IMG/VR virus record: IMGVR_UViG_3300042558_005069
Location: 40,100-104,099 of that record
DNA length: 64,000 bases
Origin: a virus
Direction: 5' to 3' (one strand)
Shown: piece after piece, positions 1-64,000 of the stretch
How positions within the stretch are numbered: the stretch's first letter is position 1
Layout of the letters: the number at the start of each line of letters is the position of its first letter
Made by a program: the position numbers and the translations under genes
Notes under the pieces: model-generated
Told to the model about the DNA's origin: nothing
The model's input: the letters and a program-made list of their open reading frames with translations, nothing else
The model's database searches: none

Positions 1-3000
1 CTATTCTGTCGATATCGTTTGCCCCAGAGGAGAGCCGCATGCGTTGTTCTCTAAATGAATTGCGTTGTCTAGTTGAAACCCCAGACCTCTTTGAAGGTCT
101 TCTTAGAACTATCCTATCCCGTGGGCCAAGATAAACCCCACCCACTGTTCTGCCGGTAATTTCATCTATTCTTCTATCCGATCCGCTTGCAAAATTTCTT
201 CTTTCCGCGCTGCCTTCTTCGTATTCGTCATGGGTTATAAAGCGGTCGGATGTATTTGCAATTCTTGCTCGATGATTGTCCGACAATACTGCCCAACTAA
301 TAGGGTCGACAATTAAATTCCTCAATTTGTCTTCGTCGTCTGTGACTTTCTCTATGTCATGGGAGTTTGAGTTGAAATGTCCCCTGGCAGTGACCATTAA
401 TTCAGTTGCGATTTGTCCGACCTTGAGGTCCTGATGATCATTCGAGCTCGATCCTCCGGTCTCTCCACCATCAAACGAGTTAGTACCGAAAGATAAAAGC
501 AACTGTCTCAACTCTTCATCTACATTTTCAGATGACTCGTTATTTTCAAGTATTGTTGCTCCACGTAATACGAGTGGTTTTTCTGGTTCTGGGACAAACC
601 ATGAATCAATAACGAACAAGTTTTCAAGAGCTCCTGGATTATCCTCTATAACACTTCTTAAAGGAGTTACGATAATATTGGATTTAGATTTTCTTTCCCT
701 GAATGAATGTCCCCTGGCTAGGTGATTCAACGTAAAGTGAATGGTTTGTCTGTGATGCTTATATACACCACCATCTTCCGTTGGGATATAACCATAGTCT
801 CCGGCTGGTCTAAGAAGTACGTTTCCAGCTTCATCTTTTACTATGTCGTATGTTGTTTCATGAACGACATAAAGATCATCTATTGAAAGATTTCCTATAC
901 CTTTTTCATCTGCGGTAGCTTGAAAATACTTTATTTGCGCTGGAGAAAGACGTCCTTCTGTTTGTATTCTTCTTTGTTCTTCTATTAGAAGCTCGCCCTT
1001 TTTCGCAAGATCTTCAAACTCCAACATCGAATCTGCGTCTCCACGCATTCCAGCATAAAGTAAAGCGTCTACATATGTTGATGCTTGGTCCCCGGAACTT
1101 TCGTAACGAGCAGCTCTTGCCGCTATCCAACGGATGGCCGTGTCGCGCCCCTCTGCCGAAGTTGGCGAAAGGCCACTTATGACGTACGGGTTTAATGGAA
1201 TAATCTTTATTTCTTTATCAGTAATTTGGCTCTTTATTTTTTCAGGAATATGACCAAAATAAATTTTATCGTTCCCTATGGCGTGAACTTCTCCACGCAT
1301 GCGGACATCTTTACCATTTCTGTCCTGATAAACATTAGACAATAACGTTTTTTGAGTCTGTTTATTAAAAGCTCCAGCTGGGTATACTTGAGCTGGGCCT
1401 CCTGAAGAAAATCTTAAATCTTCGTTTTTGAGTATCTCTCTTCTGTTTGGTCCAAGCATCTCCATTGCAAGAGAGGAAGCTGGCCCGGATCGATCACGAC
1501 CCTTTGGATTATTAACAAGCCTAAGTTTTGAAGAGGAGCTTTGATTTGTATTCTGTGGAATCCGACGTTGACGTTCAGCACCAGATGACAAACGCATATC
1601 TATGACTTTTCTAATTTGACTTCTAGCTACGTCGATGCGGTCTCTGGCTGCGCTTCTTAAATTTGTACCAATAGAAGTTCTTTTGATTAACCTATCTCTC
1701 TCTTCTATTTCTTTCCACGGCGTCTCTCCGTCCCGCAATCCAAGAAATGCACGAGCATCATCTCGTAGTTTTTTTGTAATCCATCTTTCTTGAGCGGTTG
1801 GGTCTGGATGGAGAACCGCTACTGCTCCTTCTGCCAATGCCTCTATCAGGTTTGTGTTCCCGTAACTGTGCGCCGTGCTTGCAAAAGGAAGATTTAACCA
1901 TTGCTCGTCAAATCCTGCTCCGTTCGGGTCTTTGGCTAGCGTGCTCTTTTGAATACTCTGTTGATCTATTAATGGTTCGAAACTATAATATTCTTCCGCG
2001 ACACGTAGACCTCGGTAGCGTGCCGCTCTTCCCTCAGCGGTGCCGTAGTCTCGAATGTACTGACGACCCGTCGCTTTTAGGTCTCTGTAAGGAAGTGCGG
2101 CTGGGTTAGTAGCAAAAACCCCTCCCAGCTCAGCCTCAATCATTGCCCGCATATGTATGTAATGAACGAGTTCGTGTTTAAAAACAGCAGATATAGATCG
2201 ATCCATCACTGTTGTGCTGCCAATACTGAATTCCGAGGTAAGATCTATTTCTCCCTGAGATGTTCTTCCGGTTTCAATTGCTTCCCACGCAGCAACAATG
2301 TTCAGAGTTGGGACAAGTTGATCCAGCCAGGCTGCAGAAAGCGAATCATCTGTCTGAATGTTTTTTACTATAGGGGGAGACCCGAATGTCTCCATTAGCC
2401 ATTTAAGCTCAGGACTCGCATCGAGTGAAGCTTCAACAGCTTTTCTCAAAAGATTTACATTTTGCGGAGAAAAATCAATTTCTGTCTTGCGCGATTTTAG
2501 CAATTCAATTATTAGTTTTCTCATTAATGTTCGTATTTCTTCTGGTGAAGCCCAATTGCTCGGAGGAATTGGAAACAAATCAAAAATAATTTCCATGTAT
2601 TCATCTTCACTAGAAGGCACCATTAAGTTTGCAATCTGACTTGATGATAGCCCCTGCAAGAAACCAGGAGTTGATATTCTTAGTTCAACACCCATCTCCG
2701 TTATCTGCCCATATCTATAATCCATAGATTGATGCCTCTTGAGCTGCTCTAACTCATCGCGACGCAGTGGCTTAAGGAGAGGATCAATCTTTATTATTGG
2801 CCTGTCTCTATCTGGTTTTGCAGGAGGTATTCCGACATCCAGTATTGGTCGGTCATCGTCCCCCGAGGAAAACCTTGCAGTTTCACTTTCAAAATTTATA
2901 AATCTTCTCTTAGCTGCGTCAAATTCTTCACGTGCAGTTTGAAAATTCTTTGTTCTCTCGTCTAGGAAATCTTCTCTTTGGGCCCTGTCTAGAATTCTGT

Positions 3001-6000
3001 TATCCCAACCGCGACTTTCTGCCTGATTAATCATCGCGTGCATGACCATTCCGGCAGCAGTTGCATCCTGTTCCGCTGAATGATGCCTATCGAGGCGCAC
3101 TTCAAGATATTCGGCTAGAGCGCTTAGTGTAGTAGATGCGACTCTTGTGTCTCCGCGGATGACTGATGGACCATCTTTGTTTTCTTCAGAATATTTTGGA
3201 AGAACCATTTGAGCCATATCAAGAGAATCAATGTATCCAGATGGACGCCACATAATCCCGGCCTCCGCGAGAGCATCCTCAAGGACGTTTTTGTCAAATA
3301 TTGCGTTTTGTACGCCCATTATTGCGCCCGGGCCAGCGAACTCAGCGACCATGCGATGAGCGTCCTGAATACTCATCTGCTGTGCAAGCCACTCATCGGT
3401 AAGCGGCTCTCCGTCTGTTCTGTAAAGATTCAACCTTGACCACTCTCTCAATGGTTCGGTCGGATTCATAAACAAATTTAATTTGTCTATAACTTTTCCA
3501 CCTCTCATCTTCACAAGAGCTATTTCTACTGGCTTACCATTGCTCGCACGTTCCCTGAAGCGGTCAAAGTCAATACCTGTAGTTTCGTAATCAATAAAAA
3601 TTATGTCTCTATTGTTAAATATTTCTCTTAGCTCGCGCCAAGTTTTTGCTTCACCAAATATGAAGTCAGCCTCACCTATAAACGGTCCGTAACTTGGTTC
3701 GCGGGGAAATGACGGCATTTTTACTTCACCACTGCTAAGGCGTCGGGGGTTATCGTCTGGATCATAACCAAATTCGAGAAGAGAATTTCCTTCAGTGAAA
3801 AGGTGCTTTGCTTTTACTCGCTGACTTACTATTCTGTATTTTCCTTTTCCTCCCAGATTGGAGTCTCCGTGAAGTTTTGCGTATGACCGCAATGGGCTAA
3901 CCCAGTCGCCAGCGTTTATTTTTAGATTTTTGTCAATGTGCTTTGCATTCCTAAGCATTTCTATTTCTCGACTAATTTCGTCATAGTATTCGTTTATGTC
4001 TGATATATCTGCAGAAACATACTTTGGAACTCGGCCATATTGTAAAATATGTGATTTCTGTGTTTCTAGTTCTTTTATTCTCTCATTGGGGAGTAAAGGA
4101 ACAGCACGATAGACCGTAACTAGCGCTTCAGGCTTGCCCTTGATTTGCTTTATAATTCTAAGTGCTTCTGGAGCCAACGGGTCGGTACTGGCGTAGAGGG
4201 CAGCACCGTTTGGCCCATAGACTTCTTCTGGATACATTCCGTCAGCAATATTGTGCATCGGAGCGCCACTGTTCCTATCGGGAGCCTGGTGGAAACCTCT
4301 GTAGTCTTCGTCCTTACTAAATGGAACATCGGAAGTACCGCTTGAAAATCTGTCAGACCCAAGTTTGCTATCGAAACGCCTATCAGTCACATTAATTAAC
4401 GCCGAGCGACGAGGCCCCTTTACGGGACCAGTCCCTCCAGTTGCGGCCTTCCACCATTTGTCGCCATCGTCTGTTGTCGCTCCCGCTGAAATCTCATAAG
4501 TTGGCATACTGATGCGTAATGCGTCAAGGAGGGCCGACCCAATCCCCATCCTTTTAAAATCTTCGCCTACTTCTATCATCGCCACAACAGCAGTACTGTC
4601 GATACTTTCGGAATTGTAATCAATGTATCCTGCTAGCTTCCCACTTTCATCGAAAGCAGCTAAGTATCCGTTGTACTGATCACGACCGGGGGAGTCACCG
4701 CCATGAGACAAAGTAAACCTTTTGCCCCCAACATTGAATCCGACCGGGTCATCAAACGGTTTATCTTTTCCTAGCCGCTCAATTTCTATCGTTACTTTCT
4801 GGCCTGAGGAAAATTTATTATCGTGATCCTTAACTGCTGATGAAAGAAATTTTATTGGGCTTATTTCCCCCGATGCTAGCGGAAGTTTGTTTTTAGTTGC
4901 AGCGTTCCGTGAGTTCATTTCGCTTGTAGACCATTCGTCGACTACTGACGCAGGGAGCCGATCAAGCAATAGCTTTAAGCGGAGATCTTGATTTTTTTGA
5001 TATCGCTCCTTATCTATTACTCTGCGATAGCCAACTTCTATGCCATTTCCGTTATTCAATTCCGAAAAGAAAGTAGATAAAGATTCTTTATTTGCTTTTG
5101 ACAGCATCTCTTCAGGATTCTTAAAGGATGAATAAGTCATTCCGTTTTCAGTGTAGTAACCGCTTAGGAGTTGTTCTCTTTCTGTTTTTGTAAAATATTT
5201 TTTTGTTGCGGTGTCGTTGTTTTCTGCCAAAAGCTGCCTATGCAGCGCCCCGACCATTTTTGATCTAGAGGCGGCCCCATTCCACTCAAAACCGTTCATG
5301 CCCCAATAGGTTGCTCCGTTTGAGGAATAGGCATCTCCAAATGGAGAGTCCTTCACTATGTCGGATCTGCCGGTGAGACTTATTGAATCAACTTCTAGAG
5401 CTTTCCATATATTTTCAGAGTAAGCCATGAAAGAAGTGCTAATCCCTGAATTCCTAAGCTCAGGCTTTACGAAAATTTGGTTTAAATCAACCGAGAGACC
5501 GGTATTTGTAATTGATAATTTAAAGCTAGCCGTACCAACGTCTGACAATTCTTGAACATTTGTTCCAGCTACATTTTCTTGAGGAAAACTTAATTTTACA
5601 TCAACATAAACGGGCAAAGATTCTCCCGATGCAACAACGCTCGCTCCGTAGTCCACGCTGCTTACTTGAGATGATAAAGGCAATTCTTCTTGTGCGAATA
5701 TGTTTGATCGAGAAACATCGATCAACAATTCTGATCCAAGATTGAACCTCTCTCCACTAGAGCTTTCTACTACAACATTATTTCTTAGAGGAATAGAAAT
5801 ATTGTTAAATAATTTATTCAGTGATTGCAAAAAGTTGTCTTTTAGGCTGTCGTCATCGGCAAATTCTAAGTATGAAAATCTTTCTGGCTGCTCAATATTC
5901 TTGTTTTCTGGAGTAAATAATTTTCCAGAACGCCATTGAATCGATGGTAAAACAAAGTTGACAATCATGTCTCTTGTGTCGAAAGCGTTGGTAAGTTTTT

Positions 6001-8188
6001 CACCATCTAGTTTTTGTCTTTCGACTTCTGTTTCATAATTGGCACCAGAAGAAAAGGTGTCCGAGCCACCATCGACGGAGCTAATTTCTCTATCTTCAAA
6101 GTCTATTGAAGTATTTTTATCTAAATTATAAAACTCGTGAAGGTTAGAAATTGTATTTAGCAAACCATTTAATGGTCGATTAGCAGGGGTTGCCTCTGCG
6201 AATGCTCTACCGTCATCGCTAAGTGCGTTGCTGTGTTGAAGGTTGAATTCTGGAAAAGCTTCTCTTTGCGTGTAGAACATCTCTGCCGCAATACCGCGCC
6301 TGCGGTGACCGCGTCTTGTCTGGATTTCCAAAACTTCTAGCTGGCCATCATTTGGAGCCCAAACTGACATCCTTGCTATGACTGGTGCGGTTCCTTTTCC
6401 CGTAAGGCTCCGAAGTACGTCCTGGTCATCGACATCATTTGGACCAATTGGTGATTTCTTTTTATTAAAAGGGTTTTCGCCTTGTTCGTCAAATATTTTT
6501 GCAAGAGAATTGCGTTCTTTTTCAATGTCTGACTCCAAATAGGATACGACATCTCCATTTTGCGTGACGATTATTCTATATTCAGTATCTTTATTTTTAA
6601 CTTTTTTTGAAGCGAATATATCTCCATAGTCGTGAAGATTCAGTGGTGACAGTTGCTCCATACCGCTGGAAAACGCACCAACAAGCTCTCTGTCGTTACT
6701 TAATCTGCGCTCGTACCCAATTGTTACGTTTTTCTCCTGAAACAAACTAGTTGCCTGTTCAAAAGCAAGAAGTTCTTCCGCGCTTGAATCTGTTTCAAAC
6801 ACAGAATTACCATCTACTCTTCTTTCTTCTATTAGGAGAGATATCCGTTTTCTCTCTTCTTCGCTAAACCAATTTTGCGTTTGGTCGTCAAGTCCATCTT
6901 TAATTACGCGAAGAAAATCTTGTTTTGCTTTTTCTCCAGACCACGTAAATCCATTTTTTGGCCAGTGCGTTGCCCCAATTCGATTTCCCTCTTTGTCGGA
7001 CAACCCGCCCGTATATATTCTTTTTGCGTCAATCGCATTATATATTTTTTCATTACTTGCATTAAATAAGCTACCTATGCCAAGACCCTGTGATGGCTCG
7101 TTTAGAAAGAAAGTATCGTGGATAACTGTTATTCCAGAGTCTTTTTCTCTAGTATTAAACATTATTGTCCTGGAAGATGAACCAAACTGGATTCGGTCAA
7201 GTTCCGGAGTTCCTTCTGGGAGTGCATAAGCGTTTTCGAGCATTTCTTCTGGCACTCCGGCTTTCGCCAACCGATCCATTGCTTCCTCTGACGGAGCCAA
7301 CCTCATGCGAAGCTTTATATTCATAAATGTTTGTTTTTCGGAATCTTCATCAAAAATTGTTGTATATAGCTGTTCTTCTGCCTGTTCATTAATATCATTT
7401 AAATTTATGTCCGCTAGCTCAATATCCCAGCCCTTATATTTATTACCTGGCCGGACAGAAATGCGAACCGTTTTTCCTAAATTTATTTTTTCACCGTTTT
7501 TGGCGGTAACTACAATGTCTTTTTCCAGTTCTATTTCGCTATTAAAAATTTCCGCGAGCAAATCATGTATTCTTTTTTTTGCTTCCAACCGCTCCGGTGA
7601 GTCGGCCAGTTCTTTCGTGTCTTCGTCAAAAATGTCTTTGATTGTCGTGAATTCATCTTGCTCAACAAGCAAATCACTTCTTAGTAGTTCTTTTAGTTCT
7701 TCTATTTTCTGTAATTTTTCTTGCGTTAATTCGGGCCGGGAATCAACAAGCTCTTGATATGTTGCTCCAGAAGAAAAAGTGGTTGACCTATCTGGAGATT
7801 CCTCACCGCCAAAAAGCTGACTTCCTGACGATGGTCTGGTTTTTTTGGGGGAAAGTTCCGAATCCCTAGTGCTCTGTTTTGGTTTTTTACCCTCGGATGC
7901 AGTGCCAACATATATTGGCTTTGTTGTTCCTTCGTCAGCCCAGCCGTCACCGTCTGGGTCTCTTCTTGAGCCAGTCGGCTTTCTTGTGCCGGGCTTACCT
8001 CCGGTGGGTAGGTCTATGTCTCCCTGGCTGCGCCCGCCGCGACGACGGCCAAGGCTAGGAATCCCGGAAAGCCTGTTTGAAGCATAGGAAGCAAGACGTC
8101 GACCAAGAGCTTTTTCCTCAAGGTCTGGTTCGCGGCCTTTGCGTGATTCATCAAAGGGGATGAGAAATTCATTTTCTTCACTTGACAT
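1..8188 (-). CDS. Giant polyvalent effector polyprotein A (>=2729 aa, 3' end outside window)
   Basis: ATG at 8188 (MSSEENEFLIPFDESRKGREPDLEEKALGRR...). I hand-translated most of the frame, including both ends, and found no stop. The supplied track has no complete ORF in this frame, as expected for a frame open to the edge. Contains 12 [FL][SA]SG motifs separating enzyme modules. Confidence 0.93.
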   Translation of the reverse strand, partial: MSSEENEFLIPFDESRKGREPDLEEKALGRRLASYASNRLSGIPSLGRRRGGRSQGDIDLPTGGKPGTRKPTGSRRDPDGDGWADEGTTKPIYVGTASEGKKPKQSTRDSELSPKKTRPSSGSQLFGGEESPDRSTTFSSGATYQELVDSRPELTQEKLQKIEELKELLRSDLLVEQDEFTTIKDIFDEDTKELADSPERLEAKKRIHDLLAEIFNSEIELEKDIVVTAKNGEKINLGKTVRISVRPGNKYKGWDIELADINLNDINEQAEEQLYTTIFDEDSEKQTFMNIKLRMRLAPSEEAMDRLAKAGVPEEMLENAYALPEGTPELDRIQFGSSSRTIMFNTREKDSGITVIHDTFFLNEPSQGLGIGSLFNASNEKIYNAIDAKRIYTGGLSDKEGNRIGATHWPKNGFTWSGEKAKQDFLRVIKDGLDDQTQNWFSEEERKRISLLIEERRVDGNSVFETDSSAEELLAFEQATSLFQEKNVTIGYERRLSNDRELVGAFSSGMEQLSPLNLHDYGDIFASKKVKNKDTEYRIIVTQNGDVVSYLESDIEKERNSLAKIFDEQGENPFNKKKSPIGPNDVDDQDVLRSLTGKGTAPVIARMSVWAPNDGQLEVLEIQTRRGHRRRGIAAEMFYTQREAFPEFNLQHSNALSDDGRAFAEATPANRPLNGLLNTISNLHEFYNLDKNTSIDFEDREISSVDGGSDTFSSGANYETEVERQKLDGEKLTNAFDTRDMIVNFVLPSIQWRSGKLFTPENKNIEQPERFSYLEFADDDSLKDNFLQSLNKLFNNISIPLRNNVVVESSSGERFNLGSELLIDVSRSNIFAQEELPLSSQVSSVDYGASVVASGESLPVYVDVKLSFPQENVAGTNVQELSDVGTASFKLSITNTGLSVDLNQIFVKPELRNSGISTSFMAYSENIWKALEVDSISLTGRSDIVKDSPFGDAYSSNGATYWGMNGFEWNGAASRSKMVGALHRQLLAENNDTATKKYFTKTEREQLLSGYYTENGMTYSSFKNPEEMLSKANKESLSTFFSELNNGNGIEVGYRRVIDKERYQKNQDLRLKLLLDRLPASVVDEWSTSEMNSRNAATKNKLPLASGEISPIKFLSSAVKDHDNKFSSGQKVTIEIERLGKDKPFDDPVGFNVGGKRFTLSHGGDSPGRDQYNGYLAAFDESGKLAGYIDYNSESIDSTAVVAMIEVGEDFKRMGIGSALLDALRISMPTYEISAGATTDDGDKWWKAATGGTGPVKGPRRSALINVTDRRFDSKLGSDRFSSGTSDVPFSKDEDYRGFHQAPDRNSGAPMHNIADGMYPEEVYGPNGAALYASTDPLAPEALRIIKQIKGKPEALVTVYRAVPLLPNERIKELETQKSHILQYGRVPKYVSADISDINEYYDEISREIEMLRNAKHIDKNLKINAGDWVSPLRSYAKLHGDSNLGGKGKYRIVSQRVKAKHLFTEGNSLLEFGYDPDDNPRRLSSGEVKMPSFPREPSYGPFIGEADFIFGEAKTWRELREIFNNRDIIFIDYETTGIDFDRFRERASNGKPVEIALVKMRGGKVIDKLNLFMNPTEPLREWSRLNLYRTDGEPLTDEWLAQQMSIQDAHRMVAEFAGPGAIMGVQNAIFDKNVLEDALAEAGIMWRPSGYIDSLDMAQMVLPKYSEENKDGPSVIRGDTRVASTTLSALAEYLEVRLDRHHSAEQDATAAGMVMHAMINQAESRGWDNRILDRAQREDFLDERTKNFQTAREEFDAAKRRFINFESETARFSSGDDDRPILDVGIPPAKPDRDRPIIKIDPLLKPLRRDELEQLKRHQSMDYRYGQITEMGVELRISTPGFLQGLSSSQIANLMVPSSEDEYMEIIFDLFPIPPSNWASPEEIRTLMRKLIIELLKSRKTEIDFSPQNVNLLRKAVEASLDASPELKWLMETFGSPPIVKNIQTDDSLSAAWLDQLVPTLNIVAAWEAIETGRTSQGEIDLTSEFSIGSTTVMDRSISAVFKHELVHYIHMRAMIEAELGGVFATNPAALPYRDLKATGRQYIRDYGTAEGRAARYRGLRVAEEYYSFEPLIDQQSIQKSTLAKDPNGAGFDEQWLNLPFASTAHSYGNTNLIEALAEGAVAVLHPDPTAQERWITKKLRDDARAFLGLRDGETPWKEIEERDRLIKRTSIGTNLRSAARDRIDVARSQIRKVIDMRLSSGAERQRRIPQNTNQSSSSKLRLVNNPKGRDRSGPASSLAMEMLGPNRREILKNEDLRFSSGGPAQVYPAGAFNKQTQKTLLSNVYQDRNGKDVRMRGEVHAIGNDKIYFGHIPEKIKSQITDKEIKIIPLNPYVISGLSPTSAEGRDTAIRWIAARAARYESSGDQASTYVDALLYAGMRGDADSMLEFEDLAKKGELLIEEQRRIQTEGRLSPAQIKYFQATADEKGIGNLSIDDLYVVHETTYDIVKDEAGNVLLRPAGDYGYIPTEDGGVYKHHRQTIHFTLNHLARGHSFRERKSKSNIIVTPLRSVIEDNPGALENLFVIDSWFVPEPEKPLVLRGATILENNESSENVDEELRQLLLSFGTNSFDGGETGGSSSNDHQDLKVGQIATELMVTARGHFNSNSHDIEKVTDDEDKLRNLIVDPISWAVLSDNHRARIANTSDRFITHDEYEEGSAERRNFASGSDRRIDEITGRTVGGVYLGPRDRIVLRRPSKRSGVSTRQRNSFREQRMRLSSGANDIDRI
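194..1399 (-). other. Polyprotein A module 8: unknown enzyme, possibly an H-H-type ART fold
   Basis: LYVVHETT...RQTIHFTLNHLARGH...NIIVTPL...IDSWF; two strand-associated histidines; fold assignment is speculative. Confidence 0.35.
1592..2860 (-). other. Polyprotein A module 7: zincin metallopeptidase (MPTase-like)
   Basis: HELVH at 2162-2176 plus downstream SYGNTNLIEALAEG third-ligand motif. Confidence 0.8.
2873..3727 (-). other. Polyprotein A module 6: DEDDh 3'-5' exonuclease (DnaQ/epsilon-like)
   Basis: ExoI IFIDYETTG (3575-3592), ExoII QNAIFD, YIDSL, ExoIII HHSAEQDA all intact. Confidence 0.9.
3740..4336 (-). other. Polyprotein A module 5: putative ADP-ribosyltransferase-like domain (R-S-E pattern)
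   Basis: DYRGFHQAP...VTVYRAVP...INAGDWVS..RSYAKLHG...LFTEGNSLLEFGYDP; R, S and E positions fit an ART fold (inference). Confidence 0.5.
4349..4801 (-). other. Polyprotein A module 4: GNAT acetyltransferase domain (short type)
   Basis: GKLAGYIDY...VAMIEVGEDFKRMGIGSALL...TTDDGDKWW; bounded by KFSSG (4802-4813) and RFSSG (4337-4348). Confidence 0.8.
4880..6043 (-). other. Polyprotein A module 3: GNAT-like domain, paralog of module 1
   Basis: QIFVKPELRNSGISTSF and GATYWGMNGFEW mirror module 1; the N-terminal part also matches (LFNNISIPLRNNVVVESSSGERFNLG vs IFNSEIELEKDIVVTAKNGEKINLG). Confidence 0.7.
6056..6661 (-). other. Polyprotein A module 2: GNAT acetyltransferase-like domain (short type)
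   Basis: EVLEIQTRRGHRRRGIAAEMF (R-x-x-G-x-A motif A), then HSNALSDDGRAF; bounded by FSSG motifs. Confidence 0.75.
6674..7765 (-). other. Polyprotein A module 1: GNAT acetyltransferase-like domain (long type)
   Basis: Acetyl-CoA motif A-like HDTFFLNEPSQGLGIGSLF, then GATHWPKNGFTW; bounded by FSSG at 7766-7777 and 6662-6673. Confidence 0.7.
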
Positions 8189-8231
8189 TTAGAGCAATAA
8201 TACCATTTGTTGATGGCTTAAAATGCGGAAA

Positions 8232-8546
8232 CTAAAGCCTTTGGCCACACTTTGTGCATATTTTTGCCCAAGGGTAAAAACGCGTCATATTCATAGGGTG
8301 ATCACATTCTAAAATACGCTTAGCCTCTACGTTTAGCGCATTTCTTATCCACGCTGACAGCGATATCTGCTCATGTGTTGACGCTTCTTTCCATCTATTG
8401 CGTTCAGCATCCGTTGTTCGTATTAGGACCTGCTTGTCGGAAGGATTGCCATTCTCGTTTGGGTTCCCTCGGGCAATCGTCGGTTCAAGGTTTTCAGCAA
8501 CCTTGTTCATGGCTGCAACTATGTTGTTTTCTTCGTCGCTACTCAT
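8232..8546 (-). CDS. Small ribbon-helix-helix-like DNA-binding protein with C-terminal Cys/His cluster
   Basis: KQVLIRTTDAERNRWKEA...SLSAWIRNAL; CDHP...CTKCG; start at 8546 overlaps the upstream stop. Confidence 0.55.
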   Translation of the reverse strand: MSSDEENNIVAAMNKVAENLEPTIARGNPNENGNPSDKQVLIRTTDAERNRWKEASTHEQISLSAWIRNALNVEAKRILECDHPMNMTRFYPWAKICTKCGQRL

Positions 8547-9171
8547 TCTCTTCCTCGGTCTCGTTGATATCTTCAACAATCTCAGCATCAATTATTTCCG
8601 ATTCGCTCTCTCCCATGAGGGCTTTTACAGTTCCTTCAGGCAAAACTCCTGCTATTGCCATTAGTTCTAGAAGTTTTCTTGCCTCTGATTCTGGATCAAA
8701 CCCGGTAGATGGCTTTATAACACCAGGCTGGCCAGCGATTGTCGCTCTAACTTGTTGATTATTATTGTCAACCTGAACATTTACATTTGTCTGCTCCATG
8801 CCCATTAGCTTACTTCTTCTGTCCATGATGGATAGGACTTGCTGAATGGCTTTCATGTCTGGTTCGACTTGAACTTCTGTCCCGTCATCCATGACCACTC
8901 GTCGATGCTGTGTCATCGGCCAAATTGCTTGTTGCAGGTTGTCAAGCCTTTCAAGCTCCAGCCTGAGAACCTCGGGGTAGGCAAGAATTGCCTCTCTGTT
9001 CATTTTTTGGAGCTGTCGCTCAATGGACCTAGAGACGCTAGGGGCAGACATACCAAATCTTCTTGCTATCTCGGTTACAGAAGTTCCAGCTTGTCGCATC
9101 TTGAATATGCGAAGATCACGTTCGCTTAGGAATTCTTTTGTAGTTATTGGCTTAGCTTTATCGTCACTCAT
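8539..9171 (-). CDS. HTH protein, probable terminase small subunit
   Basis: N-terminal HTH (RQAGTSVTEIARRFG), then LELERLDNLQQAIW...AIQQVLSIMDRRSKLMG, a pattern typical of actinophage small terminase-like proteins. Confidence 0.55.
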   Translation of the reverse strand: MSDDKAKPITTKEFLSERDLRIFKMRQAGTSVTEIARRFGMSAPSVSRSIERQLQKMNREAILAYPEVLRLELERLDNLQQAIWPMTQHRRVVMDDGTEVQVEPDMKAIQQVLSIMDRRSKLMGMEQTNVNVQVDNNNQQVRATIAGQPGVIKPSTGFDPESEARKLLELMAIAGVLPEGTVKALMGESESEIIDAEIVEDINETEEENE

Positions 9172-11008
9172 TGCTTATTTTGGCCCACTCCGTAACTTCG
9201 AAGGGGAACATCCCTCCACGTTTCATTTTAGTCGGCCAATTACGTTCGTCACGTGCACCACGAAAATGCTTAATATCGTAACCATACTCACCGACACACA
9301 TCGGATCAGGCTGAAGTGAAATTCCAAATTCAGGCCACCTAGACCAGACTGCAGACCCAAAAGGGCGCAGATCGCGAGAGCTCCCAGAGGCGCCGAGAGG
9401 GGCATGATGCTCAATCCAAAGAGCACAGCCATAAATCACCCGAATCTGATCTAAATACCTTGCCATCTCAATCGCCACCGCCTCGGAAGTCCGAGAACCA
9501 GGGTCGACAAAAGCTTTGTAAAGTGGACCAATAAGGAGCAATTCTGGCTGTATTTCCTCTAGTGCATTTTCGAGCAGGGCCCTGTCTGCCCCTCTGAGCA
9601 GATCCATGCCGGACGGTTTTGTATAAAGATATGAATCAAGTCTTTTGCTGCCAGACCGAGTCATCGCTACGTTGGCGATCTTTCTACTTGTTCTTCTAAT
9701 AATTGTGTCTGGATTTTCCAAGTCAATAGTCAAAGTTCTTATTGGGCGCATCGGCTGGTAAGAGAATGGATGTATTCCTGCCCCTCCGAGTATGGCTACC
9801 TGCCTGGCTAACATTGTCTTGCCGACGCCCTCCGCTGCAACCACTATTACGCGTTCCCCACGCTCGATGATATGCGGAATGACCCATTCGTACGTGTCTC
9901 GATCTGCTTCGGCAAGAAGATCATTCCACTGGATTAATCGACCTGCGTCAAGAACTGGACCCGATCCCGAAGACGAGATGATCAAACTTGATTTAGCCAA
10001 CTTGAGTTTTGAACTTAAATCTTCCCTAGATAAAAGATCCTGAAGCTTTTCGATGGCTTCATCTTCAAACGATATTTCGTGTTCAGGCTCTTCTGATTCA
10101 TTCAAAACAGCAGAATCTTGATTTTCATTGGACAGGGCTGTGTGGTCGACGAAGACGCCTTCGTCTTCGACGGGTTCCAACTCGTCTATTCCTTTCCCCG
10201 CTTCAATGTGATCTGTAATGTCTTTATGAGTGGGAGAAATCCAAACTTGAGCTTCACACCCAGCTGCTCGCAACCTACGACAAACATCAACCGCATGCTG
10301 TATCCCAACGTCGTCGTGGTCAGCAATTATTTCTACTGTTTTAGCTCCACTGAGGGTTTCTGTATGAAGATCAAGCCAGCTTCCAGCACCATTAGGCATT
10401 GTCGTTGCAACTTGGCCTAGCGAAATGAGGGTATTTGCGTCTTTTTCTCCTTCGACTACCCATATTGTTTCGTCATTATTTTTAGCGCGAACAACTTCTG
10501 GCAAGTTATAAAGAACTTTTGGGATATCCGAAGCGCTATAAATCCAACCTCCGTTACCGTCTGGTTTCCTTTGTCTAAAAGTTTTCCGTCCAGCATCGTC
10601 GACCAGTCGTATTTTCTGAAAGAGTAAATTGCCGTCTTCATCCGTATAGTCGTAAGACTCAACGAACTTTGTTTTAGGAGCCGCTTTCACGGCTTTTTGT
10701 TGCCTTGGAATGATGGGTGGCTTTTCCCCACTAAAACGAGAAATATCAAGAACGCTTGGCGGGTCAGATTGAGGCATCAGATCGGATACCTTGATCCCCA
10801 CTGAAGTACATATCTTTTCGACGTCGCAGGAAAGCCCCCGGTGGCACTTTATGAGTGTTCTACCATCATCCCCTTGCCCCACGGACAGCGACGGGTTGTC
10901 GTCGTCGTCTCTACAAGGGCAGCATGCCTGCCATCCCCCTGAAGTTTTTCTCACACCCTGCAATCTGTTAAGAAAGTTAAGAGTTTGCGTCGAAGGCGAG
11001 GTCGTCAT
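9164..11008 (-). CDS. DNA primase-helicase (Zn finger + TOPRIM + RecA/AAA_25 helicase)
   Basis: CPCRDD...CHRGLSC; VEGEKDA and ADHDDVG TOPRIM motifs; Walker A AAEGVGKT. Confidence 0.9.
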   Translation of the reverse strand: MTTSPSTQTLNFLNRLQGVRKTSGGWQACCPCRDDDDNPSLSVGQGDDGRTLIKCHRGLSCDVEKICTSVGIKVSDLMPQSDPPSVLDISRFSGEKPPIIPRQQKAVKAAPKTKFVESYDYTDEDGNLLFQKIRLVDDAGRKTFRQRKPDGNGGWIYSASDIPKVLYNLPEVVRAKNNDETIWVVEGEKDANTLISLGQVATTMPNGAGSWLDLHTETLSGAKTVEIIADHDDVGIQHAVDVCRRLRAAGCEAQVWISPTHKDITDHIEAGKGIDELEPVEDEGVFVDHTALSNENQDSAVLNESEEPEHEISFEDEAIEKLQDLLSREDLSSKLKLAKSSLIISSSGSGPVLDAGRLIQWNDLLAEADRDTYEWVIPHIIERGERVIVVAAEGVGKTMLARQVAILGGAGIHPFSYQPMRPIRTLTIDLENPDTIIRRTSRKIANVAMTRSGSKRLDSYLYTKPSGMDLLRGADRALLENALEEIQPELLLIGPLYKAFVDPGSRTSEAVAIEMARYLDQIRVIYGCALWIEHHAPLGASGSSRDLRPFGSAVWSRWPEFGISLQPDPMCVGEYGYDIKHFRGARDERNWPTKMKRGGMFPFEVTEWAKISNE

Positions 11009-11346
11009 CTCGCATCTCGCAATCTTGGAATCACTGGATCAAATGGCTCTCTTTGAACCATGAGAATATTGTGTCGTTTTCTTAATAGTTTGCGCTCACG
11101 CTCCGTGGTTCCGCCCCAGATGCCAAAAATTTCATGATACAGCGCATAATTTAAACACGGATCGATTTGCTTGCAGTCACTGCATATCGCTTTTGCTAAG
11201 TTCGTTTGCTCATTTGCTTTTCGATACTGGACAGAGAAATCTCTTCCCTTGCTTCTTTCCGCATGAGGAAACCACATTTTTACATCTTTACCGATGCAGT
11301 CGCCTCCAGTTGGGGGTGTATCGATCCGTTCGTGTGTTGGTCTCAT
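11005..11346 (-). CDS. whiB: WhiB-family Fe-S transcription factor
   Basis: C...WFP...AKAICSDC...C...GIWGGTTERER; GGAGG RBS before the ATG at 11346. Confidence 0.9.
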   Translation of the reverse strand: MRPTHERIDTPPTGGDCIGKDVKMWFPHAERSKGRDFSVQYRKANEQTNLAKAICSDCKQIDPCLNYALYHEIFGIWGGTTERERKLLRKRHNILMVQREPFDPVIPRLRDAR

Positions 11347-11375
11347 TTCCCCTCCTATGGATTTAATTTTGCATA

Positions 11376-11798
11376 CTACCTTGGCGTTACGATTCTTGTC
11401 ACATCTGCAGCAGATAAATATATAACACAATTTCTAACAACCAAAGATCCAGCAACATCTTCAACCGAAAGACCGATTGCGTCAATTGGGACATTGAACC
11501 TAGCGGCCAATGTGGCACGAATTTTTTCCACTCTTAGTTCTTCATCAACAAGACTTGGTCCATCATCGTACGAGGAGAGAGGAGTTGGTTGAGGAGAAAA
11601 AAGACCCCTTAATTCTTCTTCTCGCCCATCTGTGCGCAAACACAAGACACAAGTTATCTCCTCTGTCCTGGCTGCTCTTTTTCTACTTTCTGTATGTCCA
11701 CAGTCAAGCGTGTGTAGATACTGAAATTTACCCCAGGCACCAACGCGATCGACGCTGACAACACGGCGACGTGGGGCGCGCCTGTGTTCAGTTGTCAT
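11376..11798 (-). CDS. Hypothetical protein (CGH...CxxC)
   Basis: 140-aa ORF co-oriented within the operon. Confidence 0.6.
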   Translation of the reverse strand: MTTEHRRAPRRRVVSVDRVGAWGKFQYLHTLDCGHTESRKRAARTEEITCVLCLRTDGREEELRGLFSPQPTPLSSYDDGPSLVDEELRVEKIRATLAARFNVPIDAIGLSVEDVAGSLVVRNCVIYLSAADVTRIVTPR

Positions 11799-11807
11799 TT
11801 AAGGTCT

Positions 11808-12173
11808 TTATTTTTTTTTCGATTTAGTCAATCGAATTTTATTTAGGAATCTACGAATCCAGCTTTTTACGGCAACTACTTCAATATTCACTCCAGCTAT
11901 TTCTTCAACATTCGACTCGACGCGGTTAATGACAGAATCAATAACTTCGACCATCTCTGTATGAAGTTTTTCGCTCTCTTTGTCAATTGCTAAAGCTGCC
12001 GAGGTGATTGTGTCATCGATAACTTCTTCGATGAACTTTGGGGCTTTGGGCTTGGCTGGTTTTTTGCTAGCTGTTGACTTGCTTGGCTGGCTCTTCTTTG
12101 TTTGTGCACTTGATTTTTTATGAGCACTTTTTTTAGAAGTTGTTTTTTTTGTTATTTTTTTATCTTCGGTCAT
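11808..12173 (-). CDS. Hypothetical Lys-rich protein, probably leaderless
   Basis: K/S/T/P-rich N-terminus; TTGCAC-N18-TATTGT ends 6 nt before the ATG at 12173. Confidence 0.6.
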   Translation of the reverse strand: MTEDKKITKKTTSKKSAHKKSSAQTKKSQPSKSTASKKPAKPKAPKFIEEVIDDTITSAALAIDKESEKLHTEMVEVIDSVINRVESNVEEIAGVNIEVVAVKSWIRRFLNKIRLTKSKKK

Positions 12174-12259
12174 GCCACAACAATAGCCGAAATTTTGCCT
12201 CCCGTGCAACACATAAACTATTTACGATTTTTTTTAAAATCCATGTTTAGTATTTAGTC

Positions 12260-12895
12260 ATGGAGGAGTATGTCAACGATTTTGCCAAAATGGCGCTGGC
12301 CCTTGCCTCGGCGCAGCTTGCCAAAGAAACGGCAATCAAGGAGCAAGGAATTGGGGAAGACCTTAAAGCGCATTTTATGGGATGGAATGAAGAAGACTTA
12401 ACGATCGTCGCCCAGATGAAAGAAGATGTTTCCAGGTACTCCCAGGCAGACAGATTTGAAAGATGTGCAATACTCTGTAAAATCCTTAGAAAACATTGGT
12501 GGGTGTCTTCCCTGACGATGGTGAGTGAAGGCTATTGCTCCCTGGACTACCCAACGACGGAAAATTACGATTTAGCAGTTGCCTATGCCGACACGTCACT
12601 TCCTGTTTTTGAGTGCATTACTGTAATTCACGTCACCCTTGACGAGTCTGGAATAATTTCCCCTGTATCTATGGTGGCCGCCCCTTACGTGACGAAGATT
12701 GGGAGGGTTGTGGAGTGGCAGGACGTTCTAGTGTATCCGGAAATAACTGCCAAAAACCTTAGACAATACAAGTACCCATTAATGCTCACAAATTCTATGA
12801 TGGAGCGATTGTCGGAAGATTCAAACGAAGAAACAATAATGCAAGCAAGAGCAGAAGTCGAACAATGCGGTTTCTTATTGCAAGAATTATATTAA
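12260..12895 (+). CDS. Hypothetical protein
   Basis: 211-aa ORF; TAGTAT 6 nt upstream of the ATG. Confidence 0.7.
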   Translation: MEEYVNDFAKMALALASAQLAKETAIKEQGIGEDLKAHFMGWNEEDLTIVAQMKEDVSRYSQADRFERCAILCKILRKHWWVSSLTMVSEGYCSLDYPTTENYDLAVAYADTSLPVFECITVIHVTLDESGIISPVSMVAAPYVTKIGRVVEWQDVLVYPEITAKNLRQYKYPLMLTNSMMERLSEDSNEETIMQARAEVEQCGFLLQELY

Positions 12896-12908
12896 GTACA
12901 ATAATTAA

Positions 12909-13235
12909 ATGAACGCGTTTTATGAAAGCCCTAGCTTCGGAGGAAGCGAAGATTACGAAATTCTTGACGGGGTTAAAGTATCGCGAGCCGATAGAGCCCC
13001 TTGCCCGGTCTGTGGTCACTCCACCGGCGATTGCGCACCGCCTGACGAAGTAGGCCCAGGCATCATTTTTGGGTACAACACAAATTCCACATTGGACGAT
13101 ACTCAAACGTTCGTTGTCCCTGAAGACATCTATGATCAAAGAGAAATTGCGCCAGGCGTAACTATGCGGCTACTTCTTTACAAGCAAGGAAAAGTAATTC
13201 CGCTTATCAAGGCCAAGGAGTTGGGGCTTATTTAA
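12909..13235 (+). CDS. Hypothetical protein with CPVCGH-x4-C motif
   Basis: 108-aa ORF; TACAAT 6 nt upstream of the ATG. Confidence 0.7.
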   Translation: MNAFYESPSFGGSEDYEILDGVKVSRADRAPCPVCGHSTGDCAPPDEVGPGIIFGYNTNSTLDDTQTFVVPEDIYDQREIAPGVTMRLLLYKQGKVIPLIKAKELGLI

Positions 13236-13324
13236 AAATTTTTATTTCGCTGGACTTTTTCACTATTCAATATTGGGCTACACTGAACAGTTCCAAATCA
13301 AAACAATATTAGCTAGGAAAAAAA

Positions 13325-15250
13325 ATGGCATTTATCGAAGATAGCTTTGTAAAAGATTACTTGACACAGAAATCTCCGTGGGGATTTAACGGAATGGGCG
13401 AAATAGTTTTTTTGCGAACATACAGCCGCAAGAAAAATGATGGAACAACAGAAGTCTGGCCAGAGACGATCCAGCGCGTTGTAAACGGAGCAATTGCTAT
13501 CGGAGTTCCCTACACGCAGGATGAGGCTGAAAGGTTGTTTGATCACATGTTCAACCTTCGCTGCTCAATGAGTGGAAGAGCGCTATGGCAGCTAGGAACG
13601 CCAATGGTTGAAAAGTTTGGCGGAGCTTCTTTAAATAACTGTTATTTTACTAATATCGAAAAAGTGGAAGATTTTGAATTTTTGTTTGAGTATTTAATGC
13701 TGGGTGGCGGTGTCGGTTTTTCTGTAGAGCGCTCAAAAATACACGACTTGCCTAAAGTGAAAAATGCAGTAGTAATCACTCACGAGCGATCAAACGACGC
13801 TGACATAATTGTTCCCGATAGTCGAGGTGGATGGAAGAGACTCCTCCACAGCGTTTTAAAATCTTATTTTGAAACAGGAAAATCTTTTACATATTCGACA
13901 ATTCTGGTGCGCGAATACGGCGCTCCGCTTAAGGGATTTGGCGGCACAGCGTCTGGTCCGGGTGCTTTGATTGACGGAATTGCGGATATATGTAAAGTCC
14001 TAGATAATAGAGCTGGAAAAAAATTACGCTCTATTGATGTCCTCGACATCTGTAACATCATTGGGCGCATCGTTGTCTCGGGCTCATCAAGAAGATCAGC
14101 ACAAATCTCAATGGGTGATCCGGATGATGCTTTGTTCATTAGGGCAAAGAACTGGGCGTCGGGCTCGATCCCTGCATGGAGAGCAAATAGCAATAACTCG
14201 CTCTATGCTGATGGGTGGGACGAGATCCCCTCGGAGCTCTGGAAGGGCTATGACGGTACGGGGGAGCCATATGGCCTTGTGAACCGAAAGCTCGCACGTC
14301 GCTATGGGCGGTTAGGTGAAGTCAGGGTAGATAATAGTATTGAGGGCTTCAACCCATGCGCCGAGATAGGTCTAGCTGATGGAGAATCATGTAATTTGGC
14401 GACTGTTTTCCTGCCGAATATCGAATCCATAGAGCAATTCAAGGAGATATCCCGTCTTCTTTATCTAACGCAGAAGCAGATTACTCGTTTGCCGTATCCG
14501 TATGAAAAAACAACACAAATTGTCCGTCAGAATGCAAGACTTGGACAAAGCGTGACAGGGATTCTTCAATCAACAGCAGAACAGTTGTCTTGGCTGTCCG
14601 CTGGATACGTAGCCCTAAGAGAGCTAGACAAGAAGTATTCCGCCGAAAACGGGTTCCCGGAGTCTGTTCGTATGACGACCGTACAGCCCTCTGGGACGCT
14701 CTCTCTGCTTCCAGGGGTAACCCCCGGCATACATCCGGCCTATGCTCCGTATTATATCCGTCGCGTTCGTTTTGGCTCCAGTGACCCTCTAGTCGATGCC
14801 TGCCGCAAGCGTGGATACAAGGTGATTTGGGATATCGGAATCGATGGACGGGAAGACCATACTCGCTATGTGGTCGAGTTCCCTTGCCGGTCTCCAGAGG
14901 GTTCTGTTCTCGCAGTTGACATGACAGCGGTTGAGCAGCTCGAATGGGTGAGGAAGATGCAAACAGAGTGGGCCGATAATGCAGTTTCCGTGACTGTTTA
15001 CTACCGCAAGGAAGAGCTCCCGTTAATTAAAGAATGGCTTGAAAAGAACTACGACAAGAGCGTTAAATCCGTTTCTTTCCTGCTGCATAGCGATCATAAT
15101 TTTTCCCTTCCTCCCTACGAGGAAATTACAAAAGAATCCTATGAAAAACTTTCAGCGCGGGTTGACATGTCCATTCCCCTTGTCCAGTCAGCATTTGACG
15201 GAGAAATAATGGTGGATGATTGCGCTACTGGAGCTTGCCCTGTAAAGTAA
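13325..15250 (+). CDS. nrdJ: Class II (adenosylcobalamin-dependent) ribonucleotide reductase, monomeric RTPR type
   Basis: RTYSR, LNNCYF, FNPCAEI thiyl motif, TTVQPSGT, C-terminal CATGACPVK; no adjacent beta subunit. Confidence 0.92.
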   Translation: MAFIEDSFVKDYLTQKSPWGFNGMGEIVFLRTYSRKKNDGTTEVWPETIQRVVNGAIAIGVPYTQDEAERLFDHMFNLRCSMSGRALWQLGTPMVEKFGGASLNNCYFTNIEKVEDFEFLFEYLMLGGGVGFSVERSKIHDLPKVKNAVVITHERSNDADIIVPDSRGGWKRLLHSVLKSYFETGKSFTYSTILVREYGAPLKGFGGTASGPGALIDGIADICKVLDNRAGKKLRSIDVLDICNIIGRIVVSGSSRRSAQISMGDPDDALFIRAKNWASGSIPAWRANSNNSLYADGWDEIPSELWKGYDGTGEPYGLVNRKLARRYGRLGEVRVDNSIEGFNPCAEIGLADGESCNLATVFLPNIESIEQFKEISRLLYLTQKQITRLPYPYEKTTQIVRQNARLGQSVTGILQSTAEQLSWLSAGYVALRELDKKYSAENGFPESVRMTTVQPSGTLSLLPGVTPGIHPAYAPYYIRRVRFGSSDPLVDACRKRGYKVIWDIGIDGREDHTRYVVEFPCRSPEGSVLAVDMTAVEQLEWVRKMQTEWADNAVSVTVYYRKEELPLIKEWLEKNYDKSVKSVSFLLHSDHNFSLPPYEEITKESYEKLSARVDMSIPLVQSAFDGEIMVDDCATGACPVK

Positions 15251-15318
15251 AGGCACGCTAGAAGTCATATCTCAATACGTGATCTTCTTGGCAATTAATG
15301 GTCAGATAAAAATCATTA

Positions 15319-15391
<73 letters not shown>

Positions 15392-15393
15392 CT

Positions 15394-16548
15394 ATGGAAA
15401 ATGACATTTTTAACAAAGAACTGTATCGTGACCCTTTTGCCATGTTCGCACAGTGGCGCGCAAGTCCTACTTTGCCGTACGACAAAAAAACAAATACCTA
15501 TGCATTGTCTCGGCACGCTGACGTAAATTTCGCATTGCGAAGTCCTGAAATATTTACCAGTTCGTTTGGGGGCAGGGCAAACTCAATAGCACAGCCTTTT
15601 ATGGTTGACGTAGACGACCCAGGGCACAGAGTGCAACGTTCAGTTATTGAAAAAATGCTCACTCCAAGTGCGGTTAGCAAGCATTCTGAATATGTTACCG
15701 CAGTGATCGACATAGCAGTAAAAGGGATAATCGGAGCTGGCAGCGTCGAGGTCGTAAATGCCATTGCTCAGACACTTCCCGTAACTTTTATCGGTTCCTT
15801 GCTGGGCGTAAGGGATTCTGACTTTCCTCTACTCAGGAAGTGGGGTGAAGCCATGGTGGAGGGAGCCGATGGATGGGAAAACGTCACAGAAGAAGTGGTT
15901 GAGGCTGTAATAAACTGGTTTGACTATTTTGACGATCTGTCGAAAACGGGATATTGGGACGACAAAGAAGGAATAATATCTCTGCTCTTGAATGCTTCAA
16001 AAGAAAATGGGAGCATAACCTACGAAGAGGCTAGAGGTAATTCGTTGGCGATTCTCATCGGTGGAAACGAAACAGCAAAATATCTACTTTCTGGGGCTAT
16101 CGATCTTTATGTAGAAAATCCAGACATAGCCACAATCTACAAAGATGTAGGACCGGAAAAATTCATCAATGAGGTATTGCGATACCTGAGTCCTGTAGTT
16201 AGTTCAGCTAGAAGAACGACAACGGATGTTGCGGTTGGTGAGAATATCATCCCTGCTGGAGCTCAGGTGATGCTGTTCTTGACATCTGCAAACATGGACG
16301 AATCTGTATTTGAGAATCCAGAACTATTTAACCCAGCGCGTAATAGTTCAGCGCATTTGTCTCTTGGCTTCGGGCCCCACTTCTGCATTGGAGCATCCTT
16401 GGCGAAGATACAGCTTCAAGCGTTGTTTGAATATTTTATAAATAACAAAATAAAAATAACAAAAGACGAAAGCGCTCCGATGAAGTTTAAGTACTCAACA
16501 TTCTTGCGTGGTATAAAAGAAATGCGTGCATTCGTTGAGAAAAATTAG
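15394..16548 (+). CDS. Cytochrome P450
   Basis: I-helix GGNET, ExxR (EVLR), FNPAR meander, heme-thiolate LGFGPHFCIGA, DDPGHRVQR. Confidence 0.95.
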   Translation: MENDIFNKELYRDPFAMFAQWRASPTLPYDKKTNTYALSRHADVNFALRSPEIFTSSFGGRANSIAQPFMVDVDDPGHRVQRSVIEKMLTPSAVSKHSEYVTAVIDIAVKGIIGAGSVEVVNAIAQTLPVTFIGSLLGVRDSDFPLLRKWGEAMVEGADGWENVTEEVVEAVINWFDYFDDLSKTGYWDDKEGIISLLLNASKENGSITYEEARGNSLAILIGGNETAKYLLSGAIDLYVENPDIATIYKDVGPEKFINEVLRYLSPVVSSARRTTTDVAVGENIIPAGAQVMLFLTSANMDESVFENPELFNPARNSSAHLSLGFGPHFCIGASLAKIQLQALFEYFINNKIKITKDESAPMKFKYSTFLRGIKEMRAFVEKN

Positions 16549-16550
16549 AA

Positions 16551-16949
16551 TTATTTAAACTCGGACCAAGTTTTGTTTCCAACCCCAAAGTACTCTCGAG
16601 CGTAACCTGACTCTATGATATCCAAATTCAAGCAAGCAGTTTTTACATCATCAATGTCTTCTGAGGAAAATATCCTTGCGAGAACCCGTCCGTATTTGTC
16701 ATTTTTGTCTGGGATTGTATTCACGTAAACCCATTTATGCTTGGAAATCCAGTCTTCTGTGAATTTCTTTGCGCTCAGACCCATCTGCTTTTCGGCTAGG
16801 TCTTTTGTTCTTGTCTCGGGCGTGTTGACGCCATATAGGCGAACTCTAATTTTGTGGTGAATATTGAAACCAAGATCAATCATTAGATCGACAGTGTCTC
16901 CGTCTACAACCCTCAGTACGGTAGCTCCGTACCAAAAGCGAGCACTCAT
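16551..16949 (-). CDS. Thermonuclease (SNase-like)
   Basis: RVVDGDTV, RVRLYGVNTPE, DKYGRVLA. Confidence 0.92.
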   Translation of the reverse strand: MSARFWYGATVLRVVDGDTVDLMIDLGFNIHHKIRVRLYGVNTPETRTKDLAEKQMGLSAKKFTEDWISKHKWVYVNTIPDKNDKYGRVLARIFSSEDIDDVKTACLNLDIIESGYAREYFGVGNKTWSEFK

Positions 16950-17944
16950 TACGAGGCCTGTGCCGGAATTAGTTTTTCTCCAGTTAGTGTAACTCTGTTA
17001 ACCAAACGTGGGGAATGTCCAATATCTCCGACTACAGCGTGCTGTGTCGATATATTGTCAGAGAATATAACGTCTCCCTGAGTCCAGTGATGGCGGACAG
17101 TAAATTCGTAGCGAGTTGTATGTTTGAAAAGGAATTGAAGGATTGCGTCGCTTTCAGGTTTTGAAAAGTCCACAATTCTTCTTGTGAACCCCGGATTTAT
17201 GAATAATGATTCTTCTCCAGTTTCCGGATGGACTATAACAACTGGATGACGAGCGGTAACTTGCGCAGCACGCTTCAGGTAATCCCAGTGGTCGACTAGT
17301 CCGTTTTCTTCTTTGCCGTTAATTCCTTCTATCTTTGCTCCAGTATTGGACATTCCACCTTTACCCATGCCCATGTCAGAAACTTCAGACGCATCGTGAA
17401 TAGCCATTGTGCCTCGTAGTGCATCTTTCATTCTCTTGCTTAGAGATCTGAATGCCGCTTCTTGGTCGCACCACATGGTGTCTCCGCCAGCGTAGGGGAT
17501 GATGACGCCATTCAGTATTGAACATTTTGGCGGATTTTCAATAAACGTTATGTCAGTATGCCAGGCAACGCCACGTTCCTGAAACTTTGTTTTATCACTG
17601 TTCTCATATTCTGGATACTGCACACCCGGAATGGTGTAATCAACTTCGAATATGTTTGGAAAATCTTTTTTACCAGGAAGAAGTGGATGAGCGCTTCTTG
17701 GTGTTCCAAAGAGCGCTGCAAAAGCTTCATGCTGTACAGGATTAAGATTTTGTTTTCTAAAAAAAACAACCTTATGACGCAACATCAGGTTATAAATTGT
17801 CTCAATAATTCCTGCATCTTTATGGTCAATCAAGTCAATTAAATTAACTCCCTCGATTTCTGCTCCAAGCTTTCCGGCTACTGGCTTTACCAACAAGCCA
17901 GCTTCGGTATATTCTACGTGATGCTCTTTAACCATTATTGACAT
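16949..17944 (-). CDS. TauD/TfdA-family Fe(II)/2-oxoglutarate dioxygenase (sulfonate/alkylsulfate type)
   Basis: LGAEIEG, HKVVFFRKQ, WHTDITF (HxD), GGDT, HPVVIVHPETGE, DNISTQH...R. Confidence 0.92.
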   Translation of the reverse strand: MSIMVKEHHVEYTEAGLLVKPVAGKLGAEIEGVNLIDLIDHKDAGIIETIYNLMLRHKVVFFRKQNLNPVQHEAFAALFGTPRSAHPLLPGKKDFPNIFEVDYTIPGVQYPEYENSDKTKFQERGVAWHTDITFIENPPKCSILNGVIIPYAGGDTMWCDQEAAFRSLSKRMKDALRGTMAIHDASEVSDMGMGKGGMSNTGAKIEGINGKEENGLVDHWDYLKRAAQVTARHPVVIVHPETGEESLFINPGFTRRIVDFSKPESDAILQFLFKHTTRYEFTVRHHWTQGDVIFSDNISTQHAVVGDIGHSPRLVNRVTLTGEKLIPAQAS

Positions 17945-18821
17945 TTTTTTTGGCCTTTGCTATCTTTGATTTTTTATTTTTTTTCTTTTTTCTTATTCGC
18001 ATCATATCAGTATGTGCTTGCCCCATGCGCTTAACGTCCCGAATGGATCCACCAACATATGATCCATACCCAGTCTTCGCTGCTATGACACTATTGGAAA
18101 GTTCTTCCAATACAAGCCTTCTTCTCCTGCTGTCGGTTATCTGATTCAAGTCCGAATCGTATACCGAATCGATCCCCTTCCCCGTCATGCCTTTCATATA
18201 TGAAGGAACCTCAACATTTATTAATGCTTTTGTTGATAAATGAGAAGTTACAACAACGTCTTCTGATAACGACTTCTTTTTTTTCTTAGCGTTTGCGTAT
18301 CGCTCAAGGAGGCGTCGTCCCTTGGCAGCAAGAGCTGCCGCGTCGGAAGAGTTCTGGGGAACAGGCTCCCCCCACGCTGCAGCAGAAAGAGCCAATCTAG
18401 TAGAGCGCCCTTTGTCATCTTTCATCGGCCCAGATGGATTTGTAAAAAATCTTGTTAAGAAAGAACCTTTGCGACGCATCTTTTCAGGAGTGTTCGCTGG
18501 CCCCATTACACCAGGTTTCAGATTTGATCCTTCTTTTCTTTTGAAGTAAGCCCTGCCCGCTGCGGTAAGCCCCCCCTTCGGATCGCGAAGCACTGGACGT
18601 CTTTTTGCCGCTTTGGAGTTCAGTTCATCAGCAGATATTTTTATTTCTCCGACAACAGTAGATCCCCAATATTCATCATAAATAGGCATCATTGAAGAGG
18701 ACTTGAACTCCACAAAAGATTGCTCAATCAATTGATTAAATTCTTCTTCCTGGTCAAGTTTTTCTGAAAACTGCAAAAGCGAATCAAATAGTTCTTCATC
18801 TTTTTCATTTGTCATTTCCAT
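17928..18821 (-). CDS. DUF6321-like head-associated protein
   Basis: DPKGGLTAAGRAYF...NLKPGV...RRKGSFLTRF...PMKDDKGRSTRLALSAAAW; directly downstream of the capsid gene. Confidence 0.6.
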   Translation of the reverse strand: MEMTNEKDEELFDSLLQFSEKLDQEEEFNQLIEQSFVEFKSSSMMPIYDEYWGSTVVGEIKISADELNSKAAKRRPVLRDPKGGLTAAGRAYFKRKEGSNLKPGVMGPANTPEKMRRKGSFLTRFFTNPSGPMKDDKGRSTRLALSAAAWGEPVPQNSSDAAALAAKGRRLLERYANAKKKKKSLSEDVVVTSHLSTKALINVEVPSYMKGMTGKGIDSVYDSDLNQITDSRRRRLVLEELSNSVIAAKTGYGSYVGGSIRDVKRMGQAHTDMMRIRKKKKNKKSKIAKAKKNVNNG

Positions 18822-18858
18822 TATCCAATTCTGGCACAGGTCAAGCCGTATAAGCGAA

Positions 18859-18899
18859 ACCCCCTGGTTTCACTGCCAAAGCAATTACTCCCAGGGGGT
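18859..18899 (-). terminator. Hairpin downstream of the major capsid gene (possible weak terminator or stabiliser)
   Basis: Perfect 9-bp inverted repeat ACCCCCTGG/CCAGGGGGT with a 23-nt loop and only a short U tract. Confidence 0.45.
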
Positions 18900-18922
18900 C
18901 CGTTAATTAAGGGTATTGTTAA

Positions 18923-20308
18923 TTACGCAGTAGGAGCGGCGTCGAATTCAACCTTGACGAATGCTTCTGGACGCTTTACCGCAAGGGCGAGGCGTTGTTC
19001 GGCGAGAATAACAATCGCGTTGCGGATGAAGAAATCGCTGTGCTGCTCACTGATGCGGATAGATGCCTGCTCGCGGTCATAAAGCTGAGCACCGGTGCCA
19101 AACGCGCCGACCAAAGCCATACCTTCCTGCATTGCTGGAGTATCAACAAGTGGCATTCTCCATACTCTTGGCTCGCCACCCATCGCAACAGAAACTGCGA
19201 TGAGGTACTGGCCATTGACGTCTTTTGTCAATTCGATGTCTTCCCAATCATTTGGGTGAACAACGATACCGCTTGGCTCGTAGTAAGCCAAGAAGGAGAG
19301 TGTAGCCGCACGGCGAATTGCGTCAGCTTTGGTGTCACCAGCCGTAACGTTTGCAACTCCAGCAACACCGTCAGACCAAGCGTATTCCTGGACTCCTGGG
19401 GTGTTCATCACGCCGAGCAAGTTTTCGCCCAGTCCGTCACCGTTGAGGATTTGATTGTCCTCAAGGAGGCGCAAGCCGTACATAAGCTCGTTGTCGATGA
19501 TTGAGCGAAGCTGTGGTTCATCGGCAAGAACGTTGCGGTGTGCTGCTTCCCAGTGAGCGAGTGTTCTAATTGGGGCCTGTTCACCAACGAACTGGAATGA
19601 AGATTGTGGCTTCAACCCAAATACTCCGCCAACTCTTTCAGCGACAGTAGACGCTGCGTTGTTGGTTGAGTAGGTGCTTGCAGTTACGCCTGGAGCAGAA
19701 ATCGTCGTAAAACCGATTTGACGGAAGTACTCAATAACTGCTGCTGTTGTAGTCCGAACAGGGAACAAGTCACGAACGCGCTTTGTGCGTGTTGGTGGTG
19801 TTACCATCGGATCGCGCTGAACCGTACCGAAAGAGCCGAGACGGCTGTCAGCTACGGTTGTTGAAGGCAAGCCAGAGAAGACATCCTTCACATTGTAGCC
19901 ACTCAAAGAGATGTTTGCCATCCATGGAGCTGCCATGTTTGCGCCGTTACGGCCACCAGCAAGTGCCTTGAACTCTACTGAGTCAAGGAACATCTGACCG
20001 ATGCTCTTGATCTCGCTTGAGGTCAATTGGCTGATTTCTGATGCTGCAGCTGAATAGCTTGATGCGACCGACTCTGATGCTGGCTGCGAAGACCAGCTGT
20101 CAACGTCACCCATTGTCTGCAAGTCAGAAAGGAGTGATTTAATTTCCTTAATGTCACGCATGTTCTTGTCGAATGCTGTTTTTTGTTCTGAAGAAACAAC
20201 AACTGTTCCTTCTTCTACCTTGAATGAGTCAGCAATGGCCTTATTGTCAGCCATTTTAACTCTGAGAGCTGATTGCAGCTCATCAATTCTTCCATTGTCT
20301 TGCGACAT
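18923..20308 (-). CDS. Major capsid protein, HK97 fold
   Basis: Coiled-coil delta-domain-like N-terminus; LLEDNQILNGDG, VHPNDW, FIRNAIVILAEQRLALAVKRPEAF; AGGAG RBS. Confidence 0.95.
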   Translation of the reverse strand: MSQDNGRIDELQSALRVKMADNKAIADSFKVEEGTVVVSSEQKTAFDKNMRDIKEIKSLLSDLQTMGDVDSWSSQPASESVASSYSAAASEISQLTSSEIKSIGQMFLDSVEFKALAGGRNGANMAAPWMANISLSGYNVKDVFSGLPSTTVADSRLGSFGTVQRDPMVTPPTRTKRVRDLFPVRTTTAAVIEYFRQIGFTTISAPGVTASTYSTNNAASTVAERVGGVFGLKPQSSFQFVGEQAPIRTLAHWEAAHRNVLADEPQLRSIIDNELMYGLRLLEDNQILNGDGLGENLLGVMNTPGVQEYAWSDGVAGVANVTAGDTKADAIRRAATLSFLAYYEPSGIVVHPNDWEDIELTKDVNGQYLIAVSVAMGGEPRVWRMPLVDTPAMQEGMALVGAFGTGAQLYDREQASIRISEQHSDFFIRNAIVILAEQRLALAVKRPEAFVKVEFDAAPTA

Positions 20309-20392
20309 ATTGACTCCTGTTTGTTGAAGGGTTGGTTTTATGATGCTTTTCTTTGCTCGGCTTAGGTAAGCACCCAGCCCTAGTAATAATCA

Positions 20393-20428
20393 AAAATAAC
20401 AGATTATTCACTACCTCTATTGCAACTA
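20393..20428 (-). promoter_or_regulatory. Candidate late promoter (GTTGCAA-N21-TATTTT)
   Basis: Same GTTGC/N21/TAnnnT layout occurs upstream of the genes starting at 34400 and 58480. Confidence 0.4.
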
Positions 20429-20467
20429 ATTATATTTTGCAATTAAAGTGTGTAAATAGTAAATGAA

Positions 20468-21211
20468 TTACTTATTTTTGAGTTGTTCTATTAGGGCAAC
20501 TTTCCTCTTCGGACGTCTTGAATCAAGGTCTGCAACAACTGTTCTAGTTGCTCTTTCCATTTCTCTTTTTTTATTTTTTTCAATATTTCTGCGGCCTAAC
20601 GATGTTGTCCCGACCCTATTTGCATAGTCCGTCATGTTTGTGCATGGCATCCAGACCGCTCTGCCATTTTTGCTTACTCGCCTACTAATTCCAATACAGC
20701 CAATTTGCCTTGACCGCGCACGAGCTGATTCCGGATCGAGGAAAACATCAGAATCTGATTCCCTAACAAATTCAGGGCCTACTGCAGATTTAGTTTTTAT
20801 TGGAACACAATTGGGGACAAGTTTTCCCTTTTTGCCTTTTTTCATACCCTGCATGACATACCCATCCCAGCAGGGGTTCACTTCTTTTGCCCCAAAAAGA
20901 TTACCGGACACTAGACCACTATCTATAGAGACAATCCCCATGATTGGTTTTTCGGTAAGGTTCTCCCAATCTTTAGGTCTTTTTTTTCGCTTTCCTTTGC
21001 TTCTGCTTTTGTCTTCACTTTTTTTATAGCCAGGGACAACCGACCTCCATTTACCGGTTTCGGCTGTCTCGGAAATTCTATTTAGCTCATCCATTGACGA
21101 GCATGGCATCCATTCCCCATCTGAAGACTTGTGCGCCCCAGAGCACCCAATTTGCGCAGCAACTTTTAGAGCTTCAGCTTTTTTGGTTAATTCTGATTTT
21201 TCTTTTGCCAT
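20468..21211 (-). CDS. Head-region protein with Cys microdomains
   Basis: Two IGC-x-G...WMPC repeats (DUF3721-like) flank a CWDGY...VPNCVP unit. Confidence 0.65.
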   Translation of the reverse strand: MAKEKSELTKKAEALKVAAQIGCSGAHKSSDGEWMPCSSMDELNRISETAETGKWRSVVPGYKKSEDKSRSKGKRKKRPKDWENLTEKPIMGIVSIDSGLVSGNLFGAKEVNPCWDGYVMQGMKKGKKGKLVPNCVPIKTKSAVGPEFVRESDSDVFLDPESARARSRQIGCIGISRRVSKNGRAVWMPCTNMTDYANRVGTTSLGRRNIEKNKKREMERATRTVVADLDSRRPKRKVALIEQLKNK

Positions 21212-21220
21212 TGCCTATCC

Positions 21221-21961
21221 TTAATGAAGACGCGATTTTAATGATTCTTTAAACTTGTGAGAAAATTGTTTTGTTGATGAGCTTTCATCGTCAACTGCCG
21301 TAAGTGAGTTTGCTCTTCTATTTGCTCTTCTATTTACGTTTGAAGTGCTGTCTTGGACCGTAATTGACTTTCGTTGCATAAATCTTCTTACTGTCCCAGC
21401 CCCAGTCAGCCGTATGACGCGATCTATGATCGCATTTGACATTGGATCGTCTTTTTTGGCAACGAGGATGTTTTTATTTGAGTCAAAAGAGATCTTGTTG
21501 CTATTTAAAGTGGCAACTACGCTTCCGAGGCTGCTGGTTGTTACAAATTTTGACGCTTTGTAGTCAATCAGGTTCAATTTTGAATCAACGCTATTGGCAA
21601 GTCTGATGGGGACGGCAGACGAAGACATGCGCAACCTAGAACGCATAATAACGTTTCGCTCATTGTGTGATTTTGCAGTTTGTGAAGAACTTGCTTTATT
21701 TATTAACTTAATTCTTTCAATTTCCGGGTCGACGTATGTTTCTAAAACCATATTTGCAATGTTGTCACTCACGTGCTTGAAGTCGGTTGCTCCAAACCCA
21801 TCAGGCAGGCCTTTATGGTTTATTTTGCCATTTGTTTGGATCGCCATAGCTATGCCTGCCCCAAACTCCGTTACTGACTTTGCAAGAATCGAGTCGCCTG
21901 TTCTTGCAACCACTACGTGAGGCGTTCCTCTTAGCAGATCTTTTATTATTGATATTTCCAT
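21221..21961 (-). CDS. Hypothetical head-region protein
   Basis: 246-aa ORF, translationally coupled to its upstream neighbour. Confidence 0.7.
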   Translation of the reverse strand: MEISIIKDLLRGTPHVVVARTGDSILAKSVTEFGAGIAMAIQTNGKINHKGLPDGFGATDFKHVSDNIANMVLETYVDPEIERIKLINKASSSQTAKSHNERNVIMRSRLRMSSSAVPIRLANSVDSKLNLIDYKASKFVTTSSLGSVVATLNSNKISFDSNKNILVAKKDDPMSNAIIDRVIRLTGAGTVRRFMQRKSITVQDSTSNVNRRANRRANSLTAVDDESSSTKQFSHKFKESLKSRLH

Positions 21962-23976
21962 TACCTACCACCCATCAATATTGTTCGAATATCATTTTTT
22001 TGCGAGCTCAAAGAGTCCAAACGGCTTTCAAACAACTTAGTAATGATATTTAGATGTATTTTTTCCCCAGTTGACATTCCGTAATTTTTAGAGCCAGAGA
22101 ACGAATTCCTTGGATTATAAGTTCTTGCTCTTCTTATTAATTGATTTATATACTTGATAAAAAGAACTCGTTGATCAGCTTTTAATTGCTGGTAATAATC
22201 ACTGTAAGCTGGGACTAGCTCAGCTTCGTAGAAATCTCTAAGACGTGCTTTCATCCTCTCTGTTATCTGCACTTTAGACAGATCGACTAATCCGGAAGAT
22301 GTATTTTGTGCAAGTGCAGCCCTTAGTTCCTGTCCACTTGTTATTGGATAAATTGAAGTAGATGGACGAGATCTTTGATCAGTTAGATAATCAGAGATCA
22401 TTATTCTTGCTACGTCCTCTGGGCTTAGATCTGTAAATTTTTTAGATGAGTCAAACTTTGCATCGGGGAATGTCATTTCAACGTCTTGTCGAATATACTG
22501 TCTTACTTCCCCTGGCTTGCCAATAGGCAGAACTTCCGGAGCAGGCAACCCAAGATACCGCTGCAGGTCGGAAGCAAACATCTCTCCCATGTGCTGAAAT
22601 TTGGCAGGATTTTCGTACACGAAATACTTGCCAGCCGAATCCTCTATTATCGATATGGTTTCATTTATTTTCTGTCGCTTCACAGCCTGCGTTTTGCTAA
22701 GGACATCGCCGATTATCTTCGGATCTAAGTCTGACAGCGTTCCGCCATTTTCTAGGTGCTGTATCGCGTTGTCGATATTGGATATTTTTTTCCTGGTACG
22801 ACCAATGTCAATATCTTCTTCTTCATCCTGGCTTGCCTTCGGAGTTTTAATTTTTTTACCTGAAAGCAAGGCGGAAGCCCATTTTGGTTTTCCCGACTTT
22901 CCGATACTATTAGGGTCGGAAACTCCAATAATATTCTCGGAAAAAGCAATCGCTCCTTCGAGTTCTTGTGAAACGTTCTTTAGTCGCGCAGAAGGGTCTT
23001 TTGAATTATCGACTTCCATTGAACTGTTCACAACTCTGCCGAGCTTTCTTCTTTCGCCAACTGAAAGTTTTCTTGCTTTTTCAAGAGTTAGGGTTGATCC
23101 TCCTGGAAGGACATAGAGCAGTTTCTGCACGCCGGTGTTAGAAAGCAAGCCGAGCTCTTCAGAACCTATTGAAGGAGAATCAAGTACGCCCATCATGAAG
23201 GTTGCTCCCTCCATGTCTCTATTGTCGGGGATTGCTCTTAGTACGTTATTGGCCACAACGGGCTCCAGAACAAAGCCATCGCGCCGTATCATTCTTCTTG
23301 TCGGCTCCGAGCTCTGAGAAAGGAAAGATCCTATTTCTTTTGTTAAAGTTTTGGCTTTTGCGGATGAAACTTGCCTGTTTTCATTTCCAACTCTTGGGAT
23401 TTGAGCCTGTCTGGACTGAATTATGGAACTATCAGCCTGCTCTCCAGTTGCTATTCTCCCAGTAATTGTAGGGGTGGCTACACCTGAAACTGCTCTCCGT
23501 ACTGCCGAAATTGCAGCTCCCAAAATTGAAGGGATCGCAAAAAGTTGAGCTCCGCAAGTTGTAAACCTATTATCTGTAAATCTTCCGCCATACTGATAGC
23601 CCTCGGGGCATCGATGAGCTCTGTTCTCTCCAGGTCTTGACCCACCTCTTCTGCCTCCGCCAAATCCAGGCGTCAAAGTTCGGTAGATTGACGACCTCAC
23701 GGGGGATCTAAGAGGGCTTGAGTCACCAGGGATAGCTGAGCTTAAGATGCTACTTCCAATTTGACGTAAAGCGTTTGCCTTAAATTTTATTTCTCCATAT
23801 TTAGAAACGGAAGTTTTTTTTCTAGTGTTTCCGTTTAATCTGGAAAGAGCTTTATACGTAACTAATTGCTGCGTTTCTGCTGGAGCTCCACGAATGTAGT
23901 CAGTAAATTCTTTTTGCTCCAGGTCTGAAACAACGACCCGGATGACATAAGTAACTTCTTCATCCACAGCAGTCAA
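21961..23976 (-). CDS. Putative virion protein with CPxG..FTD leader motif and C-terminal HipA/PI3K-like (pseudo)kinase
   Basis: HRCPEGYQYGGRFTDNRFTTC; GEMFASDLQRYLGLPAPEV...ISDYLTDQRSRPSTSI. Confidence 0.55.
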   Translation of the reverse strand: MTAVDEEVTYVIRVVVSDLEQKEFTDYIRGAPAETQQLVTYKALSRLNGNTRKKTSVSKYGEIKFKANALRQIGSSILSSAIPGDSSPLRSPVRSSIYRTLTPGFGGGRRGGSRPGENRAHRCPEGYQYGGRFTDNRFTTCGAQLFAIPSILGAAISAVRRAVSGVATPTITGRIATGEQADSSIIQSRQAQIPRVGNENRQVSSAKAKTLTKEIGSFLSQSSEPTRRMIRRDGFVLEPVVANNVLRAIPDNRDMEGATFMMGVLDSPSIGSEELGLLSNTGVQKLLYVLPGGSTLTLEKARKLSVGERRKLGRVVNSSMEVDNSKDPSARLKNVSQELEGAIAFSENIIGVSDPNSIGKSGKPKWASALLSGKKIKTPKASQDEEEDIDIGRTRKKISNIDNAIQHLENGGTLSDLDPKIIGDVLSKTQAVKRQKINETISIIEDSAGKYFVYENPAKFQHMGEMFASDLQRYLGLPAPEVLPIGKPGEVRQYIRQDVEMTFPDAKFDSSKKFTDLSPEDVARIMISDYLTDQRSRPSTSIYPITSGQELRAALAQNTSSGLVDLSKVQITERMKARLRDFYEAELVPAYSDYYQQLKADQRVLFIKYINQLIRRARTYNPRNSFSGSKNYGMSTGEKIHLNIITKLFESRLDSLSSQKNDIRTILMGGR

Positions 23977-24607
23977 CCTTTGTCTCTAGTGTCGAATCAT
24001 AAGGAAAAGCTACTTTTTTGCTTGAGCCGATTTCTTCTCCTTCAATTTCCCAGTTTTCGTCCCCCTGTAAAAATTTAACAAATTTTTGTTCCATCGCACA
24101 AAACTCGCCAAGTACTTCAATGGCATTTTTCATATCACTTTCGGTAACTACTTGACTCTCAGACTTAATATCGGGATCAATGAAGTCATAAAAAAATATG
24201 TCTTCATATTGGTCGTCGGATTTTTTTGATCCTCGTATAACGTTTTTGGGTTTTTTTCCAGCTAGTGCAGATAAGAATTGAGAATCAGTCCAGTTTGTCA
24301 ACTTTTTTAATTTCTTCTTGCAGTTTTTCATTCCTGGATGGTGGCAACCTTCATTTGGCCACAATCCAGTCGTTTCATGGTGTAGCCACGCGCATATATT
24401 GCTTAGCGGGTATAGTTCTGGATGATTTGCAAGTATGACTCTGCATCTCGTAAAGCCACCTGGCTTTTTCATTATGGGACGCCAGTAACGAAGGAGTCTT
24501 TCCAGATTTCCTCGTCGGGGGCCATATCCACGCAGGATATCCCCAGTGACCAATTCTTGCGGCAAGATACCGCCAAGTGGGTCAGCTTTTTCGTTAACGT
24601 TTGACAT
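23960..24607 (-). CDS. Hypothetical head-region protein
   Basis: LLRYW...PGGFTRC...CAWLH...GLWP motif; 215 aa. Confidence 0.7.
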   Translation of the reverse strand: MSNVNEKADPLGGILPQELVTGDILRGYGPRRGNLERLLRYWRPIMKKPGGFTRCRVILANHPELYPLSNICAWLHHETTGLWPNEGCHHPGMKNCKKKLKKLTNWTDSQFLSALAGKKPKNVIRGSKKSDDQYEDIFFYDFIDPDIKSESQVVTESDMKNAIEVLGEFCAMEQKFVKFLQGDENWEIEGEEIGSSKKVAFPYDSTLETKVDCCG

Positions 24608-24610
24608 CTA

Positions 24611-25114
24611 TTATTTACCTTCCAGATTACGCATAATCTTCATAGCCATCCACGCTTCTTTTCTTTCAGTTTGTGTCCCAAAAGAATAAGTTCCGCCTAC
24701 TGACTTTAGCATTTCTCCGCAGCATGTAGAAGTAGCAGCAAGTTTATCGTCACTATTTGCAAGGAAAAGAAGAGCTCTTGCGTCTTTCGTTTTAATTTTA
24801 CTGCGAGCTTCTCCGACTGAAGTAAGGATTACGGCTTGCTCTAAAGATTTTTCTGGAATTTCTTTTTCTTTTGTTACAAAAGTCTTATACCAAGAACCAT
24901 TGACAACGTTCTTTGGTTTATCCCATAGAAAGCGATGAAACCGAGTCGTTCTAAATTTTTTGAGACCAGAAACTTTTGATGTTGTTGATATGAAGTTCAC
25001 TTTAATCGAAGACCCATTTTGTCTTTCTATAATTCCATCTTTTTCTCCAGGGCCAGCGTCTGTTATGTAATACAACTTGTCATTATGAATAGAGCCCACA
25101 AGTACAGCCTTCAC
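24611..25114 (-). CDS. Hypothetical protein
   Basis: 167 aa; start overlaps the polyprotein B stop (GTGA) with a GGAGG RBS. Confidence 0.7.
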   Translation of the reverse strand: MKAVLVGSIHNDKLYYITDAGPGEKDGIIERQNGSSIKVNFISTTSKVSGLKKFRTTRFHRFLWDKPKNVVNGSWYKTFVTKEKEIPEKSLEQAVILTSVGEARSKIKTKDARALLFLANSDDKLAATSTCCGEMLKSVGGTYSFGTQTERKEAWMAMKIMRNLEGK

Positions 25115-28100
25115 AAGAGGCCTCCTTTTTTGCCAACCAGAGATGGAGTTTTGCCATCCCTCATTGTTTTAATCATTGTTTTTGCTTGCTGGGTTATCTC
25201 GTTTAGTATTCTTTCCGCAAGAAGGGATTCTATTGAGTTTGCTGAATCGGCCCCCTTGTAAAAAGACCTAGGGTCATCCATGTCGATCCCTGTGGGGTGG
25301 GCAATCTTTACTTTGCTGAATCCTTTTGCACCGAGATCTTTTTTAATCTTATTTGCCGTTCGGTATTCTCTCAGGAGACGCATTGCATCGGTGTTTAATG
25401 AGCCTTCTCGGTTTACAGAATAAAAATACTGTATCTCCTCGTCGGAAAACCCTGCTTTGCGCAATCTTTCGGCAATTGACGTAGGGTTGACCACATCTTC
25501 AATCTTCTCACTACTTGCCATCTCGGATATTTTTGAGTAAGGAAAGTTTATTTGTTCGACTTCGCTCATATCAAAACCACCAAGGACCATAGCTTCTATT
25601 TGCTTACGCTCGGTAGCGTCAAGAGTATTGCTATCTGGAGTTAGCATTTTAGATTTTTCATCAAATGACGCGTTCACGATCGACAAGTCATTAGATTTAT
25701 CCGCGGCGAGCATATGCAACATGGTTTCAACATTGCTTGAGGGAGAATTCTTGTTTGTAGAACCAAGAATAGCGTCTGATATATCTTCCCTGTTGGTTGA
25801 ATTTAACCTTACAGGTCTTGCCCCAGACGTCAAGGAATCTCCGACCGAATAAGCTGTTCTGTTCGATACCTGTGGTTTGAGGACCACCTCGATATCCCCT
25901 AAGGCCGTGAGCCCGTCGCCGATTTCATCTTCGTCCCCTACTTCAAACACGGCATTAGCCAAAGAATTACCGACGCCATTTTTCTTGACTTTATTTTTTT
26001 TAGCATCAATGTGAGATTTGTGCACTACGTATCCCGGTACTGGTAACATCTCATCGCTCATTTCTTCTGGAAGCCCTATGCGCGAGTAATATTCTTTGGT
26101 AATCCCATCGATGGCAAAGCCAACGTTTTTTCCAGAAATGACGTCTCTTTCTTCACTTACTGAACCACGCTTCATCTGACGTCGTACTTTGGCCAACCTG
26201 CTTGGCCCTCCTGTCCTTCCCGTGTCAATATCTTCGCTTGCGGCATTGTCTGTAGACTCTTTCAGAGCCTTCAATGCAGATTTAAATGCTCTTTCTATTG
26301 ATTGAGCTTGATCCGGTAAAATATTTTGATCCGCAGAATAATCGATCGATCCGAGTATCTCAGCTATATCGTTCTTGTTTATCTTCCCGCGGTCGGCCAT
26401 TTCCAGTAAGGCAAGTTTTGCAATGTCATTGCCTGAGCGCCTTGCAATTTCTGCCCCTATCTGCTCAATGCTTTCCCTTGGTAGTCGCCTTTCAGAGGAT
26501 CCGTCGATTAATCCAAGTGCAAATTTTATTGATTCTTTTGTTTTTTTGTCTACATTTGTTCGAGAAATTGCAGCATCAACTATTGCTTCTGACTTTCTGA
26601 TTCTTTGAGCGCTAGTGATAGATGTTGTACGGCCCGAACTAAATGAATTAGCGGAGTCCCTAGATTCAAATTCTAATGCTTCTTCGATTTCGCGCTGTCT
26701 TGCTCGGGCAGCTGGGCCTGGCCTTCTCTCCGCGGCAAGTCTCTGTCTGTTTCTTGCTGCTTCAGCGTAATCTGGGTTATTCTTAAGACCAACTGATCCA
26801 AGCTGTATGAAGTCTCCACTGTCGTACAATTCATCAATGCGCTCTCCGACTGTTTCGTCAAGGTTTGCCTTAACCATCGCTACTTCTTCAGGGGTAGCTG
26901 GAGCTACTTCTCCTTTAACCCATGGATTTTCCACACCAAGACGAGCTTCTTTTATTCCAAATACATCTTGAAATACTTTTCCAAGGGTTAGCCCTTGAAT
27001 TATGTCAGTCTGGACTTCGTTAACTCGCAATGGTATTTGCATGTCTTCATCCAGGGTACGGTTCGCTACGGTGTAGGCTGCCCACCTGTGATGGCCGTCA
27101 AGAATGAAACCATCATTGGTCGCGAGGATAGCGCCAGTCCACCAATGCTTACGGGCTCCATTGTCATCTTCTTCAAATATTCTCTTAATGTATTCTTCTC
27201 TAAATTCTGGAGTCCCCCTTTGGAATCCATCTTTCTCCATACTGGCGACAACGTTTAGTGAGTCCGATAAAATTGCTTCATTTATTTCGTCAACTTTTGA
27301 TGCCACCAACTGGGACTGCGACGGAGCATAGCTAGAAGGAACTACTTCTTTTCTTCTAACTGCGTTTCCTCCGTCTGGTTGTTTAATAACATCTTCTAGA
27401 AAATCCATAAATTCAGATTCAAGGTCAACTTCTGTATCTTGCCAGTTTGTATTCTGATAAAACCATGCTTTATCTTCTTCGCCTAGCGGTTCCTGCGGCC
27501 CCCCTTTTGATGGGTGCATTTTGGAAAGTCTGTCATATCTAGTAGCATTTATGTAATCGTTAATGATCTCCGGATCTATTCCTTCAGAGCGCAGGCGAGA
27601 AAGATATTGTTCACTGTTTTCGGTATTGGACTGCTCTGGCAACAATTTTGTTATATCTTTTAGCTTTTTACCTGCATATGCCCATTTTCCTTTTGCTTGG
27701 CCAGATACGAGCATTTTTATAGCTAGAGACTCGTTTCCAAATGTTCGACCATTCAGCTGAGGCATTTTTTCACGCAAAATACCAATATGCCCAGAACATA
27801 ATAGATTTTTTTCTGGGTTGTACAACTTGCAAAGGTCTGCTGTCCATTTTTCAATGTATTGTCTTTTTGCTTCTTTTAGATCTTTGTCGTTTCCAATATC
27901 CATCTGTGGATTGGATTTAGCAAATTCCTGCTTAAATTTAAGCCAATCAGGGTGCTCTGCTTCTATCTTGGCAGAGGCTCCTTCTTTTATTAATTTTTCA
28001 AATTGAGATTGAGACTGCTTAGTTAAAGTTTGATCTTCGTATCTAACGGCAACGTGATGTCCAGCCATCATCAGAGCAAGTGCGCTTTGAACGTTGTCTG

Positions 28101-31100
28101 CCTCGTATACAAATTCAATTCGTTCGCTTATGGCGAGCCTGTCTGTGCGCTTGACTCTTCCCTGGAAAAGGTTGGTCAATTCACCTTCTGTCATGTCGTC
28201 GACATTTTTACCACTATTTATAATTTCATCAAAAATCGTTAACGCTTCAGCAGCTGTCTTTTTCTCGATTTCACGACGCTCTAACAGCGAAGCCGAATCT
28301 TGAATTGCTCCCGAACTAAAGCGAGCAGATCTTTCCGATGAACCCATCGCGGCGAGTCTTTCAACTCTTCTTCCTCCAGGTATTTGACTTCCTCCGGGGG
28401 CGGACATGTTTGATCTAAATTTACCCGATCTAGAGAATTCCTCAAGATCAGCTTCGCGCATTCTTACGCGCACCCGTCTATCTAGTCCGGAGTGAAATCT
28501 GTATCCAATTTCATCAAGCTTCGTCTGCAGTTCAGCCGTAGAAAGAGAAAGTAGCATATCCCTCACGTCAGGGCTTATCGAATCAGCAGACAATTCTGGA
28601 TATTTCTTAGACCCTCTTCCAGCCAAGACCGATCTTAGTTCGTTTACGTCAGAGGAAATTTGTTTAGTTCTTCGTCGTGTTCTTTGTTGCCGACTCTCTC
28701 TTGACCCTAAAACGTCGTCCCTGACTGCTCCGCTGGAAAACCTTCCGTCATCGGCCAGTATCCCCTCGCCAAAATATCCATCAAGGTCAGCCAGGTCCCC
28801 ATTTATGCGTGAGTTTGTTTCTCCTATTGATGAGTTGTCATCTGAACTAGGGCCTACTACCCGACCACTTGAGCGCATGTCAAGGATTGCTTGATCTATC
28901 ACTGGTCTTATTTTTCTTACTGCGCCGTCACGCCATATTTTGTCATCTACTATGCGAGCAGATCCTCGATCGTATCCTTCAGTGAGCGTTTGAACAAATC
29001 TGTCGGCGACCTCGACCGTATCCATCTGGCGAGCAGCTTCGACTATTAGCGATCCGTCATCAGAGCGACCGATTATCCTAAAGGAACCCGGAGGCATGAC
29101 AAAATTCTGAGCACCGGAATCTTGCTGACCAGGAAATATTCCCCTATCCCCTTCTCGAACTCGAATAATTACTCGCACTCTATTCTTTAAGGTTGCTTCG
29201 TTCTTTTTGTCTGCCCTTGAGACCGCTGGAATCACGGCGTTGCTTCTAGATACAACCCCAGAAACAAAACCATCCTGCTCGACAATTCTGCCGATGGAAT
29301 TCCCCATGGTTTTTCCGGGAGCTATTTCCATTATGGCTTCCATCTCGAAACCTTCCGATGCGGAAGATCTGTCAAATGCCTCAAGTGCTGGAAGTAGTAT
29401 GTTCTTCACTTGCGCCGTAAGGTCTGCTTGCCCGGACTTGCTGTCATTTACCGCTAAGTTATTCCTAATTCTTCTTGCCGTAACTCTGTTGATCGCTCTG
29501 CCTGTTTGAACCTGAAGCTCGGGAGAAAGCATCAAAGCAATCGGATTCTCCTCAAAATCTGCAATTTCCCTTAAAGCTGCCGCTTGCTGTTTGTTGATTG
29601 ACCTGCGATGTCTTGCTCTCTCAGCAGTCGCAAAGTCCGCTACGTCTTGAGCCTTTTTAAATTTCTTGGATGGTTTTGGCTTTGGAGAGATTGTTTCTTC
29701 AATTTTCTCTTCAAGATCGCGCAGAATCCTTGCCCTGCTACGCTTGTCTCCGTTTTTAACAGATCTTTCTACATGCTCATTTTTCAGGATTTCTATTCCT
29801 GTTGCGATTTCTAGAGCTTGTGTTGAACCAGGCTCAATTGAAGGAAAGAGCCTGGTTGATCGAACAACTTCAGACAAGATGTCATCTTCCGACATGTCCT
29901 TAGCTCTATCGGTTAGCTCGTTCAGGGATAGTTGCTGAGCTGCCATTCTGGCTTGATCCGGAGTCCAGAGTCCAGCCCTCTCTCTGGCAGATACAACGTC
30001 GTCATCGAATCTTTCCAGCTCTCCGCGGGCACCTACCCCATATTTCTTGCGCCAAGCTTTTTTAACGTCATCATATTTTTTTTGATTAATATCAGAACGC
30101 TTTTGCCATGCGCTCATTAACATGTCTCTGTGTTGGCGTTTTAGATCTGTAAGGCGAGGGTCTTCATTTGGATCATCTAGGATGTCCTGCTCGCGCAATG
30201 GTTTTAAGGAGAATTCTTCAATCGTGTCAACATTTAACGAATGTAATGCAGCCTCGTCTATCATCTCATTTTCGGAAAGATTGGCTATATTGGATATGTA
30301 TTCTTTGAGTTGTTCTCTTTCAATCTCTTGCGTTGCTTCCATGTCTGAAGCTAGATTAACAAGATACTCATCTAACTGGTCAGCGTCCATTTGAGATACA
30401 GGAGTAGCAACTCCTCCTGCTTGAGTAGACGGAGCTCCTGCAGTGCTTGCTAAATCTGCTGCATCAGCATCAACATCTGAATCGACTCGCGCAACCCGAG
30501 ACGGCCTAGCTGCTGCATCATCTATAAAACTAAGTGCGGAATCTACGTCCTCCCCCCATACCAAACCAGCTTCGCGTAAACCCCAAATTTCGGCGGAAGC
30601 CTCAAGGCCCCATCTTTCGCTTCCAGCATAAGTGTCAGGATAAATACCAGCAAGCATTCTGACGTTTTCAATTTTAGACAATGCATTGTCAAGGTCTTTA
30701 ACGTCTATCGAATCATTCATCTTATCCATTAGGTTAAATAAATCTGTACCAGTCATTTCTTCGATGCTTGATACAGTTTTAATCCCTAGAAACTTATTAT
30801 CTCTGTCATAAACGGGAACGTCAAGGCCCTCGGGTGATTGCATTTTTCTTTCGGCTTCCCTTAAGAACGCCAGACCTTGATACACGTGAGCAAATTCGTG
30901 TGCTCCAATAAATGCTGCAAATGTTTTTGGACCGCCTACGAGTCCAGCCATCCTTTTAGCAAAATGATTAGAGTTCACTAAGAAGTCGGCTACGGCTTCT
31001 TGCCCCGCTGCATCCGTTGCTGCTCCTACAGCGGCCACTCCTAATCGCTGGTCTGGCCTCAACGAAGGAAGCATTAATTCTTGATTGCTGAGAATCCTAT

Positions 31101-32685
31101 TCATATTGACATTTATAGTTGCGTATATCGGCGCTCCACCCCTTCCCCCCCGGAATCCTGTCGAAGCTTCGTCGGTCGAGTTTGGGGTGTATTCTATTTT
31201 TTTGACGAATCTAGCTGCTGCTGGATTTTTAATAAATTGATCCAAAATTGATTCTAAAAAACCACGCTCTGTTTCGTAATATCTGCTCACGTCCGCTTCA
31301 AGCATTGCTTCTTTTTGTTTTGCATCAAGCCTTACCCAGTTGGGTATTTTTGCTAAACGCTCTTCCATTAATTGGCGAACCTGCAGGGGAGTAAGTCTTG
31401 TTGTGTCAAGCTCTATATCCCAGATACCGCGTTCCCGAAGGGCTTCAAAAGTGTTAACCAAGTCTTCGTTTACCAACCGAGAAGATTCAGATGTGTCTAC
31501 CCCTAGATCTCTTTGAAGTTGATTTACGCTAGCGTCCCTCGCGGCAGCAACTCGTTGAGCATTTGCCATTCCGTGCTTGAATAGCCGCATGTTTTCTGGG
31601 AGGTCGATCCCGGACCAGTCAGTACTGGGAATGCGCTCACCGGTGGCCATGTCATAGGAAACTGTTCTTCCTATTCTTGCTCTATCGATATCCTCTAAGG
31701 CGATAATCTCTTGTTGCAACTCAGGAAAGTCACTAAAATCAATTTGAGACCGAGAAGTTGGTCTAGTTTCTGAAGTATAAAGCCACCTGAAGAAACTGGA
31801 AGCTTTATTCCTGAATCCGCCAGTATCTTCCTGCTGTGAATCCGGATATAGATCTTGCGCTTGTCGTGCTGCGTATTTGGCAAATCTTGAACCACTGAAC
31901 CCAAAGCAATTGGATCCAAACATGTCGGTAAACTGATTTGCTGCCGGAGTTCCCGGAGGGCAGCGAAATTTATTTCTTTCATCCATCAGAACGCCAAAGC
32001 GACCTGAAAATCTTCTTATCAAAGACCCACCGGGGATCATACTTCCAAGAGAACGACCAGGAAGTTTTTTGGTCTGGATATCCGGACGCAGAATCTTCAA
32101 AGCGCTTAAAGCTTTTTGTCTTTCCTCAAATGTCATACCAGATATTTGAGCTAACTGATCTACTTTTTTTGCTGATTCGGGTTTTACCTGTCCCGTTTTT
32201 TTATCAACATCATAAATTGTTAACTGAATTGACGGTTTTCGTTTTTCCTCTTCAAGAATTTGTTGAAATGACAACTTGGGGGGATCATCCAACCAGCCCA
32301 TATTTGGCAACGTAGAAATACTGTTTTGCGAAACATTAGAAGGAAACAAAACAAGTCTTTTACCTGGTCCTCCTTTTGATGCTGTTTCAACGCGATGACC
32401 AGGAATTAGTTCTTTTACTCCTGGACGCGAGTCAGCGGTGAACTCTCGCTTTCTGTTGTCAGTATCCTCGTAAGCTTTCTTTCTTACTCCCGGGAACATG
32501 TCTGACAATGCTTTTGTTGCTACTCCAGCGTCTAACTTTTCAGATTTTACGGAAACAAGAACGGAAGATTTAAAAGCTGTTGCCCTTTCATCAATCGATT
32601 GACCGCAGCATTTTTGAGGAGCGACAAGACGCGAAGAGACAATTATTCTTTCTTTTTCAATGCTAATACCCGTCATGGCGGGCAC
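25111..32685 (-). CDS. Giant polyvalent protein B (2524 aa): leader, zincin, degenerate ART, ParB-like, DUF3626-like
   Basis: FRCPPGTPAANQFTD leader; HEFAH (30886-30900); ParB-like PSQSQL...ILDGHHRWAA; LGDIEVVLK...RTAYSVGDSL...IEAMVLGG; FSSG at 28729, 28309 and 26632. Confidence 0.85.
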   Translation of the reverse strand: MPAMTGISIEKERIIVSSRLVAPQKCCGQSIDERATAFKSSVLVSVKSEKLDAGVATKALSDMFPGVRKKAYEDTDNRKREFTADSRPGVKELIPGHRVETASKGGPGKRLVLFPSNVSQNSISTLPNMGWLDDPPKLSFQQILEEEKRKPSIQLTIYDVDKKTGQVKPESAKKVDQLAQISGMTFEERQKALSALKILRPDIQTKKLPGRSLGSMIPGGSLIRRFSGRFGVLMDERNKFRCPPGTPAANQFTDMFGSNCFGFSGSRFAKYAARQAQDLYPDSQQEDTGGFRNKASSFFRWLYTSETRPTSRSQIDFSDFPELQQEIIALEDIDRARIGRTVSYDMATGERIPSTDWSGIDLPENMRLFKHGMANAQRVAAARDASVNQLQRDLGVDTSESSRLVNEDLVNTFEALRERGIWDIELDTTRLTPLQVRQLMEERLAKIPNWVRLDAKQKEAMLEADVSRYYETERGFLESILDQFIKNPAAARFVKKIEYTPNSTDEASTGFRGGRGGAPIYATINVNMNRILSNQELMLPSLRPDQRLGVAAVGAATDAAGQEAVADFLVNSNHFAKRMAGLVGGPKTFAAFIGAHEFAHVYQGLAFLREAERKMQSPEGLDVPVYDRDNKFLGIKTVSSIEEMTGTDLFNLMDKMNDSIDVKDLDNALSKIENVRMLAGIYPDTYAGSERWGLEASAEIWGLREAGLVWGEDVDSALSFIDDAAARPSRVARVDSDVDADAADLASTAGAPSTQAGGVATPVSQMDADQLDEYLVNLASDMEATQEIEREQLKEYISNIANLSENEMIDEAALHSLNVDTIEEFSLKPLREQDILDDPNEDPRLTDLKRQHRDMLMSAWQKRSDINQKKYDDVKKAWRKKYGVGARGELERFDDDVVSARERAGLWTPDQARMAAQQLSLNELTDRAKDMSEDDILSEVVRSTRLFPSIEPGSTQALEIATGIEILKNEHVERSVKNGDKRSRARILRDLEEKIEETISPKPKPSKKFKKAQDVADFATAERARHRRSINKQQAAALREIADFEENPIALMLSPELQVQTGRAINRVTARRIRNNLAVNDSKSGQADLTAQVKNILLPALEAFDRSSASEGFEMEAIMEIAPGKTMGNSIGRIVEQDGFVSGVVSRSNAVIPAVSRADKKNEATLKNRVRVIIRVREGDRGIFPGQQDSGAQNFVMPPGSFRIIGRSDDGSLIVEAARQMDTVEVADRFVQTLTEGYDRGSARIVDDKIWRDGAVRKIRPVIDQAILDMRSSGRVVGPSSDDNSSIGETNSRINGDLADLDGYFGEGILADDGRFSSGAVRDDVLGSRESRQQRTRRRTKQISSDVNELRSVLAGRGSKKYPELSADSISPDVRDMLLSLSTAELQTKLDEIGYRFHSGLDRRVRVRMREADLEEFSRSGKFRSNMSAPGGSQIPGGRRVERLAAMGSSERSARFSSGAIQDSASLLERREIEKKTAAEALTIFDEIINSGKNVDDMTEGELTNLFQGRVKRTDRLAISERIEFVYEADNVQSALALMMAGHHVAVRYEDQTLTKQSQSQFEKLIKEGASAKIEAEHPDWLKFKQEFAKSNPQMDIGNDKDLKEAKRQYIEKWTADLCKLYNPEKNLLCSGHIGILREKMPQLNGRTFGNESLAIKMLVSGQAKGKWAYAGKKLKDITKLLPEQSNTENSEQYLSRLRSEGIDPEIINDYINATRYDRLSKMHPSKGGPQEPLGEEDKAWFYQNTNWQDTEVDLESEFMDFLEDVIKQPDGGNAVRRKEVVPSSYAPSQSQLVASKVDEINEAILSDSLNVVASMEKDGFQRGTPEFREEYIKRIFEEDDNGARKHWWTGAILATNDGFILDGHHRWAAYTVANRTLDEDMQIPLRVNEVQTDIIQGLTLGKVFQDVFGIKEARLGVENPWVKGEVAPATPEEVAMVKANLDETVGERIDELYDSGDFIQLGSVGLKNNPDYAEAARNRQRLAAERRPGPAARARQREIEEALEFESRDSANSFSSGRTTSITSAQRIRKSEAIVDAAISRTNVDKKTKESIKFALGLIDGSSERRLPRESIEQIGAEIARRSGNDIAKLALLEMADRGKINKNDIAEILGSIDYSADQNILPDQAQSIERAFKSALKALKESTDNAASEDIDTGRTGGPSRLAKVRRQMKRGSVSEERDVISGKNVGFAIDGITKEYYSRIGLPEEMSDEMLPVPGYVVHKSHIDAKKNKVKKNGVGNSLANAVFEVGDEDEIGDGLTALGDIEVVLKPQVSNRTAYSVGDSLTSGARPVRLNSTNREDISDAILGSTNKNSPSSNVETMLHMLAADKSNDLSIVNASFDEKSKMLTPDSNTLDATERKQIEAMVLGGFDMSEVEQINFPYSKISEMASSEKIEDVVNPTSIAERLRKAGFSDEEIQYFYSVNREGSLNTDAMRLLREYRTANKIKKDLGAKGFSKVKIAHPTGIDMDDPRSFYKGADSANSIESLLAERILNEITQQAKTMIKTMRDGKTPSLVGKKGGLL

Positions 32686-32690
32686 CTCTA

Positions 32691-34400
<1,710 letters not shown>

Positions 34401-34535
34401 ATGGCTCCTATTGTGTGGGTGAATGACCATCGGGACATTGACCTATAAACTGTGTGGCAAACTATAACGTATCACGTTCCGAGCCTTAAAATTAGCAACA
34501 TTCAATGGCTTTAAGAAAAATAGTTTTTATCTTCC

Positions 34536-37500
34536 TTATTTGTTGATTATTTCTGGCGAGGTTTTTCTTTTTCCCTTACGTCCAGGAGCAGAAGGCTTGT
34601 ACACCGTCGTGCCTTCCCTTAAGCGGGTCTGGGCATTCCTCAACTGCTCACCGCTGAAGATGTCTTCTATTGTGTGGTTTGTGCCAAATATTTTATTAAA
34701 TTGATCAACGAATTCCTGCAATTCGGACCTCGAGAATCTAGGCACGTCGCCTAATCTTTTTGAAAAAGTCTTACCTCTTCTTTTTGCGGCAGCCTGCAGT
34801 ACGGTCCCCATTTCCCTGCTATTGATAATAAATTGCCTACTTTGAACACTGTTAAGGCTTGAACCAGGGAATGACCTATCAATGAATTCTGTTAAAGCTT
34901 CATACACGTTGGCCTTGGATGCCAAAAGCTCCTCATCCAGCTTTTGGCCTGCCTTATTTACGCCGAATACATCGCGAGCATTCGGGATGACCCCAGTTCT
35001 GATCATTTCCGCAATATAGGCAATGGGTACTCCATCTTTTTTCCACTCTTTCACGGCGTCTTCACCAAGTCCAACGTCTACCTTCTTCACGTCGTCTGGA
35101 TCAAGTTCGGCGTCTACCTTCTTCACGTCGTCTGGATCAAGTTCGGCGTCTAAATCCTCTCCAAAAGCTTTTTCCAGGATTGGCTTAAGTTGCTTCGGCC
35201 ATTCATCTTCCGATATGCCGAGATGGTCAAGAAGTTGCGATAAAGTAAAATCTGCTCGCTGAACACGGCTACCCTTGCCTCTGCGGGCGTTGCTGGCAAT
35301 ATCAGGGGGAAGGGCCTCGAAAGCCTCGCCCATAGTTCCTTGATAGCTTAATTCTACCTCTGCCTCTGAGTCGTCCCTTGCGGCAGGAGAATTCTCGAAC
35401 TTGCCTACGGCGTTGAATCGTCTTGCTCCGTCCTCCAGGTCATCAAACTCTTCCGCGGTAAGCATCTTCCCTGACCCATAGATCTCCTCCTCGGCGATCC
35501 CCCCTATAAAGTCTCCCCTGTCGTGCCAGTATGGATAAGCGTCTGCTCCAAATGTTTCGATAATAAAACGATCTCTCATGTTTGCACGGCCGGTATTTTC
35601 GACGAGTCTTTCTATGGCGTTCATGCCTTCTTCTTCGGCTTCCATATCGGATACTGGAGAAAACAATCTCCACCCGCTAAATTCTGGCTGACTACCAATT
35701 TCGGCCAATAGATACCTTACGGTGTCGTGCGTGAGCGCAGCCGTATCGCCCTTAAGCTTTGCTTCTTCCGTAACGTTAAGTCCAAGGAGTTTTGCTAGTT
35801 TCGGGATGGTAAGCGGCTCTGACTGGGTCCAATATACCCCCACTTTGGGAGTAGCCACGTCCACGACCTCCTCCCCTTGTAGCTCCGAAGTTATAGTTCC
35901 TCTGGATATATCTTCTTGCCTGCGCCATCCAGTAGGGATTCTGACGGTGTCAAGTAGTTTGCTTATCGAAAGCATCCATGAATCACCGGAAGGATCATTG
36001 TTTGCAAAATTGTCGGTTGTTTTACCGATCTTAACGACTCTTGATCCGTCGCTTTGCTTTCTTGCTCGCATCCTTTCTCCGACTTTTATGATGTTGTCAT
36101 TAATTTTTTTTGCACGATCATTCTTCGATGTTGAATTTTGATCTGCTGGCATATCTAAGGCAATGCCTGTCTGATTGAAGGCGTTCCAGAATTGCATCGC
36201 ATAACGAGTTACTCTGTCTCTATCTTGAGGGTCAATGCGCACATCTGTACGTATTCCTGCGAGCTCTAGGGCAGATAGGCGCTGCTGCATTCCTGCCCTA
36301 TTCTCAAATCTGCTCACGCGTCTTCCGAACCTGCCCTCTGGAGTTCCAGTTATTTTTGAAGCCCTACTCGAACCTTTTGCTACATCAGGAGCTTCCTCGG
36401 ATGTTTCCGAAGGTTCCGCACCTGAAGAGAATCCAGCATCAAAATCTTCATCAAAATCATCATCATCATCATCTTCAGCCTCGATCGTGCTTATTTCGTC
36501 AAGCTCGTCAAGCACATTGTCAGCGTCGTCCACAGTCAGGTCCTCGTCTGAAATCCCCCGCCCGTCATCTTCTCCCTCTGGAAACTGAGCGGCTGGGTCA
36601 AACATTGGACCATCGATAATTTCGCGTGCTCGTTCTCTCATTATGCGGACGGAAGCATCACGTAACGTTTCTTCCGAAACATTTGCGTCGGCAAATTCAT
36701 CCATCACTTCTTTTCTTCGTTTGATGAACCCTTGTGTTGCTACGTCAGGTACGCCTATTCGTCTCATTTCAGCAATTAATTCATCATCCGGAAGACTCAG
36801 GACGCTTCTTCTTGAAGCGTTAAAATCGGTTAGGTCTTTCCCTTCCGCGGCATACTCTTCTATTTCTCTATACACTTTTGGCAATTTGTCGAGTGATAAT
36901 TCACTCTCTCTGTCAAAATCTTCTGGCAAAATTTTACGTTCGACACCGTCGCGAATGAGGTCTGCAATTTCTTTACGCTTTTGACCTTCGGCAAAGTGCG
37001 CCATCCACATTCTCGGTGATAGTGATATCGCTCTCATAGCCCTAGTTACGACCACGTGTTGAAGATTCATTTCTTCTATCCAGCCCGGAGGTCCCGAACC
37101 GTTGCGCTTAGCTGCTTCAAGAATGTCTACGTTTAAGTCATCGTCAGGATCTGTAAAGTCATCAAGCACCAGAACAAATTTTCCTTCTTTGCCTTTTGCT
37201 GTTGTTCCAGTTTGTATGACGACATCACCACCGCGTTTTTTTGCACTTTTGCGAACAGCATCACCAATGAGGTTTATTATTCTTGTAGCTTCTTCTGGGT
37301 CATCTTTTGCATCTATGACGAATCCGTCATAATCTCTGCCCTTTGCGCGGCTCACCTTCGGGCCAACTCCGAAGCTCAGTCTCGTCCTCGACTGAAGCCC
37401 TAGGCGATCAAGTATCCCTAAAGTGTCGGACAGGTATGCTCCATCGAAGTTCCTTCCGGAAGTATCCGGGTACTTGTTCGGATCTGCATATACCGCCTGA

Positions 37501-40500
37501 GGTCTTCCAGTATCGACTCCGTCACCAGAAAGAATTAATTTTCCAGTCCATTTAAATTGTTTAGTTGCATAAAAAGTTTCACGTGGATCTGTGCCCGTGT
37601 TTGATCTGCCAGCTGTAGCTGTCATAACAAGTTTATTTCGCATTCTTCGAAAAGCGATTTTTTCTAGTTCTTCTACCGTTTCAGCTTCTCCAAACTCAGC
37701 AATTGTCTCAAACTTTGGGGTTCCGTCAGCCTTTGTCCACTTCGATGTGACTCTTAATCTTTCTCCAGGCTGATCTGGTATTTTTTCTACAATAACCTGA
37801 AAGTCATCTGGGTTAATAGCATCTTGGCCGTCTTTGAAATCATATTCAAGTTCAAAATAAACAGCATCCTTGGTTCCTTTTGCATCAGGCTGTACAACAA
37901 ATATTTTTGTTGCGGCGTTAACATCTGATGATTTTGAACTCCTATCTGTACTTGACAGAATCTGACTAAGAGTTTTTTCTTCAAACTCCATCAAGCCTAG
38001 ATCAAGGCTGTCCCTCATTGGCCTGATGCTAGAAGAACGGTGCGACTTTGTCCCATCCGCAAGCACTACTCCGCCACCCCTTAGGGAAACAAGCATCTGG
38101 CTTGCAAACATTGTCTGAGATCCGGCTGGTTGTCCGTCTACTGGTTGAAACAACAATTGATACAATGAATTTCCTGGAGATTTTGATTTTAATTTAAATC
38201 TTTCTCTTATTGTTGCCATATCCCAATAATCTCCGATTAAAGGTGATTTTTCTGGTTTTCTTCCAGGGTTTAAACCGGCTGCAGTTTTTTCAGCCCAGTC
38301 AATATGTTGAAAGAAATCAACAGCTTCTTGCCATGCTGACTGAGTTAACATTATTTGAGGTTTGTCTTTTGAACTTAAAGGCTTAACGAGTTGATCAAAT
38401 TCATTTTGAGTTAGATTCTGGGAATCACGCAGTGTTTCTGGATTGTCGATTCTTCCGCCAAGGAAAACTGCACTTTCAAGGAATAAGTCTTTCCATGTTT
38501 GAACTGCTAAATGGACAGTTTGAACTTTTCCACGCGACAGAGCCATGTCTGGCAAATTACCAAAATAAACTTCTTCTTTTTCATCGACAACTCGAGTGCT
38601 TAAGGCTTTTGCAATTTTAGTTTTTGCGTCGTCTATTTCTTTTCTTAATTCAGTAAGCGCTTTTGCTCTTGCTTTTGGCGTCATTCCTGCAAAGTTTTCA
38701 CCGTTTAAATATGAATCAAAACTAACTCCATAAAGTCGCTTAACAGTATCGTTAACGCTGTTTGCTGCACCAAAATCGCCAGCTTTAACAAATGAAAAAA
38801 TATTTTCTATGTGTCGTTTAGCTGCCGTGTCAGCAGCCCCTTCAACGTATTTCCACTGCTCTGCAGTTAACGGTTTGCCTTCATCCAAGAGATCCTGAAG
38901 TAACTTATTTTCCCGACCAAGAATGAGCGTCGCCATGTACCCGAGAAGACTACCAAAGCGAAATGACTGTGTTAATTTCGGCACAAAATCGGGAGAAATT
39001 GACTGCATTATATTCTTTGAACCGTTGAAGCCAAGTATCTGCTGTCTGTCGTCGCCGACTGCTATTGTAGAAACTCTTTCTTTATTTCTGTTTAGTAATT
39101 CTTCCCAAACTTCATTAAGGTCTTGTGCTTCGTCGATCGCAAAAAGAGATATAGGTTTTTCTTTTGATGCGTATTGTTTTTTCAATTTGCCACGACTTCC
39201 ATCGATAGAGACCACAACCCATGGTTCTCCTTCCGATTTGTCCCATTGACGTATAGACGAAATTCTTCCAGTTTGCGGATCTATTACTTCATCATAAAAT
39301 TTATTATTTTTTCCATAATAGACAACATCGCCCCTGCGTATATTAAATTGTGCAGGTATTTTTTCATTCGCTAGGCTGTCTTTGCTTCCGTGCCCAAGAG
39401 CACCAGGATTTGTTGATAGATCCGGATCGGCGAGCAGTAGCAGTTTTGGCAACTGCCCCTGAGTTGGGAGCAACATGCCGTTTCCATCAACCAATTCATC
39501 TGCGGCTTTTTTGACATATGAAAGCCATTCATCCATCAGTTTATCTGGAACGTTTTGAAGTTGTTCATCGATTGCTTGTGTTTTTTTCTGTGCCTTTTTA
39601 GTTGAGAATCTGCCGGTCATCGTGTCAGTTTGCTCGCGGAAGCTTAGATTAAAAACATCTTTTGTGACTTCCGGGTTTGAAGACAATGACCACCTTCTGA
39701 ATGCCATTGCAAGGTATTCGCCAAAAAAGTCTACTTCGATCCAATTATTCCCGTCAGGCATGGTAAAAGGGACATCATACACTTCAATATTTTTAGTTTT
39801 TGCCTTTTTGCCTTTTCCTCTTGTAACGCTTATTGTTCTTCTGGGAAGACTCACACCAGCTTTTTCGAGAAATGCAAGCATGTCCTTGCCAGTTTCCACG
39901 GTTGAATAGCCAAGATCTTTGTAGTTAGGCCTGTATCCAATGAATTGCATACTCTCTGAGTCATGCTGTCTTCTTGCTTGGTCATAACCATCCACAGTTA
40001 TGGGTTGGTTTCTATTTTTAAACGATCTTCTTCTTGCATAGTCAGTTAGTAGTTCTATTTTTCTTCTCATCGACGGCGCATTTAATATTCTATTTTCCGG
40101 GCTGTCATTTTCTGCGATTCCTTGACGCAAGGACCAGTAAGCAAGCTGAGTAGTCGTTCCTATTCCTGTGTTCCCAGGAAATGATTCAGCTGCTTCTAGG
40201 CGGTTTTCTTTACCGAAAACCGTGTAGTAGATTGTCGGTTTATTATCTTCCGTTACTCCACGAGATTCTCCCAATTCCCTGATTGCTTGGATTAGGGTTT
40301 TTTCATCTGTGCTCTCTGGCCAAAAAACATCAACGTCTTCAAAACCTTTTGCTGGGTACTTAGCTGCAAGATAATTTGCTTTTTTTAGTAGCTGTTGCTT
40401 TCTAGTAACAGCATCTCCGGCAAATCTTTGTAGAATGTCATCAACGCTAAATTCAGCATTGATTGCTGCTGCGAGCATCTTCATTGTGGTTGTTTTACCG

Positions 40501-43500
40501 GAACCCGCTGCCGCATCAACTCCGATAACTAATTTTTCTTGACCGTATACAGCTGCTAATCCAAGATCAATAATGTCTCGCTGTTCATCCGTAGGAGGAA
40601 CAAGAAGATTAAGAAGAGACTTAACGTCTGTTGAAGCAGGAGTTCTTCTTACGGGTCTTTTTTTCGATCCACTACGAGCATTTATTGGATTTCCGCCACT
40701 GGCGAATCTTCCGTCGAGCGTAAGCGCCCTGCCCTGAGAGTCGGACACAGAGGCAATATCGCCATACATACGCTCTTCTTTTGACTGAGAGCCATATTTT
40801 CTTCTGTCTTTTGAAGAAGAAAGGTCTGAAGTGTCAGTAACGTCGTCCTCTTTGTCGAGGAAGGGAATTCCACTGGAGAAACGTTTGTCGATGTTGTCCG
40901 CTCTATCAATAAGGTCAATGTCTCCCATTGGGCCGCTGATTGGTCTGCTTGTTGGTACTTTTGGTGAATCCTCATACCCTTCTAACATTGAAAGCGGAAC
41001 GGTGTCTCTTGATGACTTTTTAGCTTTTCTTTCGTTATCCTCCATGCCCGATAGACGCCGCAATGTTTTGGATCTATTTAGCATCCAGTCAACGGCTTGC
41101 TGCGCTTGACCCATGGCAGTCTTGATAGCGTTTGGATCGTTTCTAATCTTTTCTGCCCAGAATTTTAGATATCCTATGTGATCTTCTCTAACCATGGGCG
41201 AAATGCCAAGCATTCCCAGCAAAAAGGAAGACCCAACTTCTGCTATGAGCTCCTCAAACGCGTACGCCGGTGACCCATATTTTGCAACTTGAGGTCTATT
41301 GTTCCGGCTTGGATGCCCAGTCCAGTGCGTCATTTCGTGCAATAGGGTTGAGTAATAACTTTCCGCATCATTAAACGTTTCGAACGGCGGCATATTTATG
41401 AAGTCGCCGTTTGGAGAGAAAAATGGCCCGCCAACATTTGACTCTCTTAATCTTGGATTTAATTCTTTAACTATCGCTTCTGCATTTTTAACACGAGCTT
41501 TTGGACTCAGGTTTTCCAGGTCGATTTCTGGCTTATACATTTCAGGAGGCAGACCATCAATATCCGCTACGTTATAGACTTCTTCAACTTTGTACTGACG
41601 TGGATCTGATCCAAGTATCGGAACTAAGATATTTACAGGACGAGCATTCGGCGATGCTTTCCCTTTAAATTTTTTCCATTGACTTATCCCTGCCCATTTA
41701 TTGGTTTCGTAACCACGTGATACCGCTATGGAGTTTAACAACATACGGTTGGTCCCCTGGTAGGACCAGCTTTTTTGACCTTGGTTCTTCTTTGTTGGGT
41801 TTCGGGGGTTGTGCTCCCCTTCTCTCCATGGCATATTCCATTTGAATTTTTCTGGATTATTTACAGCTTCTTGAAGCATTTCAAGAATTTGTTTGCCAAT
41901 TTGAGCGTAGTATTCATCGATTACGGCTCTGCCCTCAGCTGTTGCCGTATCTACTATGTCGCCAGGCTTTAGAGAATTATTACCGTCTCCTCCTGAAGAA
42001 AACTTTCCAGTAGAAGAAACTTGGTTAAAAAAGCCATCGAACTTAAACCGCTCATCTATGGTTTTGTCGCTTTCGCGTTTTCTTAGAAAATCCAAATAGT
42101 TTTTGTTTTTTGCCTGAGCCTGCTTCCTGGCCGCAGACATAGATCTACTTATCTCTTTTTTTGGTTTTGCTGTTACTATTTCCCGCGAACCACTGCCTAG
42201 CGGCCGAGCTTCTGTTCCCGCTACCGAGGAGCGCTCTGGGGCTTCAATTTTACCGGGGACTTTTGGATTATTGATTGAGCCTGGACCGTCTGGTGTTGGG
42301 TCGGGCTGCTCAAGAGAAGTACCACGAAGGAATATACCTTCGCCCACAATCCCATTGAGGTTGCGGTCAATAGCTGTCCTTGGATCAAAATTCTCAGCAT
42401 TTGGGGTCGAGAAAAATCTACCTGCAGATCTTGCTCCCCCGATGCCGGGTTTATTATTGGCTCTACTTCCTATGGCTCTTCCGAGCCTGTAGGCGGATAC
42501 CTTAAATTCTAGATCGTCACTGATTAAACTTTTTTTTTTTAAATTATCTAAAGCTGTATCGATAGCGTCAATCAACTCATAAGAAACACCATTTGTTATT
42601 ACTATTCCTTCTGGGTCAACATACGTATCTACCTTATGGTAGTCAAATACTGGATCTAACGCTTGCTTTACGTGAAAAGCATAATCTGTGGATACTGGCA
42701 GGAAATACGGCTTTTCTGGTTCAAAAGAATCTTCAAACGTACCGAACTCGGCTAGATGTTTGAATTTCCGCTTTTTTCTTCTTTTTCTTTTTACTATTCC
42801 ACGCAGTCCGGCAATAAACAGCTCTCCTGGATACTTGAACTCAAAGTCAGCAATATATTCGTTTTCGTTATCCTCTGTCTCGAATTCGTATTCTTTTTTG
42901 GCCATAAAGTCGCCTTTTACAACACCTGGTGGGATTATGGCAAAGCGACACTTCCCTTCAGGCTCTATTGCCATGTCGATAATCTGGCAGCTGTTGTCCT
43001 TGTTATAAAAAACGCAGTTTGAGCATTTAACCCCAATTCCAGCAACTGGATTTTGTGCAGCTGGTTTGTAGCCTGCCCAAATTCCATCAGAATCTTCGTT
43101 TATTTTTCCGTGACGCTTTACGATCTTTAGTAGTGCGTCTCTGAGGTCTGACTCTTCTTGATCCAGGTCATCGGCACTAATTGGCTTGCGGCTCTGCCCT
43201 TCGTACTGCACTGCTGGTAGGGGTACCACCGTCATTCCGTTTGGCCCTGGCTTTATGGCAATGGGAATCGATGGCATCTGGCTCGGACGAACAACCCTCT
43301 GAGGATCTACCGGAGGCAACCCGCCAACAGGCATAACTGGAGGTGAAGTTTGAGGCTTAGCAACGATCACTATTCTTTCTGGAGCGCCAAACATAAAGCG
43401 GCCATTGCCACCTCTGGAAAAATGACATTTATACTTTTCCATTGAATTTGACTGGTCTGTTCTGTTGAAGGAGACCATTCCGTTGTCTTCGTCAACTTCC

Positions 43501-44159
43501 GTCACAGAGACTTGATTTCCAAGAACTTTTTGCAATTCTATTTCTAGCTCATCGCTCATGGATGGACGTTGCTGAACCATAGGGCCGGAAGGGCTCTCGA
43601 CGTCGTAAGTTCCTGGCATCCCTGCTTTTACCGAAATAGTGCCTGTTAGTTGATTTGCTCCGTGGAGAACTGGGCTAACTTCGTAGAGTTCAAGCTCGTA
43701 GATTACGTTTGCTTGAGATTTTTGGTCAAATTGAGCTCTAAGAGTTTTGTAGCCTATTGACCACTCTTGGTCTTCGCCAAAAAAAGCAACATTAGCGAAT
43801 GCTTCTTTGCCCTTTTCTGAATTTAAATTAAACTGGACACGGGCAAAAAGTCCTCCTATGCCAGCCATTTTCATTTTCATTGGCAGTCTTGGATCGGTGG
43901 ACGGAACTTCGTATATCTCTAGAACTTTGCCAATCGGGTCATTCCAGTTATGACCCCACACCACACGAGGCTTGCGCCGCATCAGGCTTTTGGTAAATGC
44001 TCCGCTCTGAACGATATCGCCAACAGAATCTTTGTTCCCTATTCCGGAAACGAAGCACTCGACCATGCCTTGAGCCTCGTCAAGATTCAGTACGCCGGAT
44101 TTTCCGTTGACAACGGACGACATTGAACCAGCTTTATATTCAAAAGAATTTCCGGACAT
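34536..44159 (-). CDS. Prohead protease-polyvalent fusion, polyprotein C (3207 aa): HK97 protease, HiPIP-like, ArdC, SF1 helicase, unknown C-terminal domain
   Basis: Protease: DSVGDIVQSGAF, WGHNWNDPIG, EWSIGY, LYEVSPVLHGAN. ArdC: WNMPW...YQGTN...LLHEMTHWTGH...YAFEELIAE. Helicase: AAAGSGKTT, DEAQD, GDDRQQI, LTQSFRF, VVVTRA. FSSG/FASG at 41991, 40869, 40695 and 36420. Confidence 0.92.
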   Translation of the reverse strand: MSGNSFEYKAGSMSSVVNGKSGVLNLDEAQGMVECFVSGIGNKDSVGDIVQSGAFTKSLMRRKPRVVWGHNWNDPIGKVLEIYEVPSTDPRLPMKMKMAGIGGLFARVQFNLNSEKGKEAFANVAFFGEDQEWSIGYKTLRAQFDQKSQANVIYELELYEVSPVLHGANQLTGTISVKAGMPGTYDVESPSGPMVQQRPSMSDELEIELQKVLGNQVSVTEVDEDNGMVSFNRTDQSNSMEKYKCHFSRGGNGRFMFGAPERIVIVAKPQTSPPVMPVGGLPPVDPQRVVRPSQMPSIPIAIKPGPNGMTVVPLPAVQYEGQSRKPISADDLDQEESDLRDALLKIVKRHGKINEDSDGIWAGYKPAAQNPVAGIGVKCSNCVFYNKDNSCQIIDMAIEPEGKCRFAIIPPGVVKGDFMAKKEYEFETEDNENEYIADFEFKYPGELFIAGLRGIVKRKRRKKRKFKHLAEFGTFEDSFEPEKPYFLPVSTDYAFHVKQALDPVFDYHKVDTYVDPEGIVITNGVSYELIDAIDTALDNLKKKSLISDDLEFKVSAYRLGRAIGSRANNKPGIGGARSAGRFFSTPNAENFDPRTAIDRNLNGIVGEGIFLRGTSLEQPDPTPDGPGSINNPKVPGKIEAPERSSVAGTEARPLGSGSREIVTAKPKKEISRSMSAARKQAQAKNKNYLDFLRKRESDKTIDERFKFDGFFNQVSSTGKFSSGGDGNNSLKPGDIVDTATAEGRAVIDEYYAQIGKQILEMLQEAVNNPEKFKWNMPWREGEHNPRNPTKKNQGQKSWSYQGTNRMLLNSIAVSRGYETNKWAGISQWKKFKGKASPNARPVNILVPILGSDPRQYKVEEVYNVADIDGLPPEMYKPEIDLENLSPKARVKNAEAIVKELNPRLRESNVGGPFFSPNGDFINMPPFETFNDAESYYSTLLHEMTHWTGHPSRNNRPQVAKYGSPAYAFEELIAEVGSSFLLGMLGISPMVREDHIGYLKFWAEKIRNDPNAIKTAMGQAQQAVDWMLNRSKTLRRLSGMEDNERKAKKSSRDTVPLSMLEGYEDSPKVPTSRPISGPMGDIDLIDRADNIDKRFSSGIPFLDKEDDVTDTSDLSSSKDRRKYGSQSKEERMYGDIASVSDSQGRALTLDGRFASGGNPINARSGSKKRPVRRTPASTDVKSLLNLLVPPTDEQRDIIDLGLAAVYGQEKLVIGVDAAAGSGKTTTMKMLAAAINAEFSVDDILQRFAGDAVTRKQQLLKKANYLAAKYPAKGFEDVDVFWPESTDEKTLIQAIRELGESRGVTEDNKPTIYYTVFGKENRLEAAESFPGNTGIGTTTQLAYWSLRQGIAENDSPENRILNAPSMRRKIELLTDYARRRSFKNRNQPITVDGYDQARRQHDSESMQFIGYRPNYKDLGYSTVETGKDMLAFLEKAGVSLPRRTISVTRGKGKKAKTKNIEVYDVPFTMPDGNNWIEVDFFGEYLAMAFRRWSLSSNPEVTKDVFNLSFREQTDTMTGRFSTKKAQKKTQAIDEQLQNVPDKLMDEWLSYVKKAADELVDGNGMLLPTQGQLPKLLLLADPDLSTNPGALGHGSKDSLANEKIPAQFNIRRGDVVYYGKNNKFYDEVIDPQTGRISSIRQWDKSEGEPWVVVSIDGSRGKLKKQYASKEKPISLFAIDEAQDLNEVWEELLNRNKERVSTIAVGDDRQQILGFNGSKNIMQSISPDFVPKLTQSFRFGSLLGYMATLILGRENKLLQDLLDEGKPLTAEQWKYVEGAADTAAKRHIENIFSFVKAGDFGAANSVNDTVKRLYGVSFDSYLNGENFAGMTPKARAKALTELRKEIDDAKTKIAKALSTRVVDEKEEVYFGNLPDMALSRGKVQTVHLAVQTWKDLFLESAVFLGGRIDNPETLRDSQNLTQNEFDQLVKPLSSKDKPQIMLTQSAWQEAVDFFQHIDWAEKTAAGLNPGRKPEKSPLIGDYWDMATIRERFKLKSKSPGNSLYQLLFQPVDGQPAGSQTMFASQMLVSLRGGGVVLADGTKSHRSSSIRPMRDSLDLGLMEFEEKTLSQILSSTDRSSKSSDVNAATKIFVVQPDAKGTKDAVYFELEYDFKDGQDAINPDDFQVIVEKIPDQPGERLRVTSKWTKADGTPKFETIAEFGEAETVEELEKIAFRRMRNKLVMTATAGRSNTGTDPRETFYATKQFKWTGKLILSGDGVDTGRPQAVYADPNKYPDTSGRNFDGAYLSDTLGILDRLGLQSRTRLSFGVGPKVSRAKGRDYDGFVIDAKDDPEEATRIINLIGDAVRKSAKKRGGDVVIQTGTTAKGKEGKFVLVLDDFTDPDDDLNVDILEAAKRNGSGPPGWIEEMNLQHVVVTRAMRAISLSPRMWMAHFAEGQKRKEIADLIRDGVERKILPEDFDRESELSLDKLPKVYREIEEYAAEGKDLTDFNASRRSVLSLPDDELIAEMRRIGVPDVATQGFIKRRKEVMDEFADANVSEETLRDASVRIMRERAREIIDGPMFDPAAQFPEGEDDGRGISDEDLTVDDADNVLDELDEISTIEAEDDDDDDFDEDFDAGFSSGAEPSETSEEAPDVAKGSSRASKITGTPEGRFGRRVSRFENRAGMQQRLSALELAGIRTDVRIDPQDRDRVTRYAMQFWNAFNQTGIALDMPADQNSTSKNDRAKKINDNIIKVGERMRARKQSDGSRVVKIGKTTDNFANNDPSGDSWMLSISKLLDTVRIPTGWRRQEDISRGTITSELQGEEVVDVATPKVGVYWTQSEPLTIPKLAKLLGLNVTEEAKLKGDTAALTHDTVRYLLAEIGSQPEFSGWRLFSPVSDMEAEEEGMNAIERLVENTGRANMRDRFIIETFGADAYPYWHDRGDFIGGIAEEEIYGSGKMLTAEEFDDLEDGARRFNAVGKFENSPAARDDSEAEVELSYQGTMGEAFEALPPDIASNARRGKGSRVQRADFTLSQLLDHLGISEDEWPKQLKPILEKAFGEDLDAELDPDDVKKVDAELDPDDVKKVDVGLGEDAVKEWKKDGVPIAYIAEMIRTGVIPNARDVFGVNKAGQKLDEELLASKANVYEALTEFIDRSFPGSSLNSVQSRQFIINSREMGTVLQAAAKRRGKTFSKRLGDVPRFSRSELQEFVDQFNKIFGTNHTIEDIFSGEQLRNAQTRLREGTTVYKPSAPGRKGKRKTSPEIINK
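35075..35152 (-). repeat. Perfect in-frame 36-nt tandem duplication (DAELDPDDVKKV x2)
   Basis: cgtctaccttcttcacgtcgtctggatcaagttcgg twice plus a 6-nt partial copy. Confidence 0.95.
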
Positions 44160-44255
44160 TTAAGCACCTTTTCTCGTCTAATGAGATGATAGGTTAAATT
44201 GCTAATCTGAAACGGAAAGTATTGTTATATTTTTTAAAGAAATAATATAAAGAAA

Positions 44256-46358
44256 CTATACTGTTTGAGCAAAAAGCCAGACCGATCGAGCTTCTGATTC
44301 AGCTATCTCAAACTGATCATGAGCAAGAAGGTTGGCATACATCTCTCCAATTCCTTGCCTAAACGCTCTGAGTCTTTCTTCTTCGTTTGAAAAATCAAAA
44401 GACTTAATCATCAGATTGTATATTTCTGAAGATATATCGCTGTTAAGAGATTTTATTTTCATCAGGTGAGACTCGATAGTTTTTACAACATCAATTGTCG
44501 GAATGGACTTAACTTTAATCCCATTTTCTGATTTAAATTCTTTTCGTGAATCGAAAGAATCATTAATGATCGATGTGAGCACGGGCTTTATGTCGTCTTC
44601 CATCTGTCTATTCCAAACATCAACAGCCAGTACCTGCTCAATATCGAGAGTCCCAGCAGAAAGGGCTTTTTTGGCTTTTGCTCCAGAAGATTTCTCCATG
44701 ACAACTCTTTGCTGACGCTCTAGCAGTCTTTCGATACTGCGAGCTAGTATCTCCGACCATCTCTCGATGGCTGTTTGACATTTTTCATCGTATGTCTCGC
44801 TGAGCGATTTTGTCTCGATGGAGGCTTGACGTTCCCCCGCTGTTGCCATTTGCTGCTGCGGCATCCCCTGCGTGATTGCTTCCGATGGGATTGTAGTCTG
44901 AGCCAAATCGCCAGCTGGAGGAGTTGCCTGCCCGGCCATGGATTCGGCGATTGCCCCTTGCATAGTGTTTGGATCGAGCGGAGGAGGTGCTCCTTCCATC
45001 CCTGGCTGTCCTGGCATACCTGGGGGCATCCCTGGCATACCTGGGGGCATACCTGGCATACCTGGGGGCTGTCCTGGCATACCTTGCTGCTCCCCCATCA
45101 TCGCCTGATTTTCTTCCATTTTTTTCTTTGTGTTGGCAATTGGAATAAGATTTGGATTCATAAGCAAAGAGTCAGCGAGGTCTGCTTCTACTTCTTTTCT
45201 TGAAGAGCCGGTCCGGTATTCGTTTGCACTGATTAATCCAGTCTGAAATTCCTGGAGCAAATACCTGTCTCGCTCCTGCTTGTAGAGCATTAGGATTGGA
45301 ACTTCGGAGGTGTCGAAGTCTAAATAGTACTTATCGTCTAACTCGTCTAGCCCCCGAGCGAGTGGCTCTAAATGTGGAAGCATTGTTTCCATCCAGAAAA
45401 CACGGATTTCTTCTGCGGCATTGCTAAAAGTACGACCGGACGCATTTCCGATAACAGACTCAGGAACTCCGAAAGCTGAAAGAATTTCTTCTTTTGTTAT
45501 TTGTCGCATTTGTATGTATGCGGCGTCTCTGGGACTTGCAGATGTGTCGACAAAATCAACACCATCGTCTGATGAGATTACGGTTGTGTGACCGGCTTTA
45601 GACAAGTTTCCCCTAAATCTATTACGTAGCTCTTCTTTGTCATCGTCATCTATTTCTCCTCTTACTACGAGAAGACCGCCAGGTCTTCCATCGTTAAGTA
45701 AATAGTTCCTATTGTAAAGTTTTGCTAAGTTTTCTATTTCTATTGCCACCCCAGAAGCTTCAAGTGGAGTCAGTGAAAGATAAGGGTCAAGGGGGTGAGG
45801 TCTACGAATCCAGCAGACGTCGTCTGGCTTCATAATAACCTTGTCTCCGGTTGGCATCATGACTTCATAGCCTGAAACAAAAGTTTTTGGGTGAGGAATC
45901 GGAGATGTGGATTGTGGCGGAAGAAGGTTTAGGGCGACAATTCCTCCATCGCGGCCACGAATTTTCTCTATAAACGCTCCTCGCGTTCCGAGAAGAAGCT
46001 GAGCTGAAAGCCTGTATCTGAAAATAAAAGAGTTTTCGCCTATGTTTGATTTTGTGTTCAGAAGCTCAAGGAGGGTTGATCTTTTGGCTTCTCTGCCAAC
46101 AACCAGTTCACCCATATTGGAGTTATCTTTACGCAAAACTATAGGTAGTCGCGCTTGGTTTCCTGCGATCGCATCAATGCATCGATTAACCCAGGTTATC
46201 TTAGACATTCCCTCGCGGTATGCGCGCTCTATGTCCCACGAGTCCCTGTATGGCTTTCCTGCAAATGAGGGATTCATCGAAACGGGAGCGCCGTATACAC
46301 CTAACTCTTTAGAGCTAGTGCTTTTAATTGATTTGTTTTGTGGTGTATTCCAGCCCAT
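44256..46358 (-). CDS. Portal protein (HK97 family) with Pro/Gly/Met-rich linker and C-terminal extension
   Basis: WVNRCIDAIA, LLLGTRGAF, LSLTPLEA, NDGRPGGLL, EILSAFGVP, GLISANEYR; extension ends IAESEARSVW, possibly a MuF remnant. Confidence 0.92.
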   Translation of the reverse strand: MGWNTPQNKSIKSTSSKELGVYGAPVSMNPSFAGKPYRDSWDIERAYREGMSKITWVNRCIDAIAGNQARLPIVLRKDNSNMGELVVGREAKRSTLLELLNTKSNIGENSFIFRYRLSAQLLLGTRGAFIEKIRGRDGGIVALNLLPPQSTSPIPHPKTFVSGYEVMMPTGDKVIMKPDDVCWIRRPHPLDPYLSLTPLEASGVAIEIENLAKLYNRNYLLNDGRPGGLLVVRGEIDDDDKEELRNRFRGNLSKAGHTTVISSDDGVDFVDTSASPRDAAYIQMRQITKEEILSAFGVPESVIGNASGRTFSNAAEEIRVFWMETMLPHLEPLARGLDELDDKYYLDFDTSEVPILMLYKQERDRYLLQEFQTGLISANEYRTGSSRKEVEADLADSLLMNPNLIPIANTKKKMEENQAMMGEQQGMPGQPPGMPGMPPGMPGMPPGMPGQPGMEGAPPPLDPNTMQGAIAESMAGQATPPAGDLAQTTIPSEAITQGMPQQQMATAGERQASIETKSLSETYDEKCQTAIERWSEILARSIERLLERQQRVVMEKSSGAKAKKALSAGTLDIEQVLAVDVWNRQMEDDIKPVLTSIINDSFDSRKEFKSENGIKVKSIPTIDVVKTIESHLMKIKSLNSDISSEIYNLMIKSFDFSNEEERLRAFRQGIGEMYANLLAHDQFEIAESEARSVWLFAQTV
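44998..45085 (-). repeat. MPG(M/Q)PPG coding repeats in the portal
   Basis: Imperfect 21-nt units (cctggcatacctgggggcat...). Confidence 0.85.
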
Positions 46359-46366
46359 AATTTTAT

Positions 46367-46585
46367 TTACTCAAGCCCCAAGATGAATCCAAAAAGTCCG
46401 CAACCTATACCCGCAACCACTATTCCAGCCGGTGGGAATATTAAGCCAACACCAATACTAGTAAGTATTATAAATGACAACATAAATACATAAGCGAAGG
46501 TAGTGCGATTTAGCTTTATTCTTTGCTGAATCGCTAATCGCCAATTATTCTGTCGTTGTTTCTTTTTTTTGTCCTGCACTGGCAT
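46367..46585 (-). CDS. Small two-TM membrane protein upstream of the portal
   Basis: Basic N-terminus followed by two hydrophobic segments. Confidence 0.65.
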   Translation of the reverse strand: MPVQDKKKKQRQNNWRLAIQQRIKLNRTTFAYVFMLSFIILTSIGVGLIFPPAGIVVAGIGCGLFGFILGLE

Positions 46586-46639
46586 ATAACATACAGTAGC
46601 GCACAATTTTGTCGCAGGAACAACTAAAGGTCTTTTACA

Positions 46640-47953
46640 ATGGATAATAAACCCAATTGGGCGGAGGTCCTCGAATACCTTCAACCTAAGGAACCTCCAT
46701 TTTGCCCCGAGGAACCCTCTATTAACCAAAAAGTATTTCTTCGCACGAACGCTCTAGAAGCGTTGTTCGGGGGAGCGGCTGGCGGTGGAAAAAGTTCAGC
46801 ATTGCTAATGGCAGCATTGCAGTACGTTGACGTACCTGGATATTCTGCACTTCTTTGCCGTCGTACATTTGCCGACTTATCGCTCCCTGGAGCATTGATG
46901 GACCGTTTTAAGTCATGGATGAGCAACTATGACGATATCCATTGGAATAACAACACTTTTATTGCTACGTTTCCATCGGGAGCAAGAATATCCTTCGGTT
47001 ACCTCAATAATGTCAACGATTATCTTAGATATAAGGGTTCGGAATTTCAGTTCATAGGGATGGACGAAGTTACGGAAATACGTGAATCTGACTACAGGTA
47101 TTTGTTTTCTCGCCTCCGTCGCCCAGCTAACGGTCCAGTTTCGCAAGTCCCACTAAGAATGCGATGTGCGTCAAACCCTGCTCCAAACTGGGTGCGTCAA
47201 AGATTTATAGTTGAAGGAAAAGAAACAAATAGAATTTTTGTACCCTCTACGCTGAAGGACAACCCAGGAATTGACGCCGACTCGTACAGGCAGTCATTGT
47301 CCGCACTCGACCCCGTTGAGCGGCGAAGACTGGAAGAAGGAGACTGGTGGTCTACGACTCTTGGCACAATGTTTGACAGAACATCATTTGAGATAATAGA
47401 CCCAATTGACATCCCGATAATAACCAGCGCAGCAAGAGTGGTTCGTTTTTGGGACCTTGCAGCTACGGAACCAAGTGCCTCAAACCCTGACCCAGACTGG
47501 ACTGTCGGCACTTTAATGCTTTTCAATGGCGGCGTAGCTTATGTTTTGGACGTAAGGAGAGCAAGAGTTCGGGGAGAAAAAGTAGAACAATTAATTTCTC
47601 AGACATCAATAGAAGATGGGCATGGGGTAGCGATACGCATGGAACAAGAACCAGGCTCCTCCGGAAAAGCATTGCTGGATCAATACGCTAGATACGTAGT
47701 TCCTGGCTACGATTTCGGCGCTGTACGCGCTACGGGGGACAAAGTGACCCGCGCTAGACCATTCGCTGCAGCGGTAGCCAATGGAAACGTTCGGTTAGTT
47801 CGAGGTCCGTGGATAACTGGATGGCTTGATGAATTTGCCTCTTTCCCGGAAGCCTGCGACCACGACGACCAAGTCGACTCGGCTGTTGGAGCATTTACTC
47901 ATTTAACGGGCCTTGGGTTGCCACAGAGAAAACGAGCATCTATACTCATCTAG
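46640..47953 (+). CDS. terL: Terminase large subunit
   Basis: GGAAGGGKS Walker A, GMDEVT Walker B, ASNP, FWDLAA and HDDQVDS nuclease motifs. Confidence 0.95.
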   Translation: MDNKPNWAEVLEYLQPKEPPFCPEEPSINQKVFLRTNALEALFGGAAGGGKSSALLMAALQYVDVPGYSALLCRRTFADLSLPGALMDRFKSWMSNYDDIHWNNNTFIATFPSGARISFGYLNNVNDYLRYKGSEFQFIGMDEVTEIRESDYRYLFSRLRRPANGPVSQVPLRMRCASNPAPNWVRQRFIVEGKETNRIFVPSTLKDNPGIDADSYRQSLSALDPVERRRLEEGDWWSTTLGTMFDRTSFEIIDPIDIPIITSAARVVRFWDLAATEPSASNPDPDWTVGTLMLFNGGVAYVLDVRRARVRGEKVEQLISQTSIEDGHGVAIRMEQEPGSSGKALLDQYARYVVPGYDFGAVRATGDKVTRARPFAAAVANGNVRLVRGPWITGWLDEFASFPEACDHDDQVDSAVGAFTHLTGLGLPQRKRASILI

Positions 47954-47979
47954 CAAATAACTAAACAAAAGGGGTATTA

Positions 47980-48471
47980 ATGCTAGATAAAATAAAAACT
48001 TTACAAAAAGAGCTTGTAAATCTCGACAATGAACTTCAAGATTTTCTGAAAACAGCAACAACGCCAGAAGAAGCTTGCTTAATTTTGTCAGAGATTAATT
48101 TTCTTAAACGTGATCTTTCCATTGTCTACGATGGGTACTGCGCCGGAGTGCTTCAACTTATGGGAGAGAGCGACGGCTATACGCTTGAGAACGGTGCGGA
48201 GATTGAAAGAAAATCAGGCTACGACAGAAAAGCTTGGAAACACAAGGATCTCGGCGCTGAAGTTGTCGATAAACTAATCTCCATGTCTGTTGACATGGAC
48301 ACTGGGGAAGTGACAAAATCTACCAGACAAATAGCATTAGAAATTCTCGACTACTGCGCCCCCTCGTACTGGAGGATTAAAGAATTGGGCAAAATTGGCG
48401 TGAACCCAGACAACTACTGTGAAGTAGGCGAGCTCAAAACCAGTCTCATCGTTCGTAAATCAAAAAACTAG
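47980..48471 (+). CDS. Hypothetical protein
   Basis: 163 aa with RBS; contains VDMDTGEV. Confidence 0.7.
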   Translation: MLDKIKTLQKELVNLDNELQDFLKTATTPEEACLILSEINFLKRDLSIVYDGYCAGVLQLMGESDGYTLENGAEIERKSGYDRKAWKHKDLGAEVVDKLISMSVDMDTGEVTKSTRQIALEILDYCAPSYWRIKELGKIGVNPDNYCEVGELKTSLIVRKSKN

Positions 48472-48493
48472 AAACAGAACAAGGAAAATAAAA

Positions 48494-49195
48494 ATGGAAA
48501 TTAATGTAACTGAAATGTCCGCTGCCCTTAGTGCTCAATTTCCTCAGGAAATGGAACGAGTTATTGTAAAAAGCGGGGTCGAACTAATTTACCTCCCTAT
48601 CAGCGAAGTTATTAACAGACTAAACAAAGTAATCGGTGTTGATAATTGGTCCTTTCAAGTCATCTCGGTTGAGCGTGACTCCGTAGACCAAGACGAGATC
48701 ATCGCCCACGTCAGCTTGACAGCGGTTATTGATAATAAAAAAGTTGTTAAACATGGCGTTGGTGGACAGCAGGTAAAACGTTCCAAGAAAGATGGTCGAG
48801 TAATTGACTTGGGGAATGACTTCAAGGGTGCCGTATCGGATGCGCAAAAAAAAGCAGCGCAACAACTAGGAATTGGGCTATATCTAGCTCGTTCTGCTGA
48901 CGCCCTTGATGCGGAAGAAGCAATAGAAGCCCACGTCGCCCCTGAGATCTCTAGCTCTAAACCAGTCTCGTCAGAAGTTGACGAAAGATGGGAAGCATTT
49001 GTCGAGATCGTTGGTGGGTTGACAAAAGAACAAAAAGATCAGCTCAACACATTTTGGGCAGAACATGCAGGGGGCCGCGCAAAGCCAACCAAGGCAAGTG
49101 CCACTCTGGAAGATCTTGAACCACTTACCGTAGAAGCACTTCGTCTTCGTTTTGGTGGTTCTTATGTCAACAATGCGACTAGCAGCCCTGCATGA
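48494..49195 (+). CDS. Sak/Rad52-family single-strand annealing protein
   Basis: YLPISEVINRLNKVIGVDNW...KGAVSDAQKKAAQQLGIGLYL. Confidence 0.88.
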   Translation: MEINVTEMSAALSAQFPQEMERVIVKSGVELIYLPISEVINRLNKVIGVDNWSFQVISVERDSVDQDEIIAHVSLTAVIDNKKVVKHGVGGQQVKRSKKDGRVIDLGNDFKGAVSDAQKKAAQQLGIGLYLARSADALDAEEAIEAHVAPEISSSKPVSSEVDERWEAFVEIVGGLTKEQKDQLNTFWAEHAGGRAKPTKASATLEDLEPLTVEALRLRFGGSYVNNATSSPA

Positions 49196-49965
49196 GCGAT
49201 AAAGAACTCATAGCTCCAGAATATTTATCACCATCCTCTGTCTCAACATTTAATCAATGTCCACTTAAGTTCAAATACAGTAAAATCGATGGCCTTCAGG
49301 ACTCCGGAACAGAAGCAACAATGCTTGGTAACTTCGTTCATGAAGTTCTTGAAGCAATGTACGGGTTGGCTCCTGATTTAAGAACACAAGAAACTGCAAA
49401 GGTTCTTGCTCGGGAGTTGTGGGCTTCAAAATGGAGCGACGAAATATCAACCTTAATTCACGACGAAAAGAATCTAAATCGCTTCCGCTGGACCGCATGG
49501 TGGTGTATCGAAAATCTTTGGCGCTTAGAGGATCCAGCCTTAGTTATTCCCCACTCTGTTGAATCTCACGTTAGAGGAGAGATTGGCGGAGTAAAAATAC
49601 ACGGCTTCATAGATCGTCTCGCTTTTGAAAACGACACAGCAACCGTAACTGACTACAAAACTGGCAAGACCCCTCGCAAAGGGGATCTAAATGACAGATT
49701 TTTTCAGCTAATAATTTACACACAGCTACTTGAAAGCGTTGACATATTTGCTGCAAATAATTTAGTAGAGCTACTTTATCTCAAAGATGGGATCCGCTTC
49801 CAAAAAGAGATAAATAAAGAAGATATAAATCAGATTACCGAAAAGCTTCAGTCCACTAGGGTTGGCATTGAAGAAAGATGCAAGGCTGGGTACTTTGAGC
49901 CTTCAACTTCATTTTTGTGCAATTGGTGTGGATTCAAGCCTATCTGCCCAGCCTGGAAACGATAA
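49192..49965 (+). CDS. RecB-like PD-(D/E)xK exonuclease (Cas4-like Cys pattern)
   Basis: LSPSS...CP, GNFVH, GFIDR, DYKTG, QLIIY, CNWCGFKPIC. Confidence 0.9.
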   Translation: MSDKELIAPEYLSPSSVSTFNQCPLKFKYSKIDGLQDSGTEATMLGNFVHEVLEAMYGLAPDLRTQETAKVLARELWASKWSDEISTLIHDEKNLNRFRWTAWWCIENLWRLEDPALVIPHSVESHVRGEIGGVKIHGFIDRLAFENDTATVTDYKTGKTPRKGDLNDRFFQLIIYTQLLESVDIFAANNLVELLYLKDGIRFQKEINKEDINQITEKLQSTRVGIEERCKAGYFEPSTSFLCNWCGFKPICPAWKR

Positions 49966-49967
49966 AA

Positions 49968-50501
49968 ATGCAACAACAAGAAAGATTCAAAATGAAAGTA
50001 AATGACGACGCCTTTGCTCGCATGGTTGCCGAAGAAGTAAAAAATAAACTTTCCCCTCTCCATAAAAGCGAATTAATGAAAGAGGAGAACTGGCATTTGT
50101 GGCAAGCAGCGCTTATTGCTCTTTCTGAAAACCTTCAAAGTCAAATCTTAACCATTGAATCAGATGCTGAGTCAGATGAAAAAAGGTACTCCTCCCTTGG
50201 GGTTGGCGGTAAAAAACTTTCACATCAGGCCGCCTCTTACTACGGCGACAAAGCAACGCGAATCAAAAGATTCAAGTTTCACGTCGACAAACGATTAGAT
50301 GAAGTATCTTTAATGATTGAAACTGGTCAGGAGATGGAATCAGACGGCTGGGAAAAAGTAGATTTTTTTAGGCGAGCCATAACTAAGCATAGGAGCATGC
50401 TTAGGGAGTACGACATGGAAGATACGGCCATAGATAGATCCCTATGGGCTACACTTGACTACAAGTGGACGTTTGACGCTATTACTGAAGAAGATCTTTA
50501 A
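49968..50501 (+). CDS. Hypothetical protein
   Basis: ATG 2 nt after the upstream stop; helical composition. Confidence 0.7.
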   Translation: MQQQERFKMKVNDDAFARMVAEEVKNKLSPLHKSELMKEENWHLWQAALIALSENLQSQILTIESDAESDEKRYSSLGVGGKKLSHQAASYYGDKATRIKRFKFHVDKRLDEVSLMIETGQEMESDGWEKVDFFRRAITKHRSMLREYDMEDTAIDRSLWATLDYKWTFDAITEEDL

Positions 50502-50561
50502 TAATATTTATTATTATTTATAAATCAAATTTGCGTTCACTTTTAGCAATGGAGATTTATT

Positions 50562-50924
50562 GTGATCAGACGGAACAAACCACTTAAAAATAAAACCGGC
50601 CTAAAACGTCAACAGACCCCAATTGCAAAACGTTCAAAAAAAACTGAAGAAAAATATCTTGAACGTCGCCCTTTTGTTGAGAGAATTCTTAAGGAAAGGC
50701 CACTTTGTGAAGCCTGCAAAGTTTTTGCAAAACATGATGATAAATCTATATACAATCATCATATGAGCAAAGACGTACACGAAATTATTCGTCGGTCGCA
50801 GGGGGGCTCAATCTTGGATGACGATAATGTTCTTGCTGTGTGCAGGCCATGTCACGTCAGAATAGGCAATTATCCTCAGCTTGCGTTTGACCTTGGATTG
50901 GCAAAGCATGGGTGGGAAAAATAA
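50562..50924 (+). CDS. HNH endonuclease-like protein
   Basis: CEAC...VHEIIRRSQGGS...NVLAVCRPCH. Confidence 0.8.
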   Translation: MIRRNKPLKNKTGLKRQQTPIAKRSKKTEEKYLERRPFVERILKERPLCEACKVFAKHDDKSIYNHHMSKDVHEIIRRSQGGSILDDDNVLAVCRPCHVRIGNYPQLAFDLGLAKHGWEK

Positions 50925-51027
50925 TTAGCAGAACTATTACTCTTTTCTGTAAAATGTTTTAACCTAAAATCTTCTTAGGTACCTAATTCAGCGATAACTT
51001 TCGAGAATAGAAAGGTCAGGTGGTCCA

Positions 51028-51081
51028 ATGTCTAGTGGTCTTATCCACGGCAAGGAAGCTGGAGTCGCGTCGAACTCATAG
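51028..51081 (+). CDS. Candidate 17-aa small ORF (MSSGLIHGKEAGVASNS)
   Basis: Strong SD-like GAAAGGTCAGGTGG upstream; followed by a terminator-like hairpin. Confidence 0.35.
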   Translation: MSSGLIHGKEAGVASNS

Positions 51082-51100
51082 TCACAGTCGACTAACGCCC

Positions 51101-51140
51101 ACAACCGCTGGCTCGCTCTGCAGGCCCCAGCGGTTGTTTG
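51101..51140 (+). terminator. Terminator-like hairpin
   Basis: 11-bp perfect stem ACAACCGCTGG/CCAGCGGTTGT followed by TTG. Confidence 0.55.
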
Positions 51141-51208
51141 CTGTCTAGGAATAAAAATTGTTCTAACATATAGTTCTGGGCGCAACCAAAACCTTAGGAT
51201 CGTTACAG

Positions 51209-51248
51209 ATGCAGAAGCCGGGAGATTAATTTCTTCCGGCTTCTGCAT
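51209..51248. terminator. Long hairpin (17 bp with one G-U pair), terminator or ncRNA 3' stem
   Basis: ATGCAGAAGCCGGGAGA-TTAATT-TCTTCCGGCTTCTGCAT. Confidence 0.55.
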
Positions 51249-51265
51249 ATAGTAGGATCGATTTT

Positions 51266-51826
51266 ATGAACGTAATGGGGCTAGACCTTTCCTTGACATC
51301 GACAGGATGTTCCATAAACTCAAGAACATGTGTGGTTGGCACTAAAACAAAAAGTGCCGAAAGACTGTCCGTTATTTCTAAGTTAATATTAAATTTGGCA
51401 CTAGATAATTCAGTCGATGTTGCAATAATAGAGGGATACTCATTTGCCTCTCGCAACAGTCAAGCTCACAGTATCGGGGAACTCGGCGGAGCAGTAAGGA
51501 TGAGGCTATGGGAAAACGGTATTCCCTTTATAAATGTCCCCCCAACATGCAGAGCTAAGTTTGCTACAGGAAAAGGAAATGCCGGAAAGAACGAAGTTAT
51601 TTCAGCTATTTCTGCAAGGACAGGAATAGTCTGGTCAGGAGCGGGGGCAGACGACATGTGCGACGCCTGGATACTTGAGCAAATGGCTAAACAATTTCTC
51701 AATGAATCCTCTTTTAGTTGGCCAAAAGTAAATATTGAATCTTTAGAAAAAATTGATTGGTCTCCGCTGGTAGGATTACCTAAAATAAAAAAGAAAAAAG
51801 GTTTTGATGCGCAACTCCCCGATTAG
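51266..51826 (+). CDS. ruvC: RuvC-like Holliday junction resolvase
   Basis: MGLDLSLTSTG, IIEGY, ATGKGNAGK, DDMCDA. Confidence 0.88.
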   Translation: MNVMGLDLSLTSTGCSINSRTCVVGTKTKSAERLSVISKLILNLALDNSVDVAIIEGYSFASRNSQAHSIGELGGAVRMRLWENGIPFINVPPTCRAKFATGKGNAGKNEVISAISARTGIVWSGAGADDMCDAWILEQMAKQFLNESSFSWPKVNIESLEKIDWSPLVGLPKIKKKKGFDAQLPD

Positions 51827-52142
51827 CCAAGTCGATATTGAAAATGAAATTTTACGTCTTTTGGATAGGCTTGAAAAAGAAACAGAGTCTTTTGAGTCAC
51901 TTTCTGTTGACTCATCAAAAAAAGAAGCACACTACAAATCTAATTGGGCAAAAGAATATCTTGGGGCAAATGGAGCTATAAAGCAAAGAGAAGCATGGGC
52001 GGATTATAAGTTGGAACAAGATTATTATGAATATAAAATTGCCGAGGCTTTAGTTAAATCAAAAAGAGAAGTGCTTCTAAGCTTACGGTCATCAATTGAC
52101 GCAATGAGAACACTAAATGCGAATGTAAGGGTCCAAGTATGA
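51807..52142 (+). CDS. Hypothetical coiled-coil protein
   Basis: About 111 aa, overlapping both neighbours. Confidence 0.7.
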   Translation: MRNSPISQVDIENEILRLLDRLEKETESFESLSVDSSKKEAHYKSNWAKEYLGANGAIKQREAWADYKLEQDYYEYKIAEALVKSKREVLLSLRSSIDAMRTLNANVRVQV

Positions 52143-52429
52143 AATTTATAAAAAGAAATAAATCACTATTCCCAGAAAAACTAACAACGCATTGGGATTC
52201 CTTGCCTCATAAAAGATATTCAAGCATGAACGACGATGATCTTTGTCCTTGGAACCTGAGCCCAAAAACAATTGACGAGTTTGTGTTGGCATGTGATCAA
52301 CGAAATGAGTGGCACAAGAATAATGCTGGAGATCCTCGTTACTCCTGGTGGTCATGTCTATTGACCCACGATCTAATGGAAGACATCGCAAGAACGTTAA
52401 AGGAAATTAAAGATGAACAACATTCATAA
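52139..52429 (+). CDS. Hypothetical protein
   Basis: 96 aa; ATGA overlap with the upstream gene. Confidence 0.6.
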   Translation: MKFIKRNKSLFPEKLTTHWDSLPHKRYSSMNDDDLCPWNLSPKTIDEFVLACDQRNEWHKNNAGDPRYSWWSCLLTHDLMEDIARTLKEIKDEQHS

Positions 52430-53273
52430 TTCTCTACAGCACTTGGCGGTTGACATATTGGACCTAATTCCACTTGAGGACAATCCCAGAAAGGGAAATG
52501 TTGACGCGATAGCATCTTCTTATCTTGAGTTTGGGCAGATTAAGCCTATTGTAATTCGACCAAACGATGACGGAACTGCAACAATCATTGCCGGAAACCA
52601 CCAAGTCCAAGCAGCAAAGAAATTGGGATGGGATAAAATTGCTGCGGTTCCTTACGAAGTGGATAATCTTCGGGCGATCGCATTCGCAATTGCTGACAAC
52701 AGGACGATGGAACTTGGTTACACAGAGCCAGATCTGCTTAATAACGTTATTTTGGAGATTGGAGATTACTATCCTGAGCTGATTGAGGGCTTAGGATGGG
52801 ATGAATTTGAATTTGCCGAACTAGAACAAAAATCAATTCGAGAAGAAAATCAAGTGATTAGTTCAGGAAACTCCTACACTTCGCCTTCACTACAAACTCC
52901 CGCCAGCGATTTCGGAAACGGATTTGGAAACGGATTTGGAAGCCGCGAAGAAGAAGAAGAGCCACGTGCCCTACGAGAGTCTCCACGAATAGACATGAAT
53001 GCAATTTCGATGACAAAAGACAGAGACGGCAAAACTGAATTAAACGTGAGGTCTGGAGTTAATCAAGACGATGCAGTCGTGAGGGGATCAACAACCGTTT
53101 CTCCTTCATCCGCACCTCAGGCAGTTGTCCAGTACACAATAGTTTTTGATACTCATCAACAGCAGGCAAGGTGGTATGAATTTATAAAATGGCTTCGATC
53201 TGACCCCGCAGTTGCTGGAACCACAACAGCAGAGCGAATAATAGACTTCATCGATCAGCACATCGAGCTATGA
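52413..53273 (+). CDS. ParB/Srx N-terminal domain protein
   Basis: NPRKGNVDAIASS...FGQIKPIV...IIAGNH...AIADNR; FGNG micro-repeat. Confidence 0.85.
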   Translation: MNNIHNSLQHLAVDILDLIPLEDNPRKGNVDAIASSYLEFGQIKPIVIRPNDDGTATIIAGNHQVQAAKKLGWDKIAAVPYEVDNLRAIAFAIADNRTMELGYTEPDLLNNVILEIGDYYPELIEGLGWDEFEFAELEQKSIREENQVISSGNSYTSPSLQTPASDFGNGFGNGFGSREEEEEPRALRESPRIDMNAISMTKDRDGKTELNVRSGVNQDDAVVRGSTTVSPSSAPQAVVQYTIVFDTHQQQARWYEFIKWLRSDPAVAGTTTAERIIDFIDQHIEL

Positions 53274-54400
53274 CGCGTCAACGCCTATTCCTTGACATGT
53301 CGTGTGTTGACGCAGCACGTCAAAGAATAAGGCACGTTTACGACACTTTTGATACTGTTTGTGTCCAGTTTTCTGGAGGCAAGGACTCGACGGCCGTCTT
53401 GCACTTAGCGCGAGAAGTTCATGAGGAAAGAGGCCTAGGTCCAGTAAAAGTAATATTTCGTGACGAAGAAATGGTCAGCCCAACGGTGATCGACTACGTT
53501 GAGCGAGTCAGAAACTATCCCTGGGTTGATATGGAATGGTATTGCTTGCCATACCCTGCGGAAATATGGGTTCTTGGCAGAAGGCTAACAACTCTTTTGT
53601 GGAGTCAGGAAAGATATGAGCAAGGCCGTTGGGTTAGAGAGATGCCATCATGGGCTATAAGCGGTAAGAACTTTGGCCTATCTCACAATACATCACTCCC
53701 TGAGCAGACCGACTATTACACCATGCAGGGAAAAAAGGGGAATGTTGCATTTCTTACTGGCGTGCGCGCAAGTGAGTCAATGGTTCGCTACAGGTCGGTT
53801 GTCCAAAAACTTCACGAAAACTATATAAACATTCCTTATAGGTTGAAAAAGGGTATTCCGTTAAAGTTTGCAAAAGTTATTTATGACTGGAATACAAATG
53901 ATGTATTCAAGTACATAGCCGAAGAGTGCGGAGCCGAATATTGCGAATACTATGATTTAGCAGTACTAACTGGCAGCAACAACCGCATCGGTATTCCGCT
54001 GCACGCAACCGCCATCCGTAGAATCGGCGACGTAGTAGCAACTGAGCCTGAATTTTATGACCGACTATTTGAATGTTTTCCATATATCGATGCGCAGCGT
54101 AGACTATGGCCAGAATTTAATGTCGAAAAATTAATCTCTAGCTATTCAGCAGATGGATTCGATGGAGCGTCAAGGTTTATTGACGAGTACCTCATAGGGG
54201 ATCGACGAAAAATGGAAGCCAAAGTCTATGTTTCAAAATTTAGAAAAAAACATCTGACAGATCCTCATGGTTATCCTGTCAGTTGGCTTATAAGGAATTT
54301 AATGCTGAACGAAATAGATGTTAATTCACCAACCCCGGTGGGGCCAAAGACACGAGCGTATACCGTCCGTGAATCAGAAATAGAGGATGCAACGGAATGA
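53270..54400 (+). CDS. PAPS-reductase-family (PP-loop) protein, IbrA-like
   Basis: AARQRI...QFSGGKDS, FRDEE, GVRASESMVR, IYDWNTNDVF. Confidence 0.85.
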   Translation: MTRQRLFLDMSCVDAARQRIRHVYDTFDTVCVQFSGGKDSTAVLHLAREVHEERGLGPVKVIFRDEEMVSPTVIDYVERVRNYPWVDMEWYCLPYPAEIWVLGRRLTTLLWSQERYEQGRWVREMPSWAISGKNFGLSHNTSLPEQTDYYTMQGKKGNVAFLTGVRASESMVRYRSVVQKLHENYINIPYRLKKGIPLKFAKVIYDWNTNDVFKYIAEECGAEYCEYYDLAVLTGSNNRIGIPLHATAIRRIGDVVATEPEFYDRLFECFPYIDAQRRLWPEFNVEKLISSYSADGFDGASRFIDEYLIGDRRKMEAKVYVSKFRKKHLTDPHGYPVSWLIRNLMLNEIDVNSPTPVGPKTRAYTVRESEIEDATE

Positions 54401-54948
54401 TAGATATTCAGTATGTCGAGCATTCTCAGCTCTCGGTCCCTGCTTGGAGAGCAACCTACGTTCTTCGTCCGGAGATGTTAATAATCGCTGGTTCACTTTC
54501 TCAGCATGGATTCATACAGCCACTCCACGTAAGGAAGGATACTGGCGAAATAATCGATGGTTCAGAAAGATTCTTAATTGCTACGAGCATTCGTGAGCTT
54601 CTGAGAAAATCAGATGGCTTAATTCCCGTAGTTATGCACGACGTTGACCAAGCGGATGCGATGATGATGCACGTCCAGCTAAATAGAGGTCATTCGGTGA
54701 TGACTGCAGCAAAAGTTTCAACGATAATCAGAGCACTAAAGAGATCAGGAAAGTATTCTGCTAGAGATTTTGAGTCGATCTTATGTATGCGGTCAGAAGA
54801 ACTCTCATTAATGCTTGACGGAGACCTAATAAAAAATAGAAAAATACTTGAACATAACTATGCTCGCGCATGGATTCCCATAGAAGCCCCCTCTTCAAAG
54901 GTGGAAGATGTCTTCGTTATTGAAAGACCACCCAATCCTGACCGTTGA
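54397..54948 (+). CDS. ParB-like protein, IbrB-like
   Basis: SLSQHGFIQPL...EIIDGSERF...LNRG...YARAW. Confidence 0.75.
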   Translation: MIDIQYVEHSQLSVPAWRATYVLRPEMLIIAGSLSQHGFIQPLHVRKDTGEIIDGSERFLIATSIRELLRKSDGLIPVVMHDVDQADAMMMHVQLNRGHSVMTAAKVSTIIRALKRSGKYSARDFESILCMRSEELSLMLDGDLIKNRKILEHNYARAWIPIEAPSSKVEDVFVIERPPNPDR

Positions 54949-54994
54949 GTAAAGCTTTTTCTGGTATATTTTTTAAAAGCCAGAGGAGTTAAAT

Positions 54995-55774
54995 ATGCCA
55001 GGCGTACGCTACGGTCCAGATATTGCTGATGATGCCGCTTATGTTATGAATAACCTCGTCGACATAAATCGTCGATACAGGGAAACCGGAAAACTTCCTA
55101 GAGAATTTCAAAAATTTGCAAAATTAGCTAGAGAAGTATTCGGAGTAAGGGAATCCGACATAAGAAAAGGCAAGTACGGAGACCTTTCTAGACTTGCGCA
55201 ATATAGCTCTGCAGGAAGAAGCGCACGCGGCAAGGCGTACCAGAGAGCAAAACTTGCACGAAGTTGGCGCACAAAGAAGATAATGAAACGCGGACTGCGC
55301 CAAGAGTTCCAAAAAAGGGGCGAGAAGCCATCTGGCCGAGCACAAAGCGGCGTACGTAAAACGAGCCGAGGAGATGCTATTTCGGGGATTTCCGGAGTAG
55401 AAAGGCAGGGCCGAGGTGGAGCCACTTATCTTGGCAGAACAAAGACCAAGACTTTTGATAAATTGGCAGATGCCGCCTATGCAAGAGCAAGAAGAAATAA
55501 AGTTCAAATAGGTGGAGCAAGAGTAACTCAAGCAACTGCTGCGTCAATAGACAAGCTAAATATAGCGCGAACAGGAAAATTTCTTCCAGGGTTTGATGGT
55601 CAGCCTTTTGGCGGCACTGGCCGCAGGAGCGGTTCCAGCATTAGACCTCCAAAATCTAAAACCGCTGCGGCAGCGTCTCAAGCAAAAAGAGCAAAGACCG
55701 TAAAGGGAGCAGGAAAACCAGGAAGAAACTCCACGGCAAGAGGTGGAAGATCTCCAAAGCGACCTAAAAAATAA
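54995..55774 (+). CDS. Highly basic (R/K/G/S-rich) protein, possible DNA-condensing virion protein
   Basis: 259 aa with few acidic residues after the N-terminus; GAGGAG RBS. Confidence 0.65.
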   Translation: MPGVRYGPDIADDAAYVMNNLVDINRRYRETGKLPREFQKFAKLAREVFGVRESDIRKGKYGDLSRLAQYSSAGRSARGKAYQRAKLARSWRTKKIMKRGLRQEFQKRGEKPSGRAQSGVRKTSRGDAISGISGVERQGRGGATYLGRTKTKTFDKLADAAYARARRNKVQIGGARVTQATAASIDKLNIARTGKFLPGFDGQPFGGTGRRSGSSIRPPKSKTAAAASQAKRAKTVKGAGKPGRNSTARGGRSPKRPKK

Positions 55775-55783
55775 AACACTTAA

Positions 55784-56173
55784 CTAAATAATCAAATGTT
55801 TTTCGTGCATCCCTATCAAGGGTTCATCGTCATTCTCGCACATGTCTTCTAGAAATGTTTGACTTTCATCTCCATAGTCCTCTTCGCACATGAATTTTTT
55901 AAAATCTTCTAAAGGTTTAACTTTTGCTATGTAATTTCCGTCTTCATCTTTGCCGACTATTTTTACACCTGCTGCTATGAGCGATATAACCGAGATGTCC
56001 CACATTGCTTGAAGAAAATCGTTTAAATTCTCTTCGTATTCCAATTCCTTGTCTTCATCTTCAAAGAAGTAAAATAGCACCTCTAGCATTTTTTGCAAAG
56101 ACTCCAAGGTTGCTTTCTTTGCTTCTTTTTTGCTTATTGGCGTAATGCTTGATATATCAAGTGATGTTTTCAT
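55784..56173 (-). CDS. Acidic hypothetical protein (paralog 1), leaderless
   Basis: EVLFYFFEDE...FLQAMWDIS; promoter TTGACC-N17-TAGATT-N6-ATG. Confidence 0.75.
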   Translation of the reverse strand: MKTSLDISSITPISKKEAKKATLESLQKMLEVLFYFFEDEDKELEYEENLNDFLQAMWDISVISLIAAGVKIVGKDEDGNYIAKVKPLEDFKKFMCEEDYGDESQTFLEDMCENDDEPLIGMHEKHLII

Positions 56174-56208
56174 GTTTTTAATCTACCCTCTCGAAGGACA
56201 TTGGTCAA
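56174..56208 (-). promoter_or_regulatory. SigA-like leaderless promoter
   Basis: TTGACC-17 nt-TAGATT, 6 nt before the ATG. Confidence 0.7.
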
Positions 56209-56229
56209 ACAGCGTTTTTACTTTACAGT

Positions 56230-56514
56230 TTAAGAATTGTTGTTTAAAAATTCTTTTACATTTTTTACAGGGGTAAAGCCGATAACGTACTCATCTTCTC
56301 CATTTTTTTCTAGAACTTCCATTCCGACGGAAGCCATGCAAGCCACTGCAATATTCCAAAGGTGATTAACAAATTCGCTGATTGCTTCTTCGTTGTCTAA
56401 TCCCGTTTCATTTTCAGAAAAAAAATGCCACAGAACCTCGGTTACGTGGTTCAGGATATCGACAATTCCCTCTTGCCGCATTTCATCAGTAATTGCATTT
56501 TTGGGTGATGTCAT
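56230..56514 (-). CDS. Acidic hypothetical protein (paralog 2), leaderless
   Basis: EVLWHFFSENE...FVNHLWNIA; promoter TTGACT-N17-TATCTT-N6-ATG. Confidence 0.75.
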   Translation of the reverse strand: MTSPKNAITDEMRQEGIVDILNHVTEVLWHFFSENETGLDNEEAISEFVNHLWNIAVACMASVGMEVLEKNGEDEYVIGFTPVKNVKEFLNNNS

Positions 56515-56549
56515 AGTCAGAAGATAGGCCTTTAGTTTCGTCGAGTCAA
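56515..56549 (-). promoter_or_regulatory. SigA-like leaderless promoter
   Basis: TTGACT-17 nt-TATCTT, 6 nt before the ATG. Confidence 0.7.
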
Positions 56550-56632
56550 GTATTCTATATAGACCGAAGCCCTTGGCAAGTAGTGTAAAATTAAAAACAT
56601 ACGATTTCGAGATTGATTGACATGAGGCAATA

Positions 56633-57277
56633 ATGCTTGTTGGACTACCCGACATAAAGAATTACATGGATATTTCTCTCACTACGCGTCAAGAAGACGC
56701 TGCCTTAATGATCCTTGCCGGTCTGCAAAGCGAACTTGAATCCTATCTTCGACGCCCGATAGAAGTCCAGGAATTCACCGAGAGCATCCGCCTTGACTCA
56801 GGACATATAGGCATCCCATTGGGGTCCTTCCTCACGATGGGCGATAACGTCTTTGACACAAGTTTTCGCGAAACGACGGGAGTTGACGCAACGACTTTTG
56901 CGACTCCTCCACCGACGATATATCTTAAAAATACTCCTATATCAAACATAATCGAAGTTAAAGTGACGCCCCTGTTTGGCTCAGAAAGAGTTTTGGTCGA
57001 AGACACCGACTACGTTGTGAGAAAATACGGCATTGATTACTACTATGGCTATGCAGACGATTTGGTTGAAATAACATACGAAGCAGGACTGGATGGGGAT
57101 TCGATCCCAATTTTCAAGCTATTAATACTGCGTGCTGCGGCTCGAGAAATGCAAAACATGTATGACGACGTAGTTGGCGTAAAGGACTTAAACACAAGAA
57201 ACGTTGGTCCATTGATAACTGGCTTCCTTGATACGGAGCTTGCATCGGTCCGTAAACATAAACGATCGAGGATCTAA
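56633..57277 (+). CDS. Head-tail connector/adaptor protein
   Basis: LPDIKNYM...ELESYLRR...VEITYEAG pattern; first gene of the neck/tail block. Confidence 0.75.
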   Translation: MLVGLPDIKNYMDISLTTRQEDAALMILAGLQSELESYLRRPIEVQEFTESIRLDSGHIGIPLGSFLTMGDNVFDTSFRETTGVDATTFATPPPTIYLKNTPISNIIEVKVTPLFGSERVLVEDTDYVVRKYGIDYYYGYADDLVEITYEAGLDGDSIPIFKLLILRAAAREMQNMYDDVVGVKDLNTRNVGPLITGFLDTELASVRKHKRSRI

Positions 57278-57279
57278 AC

Positions 57280-57771
57280 GTGGCTGGCCGGAATGTAGTT
57301 GATGTAATAATTACAGTTGACGTCGATAACGACGAAGCCCAAGACAGACTCAAGGCAATGCGTGATCGAGCAAAGAATCTCAAACCAGTTTTAAGATGGG
57401 CTGGAGAAAAACTTGAAAGAGCTTATTCAGCTAATTTTTCTACAATGGGGAGTTTCTCCGCAATGGCCATGCTCCGTGGAGCCTGGCCACCTTTGGACCC
57501 GGCATACGCTGCGTGGAAGGCTACGAGGTTCCCTGGAGCTCCGACCCTAGTCAGGACTGGCGGGTTGCTCAAAGAGGTATCAAACATAAGCAGCAATTCA
57601 GCGAGCAATATTGACGATATGGAAGCGGAATTCGCAGTCGTCGGAAAAATTCCTAAATTCCATCAGTACGGAACCGAAAACATGCCTGCACGTAAAATAA
57701 TATTCGTACCTCGCAATTTTGATCAAGATCTAGCGGATCAAACTGCTCGATTCATAAAGTTTGGGAGCTAG
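57280..57771 (+). CDS. Virion morphogenesis (Mu gpG-like) neck protein
   Basis: WPPL...LVRTGGL...FHQYGTENMPARK. Confidence 0.8.
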   Translation: MAGRNVVDVIITVDVDNDEAQDRLKAMRDRAKNLKPVLRWAGEKLERAYSANFSTMGSFSAMAMLRGAWPPLDPAYAAWKATRFPGAPTLVRTGGLLKEVSNISSNSASNIDDMEAEFAVVGKIPKFHQYGTENMPARKIIFVPRNFDQDLADQTARFIKFGS

Positions 57772-57775
57772 TTGC

Positions 57776-58384
57776 TTGATTTACTTAATGAACGGTGCTC
57801 ATGCTGCAAAAAGTTACGTCAATGAGTATTTGACAACCGACATCCCAGTTCGGCTGATTACATATCGCAATGGGTGGAATCTAGATAGCACAAAGCTCCC
57901 AGACCCAGAGCAATATCTTGTCCACGAACCTTTGGCAATAGATGGTTGGCCATCAATAGTTACGCTTGTTCTTTCTACAAATCAGATGCAGCGTATTGGT
58001 TTTGAAAATAACAATCCTATTTATCGAGTTTCTTATTCTATGCGTACATATGTATGGATTCGCACCGAGGGGTCCCAGGAATGCAGCCTCATGAGGGACA
58101 GAATGATAACCGTTGTTAGGTCATCGATACTGGACTATCCCTGCCTAAAGGCATTCGATAGTAGATCAAATTTCCGAATTCTTATTGACGAGGGTACTAT
58201 TCGTGAAGAATTTTCCGATACAACGCTACTAAAAGGCGAAAGGTACATGGCCGGAGCCTTCCTAGGATATACCCTTGAAATTGACGAAGTTGTTGAAAGA
58301 CTCGACGTCGGAACAATAGCAACATTTGACTTCGGAATACAGACAGCTTCTATTGGTGGTCTACTGCCAATATTTAATGACTAA
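57776..58384 (+). CDS. Probable tail completion/terminator protein
   Basis: Lies between the neck and sheath genes; start uncertain (TTG 57776 or ATG 57788). Confidence 0.55.
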   Translation: MIYLMNGAHAAKSYVNEYLTTDIPVRLITYRNGWNLDSTKLPDPEQYLVHEPLAIDGWPSIVTLVLSTNQMQRIGFENNNPIYRVSYSMRTYVWIRTEGSQECSLMRDRMITVVRSSILDYPCLKAFDSRSNFRILIDEGTIREEFSDTTLLKGERYMAGAFLGYTLEIDEVVERLDVGTIATFDFGIQTASIGGLLPIFND

Positions 58385-58403
58385 TTCAAAAAATACGAAT
58401 AGA

Positions 58404-58439
58404 TAGTTGCATAAAATAATCATCACCGCTCTGTACAAT
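58404..58439 (+). promoter_or_regulatory. Candidate late promoter (GTTGCAT-N21-TACAAT)
   Basis: Same layout as upstream of the capsid gene. Confidence 0.4.
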
Positions 58440-58479
58440 TAAAACCAGTACGGGATTCCCCCTAGAACAGGAAGGTCCT

Positions 58480-59940
58480 ATGCCAGGCGTAGTCATCTCA
58501 ACATCAATTAGAACAGGCCCTTCAACGGCGACAGTACGTGAGTCATCACAGCTGTTTATCGTTGGCTTAGCTGAACGCGGTCCCTCTGATACTGCCACGC
58601 TCATACAGAGCATTGCGGAGTACGAAGACGTGTACGGAGAGTACGAGTCAGATTCTTACACTCATCCACTTGTCGAAACCTTCTTTGAAGAAGGCGGCAC
58701 GCAGTGTTACGTAGCCAGAACGGTGGGCACCTCTGCCTCCGCTGGGTCACTGACGCTTCAGTCCGGCTCAGTGAATGTCCTTGCTCTTACCGCAAATGGC
58801 CCTGGCGCCTGGAGTGCCAACGTTGACATTCAGGTAGAGCAGCCAACAGTTGGAACTACTTTTAGAATAAATGTTTTTTACGATGATGTGATAAAGTACT
58901 CCACGGGTGTTGTGTCGACAGTTTCTCAAGCTGCTGGAAGAATAAATTCATCAGCAGTTGCCACAAGATACGTTTCAGCCTCTGTGGTCAGTACTTCAGG
59001 AATCCCAAGCATACTTGCGAAAACGGCACTACCCGCCGGAACCGATGACCGAGCAACGGTGGTCGACGCAACCCACCTTGCCGCGCTTGAGCTCTTTTCT
59101 GATTCTTTTGGAACCGGAGCAGTGATTGCCGCTGATTCGAGTAGCGACGCAATCGCTGCAGGACTTGTAACGCATGCCAATAATTACAATAGGGTTGCAT
59201 TGCTTTACGGGCCACAAGGCGACACCCCTGCACAAATTAAAGCGATGGCTCTCAGTATTCAAGCTGATGAATTCGCAGAACACGCAGCACTGTACTATCC
59301 TTGGGTAGTGGTTCCTACCCCTATACAGGGAGTTACGAGAACAATCCCACCAGTAGGATATGTCGCTGGGGCAAGATCTCGTGCACATAACGGAACTGGT
59401 CCTCACGCTCCTTATGCCGGGCTAACTTCCGCATCTAGATTTGTTTTAAACACTTTTACAGAAGTCACAAAAGCTGTTGGAGATGAACTGGACGAAGGTT
59501 TTGTCAACTCAATCAGAGGAATTCAGAACTCGGTTCGCATCTATGGTGCGCGGTCGTTGTCTTCAGATACAGATAACTTCCGGTACATAACTCAGCAGGA
59601 CGTCGTTAACAGCATCGTTTCGGCTGCGTACCTGTCTCTTGAGGACTTGCTATTCACCCCGATCGATGCAAGAGGTGCAGTTTTTGCAGCAGTCGAGGCA
59701 AAATTGCTTTCAATTTGCGCAAATGCGCGAGACATTGGGGCTCTTTATCCAGCCTTCAATCCTGCAAATGGGACACTGCTTGATCCAGGATTCACCGTAA
59801 AGTGCGACAGGACAATCAACCCTGTTTCGCAGCTTCAAAGTGGAACAATCAAAGCTCGAGTCGGCATTCGCGTAAGCGCAATAGGCGACAAAATTGAAAT
59901 CGACATTATTAAGTCCAACCTAACCGCTTCAGTGGTTTAA
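58480..59940 (+). CDS. Tail sheath protein (contractile tail)
   Basis: MPGVVI, GLAERGP, FFEEGG, YYPWV, PPVGYVAG, IYGARSL...FRYI. Confidence 0.92.
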   Translation: MPGVVISTSIRTGPSTATVRESSQLFIVGLAERGPSDTATLIQSIAEYEDVYGEYESDSYTHPLVETFFEEGGTQCYVARTVGTSASAGSLTLQSGSVNVLALTANGPGAWSANVDIQVEQPTVGTTFRINVFYDDVIKYSTGVVSTVSQAAGRINSSAVATRYVSASVVSTSGIPSILAKTALPAGTDDRATVVDATHLAALELFSDSFGTGAVIAADSSSDAIAAGLVTHANNYNRVALLYGPQGDTPAQIKAMALSIQADEFAEHAALYYPWVVVPTPIQGVTRTIPPVGYVAGARSRAHNGTGPHAPYAGLTSASRFVLNTFTEVTKAVGDELDEGFVNSIRGIQNSVRIYGARSLSSDTDNFRYITQQDVVNSIVSAAYLSLEDLLFTPIDARGAVFAAVEAKLLSICANARDIGALYPAFNPANGTLLDPGFTVKCDRTINPVSQLQSGTIKARVGIRVSAIGDKIEIDIIKSNLTASVV

Positions 59941-59956
59941 TCGGAGGAGAAGCTAA

Positions 59957-60463
59957 ATGGCTAAGATCGCACAAAGACAAGTACTCGCCAATATGGAACC
60001 GAGCACTTTTTCCAGCAATTCAAAACAACAGGGCAATATACAAACCAACCTTCCGAAGTGGGGTGTTTTTAAGTTTGCGCAAGTTTCAGGTGGAGAAATA
60101 ACCGCTTCAGTAGAAAAAATCTACGAAGGTGGCAAATCACGTCCGACCGTATTGTGTGCCCCTTCGGAAATAGGCGATATTACGCTCACTGCGCACTACG
60201 ACGACGACATGACTGAGGACCTGGGTGAAGCAGGTATTGGGAACAAAATTCAAAAACTGCGTCCGTACGTTGGTCTTGCATACTATGACATTACTGTCTC
60301 GGTCTACGACTGCGACATTAAAGATCCGACCCTCGATCGCTTGTACTACAATGCACTCCTCGTAGGGCTCACGGAAGCCGAAGGCGACTCGTCTTCTGGC
60401 GCTCCGGCAACTTTTGCCTTGACATTTGCAATTTCGGATGTTCAGAACCCTGTACCTAAATAA
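59957..60463 (+). CDS. Tail tube protein
   Basis: Follows the sheath; FAQVSGG...YEGG...GDITLT; GGAGGAG RBS. Confidence 0.8.
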   Translation: MAKIAQRQVLANMEPSTFSSNSKQQGNIQTNLPKWGVFKFAQVSGGEITASVEKIYEGGKSRPTVLCAPSEIGDITLTAHYDDDMTEDLGEAGIGNKIQKLRPYVGLAYYDITVSVYDCDIKDPTLDRLYYNALLVGLTEAEGDSSSGAPATFALTFAISDVQNPVPK

Positions 60464-60518
60464 TAACTAATATAACTAGTTACACCTTCAGCAAATTAAC
60501 TGTGCTAGTTTAAGGCGC

Positions 60519-61067
60519 ATGACCGAAAACTCGCTTTACACACACGACGATGCCGACTCAGGCCGTTCAAAAAAATCAACACGAGACGACTCCATCTTGG
60601 AGAAGCCCAAAGAGGAAACTCAATTAAATCGGCTTAGAACTGTAGTTCAGCAAAAAGTTGAGCGCCCTATTGTCCTGATCCCGGTTCCAGAGCGTCTTGG
60701 GGTGAGCCTTAGAGTTAGCCCGAATATCACTCAGTCTCAGATGAAAAACTGGCGCAAAAATGCTGGCGAAGACTCGCGTAGCGGCTTAGATGCAACAAAA
60801 TTTGCATGTCTAGTAATAGGACATACAACAATTGGTTTTTGCATGGATGATGAGGAAATATTCGACGACAGCGGATACAACCTGACTTTTGCTCATCCCG
60901 CAGTTTTGGAAATGACCGAAGTAACTCGACCAGTGCCGGACGGTGTAAGAGCACTTTTTGGGGTTGATCCTCATATTGAATCAGCCGCTCTGGCGATTCT
61001 TGACGCTGCCGGTTACTCGGATACGGTTTCAGCTGTGGACCCTACGAAGGAGTCCTCGACGAACTAG
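60519..61067 (+). CDS. Tail assembly chaperone
   Basis: Between tube and tape measure genes; ends ...VDPTKESSTN. Confidence 0.75.
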   Translation: MTENSLYTHDDADSGRSKKSTRDDSILEKPKEETQLNRLRTVVQQKVERPIVLIPVPERLGVSLRVSPNITQSQMKNWRKNAGEDSRSGLDATKFACLVIGHTTIGFCMDDEEIFDDSGYNLTFAHPAVLEMTEVTRPVPDGVRALFGVDPHIESAALAILDAAGYSDTVSAVDPTKESSTN

Positions 61068-61237
61068 TCGAAGACTCTTACATTAAATCCGCCGCAAGAC
61101 TTGCTGAGCTATTTAACGTTAATCCATTGGATCTTTTAGATCTTGACGACACTAACTGGGCTATACTTTTTGCTTGTGCTAAAGTAATTAGTAACGACCG
61201 CGAAGAGCAAGAGAGAAAGTCGAAGACTCAGAGGTAA
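61040..61237 (+). CDS. Probable -1 frameshift extension of the tail chaperone (gpGT-like)
   Basis: The -1 frame is open from 61004 to 61237 with no early start codon: PYEGVLDELVEDSYIKSAARLAELFNVNPLDLLDLDDTNWAILFACAKVISNDREEQERKSKTQR. Confidence 0.65.
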   Translation, partial: PYEGVLDELVEDSYIKSAARLAELFNVNPLDLLDLDDTNWAILFACAKVISNDREEQERKSKTQR

Positions 61238-61295
61238 TCCTCATAGCTCGGCAAAACCTTACACTCACGTGACCTAAAAATCACACGGAGCAGTA

Positions 61296-64000
61296 ATGGC
61301 AGACGAGAAGGTAAATGTACTAATTAAGTTTGACGCCAAAACGCGTCAGCTTGATACTGCCATAGCTAAAATGGCGTTACTCAACAAGTATGAAAAAAGG
61401 TTCGCCAGCGGTCAGCAACTTGAAAGATTTGCATCTCGTGGATCCGCAGCAGCAGGACAACTTGCCAGTAAATGGAAAAAGAGTTTTGATCTCATAGACG
61501 GCGCGGTCAAAATGACAGGAAAGTTCCTCACGGGATTTTTGAAGACTGCCATTAAAGGGGTGATCGCCCAAATGGGGCTTTTCGGAGCCGCAATGATGGG
61601 TGTCCACGCAACATTTGTTCTCGGGCAGTTTGCTATGAAAGCCTATCGAGGAGCCATGCAACTTGTCGCCGGAGGAGCGGCAGCAGCGACTATGGCTATA
61701 GCGGCATTTTCTTCTGCTCTTCGCGAGCAGCAGGCAGCAATGTTCGCCTACAGAGGCAAGGGGGCGAATGAGTTCGGTTCAGGGATGAATCAAACGCGAA
61801 TGGGGATGCGAAACCTTCAAGCAGACGCAAGTCTTGCAACTCTCGGAGTCGAAGCACTCAATAAAGCATATGGCACTATGTCAAAGTCGATGAACGTAGC
61901 GCAGATAAATGCAAGCACTTCGACGATACGTGCTCTTATGGACTTCGGCTCAGCCGGACAAGATCCTGCAAAAGGGCTAGAGCAAGTAGCAGTAGTAATT
62001 GAAATGCTGTCAAACAAAAAGAAAAACATATCAGAAGTTATTACCGAGGCCAAAAAACTTGGTCCTGAGATGGAAGAAGCCTTAAAGACAGCAAACGTAA
62101 AAACTAAAGCTGAATTTGAAAAACTTCTTATGAGCGGTCAGCTTGCAAAGAAGGGTGGAGTATCTGGCCAATTTGGAGAAATCAACAATACTTTAATAGG
62201 GCAGCTTAAAAGTTACTTTACGCGCATACGTGTTGAGTTTGCAGACTTTGGCGATCAGTTTCTTGAACCACTCAAGGTTGCTTTTGAAAAAATATTTGAC
62301 ATCATCAGAAGAGACTTAACTCGCATCGAAGCAACGATAATGCAGACTGTCGGAACGCAAGGGATGATAGACGGCTTCGTTACGGCAACTGACAAAATAA
62401 GTAATTTTATGGTTAAACTCATGCGCGAATATCTACCAAAGACTGTTGGTATGTTCGGGCGTATTTCCGAATGGATGGAAGATTTCAAACGCGGATGGAA
62501 CATTGTTTTAGACCGGCTGCGTCCACTAATAACTGGGGCACGCGTTCTATACAATGCGCTTTCGCCAATTTGGCAAGCAATAAAAGACGGTTTAAATCAA
62601 ATATTTGATTTTAATGATCAACTGATAGGGAACGAAGCAAACTTTAAAGAATTCGGAACAAATATTGCTGCGATAATTAACGTGATATCTGGCGCCTTAG
62701 CAAACATGCGTTCAATTTTTGAAACCATCGCTCCTTTTATAAATGATGTCATGAAAGGATTTGGCGATGTTTTCAAGATGGTCACTTCTTTCTTGACAGG
62801 CGGTGCCGGGAAAAGCTTCATCATGGCATTAGCCCCCCTGATCGCGATGCAGACTTTGGGATCAAAATTAGGCGCAACGAGTGGTCGTATGGCTCCCGTG
62901 CTTGGATCATTCAGCAAGGCAGTAACGATACAAGCCCAAACAGCAACGATTGTTGCGGCAGGCATGAGCGGAAGGGTTGGGGCATTTTCTGGAGGTGGAA
63001 CCGGCGGTGGGTCAAGAGTCATGACTCCACTTGGCTACGTTTCTAGCGGCGATACCATCGCAGCCCAACAAGGTTTTGCTAGCGGCGGTGGAGGATCTTT
63101 TGGTTCCATGAATGCGGAAGCAGTTGCCGCGGCAGCGACAGGAGGCTTGCAGGCTGGCGCCGATGCAGCAAATAATTACGCAAAGACATTTGCTATAAAA
63201 GATCAAAAAATGCAGCAAGAGAAAAATAAAGGTTTTTCTTCTGGAGCGGCTGATGACAAACAAAAAGCAGCAGCGGCGGCGGAAGCAGCAAAAAAGACAG
63301 CAGTTATGGGGTTCCGCGATCTTAAAAACATGCCACTTTCTGGTTTGAAAGGGTTTCTTAAAGCATCATCAGATTTGACAAAGTCAAAATATGGAGATGA
63401 CATTAAAGAAAGAAAAGATTTAGCCAGAAGGCAAATTGCAGATCAGAACGCCCTACTAAATGGACCACTGGCGTATTTGAGTCCAATACGCAAAATGATG
63501 GAACCGATAACTGGAGGAATCGGAGGGGCGCTGGCTGGCGGAACCCCCACGAATGAACAATATATGCAGGCAACTGGTGGTCTCGGGTCGAAATATGAAA
63601 CCCCTGAAGACCGTAGAGCCAGAAAAGAAGGACTCAGAACCGAACGAGACATGAGGCGTGAATTGCTTCAGGAGAGGCGCAAGTCACGCCTGAAACTGGC
63701 AGGGGCGACAGTTGAAGGTGGAATAAAAAAAGCCTATGGAGCTGCTCGAGGTTTTGGCGCCTACCTAAAAGGTCCAGCGTTCGATCCATACGGAGACGGA
63801 GGAAAAGGAGCCTACGTCGACGTTGGGGCAGCTAGAAATGAAATATTCGAGAGAAGACAGAATCGGATGGAGTTGCAAAACACTCTGATGGGCCGTACCG
63901 CTGCTCGTATTGGCTACAGGCGAGATATGGCTAGGTTGAACAGAGGGGAAGGAACTAAATTTGGTCGGGCCATGTCAAAGGTTGGCACATCTGGAGGTGC
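61296..64000 (+). CDS. Tape measure protein (3' end outside window)
   Basis: GGAG RBS; MADEKVNVLIKFDAKT...; A/G/M-rich helical sequence; no complete ORF in this frame in the track; follows the chaperone genes. Confidence 0.88.
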   Translation, partial: MADEKVNVLIKFDAKTRQLDTAIAKMALLNKYEKRFASGQQLERFASRGSAAAGQLASKWKKSFDLIDGAVKMTGKFLTGFLKTAIKGVIAQMGLFGAAMMGVHATFVLGQFAMKAYRGAMQLVAGGAAAATMAIAAFSSALREQQAAMFAYRGKGANEFGSGMNQTRMGMRNLQADASLATLGVEALNKAYGTMSKSMNVAQINASTSTIRALMDFGSAGQDPAKGLEQVAVVIEMLSNKKKNISEVITEAKKLGPEMEEALKTANVKTKAEFEKLLMSGQLAKKGGVSGQFGEINNTLIGQLKSYFTRIRVEFADFGDQFLEPLKVAFEKIFDIIRRDLTRIEATIMQTVGTQGMIDGFVTATDKISNFMVKLMREYLPKTVGMFGRISEWMEDFKRGWNIVLDRLRPLITGARVLYNALSPIWQAIKDGLNQIFDFNDQLIGNEANFKEFGTNIAAIINVISGALANMRSIFETIAPFINDVMKGFGDVFKMVTSFLTGGAGKSFIMALAPLIAMQTLGSKLGATSGRMAPVLGSFSKAVTIQAQTATIVAAGMSGRVGAFSGGGTGGGSRVMTPLGYVSSGDTIAAQQGFASGGGGSFGSMNAEAVAAAATGGLQAGADAANNYAKTFAIKDQKMQQEKNKGFSSGAADDKQKAAAAAEAAKKTAVMGFRDLKNMPLSGLKGFLKASSDLTKSKYGDDIKERKDLARRQIADQNALLNGPLAYLSPIRKMMEPITGGIGGALAGGTPTNEQYMQATGGLGSKYETPEDRRARKEGLRTERDMRRELLQERRKSRLKLAGATVEGGIKKAYGAARGFGAYLKGPAFDPYGDGGKGAYVDVGAARNEIFERRQNRMELQNTLMGRTAARIGYRRDMARLNRGEGTKFGRAMSKVGTSGG

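What the first reader, a model, noticed from the sequence alone, without database searches (positions are those of the whole stretch)
23..44159. Phage polyprotein system: a [F/L][S/A]SG motif punctuates enzyme modules in three giant proteins
Seen: 19 copies in the three giant ORFs. A: 7766, 6662, 6044, 4868, 4802, 4337, 3728, 2861, 1580, 1400, 182, 23. B: 28729, 28309, 26632. C: 41991, 40869, 40695, 36420. In A the motifs fence off one enzyme-sized unit each (364, 202, 388, 151, 199, 285, 423, 402 aa) and never fall inside a catalytic core. In C they bracket ArdC and the helicase. Across all 22 copies, including the three in the tape measure, 13 are preceded by R or K. Codons differ freely and use both Ser families (TTT TCT TCT GGA; TTT TCC AGC GGT; CTT AGC AGT GGT; TTT AGT TCG GGA), so selection acts on the peptide and not on a DNA repeat. 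I did not see the motif in the replication or metabolic ORFs. Established: phage polyvalent proteins carry anti-host domains, and adenovirus and ASFV proteases cut precursors at short Gly-ending sites. Inference: these ORFs are precursors cut at a dedicated site to release a cocktail of virion-delivered effectors.
Basis: partly seen in the sequence, partly recalled or inferred. Interest (0 to 1): 0.95.

Follow-up and report, generated by a model that had tools for sequence, protein, structure and literature searches.

The report
Junction peptide code in phage polyproteins
An uncultured lake phage, probably of Actinobacteria, strings its enzymes into three giant head-module proteins whose flexible joints, and its tail tape measure, all carry one short peptide (Arg-Phe/Leu-Ser-Ser-Gly); related phages use a different peptide at the same joints, so it is most likely a cutting signal for a phage protease, though no cut has been measured.

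Summary
[FL][SA]SG occurs 19 times in the three giant ORFs of the window, 21 times with the part of A outside it, and 3 times in the tape measure. About 0.3 per protein is expected. It occurs in no other real ORF of the 104-kb contig.

FSSG is the commonest 4-mer of the giants, and the residue order matters. The codons vary. The sites lie in hydrophobic-poor, low-pLDDT linkers. They coincide with homology-block ends: 72% of 324 HSP ends fall within 12 aa of a site, against 16.5% expected.

Relatives keep the modules but change the peptide genome-wide: KLSSG, GLSSG, GFASRG, RGMASR, ISGRMG, ITGAM, [VIL]SGKM, GS[RK]S. One complete 138-kb genome has all 16 SG[RK]M sites in the same protein set, including the tape-measure-like ORF.

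The best reading is a lineage-specific proteolytic processing code, a polyprotein logic. Cleavage and virion delivery are inferred, not shown.

Two universal candidate enzymes remain: the S78 prohead protease at the N-terminus of giant C, and a newly recognised HExxH zincin in the core of giant B. The ArdC-type MPTase is absent from two complete relatives.

This scan had already noted the same code in more than 10 related genomes. I found no paper describing it.

The parts
2..8188 (-). Giant A, window part (2729 of 4564 aa; the C-terminal 1835 aa lie before the window). Chain of cargo modules with 12 junction peptides in the window and 14 in all.
   Evidence: Pfam GNAT 1171-1224 and RNase_T 1530-1712
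7778..8188 (-). A residues 1-137: basic, Gly/Pro-rich N-terminal leader shared by more than 30 A-like giants. In some relatives it sits at the end of the C core (res 543-664). Candidate capsid-targeting module (inference).
7766..7777 (-). junction A138 T-FSSG
   Evidence: start of an HSP to G003 B-like 2367
6662..6673 (-). junction A506 A-FSSG
   Evidence: end of the same HSP
6044..6055 (-). junction A712 T-FSSG
4868..4879 (-). junction A1104 P-LASG
   Evidence: pLDDT block 33
4802..4813 (-). junction A1126 K-FSSG, 4 aa before the folded GNAT-type domain
4337..4348 (-). junction A1281 R-FSSG
   Evidence: pLDDT block 30
3728..3739 (-). junction A1484 R-LSSG, about 5 aa before the exonuclease domain
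2873..3727 (-). A 1488-1772: RNase_T-type exonuclease module. The same module sits in other genomes between their own junction peptides.
2861..2872 (-). junction A1773 R-FSSG
1580..1591 (-). junction A2200 R-LSSG
1400..1411 (-). junction A2260 R-FSSG
182..193 (-). junction A2666 N-FASG
23..34 (-). junction A2719 R-LSSG
18923..20308 (-). Major capsid protein (461 aa) with an N-terminal propeptide (delta-like domain) of about 100 aa
19997..20029 (-). MCP residues 94-104, Q-L-T-S-S-E-I-K-S-I-G: code-like L-[ST]-S just upstream of the conserved K-S-I-G start of the mature N-arm
25111..32685 (-). Giant B (2524 aa): conserved motif-free core 1-1315, then cargo with 3 junctions
30526..31218 (-). B residues about 490-720: predicted zincin metallopeptidase domain. 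HEFAH at 596-600 (window 30886-30900). H596, E597, H600, Q603, E695 and E699 are invariant in 34 sequences.
28729..28740 (-). junction B1316 R-FSSG
28309..28320 (-). junction B1456 R-FSSG
26632..26643 (-). junction B2015 S-FSSG
32691..34430 (-). 579-aa protein with long poly-Glu/Asp/Met tracts between C and B; the position is conserved in relatives; scaffold-like (inference); no junction code
34536..44159 (-). Giant C (3207 aa): protease-bearing core 1-719, ArdC module, helicase block, C-terminal module; 4 junctions
43626..44081 (-). C residues 27-178: Peptidase_S78 (HK97-type prohead protease) domain. H70 and S134 are invariant. Identity is 77.6% or more across all phi-[SA]-S lineages.
41991..42002 (-). 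junction C720 K-FSSG (end of the C core)
40881..41990 (-). C 724-1093: ArdC-like module (ArdcN plus MPTase-PolyVal, HEMTH at 941)
40869..40880 (-). junction C1094 R-FSSG
40695..40706 (-). junction C1152 R-FASG
36420..36431 (-). junction C2577 G-FSSG
44256..46358 (-). Portal protein, directly upstream of C
61296..63998 (+). Tape measure protein, first 901 aa (about 1660 aa by identical contigs L117/L118), with 3 junction peptides
61401..61412 (+). TMP site 36 KR-FASG; relatives carry KK-LSSG at the same position
63075..63086 (+). TMP site 594 G-FASG in a Gly-rich stretch; relatives carry LSSG, or MSSRG in the RGMASR lineage, at about the same place
63234..63245 (+). TMP site 647 G-FSSG

Best explanation
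The peptide (R/K)-[F/L]-[S/A]-S-G is a proteolytic processing signal. It is a lineage-specific 'junction code' read by a protease that the phage itself encodes.

Three giant head-module proteins are built the same way. Each has an N-terminal anchor: the S78 protease core in C, a 1315-aa zincin-bearing core in B, and a 137-aa leader in A. The anchor is followed by a chain of independently folding cargo enzymes (ArdC, helicase, GNAT, exonuclease and others). The code sits in a flexible linker at each joint.

Inferred course of events: the precursors enter the procapsid through their anchors, are cut at the joints, and the freed modules leave with the DNA. The tape measure, and probably the capsid-protein propeptide, carry the same signal.

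Which enzyme cuts is not settled. I lean slightly to the S78 prohead protease of C, cutting after phi-x-Ser as T4-type and herpes-type assemblins cut after a 3-residue motif. The conserved zincin of B, cutting before the hydrophobic residue, comes second.

Shown: the motif statistics, the linker position, the module boundaries, the genome-wide code swaps and the presence of both proteases. Inferred: cleavage, packaging, ejection and the enzyme.
For: (1) Enrichment and exclusivity. There are 24 sites in four proteins and none in any other real ORF of the contig. The order is specific and the codons are free.

(2) Linker position. Flanks are 22% hydrophobic against 29% background, p<5e-5. In the AF2 model of A 1100-1800, four of five sites lie in or at the ends of pLDDT<50 segments; the fifth lies at the end of the last helix of a domain. 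No site is inside a Pfam envelope.

(3) Module boundaries. 233 of 324 HSP ends from library-wide homologs fall within 12 aa of a site, against 16.5% expected. Against relatives the figure is 9 of 53 against 2.7 expected, p=0.0008.

(4) Code swapping. In 56 portal-linked giants there are 416 sites per 140,820 aa, against 26 per 239,553 aa in other ORFs. Clade-specific variants are shared by different proteins of one genome. The same exonuclease module is flanked by RFSSG, GFASRG, [VIL]SGKM, ITGAM, GS[RK]S, GMRS or ISGRMG in different lineages. One module that is 70% identical carries SGKM in one protein and RLSSG in another, and the identity starts right after the peptide.

(5) An independent complete genome, G006. 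All 16 SG[RK]M sites lie in the tape-measure-like ORF, the S78 core protein, the B-like protein and three giants; none lies elsewhere in 44,007 aa.

(6) Tape-measure sites are positionally conserved and follow each genome's code.

(7) Proteases. S78, with invariant His and Ser, is single-copy and sits next to the portal. The B zincin's HExxH...E is invariant in 34 aligned sequences, and an HExxH is present in every non-truncated B-like protein of the 80 loci and in distant code lineages.

(8) Link to capsid maturation. 22 of 22 [FL]SSG-code loci have L-[ST]-S just upstream of the MCP N-arm; other code lineages have other residues there.

(9) Precedent. The SPN3US/phiKZ/T4 prohead proteases cut many head and ejection proteins at a short motif (PMC10052503). 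Processing of polyvalent proteins by their peptidases was proposed in PMC5512222.
Against: No proteomic or biochemical evidence of any cut exists. No cultured relative carries the B core.

The MCP junction does not carry the full code.

A tail protein carrying the code is awkward for a protease thought to work inside proheads.

The S78 core is about 80% identical between lineages whose flanking code residues differ (R/K vs G upstream; G vs R/S/T downstream). It is still about 70% identical to that of lineages with the quite different ISGRM code. So S78 divergence does not obviously track the code.

Giant C has a 1425-aa stretch with no site.

MCP co-variation and clade patterns are phylogenetically non-independent.
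Confidence: 0.68

Rival explanations
1. The sites are cut, but by the zincin metalloprotease in the conserved core of giant B rather than by S78. The cut would fall on the N-terminal side of the single bulky hydrophobic residue (R/K/G | F/L/M). It could happen in the producer cytoplasm or after ejection into the next host, which would let it reach the tape measure.
For: HExxH plus downstream Glu are invariant, and the B core is present in every lineage that has a code, including the SGKM, ITGAM, GSMS, ISGRMG and GMRS lineages.

Almost all codes align as (G/R/K/A/S)|(M/L/F)-(small)-(S). That is the P1'-hydrophobic preference typical of zincins (established knowledge).

The B core diverges fast, at 22-41% identity, as the flanking code residues do.

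There are weak fold and feature leads to lethal-factor/Wss1/M90-type zincins.

It explains tape-measure sites more easily.
Against: There is no Pfam or PDB sequence match. The fold match is weak: Z 7.6 at rmsd 11.2.

S78 is just as universal, so presence/absence does not separate them.

The code-like tripeptide at the MCP propeptide junction points to the maturation protease.

The GS[RK]S code has no conserved hydrophobic residue in the core.
Confidence: 0.28
2. The peptide is not cut. It is a short linear docking motif in the linkers, for example for capsid packaging, chaperoning or threading through the tail, read by a lineage-specific binding partner.
For: Its location in disordered linkers and its presence in the tape measure, which also travels through the tail, fit a binding motif as well as a cleavage site. 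No cut has been observed.
Against: A docking signal need not sit at every module boundary or immediately before each folded domain.

The wholesale change of very short, chemically unlike codes (LSSG, SGKM, ITGAM, PLFQR) resembles protease specificity drift.

Two proteases are built into the same proteins.

Chains of 3000-4500 aa made of unrelated enzymes are hard to imagine working or being ejected uncut (inference).
Confidence: 0.15
3. A host protease cuts the sites, for example a Prp-like enzyme that trims ribosomal protein L27 and some Firmicute phage capsid proteins at F|A-S. The code differences would then reflect different hosts.
For: F-A-S / F-S-S superficially resembles the Prp site FF|ASKKG (my knowledge of Staphylococcus phage 80alpha and L27; not tested here).
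Against: The upstream LNLQ context is absent. The phage encodes WhiB, and its S78 groups with actinophage proteases; to my knowledge Actinobacteria lack Prp. Closely related phages, with portals 60-70% identical, carry codes as different as LSSG and GFASRG.
Confidence: 0.05
4. The motif is a by-product of Ser/Gly-rich linker composition or of shared ancestry of repeated linkers.
For: The linkers are polar and Gly/Ser-rich.
Against: FSSG occurs 14 times and each permutation once or not at all. Shuffles give 0.3 per protein. The flanks are unrelated in sequence and the codons differ. The peptide changes while the modules stay.
Confidence: 0.01

Closest known systems
Motif-directed head maturation by prohead proteases of T4 (gp21), phiKZ/201phi2-1 (gp175) and SPN3US (gp245)
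   Same: One phage protease cuts many head and ejection proteins at a short consensus motif during head assembly (PMC10052503, PMC5694885).
   Different: Those enzymes are S77-type, their motifs end in Glu, and nearly all cuts remove one N-terminal propeptide. Here the only prohead-type protease is S78 and is fused to cargo. The motif is phi-[S/A]-S-G. It recurs up to 14 times in this genome, and up to 18 in relatives, between enzyme modules of one chain. It also marks the tape measure. No cut has been measured.
Polyvalent proteins of phages and conjugative elements (Iyer, Burroughs, Anand, de Souza, Aravind 2017, PMC5512222)
   Same: Giant multi-effector polypeptides with ArdC-N, MPTase, helicase, GNAT and nuclease domains. 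That paper predicts processing by built-in zincin or assemblin-like peptidases.
   Different: That paper defines no cleavage signal and states that assemblin-like peptidases sit at the C-termini. Here S78 is N-terminal, a defined lineage-specific junction peptide exists, and the ArdC-type MPTase is dispensable: it is absent from two complete relatives.
Polyprotein processing of eukaryotic viruses (picornavirus 3C, adenovirus AVP, ASFV pS273R)
   Same: Functional units are joined by a short virus-specific cleavage motif read by a viral protease, partly inside the particle.
   Different: This is a tailed dsDNA phage. The units are accessory enzymes rather than core replication or capsid proteins. 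The code varies between close relatives. The resemblance is by analogy only.
HK97 gp4-type capsid maturation proteases (Peptidase_S78) of actinophages
   Same: Pfam S78 hit with conserved His and Ser, about 40% identity to annotated capsid maturation proteases of Gordonia, Arthrobacter and Mycobacterium phages, and a gene position between portal and MCP.
   Different: It is fused to about 3000 aa of cargo. In lineages with other codes the homologue is an 800-aa core-only protein. In Gordonia phage DalanDe the domain lies near the C-terminus of a 1633-aa protein with no evident code.
Minimal zincins of the lethal-factor / Wss1 / M90 kind
   Same: HExxH plus a downstream Glu on a later helix, preceded by a small beta-sheet. 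There are weak structural and language-model leads.
   Different: No sequence-family membership could be shown. The domain is embedded in a 1315-aa phage-specific core that also holds an invariant KFRCPPGTPAANQFTD segment.

Membership tests
Peptidase_S78 (HK97-type prohead protease), N-terminus of giant C | Significant match to the family profile | tested here: met
   PF04586, E 1.3e-10, 42 bits against a cut-off of 21, residues 31-174; also matched in relatives
Peptidase_S78 (HK97-type prohead protease), N-terminus of giant C | Conserved catalytic His and Ser | tested here: met
   H70 (WGHN) and S134 (EWSIGY) are invariant in 25 sequences. Assigning them as the catalytic pair is an inference from the family.
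Peptidase_S78 (HK97-type prohead protease), N-terminus of giant C | Head-module position (after the portal, before the MCP) and an MCP with a removable N-terminal domain | tested here: met
   portal 44256-46358, C 34536-44159, MCP 18923-20308 with a propeptide of about 100 aa
Peptidase_S78 (HK97-type prohead protease), N-terminus of giant C | Cleaves the capsid protein or other head proteins | not testable with these tools
   needs proteomics or an enzyme assay
Polyvalent proteins (Iyer et al. 2017) | Several unrelated effector or enzyme domains in one polypeptide of a phage or conjugative element | tested here: met
   C: S78, ArdcN, MPTase-PolyVal, P-loop/UvrD. A: GNAT, RNase_T and further modules
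Polyvalent proteins (Iyer et al. 2017) | ArdC-N plus MPTase module with an intact HExxH | tested here: met
   PF08401 and PF18818 (117 bits), HEMTH at 941
Zincin metallopeptidase (core of giant B) | HExxH plus a third ligand (Glu) downstream, conserved | tested here: met
   H596, E597, H600, E695 and E699 are invariant in 34 sequences. An HExxH is present in every non-truncated B-like protein of the 80 loci and in distant lineages.
Zincin metallopeptidase (core of giant B) | Match to a curated peptidase family or a solved zincin fold | tested here: inconclusive
   No Pfam hit and no PDB sequence hit. Foldseek on the 1000-aa model gave only helical-repeat noise. VIA-wide: lethal factor 1yqy, Z 7.6, rmsd 11.2, 235 aligned. 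Atlas feature scores were 0.87-0.90 to Wss1-like, ATLF and M90 clusters.
T4/phiKZ-type motif-directed head maturation | S77-type protease and a motif ending in Glu | tested here: not met
   The protease is S78 and the motif is phi-[SA]-S-G. So this works like that system but is not a member.
Viral polyprotein processing | A repeated short site between functional units | tested here: met
Viral polyprotein processing | Demonstrated cleavage at the sites | not testable with these tools
   no proteomic data; no cultured relative with the B core
Prp / L27-type host cleavage site | Upstream K-L-N-L-Q-(F/H)-F context before A-S | tested here: not met
   The flanks are D/G/R-rich with no LNLQ. The family's motif is quoted from my own knowledge.

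The most novel reading that the evidence does not exclude
A large family of freshwater actinophages, and more distant lineages, uses private and rapidly changing proteolytic 'punctuation'. Each lineage has its own 4-6-residue code, read by its own built-in protease. The code marks every joint of several giant virion-delivered polyproteins, the tape measure and the capsid propeptide. Effector cassettes can therefore be swapped freely between proteins and phages, yet are still released correctly. This would be a phage counterpart of eukaryotic viral polyprotein processing, with a co-evolving code.
Probability: 0.5. Interest if true: 0.9.

Novelty: new variant of a known kind. Interest (0 to 1): 0.8.

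Why it matters
If the joints are cut, the cut sites would show at a glance which parts of thousands of unannotated giant phage proteins are separate functional units. They would also define a set of orthogonal protease/site pairs found in nature. And they would explain how tailed phages can carry and deliver a changeable mix of anti-defence and takeover enzymes without a gene, promoter and packaging signal for each.

It would also extend motif-directed head maturation, known from T4 and phiKZ-like phages, to HK97-type proteases or to a new zincin, and to tail tape measures, whose processing enzyme is unknown in most phages.

Tried and rejected

A single-sequence scan for B relatives found nothing. 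An alignment query then found 80 loci.

Foldseek with the 1000-aa B model gave only helical-repeat noise.

Profile search of the B core against PDB sequences gave no hit. tblastn of the B core against 50,697 cultured-phage records gave no match.

I tried to separate S78 from the zincin in three ways. (a) Presence or absence: both are universal. (b) Closest S78 pairs with different code classes: uninformative, because the classes were too fine. (c) S78 identity against code: the S78 core is about 80% identical whatever the flanking residues.

ArdC-type MPTase as the universal cutter is rejected. It is absent from two genomes that are 100% complete and carry codes, and it was not found in partial G002 or G005.

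Cultured Gordonia phage DalanDe has S78 inside a 1633-aa protein, but no recurrent junction peptide was seen.

The scaffold-like 579-aa protein has no code.

Literature searches for LSSG, for polyprotein with prohead protease, and for HK97 cleavage consensus found no description of this code.
Full report
**Setting**

The window is the last 64 kb of a 104,099-bp IMG/VR viral contig that CheckV rates 65% complete. It is a myovirus: it has a sheath, tube, tail assembly chaperone and tape measure at 58.4-64 kb.

The head module lies on the minus strand, in this order:
- portal, 44256-46358
- giant C, 34536-44159, 3207 aa
- a 579-aa poly-acidic protein
- giant B, 25111-32685, 2524 aa
- several small ORFs
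- the major capsid protein, 18923-20308

Giant A (window 2-8188) runs off the window. In the contig it is 4564 aa.

A WhiB gene at window 11086-11304 points to an actinobacterial host, as does an S78 domain about 40% identical to the capsid maturation proteases of Gordonia, Arthrobacter and Mycobacterium phages. GC content is about 44%.

All 19 [FL][SA]SG copies are at the stated coordinates. The tape measure adds three, and the part of A outside the window adds two.

- Shuffles of each protein give about 0.3 copies, with a maximum of 4.
- FSSG is the most frequent 4-mer of the three giants: 13 observed against about 0.16 expected.
- The order is specific. FSSG occurs 14 times and each permutation once or not at all. 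FSS is followed by Gly in 14 of 15 cases.
- No other ORF of 120 aa or more in the whole contig has the motif, apart from one antisense ORF inside A.
- The 19 sites use 18 different 12-mers and both Ser codon families, so selection acts on the peptide.
- The context is x-D-x-R-[F/L]-S-S-G-A.

**The sites are joints between modules**

Four independent tests agree.

1. The 12 residues on each side are poor in hydrophobic residues, 0.22 against 0.29 (p<5e-5), and rich in polar ones.

2. No site lies inside a Pfam envelope.

3. An AF2 model of A 1100-1800 has three folded domains (query residues 31-155, 219-319 and 390-680) separated by segments of pLDDT<50. Four of the five sites lie in those segments or at their ends, typically 4-5 residues before the next domain. 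The fifth lies at the end of the last helix of the exonuclease domain.

4. A search of this stretch against 1.84 billion representative proteins gave 2779 hits. The local alignments fall into three blocks that match the motif-delimited modules 1126-1281, 1281-1484 and 1484-1773. 233 of 324 HSP ends lie within 12 residues of a site, against 16.5% expected. Against close relatives the figure is 9 of 53 against 2.7 expected (p=0.0008).

**The peptide is a genome-wide, lineage-specific code**

Eighty loci related through the portal hold a giant ORF downstream of the portal in 56 cases. These carry 416 [FL][SA]SG sites in 140,820 aa, against 26 in 239,553 aa of all other ORFs.

The variant differs by clade: RLSSG/RFSSG, KLSSG, GLSSG, SLSSG, GFASRG, RGMASR, RGFAS[ST], GLAS and GFSS[ST]. 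It is shared by different proteins of one genome. For example, the second giant of G001 has five GFASRG sites, and the B-like protein of the complete genome G003 has nine RFSSG sites.

The exonuclease module of A recurs in G003 between two RFSSG peptides and in G001 between two GFASRG peptides. Library-wide, the same module sits between [VIL]SGKM[ST], ITGAM, GS[RK]S, GMRS, ISGRMG, GSMS or GLASST. Another module sits between PLFQR or MFSVK. The alignment ends fall on these peptides: P0042 aligns over 579-887 with sites at 578 and 889; P0060 over 427-707 with sites at 425 and 710; P0037 over 1920-2216 with sites at 1926 and 2224.

One module that is 70% identical over 550 residues carries GVSGKMT in P0060 and KKLSSGT in a 4250-aa protein of an LSSG-code genome. 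The identity begins immediately after the peptide in both.

In the complete 137.8-kb genome G006, SG[RK]M occurs 16 times. These lie only in a 1698-aa ORF that I took for the tape measure from its size, without checking its identity (1 site), the 802-aa S78 core protein (1), the B-like protein (4) and three giants (1, 3 and 5). None occurs elsewhere in 44,007 aa.

**The tape measure and the capsid protein**

The tape-measure sites are positional. A site at residue about 40 reads KR-FASG here and KK-LSSG in relatives. A site in a Gly-rich stretch near 590-610 reads FASG here, LSSG in relatives and MSSRG in the RGMASR genome, which also has MASR at 1354.

The capsid protein lacks the full code. 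But all 22 distinct [FL]SSG-code loci have L-[ST]-S within 12 residues upstream of the conserved K-S-I-G start of the N-arm; here the sequence is QLTSSEIKSIG. Lineages with SG[RK]M or TGAM codes have [MF]-G-[FY]-K there, and G001 and G002 have L-E-S and S-A-S. This co-variation is suggestive, but it is not phylogenetically independent.

**Which protease**

*S78.* Giant C starts with a Peptidase_S78 domain. It is the only such domain in three complete relatives, and His70 and Ser134 are invariant.

*The B zincin.* Giant B has a 1315-aa motif-free core that is conserved in position and sequence in 80 loci. In a 34-sequence alignment, H596, E597, H600, Q603, E695 and E699 are invariant. The same HExxH core is present in B-like proteins of the SGKM, ITGAM, GSMS, ISGRMG and GMRS lineages. 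The AF2 model shows a small sheet, a helix carrying HExxH and a later helix carrying the Glu residues. Fold and language-model leads to lethal-factor/Wss1/M90-type zincins are weak, and there is no Pfam or PDB sequence match.

*The ArdC-type MPTase.* The copy in C is intact (HEMTH). But the family is absent from two complete code-bearing genomes, so it is not the general reader.

S78 and the B zincin are both universal, so presence or absence does not separate them.

- For S78: it is the canonical maturation enzyme, and the MCP junction looks code-like. Its core is 77.6% or more identical across all lineages that share the invariant tripeptide phi-[S/A]-S. Assemblin-fold proteases read 3-residue motifs such as (L/I)-x-E or (V/L)-x-A|S; this last point is from my own knowledge and from PMC10052503.
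- For the zincin: nearly all codes align as (G/R/K/A/S)|(M/L/F)-small-S, a hydrophobic P1' pattern. Its fast divergence (22-41% identity) parallels the changing flanks. It could reach the tape measure outside the capsid.
- I put cleavage at about 0.7. Given cleavage, I put S78 at about 0.45, the zincin at about 0.40 and another enzyme at about 0.15.

**Architecture and inferred mechanism**

Each giant begins with a motif-free anchor.
- C 1-719 holds S78 plus about 540 aa. Its homologue in ISGRM-type lineages is a stand-alone protein of about 800 aa.
- B 1-1315 is the zincin-bearing core.
- A 1-137 is a basic Gly/Pro-rich leader. More than 30 A-like giants share it, and in some relatives it lies at the end of the C core.

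Cargo follows the first joint. Packaging through the anchors, dicing in the head and co-ejection are inferences from this layout, from T4 and phiKZ precedents, and from the polyvalent-protein hypothesis (PMC5512222). None of these steps is shown.

**Comparison and novelty**

The nearest experimentally known system is motif-directed head maturation in T4, phiKZ and SPN3US. There the protease is S77-type, the motif ends in Glu, and cuts remove N-terminal propeptides.

Iyer et al. predicted processing of polyvalent proteins. They defined no signal, and they placed assemblin-like peptidases at C-termini.

I found no paper describing this code. No cultured phage has the B core.

Earlier notes of this scan report the same code in more than ten related genomes.
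- the library-wide boundary test
- further codes in distant lineages, including a second complete genome
- the 70%-identical module with a swapped code
- the MCP junction co-variation
- the contrast between a near-invariant S78 and a fast-evolving zincin
- the exclusion of the ArdC-type MPTase as the general reader

**Limits**

There is no protein-level evidence. Clade comparisons are not independent. The scissile bond and the enzyme are unknown.

Noticed in passing
window 11086-11304 (-): A WhiB-family gene (PF02467, 52 bits), the hallmark of actinobacteria and their phages. With 44% GC it suggests a low-GC freshwater actinobacterial host.
   Followed up: partly
window 15394-16548 (+) and 16949-17944 (-): A cytochrome P450-like ORF and a TauD/TfdA-family dioxygenase sit beside the head module. 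These are unusual auxiliary metabolic genes for a phage.
   Followed up: no
window 52413-54948 (+): ParB-like protein, PAPS-reductase-like protein (phrog_2302) and a second ParB-like protein in a row. This may be a DNA-modification or anti-restriction cassette.
   Followed up: no
window 31900-31980 (-), B residues 239-262: An invariant segment, K-F-R-C-P-P-G-T-P-A-A-N-Q-F-T-D...G-S-N-C-F-G, in the B core. It is conserved even in distant lineages (P0027, P0034, P0059, P0062) where only this segment and the HExxH are recognisable. AF2 gives it low confidence. Its function is unknown.
   Followed up: partly
window 20003-20014 and 20135-20146 (-): E-I-K-S occurs twice in the capsid-protein propeptide, and four times in the MCP N-terminal region of cultured Gordonia phage DalanDe (L307). 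It may be the maturation protease's own site in the propeptide.
   Followed up: partly
window 32691-34430 (-): A 579-aa protein with long Glu/Asp/Met runs and a Cys-rich N-terminus. Its position between the C-like and B-like genes is conserved in about 80 loci. It is scaffold-like, with no family match.
   Followed up: partly
window 7778-8188 (-): The A leader contains a D-P-D-G-D-G-W-x-D-E-G-T segment. A weakly similar stretch lies near C residues 549-580 (BLAST E 1.7), just upstream of an F-D-P...N-G-I-V-G-E-G segment. This may be a shared anchoring element.
   Followed up: partly
L117, L118: Contigs from two other metagenomes are 100% identical to the tape-measure region and extend it beyond the window end. 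The same phage therefore occurs in several samples.
   Followed up: no
L307 16608-21509 (Gordonia phage DalanDe gp27): In this cultured myovirus the S78 domain lies near the C-terminus of a 1633-aa 'capsid maturation protease'. No recurrent junction peptide was seen. It is a possible tractable outgroup.
   Followed up: partly
window 15319-15392 (+): A single tRNA-Arg(TCT).
   Followed up: no
P0048 (4980 aa) and L169 2-3433: Some related giants carry long pentapeptide-like repeats (GADL/GANL, 28-47 copies) in addition to cargo modules.
   Followed up: no

Follow-up and report, generated by a model that had tools for sequence, protein, structure and literature searches.

The window analysed here, 64,000 nucleotides of a 104-kb viral contig, encodes in one uninterrupted ORF a polyprotein in which a prohead protease, the anti-restriction protein ArdC, an SF1 helicase and a conserved C-terminal domain follow one another (Table 1), and a large phage lineage has conserved this fusion under selection. 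There is no stop codon across the 3207 aa, and the ORF lies directly after the portal gene, as the first-pass annotation of this DNA had read it. The phage is an uncultured freshwater myovirus whose relatives with complete genomes measure ~155 kb, and its uncultured host is probably an actinobacterium. On balance, we favour the reading that the gene encodes a head-loading polyprotein, the long form of which, at a level set by slippage, would be loaded into the head, cut at short junction motifs and ejected with the DNA.

Table 1. Features of the polyprotein and its neighbours in the window.
Feature	Position in protein	Coordinates	Strand	Size, basis or remark
Whole ORF, protease-cargo polyprotein		34536..44159	-	3207 aa, 357 kDa
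S78/HK97-type prohead protease domain	aa 25-180	43620..44087	-	Pfam, PHROG and NCBIfam matches
Small helix-plus-sheet domain after the protease	aa ~198-266	43362..43568	-	AF2 pLDDT 80-89
Conserved four-Cys cluster, N-terminal core	C379, C382, C391, C404	42948..43025	-	sequence comparison
A11 run, sense strand, codons L-K-K-K-S	aa 540-544	42530..42540	-	predicted slippage site
Linker between A-run and first junction	aa 545-719	42003..42527	-	mostly disordered, partly conserved
Junction motif 1, K-FSSG	aa 720-723	41991..42002	-	
ArdC-N ssDNA-binding domain	aa 749-840	41640..41915	-	Pfam ArdcN; ArdC alignment
MPTase-PolyVal zincin (HEMTH, aa 941-945)	aa 892-1015	41115..41486	-	Pfam, 117 bits; ArdC alignment
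Junction motif 2, R-FSSG	aa 1094-1097	40869..40880	-	
Junction motif 3, R-FASG	aa 1152-1155	40695..40706	-	
UvrD/FBH1-like SF1 helicase core, two large inserts	aa ~1190-2400	36960..40592	-	Pfam, PHROG, motifs
Junction motif 4, G-FSSG	aa 2577-2580	36420..36431	-	acidic tract before it
Conserved C-terminal domain	aa 2581-3207	34539..36419	-	627 aa; AF2 pLDDT 76.8
Portal gene		44256-46358	-	directly upstream of the polyprotein ORF
TerL		46640-47953	+	adjoins portal
Major capsid protein (MCP)		18923-20308	-	downstream of the polyprotein
Second giant ORF		25111..32685	-	2524 aa; 3 FSSG motifs; conserved zincin signature; syntenic in relatives
Probable tape measure protein		61296..64000	+	cut by contig end; position after sheath, tube and chaperone

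A conserved giant ORF in a freshwater phage lineage

The continuity of the reading frame, for which a check by read mapping had been proposed, was confirmed with Logan contigs from four lake metagenome runs, 3 of which were not flagged as a possible source. These contigs tile the entire ORF with zero inserted or deleted letters and zero joints. The very same sequence is present in 20 runs, and there are no RNA runs among the runs listed as holding it. The ORF is no assembly artefact. An assembly or frameshift error that fuses separate genes could be read from 2 related contigs (L051 and L060), whose ORFs are split at a run of A residues, but these splits fall at the homopolymer only, as slippage or sequencing error there would give. 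With no indel in the four runs and with dozens of independent assemblies carrying ORFs of 2874-4909 aa, we regard the probability of such an error as negligible.

Relatives of the polyprotein are encoded by at least 562 IMG/VR loci, and within the 80 loci examined, complete ORFs span that same length range except for the split ORFs of L051 and L060. Full-length relatives were found at 80%, 58% and 57% identity, and a search for the combination of protease, ArdC and UvrD-like helicase, which had been suggested as a check, retrieved at least 232 clustered giant relatives with S78, ArdC-N, MPTase and UvrD domains. The order of portal, polyprotein, an ORF of ~540-580 aa and a second giant ORF is kept wherever the contig extends that far. 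Median identity to 33 relatives amounts to 83% for the protease, 46% for the core that follows it, 44% for ArdC, 23% for the helicase and 37% for the C-terminal domain, a pattern of conserved ends around a variable middle. The cargo varies among relatives, some of which carry sigma-r4 domains, pentapeptide repeats or extra helicases or are missing ArdC, and sister giant ORFs encode GNAT, ParB-like and exonuclease modules. Primase and ribonucleotide reductase genes are located nearby on the contig.

Among 50,697 phage records, no near-identical genome and no full-length protein relative was found, with only the ArdC or protease parts matching, and a scan of prokaryote genomes yielded only 4 MAG contigs of inconsistent taxa and hence no host call. 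The closest cultured relatives of the portal and the protease, at 38-46% identity, are the actinophages GMA6 and Cantare. Both are myoviruses whose stretch between portal and MCP likewise contains large head-module genes, one of them for an ADP-ribosyltransferase; unlike here, however, their proteases (484 aa in GMA6 and 417 aa in Cantare) are unfused and encoded beside the MCP gene. Stand-alone proteases of 417-484 aa in these two phages are joined by those of 441-447 aa in the relatives L086 and L087.

With S78, ArdC-N, MPTase-PolyVal and a UvrD-like helicase in one chain and a portal-terminase context, the polyprotein belongs, as a variant, with the polyvalent proteins described by Iyer, Burroughs, Anand, de Souza and Aravind in 2017, of which the phage-encoded ones with ArdC-N/MPTase have been predicted to be packaged, processed and injected (PMC5512222). 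It shares with them the giant multidomain build, the ArdC-N and MPTase dyad, the helicase, the neighbourhood and the variation of cargo among relatives, and the predicted travel with the DNA and processing into units. In contrast to them, the prohead protease here is N-terminal and almost invariant, and a UvrD-like helicase is the rule; furthermore, two features present here, the defined junction peptide and the slippery A-run that is conserved, were not found in PMC5512222. The previous description of ArdC as mainly a plasmid factor did not hold, as ArdC-N with MPTase is the commonest dyad of polyvalent proteins, of which about a third are phage-encoded (PMC5512222).

Domains of the polyprotein

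The domain assignments made from the letters alone, namely an N-terminal HK97-type protease, ArdC with its N-domain and HEMTH zincin, a UvrD-like helicase with big insertions and a C-terminal domain of ~630 aa, each set off by FSSG or FASG, agree with the profile searches, alignments and motif positions. For the protease, Peptidase_S78 (PF04586) matches aa 31-174 with 42 bits (cut-off 21; a search of the genome gave 47.3 bits), and PHROGs returned a head maturation protease. TIGR01543 (proheadase_HK97) matches aa 32-179 with 50.9 bits, and since this score is below the equivalog cut-off of 59, the protease is, as judged from its profile matches, a member of the S78 family and no strict HK97 equivalog. 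Apart from the one in the polyprotein, no S78 match was detected in the 104-kb contig. Nearly all columns of the domain are invariant across 12 relatives, and His70 (WGHNW) and Ser134 (WSIGY), which are kept in 12/12, are candidate catalytic residues by motif resemblance. A comparison of the protease domain with PDB sequences gave no match.

The small domain that follows the protease recurs in L087, whose stand-alone protease measures 441 aa. In the core model, the resemblance of this small domain to cystatin/NTF2-like folds is a weak lead, its Z of 6-6.6 falling under the tool's own level for a fold claim, and the ESM Atlas gave no usable match for the core. The polyprotein contains 6 Cys residues, 4 of which form the conserved cluster within this core.

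The ArdC part, matched by PHROGs to an anti-restriction protein, could be aligned to the structure of R388 ArdC (6SNA/6I89) over residues 27-293 (E=7e-32) and retains the HExxH motif as well as the downstream Glu helix (HEMTH, FEELIAE). It therefore has the same ssDNA-binding N-domain and zincin as ArdC of the IncW plasmids R388/pSa, with similarity over the full length; unlike the plasmid protein, it forms aa ~725-1093 of a polyprotein of the phage head, with junction motifs on either side, and its anti-restriction activity, by which ArdC proteins protect incoming DNA from type I restriction, is putative.

Helicase assignment is based on Pfam matches to UvrD-helicase/AAA_19 at aa 1657-1716 and to a P-loop at aa 1202-1236, on a PHROGs match to DNA helicase, and on the positions of Walker A (1219) and motifs II (DEAQD, 1676), III (1702), IV (1732), V (2320) and VI (2369), with motif Ia assigned tentatively. 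Motifs I and II are ~450 aa apart and motifs IV and V ~590 aa, and the domain sizes depart from those of canonical SF1A 1A/1B/2A/2B helicases. Judged by these motifs, the protein is a divergent UvrD/Rep/PcrA-like SF1A member with large inserts; its best solved relative is FBH1, with an alignment over motifs II-IV.

The C-terminal domain was found in this protein family only, among 1.84 billion representatives, and is always located at the C-terminus in relatives. Foldseek comparison with PDB and BFVD returned nothing at E<=0.001, a wide VIA-align search reached a best Z of 4.6 for the last ~100 residues only and gave no fold, and the ESM Atlas provided no usable match.

A conserved A-run and a junction motif code

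The A11 run is the longest homopolymer in the 104-kb contig and coincides with the end of the final helix that the AF2 core model predicts confidently. In 37 of 41 relatives, a run of A9-A11 occupies the equivalent position, though the flanking residues differ. All three Lys codons in the run are AAA, a codon that accounts for only 59% of Lys codons overall. In all 37 sequences with the run, both shifted frames are closed by stop codons within ~1-5 codons after it, compared to only 16% of random positions with both frames closed that fast. Furthermore, the ORFs of the A9 contigs L051 and L060 are split exactly at the run.

These features resemble Thermus thermophilus dnaX, where transcriptional slippage on A9 with nearby stops gives ~50% short product (PMC1088944). 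As for dnaX tau/gamma, the homopolymer consists of sense-strand A residues with close stops in the other frames, slippage being a prediction here, and the zero-frame product is the long one, which is the opposite of retroviral Gag-Pol. From the conserved run, we predict that a large number of transcripts yield a short protease-plus-core product of ~545 aa and 60 kDa. Because the conserved A9-A11 run follows the folded N-terminal module, the cargo-bearing long form is probably only one of two products. Alternatively, the run could act as a phase switch at the DNA level or be tolerated without a function.

The F[SA]SG peptides between the domains exceed what composition would give, with four or more such sites in only 1 of 5000 residue shuffles, and they are part of a family-wide code, (R/K)-[F/L]-[S/A]-S-G. 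In nearly all of 120 relatives, [FL]SSG or LASG is the top-enriched 4-mer, reaching up to 18 copies compared to ~0.1 expected, and motif density per 1000 aa falls from 2.78 for the polyproteins to 1.39 for the other giant ORFs and 0.235 for ORFs outside these two groups. Within this contig, F[SA]SG is confined to the four giant ORFs, the probable tape measure among them. Various synonymous codons are used for the sites, which form conserved islands within gap-rich linkers, with F and L exchanging for each other. The first site is usually found at aa 620-740 of the relatives, directly after the N-terminal module, and in some of them it is also found close to the portal C-terminus and, in the head-module ORF that follows, at aa 24. 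The full [FL][SA]SG motif is absent from MCP and portal of this phage, and the head modules of GMA6 and Cantare showed no [FL]SSG enrichment. A phage cleavage motif of the form LSSG/FSSG was sought in the literature with no relevant result.

Rather than marking cuts, [F/L]SSG might be a docking or flexible-linker motif, for instance one with the portal, a chaperone or the inside of the capsid as its binding partner, with the protein staying intact like the N4 virion RNA polymerase. Cleavage at [F/L]SSG is a prediction, the motif shares its location in disordered regions with short linear interaction motifs, and N4 vRNAP as well as plasmid ArdC/TraC1 travel uncut (PMC5512222). We nevertheless hold this to be improbable, as the motif is found strictly at interdomain positions, polyproteins with more modules have correspondingly more copies, it is placed near N-terminal, propeptide-like positions in relatives, and its basic flanks and hydrophobic-small-small-Gly core resemble viral protease sites.

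Proposed loading and delivery, and candidate cutting enzymes

In the head-loading model favoured here, the N-terminal module, made up of the HK97-type protease, the small alpha/beta domain and the ~350-aa four-Cys core, would represent an ancestral protease of ~440-480 aa and enter the procapsid like other prohead proteases. RNA polymerase or the ribosome would slip at the A11 run in a fraction of events, and the gene would thus give rise to two forms, one of 60 kDa with the protease only and one of 357 kDa from read-through, the latter dragging the exchangeable cargo of ArdC, SF1 helicase and lineage-specific C-terminal domain into the head. A phage protease would then cut the disordered linkers at (R/K)-[F/L]-[S/A]-S-G, freeing pieces of 42, 159 and 70 kDa that would exit together with the DNA. 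Once inside the next cell, ArdC would protect this DNA from restriction, while the helicase may act on the entering DNA or on host complexes bound there. The fusion had previously been taken to guarantee encapsidation and release of the cargo. The part of this claim that stands is the idea of the protease end carrying cargo into the procapsid, which fits a conserved and selected fusion and agrees with the published prediction for phage polyvalent proteins with ArdC-N/MPTase (PMC5512222); "guarantees", however, is too strong, because we infer packaging, cleavage and ejection.

Loading of enzymes into the prohead, cutting at a short motif and ejection with the DNA would liken this system to T4 internal proteins and Alt and to phiKZ/SPN3US. 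The prohead protease trims T4 CTS proteins and SPN3US ejection proteins once these have been loaded, and the SPN3US protease itself has been proposed to be directed into the prohead core by a C-terminal propeptide (PMC7411985). In these phages, however, each cargo protein has a gene and a targeting propeptide of its own and the protease is of the T4 gp21 type, whereas here it is covalently attached to an HK97-type protease; likewise, their cleavage motif is L/I-x-E or A/S/G-x-E, compared to the candidate [FL]SSG. A functional parallel may be drawn to Gag-Pol, in that the proposed long form would bring enzymes into the capsid via an assembly protein, although the system described here is that of a DNA phage. 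We put forward, tentatively, that this ~155-kb freshwater lineage uses a retrovirus-like Gag/Gag-Pol strategy with a slippage-set ratio of a short form to a long form that would bring swappable anti-defence enzymes into the capsid, and with a genome-wide [F/L]SSG code that would direct a phage protease to cut both head cargo and tape measure into injected proteins acting separately. As far as we could find, such a strategy is undescribed for tailed phages.

Polyvalent proteins are widespread phage and plasmid weapons that are still largely predicted, and their loading, dosage and cut sites are questions for which this lineage gives handles, with a near-invariant protease as loading module, the A-run as candidate dosage device and an abundant candidate cleavage peptide. 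The family is abundant in lakes and would be a natural scaffold for putting foreign proteins into capsids.

As encapsidation is inferred, the product might instead be a late cytoplasmic polyprotein that is fused for co-expression only and is not packaged, its ArdC and helicase serving replication, recombination or packaging in the producing cell after self-release. A helicase and an ssDNA-binding domain could serve replication, and the neighbouring primase and ribonucleotide reductase genes would suit such a role. However, the gene is located between portal and MCP in every relative, its highly exchangeable cargo belongs to the arms-race type, ArdC, where its role is known, acts on DNA as it enters (PMC5512222), and the GNAT, ParB-like and exonuclease modules of the sister giant ORFs are typical of injected polyvalent proteins. 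Moreover, the conserved, family-unique C-terminal domain argues for structural constraint on the whole chain. We thus judge a purely cytoplasmic protein to be quite improbable.

Within the head-loading model, the identity of the cutting enzyme is less clear, with the S78 protease and a conserved zincin being about equally probable candidates. The probable tape measure protein, so named from its position in the gene order, carries FASG, FASG and FSSG. Because a tape measure assembles outside the head, a prohead-confined protease cannot explain all sites, and literature searches for tape-measure cleavage by a prohead protease found nothing. The second giant ORF contains HEFAH at aa 596-600 (window 30886-30900), and the zincin signature is kept in the second giant ORF of 20/20 relatives. 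Given the motif in the tape measure and this conserved neighbouring zincin, the prohead protease is not the sole candidate. In L086/L087, the protease domain is 53-73% identical and the motif is missing from the giant ORF; the motif therefore does not simply track the S78 domain. Nearly all the relatives retrieved carry both the motif and a zincin. Furthermore, no residue of the protease domain tracks the use of F-type or L-type motifs.

The same loading could therefore be combined with cutting by a zincin, either the ArdC MPTase or the HIxxHExxHxxQ zincin of the 2524-aa protein, which would cleave precursors of tail and head in the cytoplasm or, following the proposal of Iyer et al. for MPTase domains (PMC5512222), work post-ejection in the new cell. 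Besides this published hypothesis, the motif in the probable tape measure and the signature in 20/20 second giant ORFs point in this direction, as does the finding that relatives with a 53-73% identical protease domain that are devoid of the zincin signature are also devoid of the motif. On the other hand, cutting ahead of packaging would detach the cargo from the module that loads it, 9-10 motifs persist in polyproteins without ArdC/MPTase, and the zincin of the second giant ORF is a sequence signature without profile or fold support. In addition, PF18818 had no match in the 48-kb record that contains L093, a record that is ~30% complete and whose second giant ORF has HExxH motifs. Taken as a whole, the zincin reading appears less probable than not. 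A last point against it comes from the MCP, which has an invariant Q-L-[ST]-S-[SR]-E (aa 94-99, window ~20012-20029) where its delta-like N-terminal region ends; the L-[ST]-S at this boundary offers a lead to the putative cleavage of an MCP propeptide.

A continuous polyprotein ORF with conserved ends

The polyprotein is encoded by a single ORF of 3207 codons, starting 96 nt beyond the portal gene (Table). The first-pass annotation, made from the sequence alone, had described a protease–ArdC–helicase fusion in one frame, and metagenome contigs confirmed this continuity: the stretch is present in 20 lake-water runs, in 4 of which contigs cover the ORF from end to end, without insertions, deletions, or joints. 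The polyprotein ORF is not an artefact. The source IMG/VR virus record comprises 104,099 bp, with an estimated completeness of 65%. For 4 relatives, the genome (151-159 kb) is complete and has terminal repeats; their major capsid proteins (MCPs) are 77-82% identical to that of the contig. Homologous polyproteins include one of 3187 aa at 80% identity and others of 3284-3312 aa at 57-58% identity, and at least 562 IMG/VR loci encode relatives. Among 80 loci examined, complete ORFs span 2874-4909 aa, except in two contigs (L051 and L060). Where the contig extends far enough, gene order is constant: the portal and polyprotein genes are followed by an ORF of ~540-580 aa and by another giant ORF (2000-2760 aa).

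Coordinates of features in the window and of domains within the polyprotein
Feature	Position	Strand	Remark
4564-aa ORF	2-8188 + upstream; genome 34593-48287, L001 (home-contig locus):4593-18287	-	
Auxiliary/replication genes	8539-11008	-	amid structural genes
WhiB-like transcription factor gene	11005-11430	-	
Auxiliary/replication genes	13325-15250	+	amid structural genes
2524-aa ORF	25111-32685	-	zincin signature 30886-30900
579-aa ORF	32691-34430	-	between two giant ORFs
Polyprotein ORF	34536-44159	-	
ELDPDDVKKVD tandem duplication	35076-35144; aa 3006-3028	-	
A11 run	42530-42540; CDS nt 1620-1630		sense strand
S78/HK97-type prohead protease	aa 25-180		profile searches
ArdC-N	aa 749-840		profile searches
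MPTase-PolyVal zincin	aa 892-1015		HEMTH at 941; profile searches
UvrD-type helicase	in polyprotein		profile searches
Portal gene	44256-46358	-	upstream of polyprotein ORF
Large terminase	46640-47953		divergent orientation
Auxiliary/replication genes	52413-53273	+	amid structural genes
Auxiliary/replication genes	53270-54400	+	amid structural genes
Probable tape measure ORF	61296-64000	+	at least 901 aa, cut by contig end

The ArdC part is matched over nearly the full length of plasmid R388 ArdC, for which a structure has been solved (E=7e-32). The helicase, whose closest solved relative by sequence is FBH1, retains motifs I, II, III, IV, V, and VI in order, with ~450 aa between motifs I and II and ~590 aa between motifs IV and V. 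Activity of both ArdC and the helicase is predicted. The last 627 aa (C-domain) yielded a confident predicted fold (pLDDT 76.8) without a match in PDB or BFVD, and its profile, searched against 1.84 billion representatives, was found only at the C-terminus of the same protein family. Within the C-domain, the 11-residue acidic peptide ELDPDDVKKVD occurs in tandem, the 2 copies being one residue apart.

Across the family, the polyprotein is conserved at both ends but not in between. Compared with 33 distinct relatives, the protease shows a median identity of 83%, the core (aa 181-650 after the protease, including an invariant four-Cys cluster) 46%, ArdC 44%, the helicase 23%, and the C-domain 37%. 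Moreover, cargo is swapped or added in relatives (sigma-70 region 4, pentapeptide repeats, extra helicases), and some lack any ArdC. Conserved ends with variable cargo would be anticipated for a fixed loading device that carries arms-race cargo; packaging and ejection of the polyprotein are predicted.

In two lake runs (X16 and X17), additional contigs whose flanks differ overlap no more than a part of the protease domain (window 43654-43781), where depth rises from ~7 to 21-28; near-identical protease-core DNA appears to be common to co-occurring related phages.

A junction peptide and its candidate cutting enzyme

The FSSG/FASG separators reported in the first-pass annotation were recovered at aa 720, 1094, 1152, and 2577, and proved to be part of a wider, family-wide motif. 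Throughout the contig, F[SA]SG occurs 19 times, always within four giant ORFs (the 4564-aa ORF, the 2524-aa ORF, the polyprotein, and the ORF truncated at the contig end), and none was found in other ORFs of at least 80 aa. With L permitted at the first position, shuffling reached the observed counts in 0-11 of 5000 trials. Since the sites are encoded by varied synonymous codons, the constraint acts on the peptide. Among 120 relatives, LSSG, FSSG, or LASG is the most enriched 4-mer in nearly all, with up to 18 copies compared to ~0.1 expected; the logo reads (R/K/G/S)-[L 82%, F 14%]-S-S-G-(R/K/A), while the contig's own motif is mainly F-type. Polyproteins contain the motif at ~12 times the density seen in ordinary ORFs from the same loci, and it forms a conserved island amid gap-rich linkers, with interchange of F and L. 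The first site usually lies right behind the conserved N-module (protease, small alpha/beta domain, and four-Cys core), and the last often bounds the C-domain. The most economical reading is that the motif is a candidate protease recognition site; cutting would be predicted to release pieces of ~80, 42, 6, 159, and 70 kDa.

Two candidate enzymes, the S78 protease and a zincin, are about equally probable as the cutter. In favour of the former, no other S78 match occurs in the contig, and the protease is nearly invariant in relatives. Six relatives have MCPs in which Q-L-[ST]-S-[SR]-E is retained where a delta-like N-terminal region ends, directly ahead of the conserved body alignable to solved capsid proteins. 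In some relatives, the junction motif is also found in the next head-module ORF (aa 24) and close to the C-terminus of the portal. Furthermore, polyproteins without ArdC/MPTase retain the motif. The usual preference of assemblin-fold proteases for a hydrophobic P3 and a small P1 would be matched by L/F-S-S.

However, other observations argue against the S78 protease or for a zincin. The ORF at the contig end, a probable tape measure judged by its place behind the genes for sheath, tube, and tail assembly chaperone, carries three junction motifs (FASG, FASG, FSSG) as well as VSSG. The motif thus extends beyond head proteins, and tail assembly takes place outside the head. The 2524-aa ORF, a candidate processing protease without Pfam or PHROG match, contains three FSSG motifs and a HIxxHExxHxxQ-type signature at aa ~596, which is conserved in 20/20 distinct relatives (aa 548-618). 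In the more distant MAG contigs L086 and L087 (PBNR01000075.1 and PBNR01000003.1), the protease domain is 53-73% identical, while both junction motif and HIxxHExxHxxQ are absent from a non-homologous giant ORF. In addition, no protease residue was found to track F-type or L-type motif use.

A candidate slippery A-run behind the N-module

An A11 run, the longest homopolymer in the 104-kb contig, spans the L-K-K-K-S codons (aa 540-544). In the predicted model, it coincides with the end of the final N-module helix of high confidence, with disorder beyond. A9-A11 runs occupy the same position in 37 of 41 distinct relatives despite differing flanking residues and although AAA makes up just 59% of Lys codons overall. 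In all sequences carrying the run, both alternative frames close within ~5 codons, compared to only 16% of random positions in polyprotein ORFs. As the relatives are not independent samples, this supports, rather than proves, a function. Two contigs (L051:10001-13218 and L060:1526-4572) have A9 in place of A10, and in each the ORF is split exactly at the run, leaving a first ORF (536 and 548 aa in the two contigs) and a second ORF with motifs, which could reflect real DNA-level run-length variation or homopolymer sequencing error.

The design of homopolymer and close stops matches Thermus dnaX, in which an A9 run with nearby stops yields ~50% short product via transcriptional slippage (PMC1088944). 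Predicted slippage at the A11 run would produce a protein of ~545 aa (60 kDa), near in size to the stand-alone proteases of GMA6 and Cantare (417-484 aa) and of L086/L087 (441-447 aa), the latter two also sharing the small domain behind the protease. The lineage therefore seems to have extended an ancestral protease by cargo and yet to have retained a route to the ancestral-length protein. The short product, if made, would ease the stoichiometry of packing many 357-kDa chains. L086 and L087, ordered terminase, portal, protease, ~600-aa ORF, and giant ORF, look like the unfused state of the protease module.

Relation to polyvalent proteins, neighbouring ORFs, and host

In its domains, its gene context, and its predicted fate, the polyprotein agrees with the polyvalent proteins described by Iyer et al. 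2017. However, the assemblin-like peptidase was 'always' C-terminal in that survey and UvrD-like helicases were confined to a few actinomycete plasmids (PMC5512222), whereas here the peptidase is N-terminal and the helicase is the rule; neither the explicit junction peptide nor the candidate slippery run, both additional here, was found in that paper. In T4 and SPN3US, it is established that ejected proteins are first loaded and then trimmed by a protease (PMC7411985); there, the cargo proteins are separate genes and not fused to the protease.

The 4564-aa ORF appears to encode another polyvalent polyprotein, larger than the first, with GNAT (aa 1171-1227), ParB-C-like (~aa 1422-1482), and RNase T/DnaQ-like exonuclease (aa 1525-1750) modules bracketed by 14 [FL][SA]SG motifs, as well as two HExxH sites (aa 2005 and 2917). 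The 579-aa ORF combines an N-terminal four-Cys cluster with an acidic tract and gave no family match; its counterparts in some relatives carry a propeptide-like junction motif at aa 24.

The sheath, tube, and tail-chaperone genes identify the phage as a myovirus. The WhiB-like gene suggests an actinobacterial host, as WhiB is treated as a marker limited to Actinobacteria and their phages (PMC6802176), and the closest cultured portals and proteases are those of the actinophages Gordonia GMA6 and Brevibacterium Cantare. The auxiliary and replication genes encode a ribonucleotide reductase, a PAPS reductase (cysH-like), a ParB-like nuclease/partition protein, an RNase E-like protein, and a primase.
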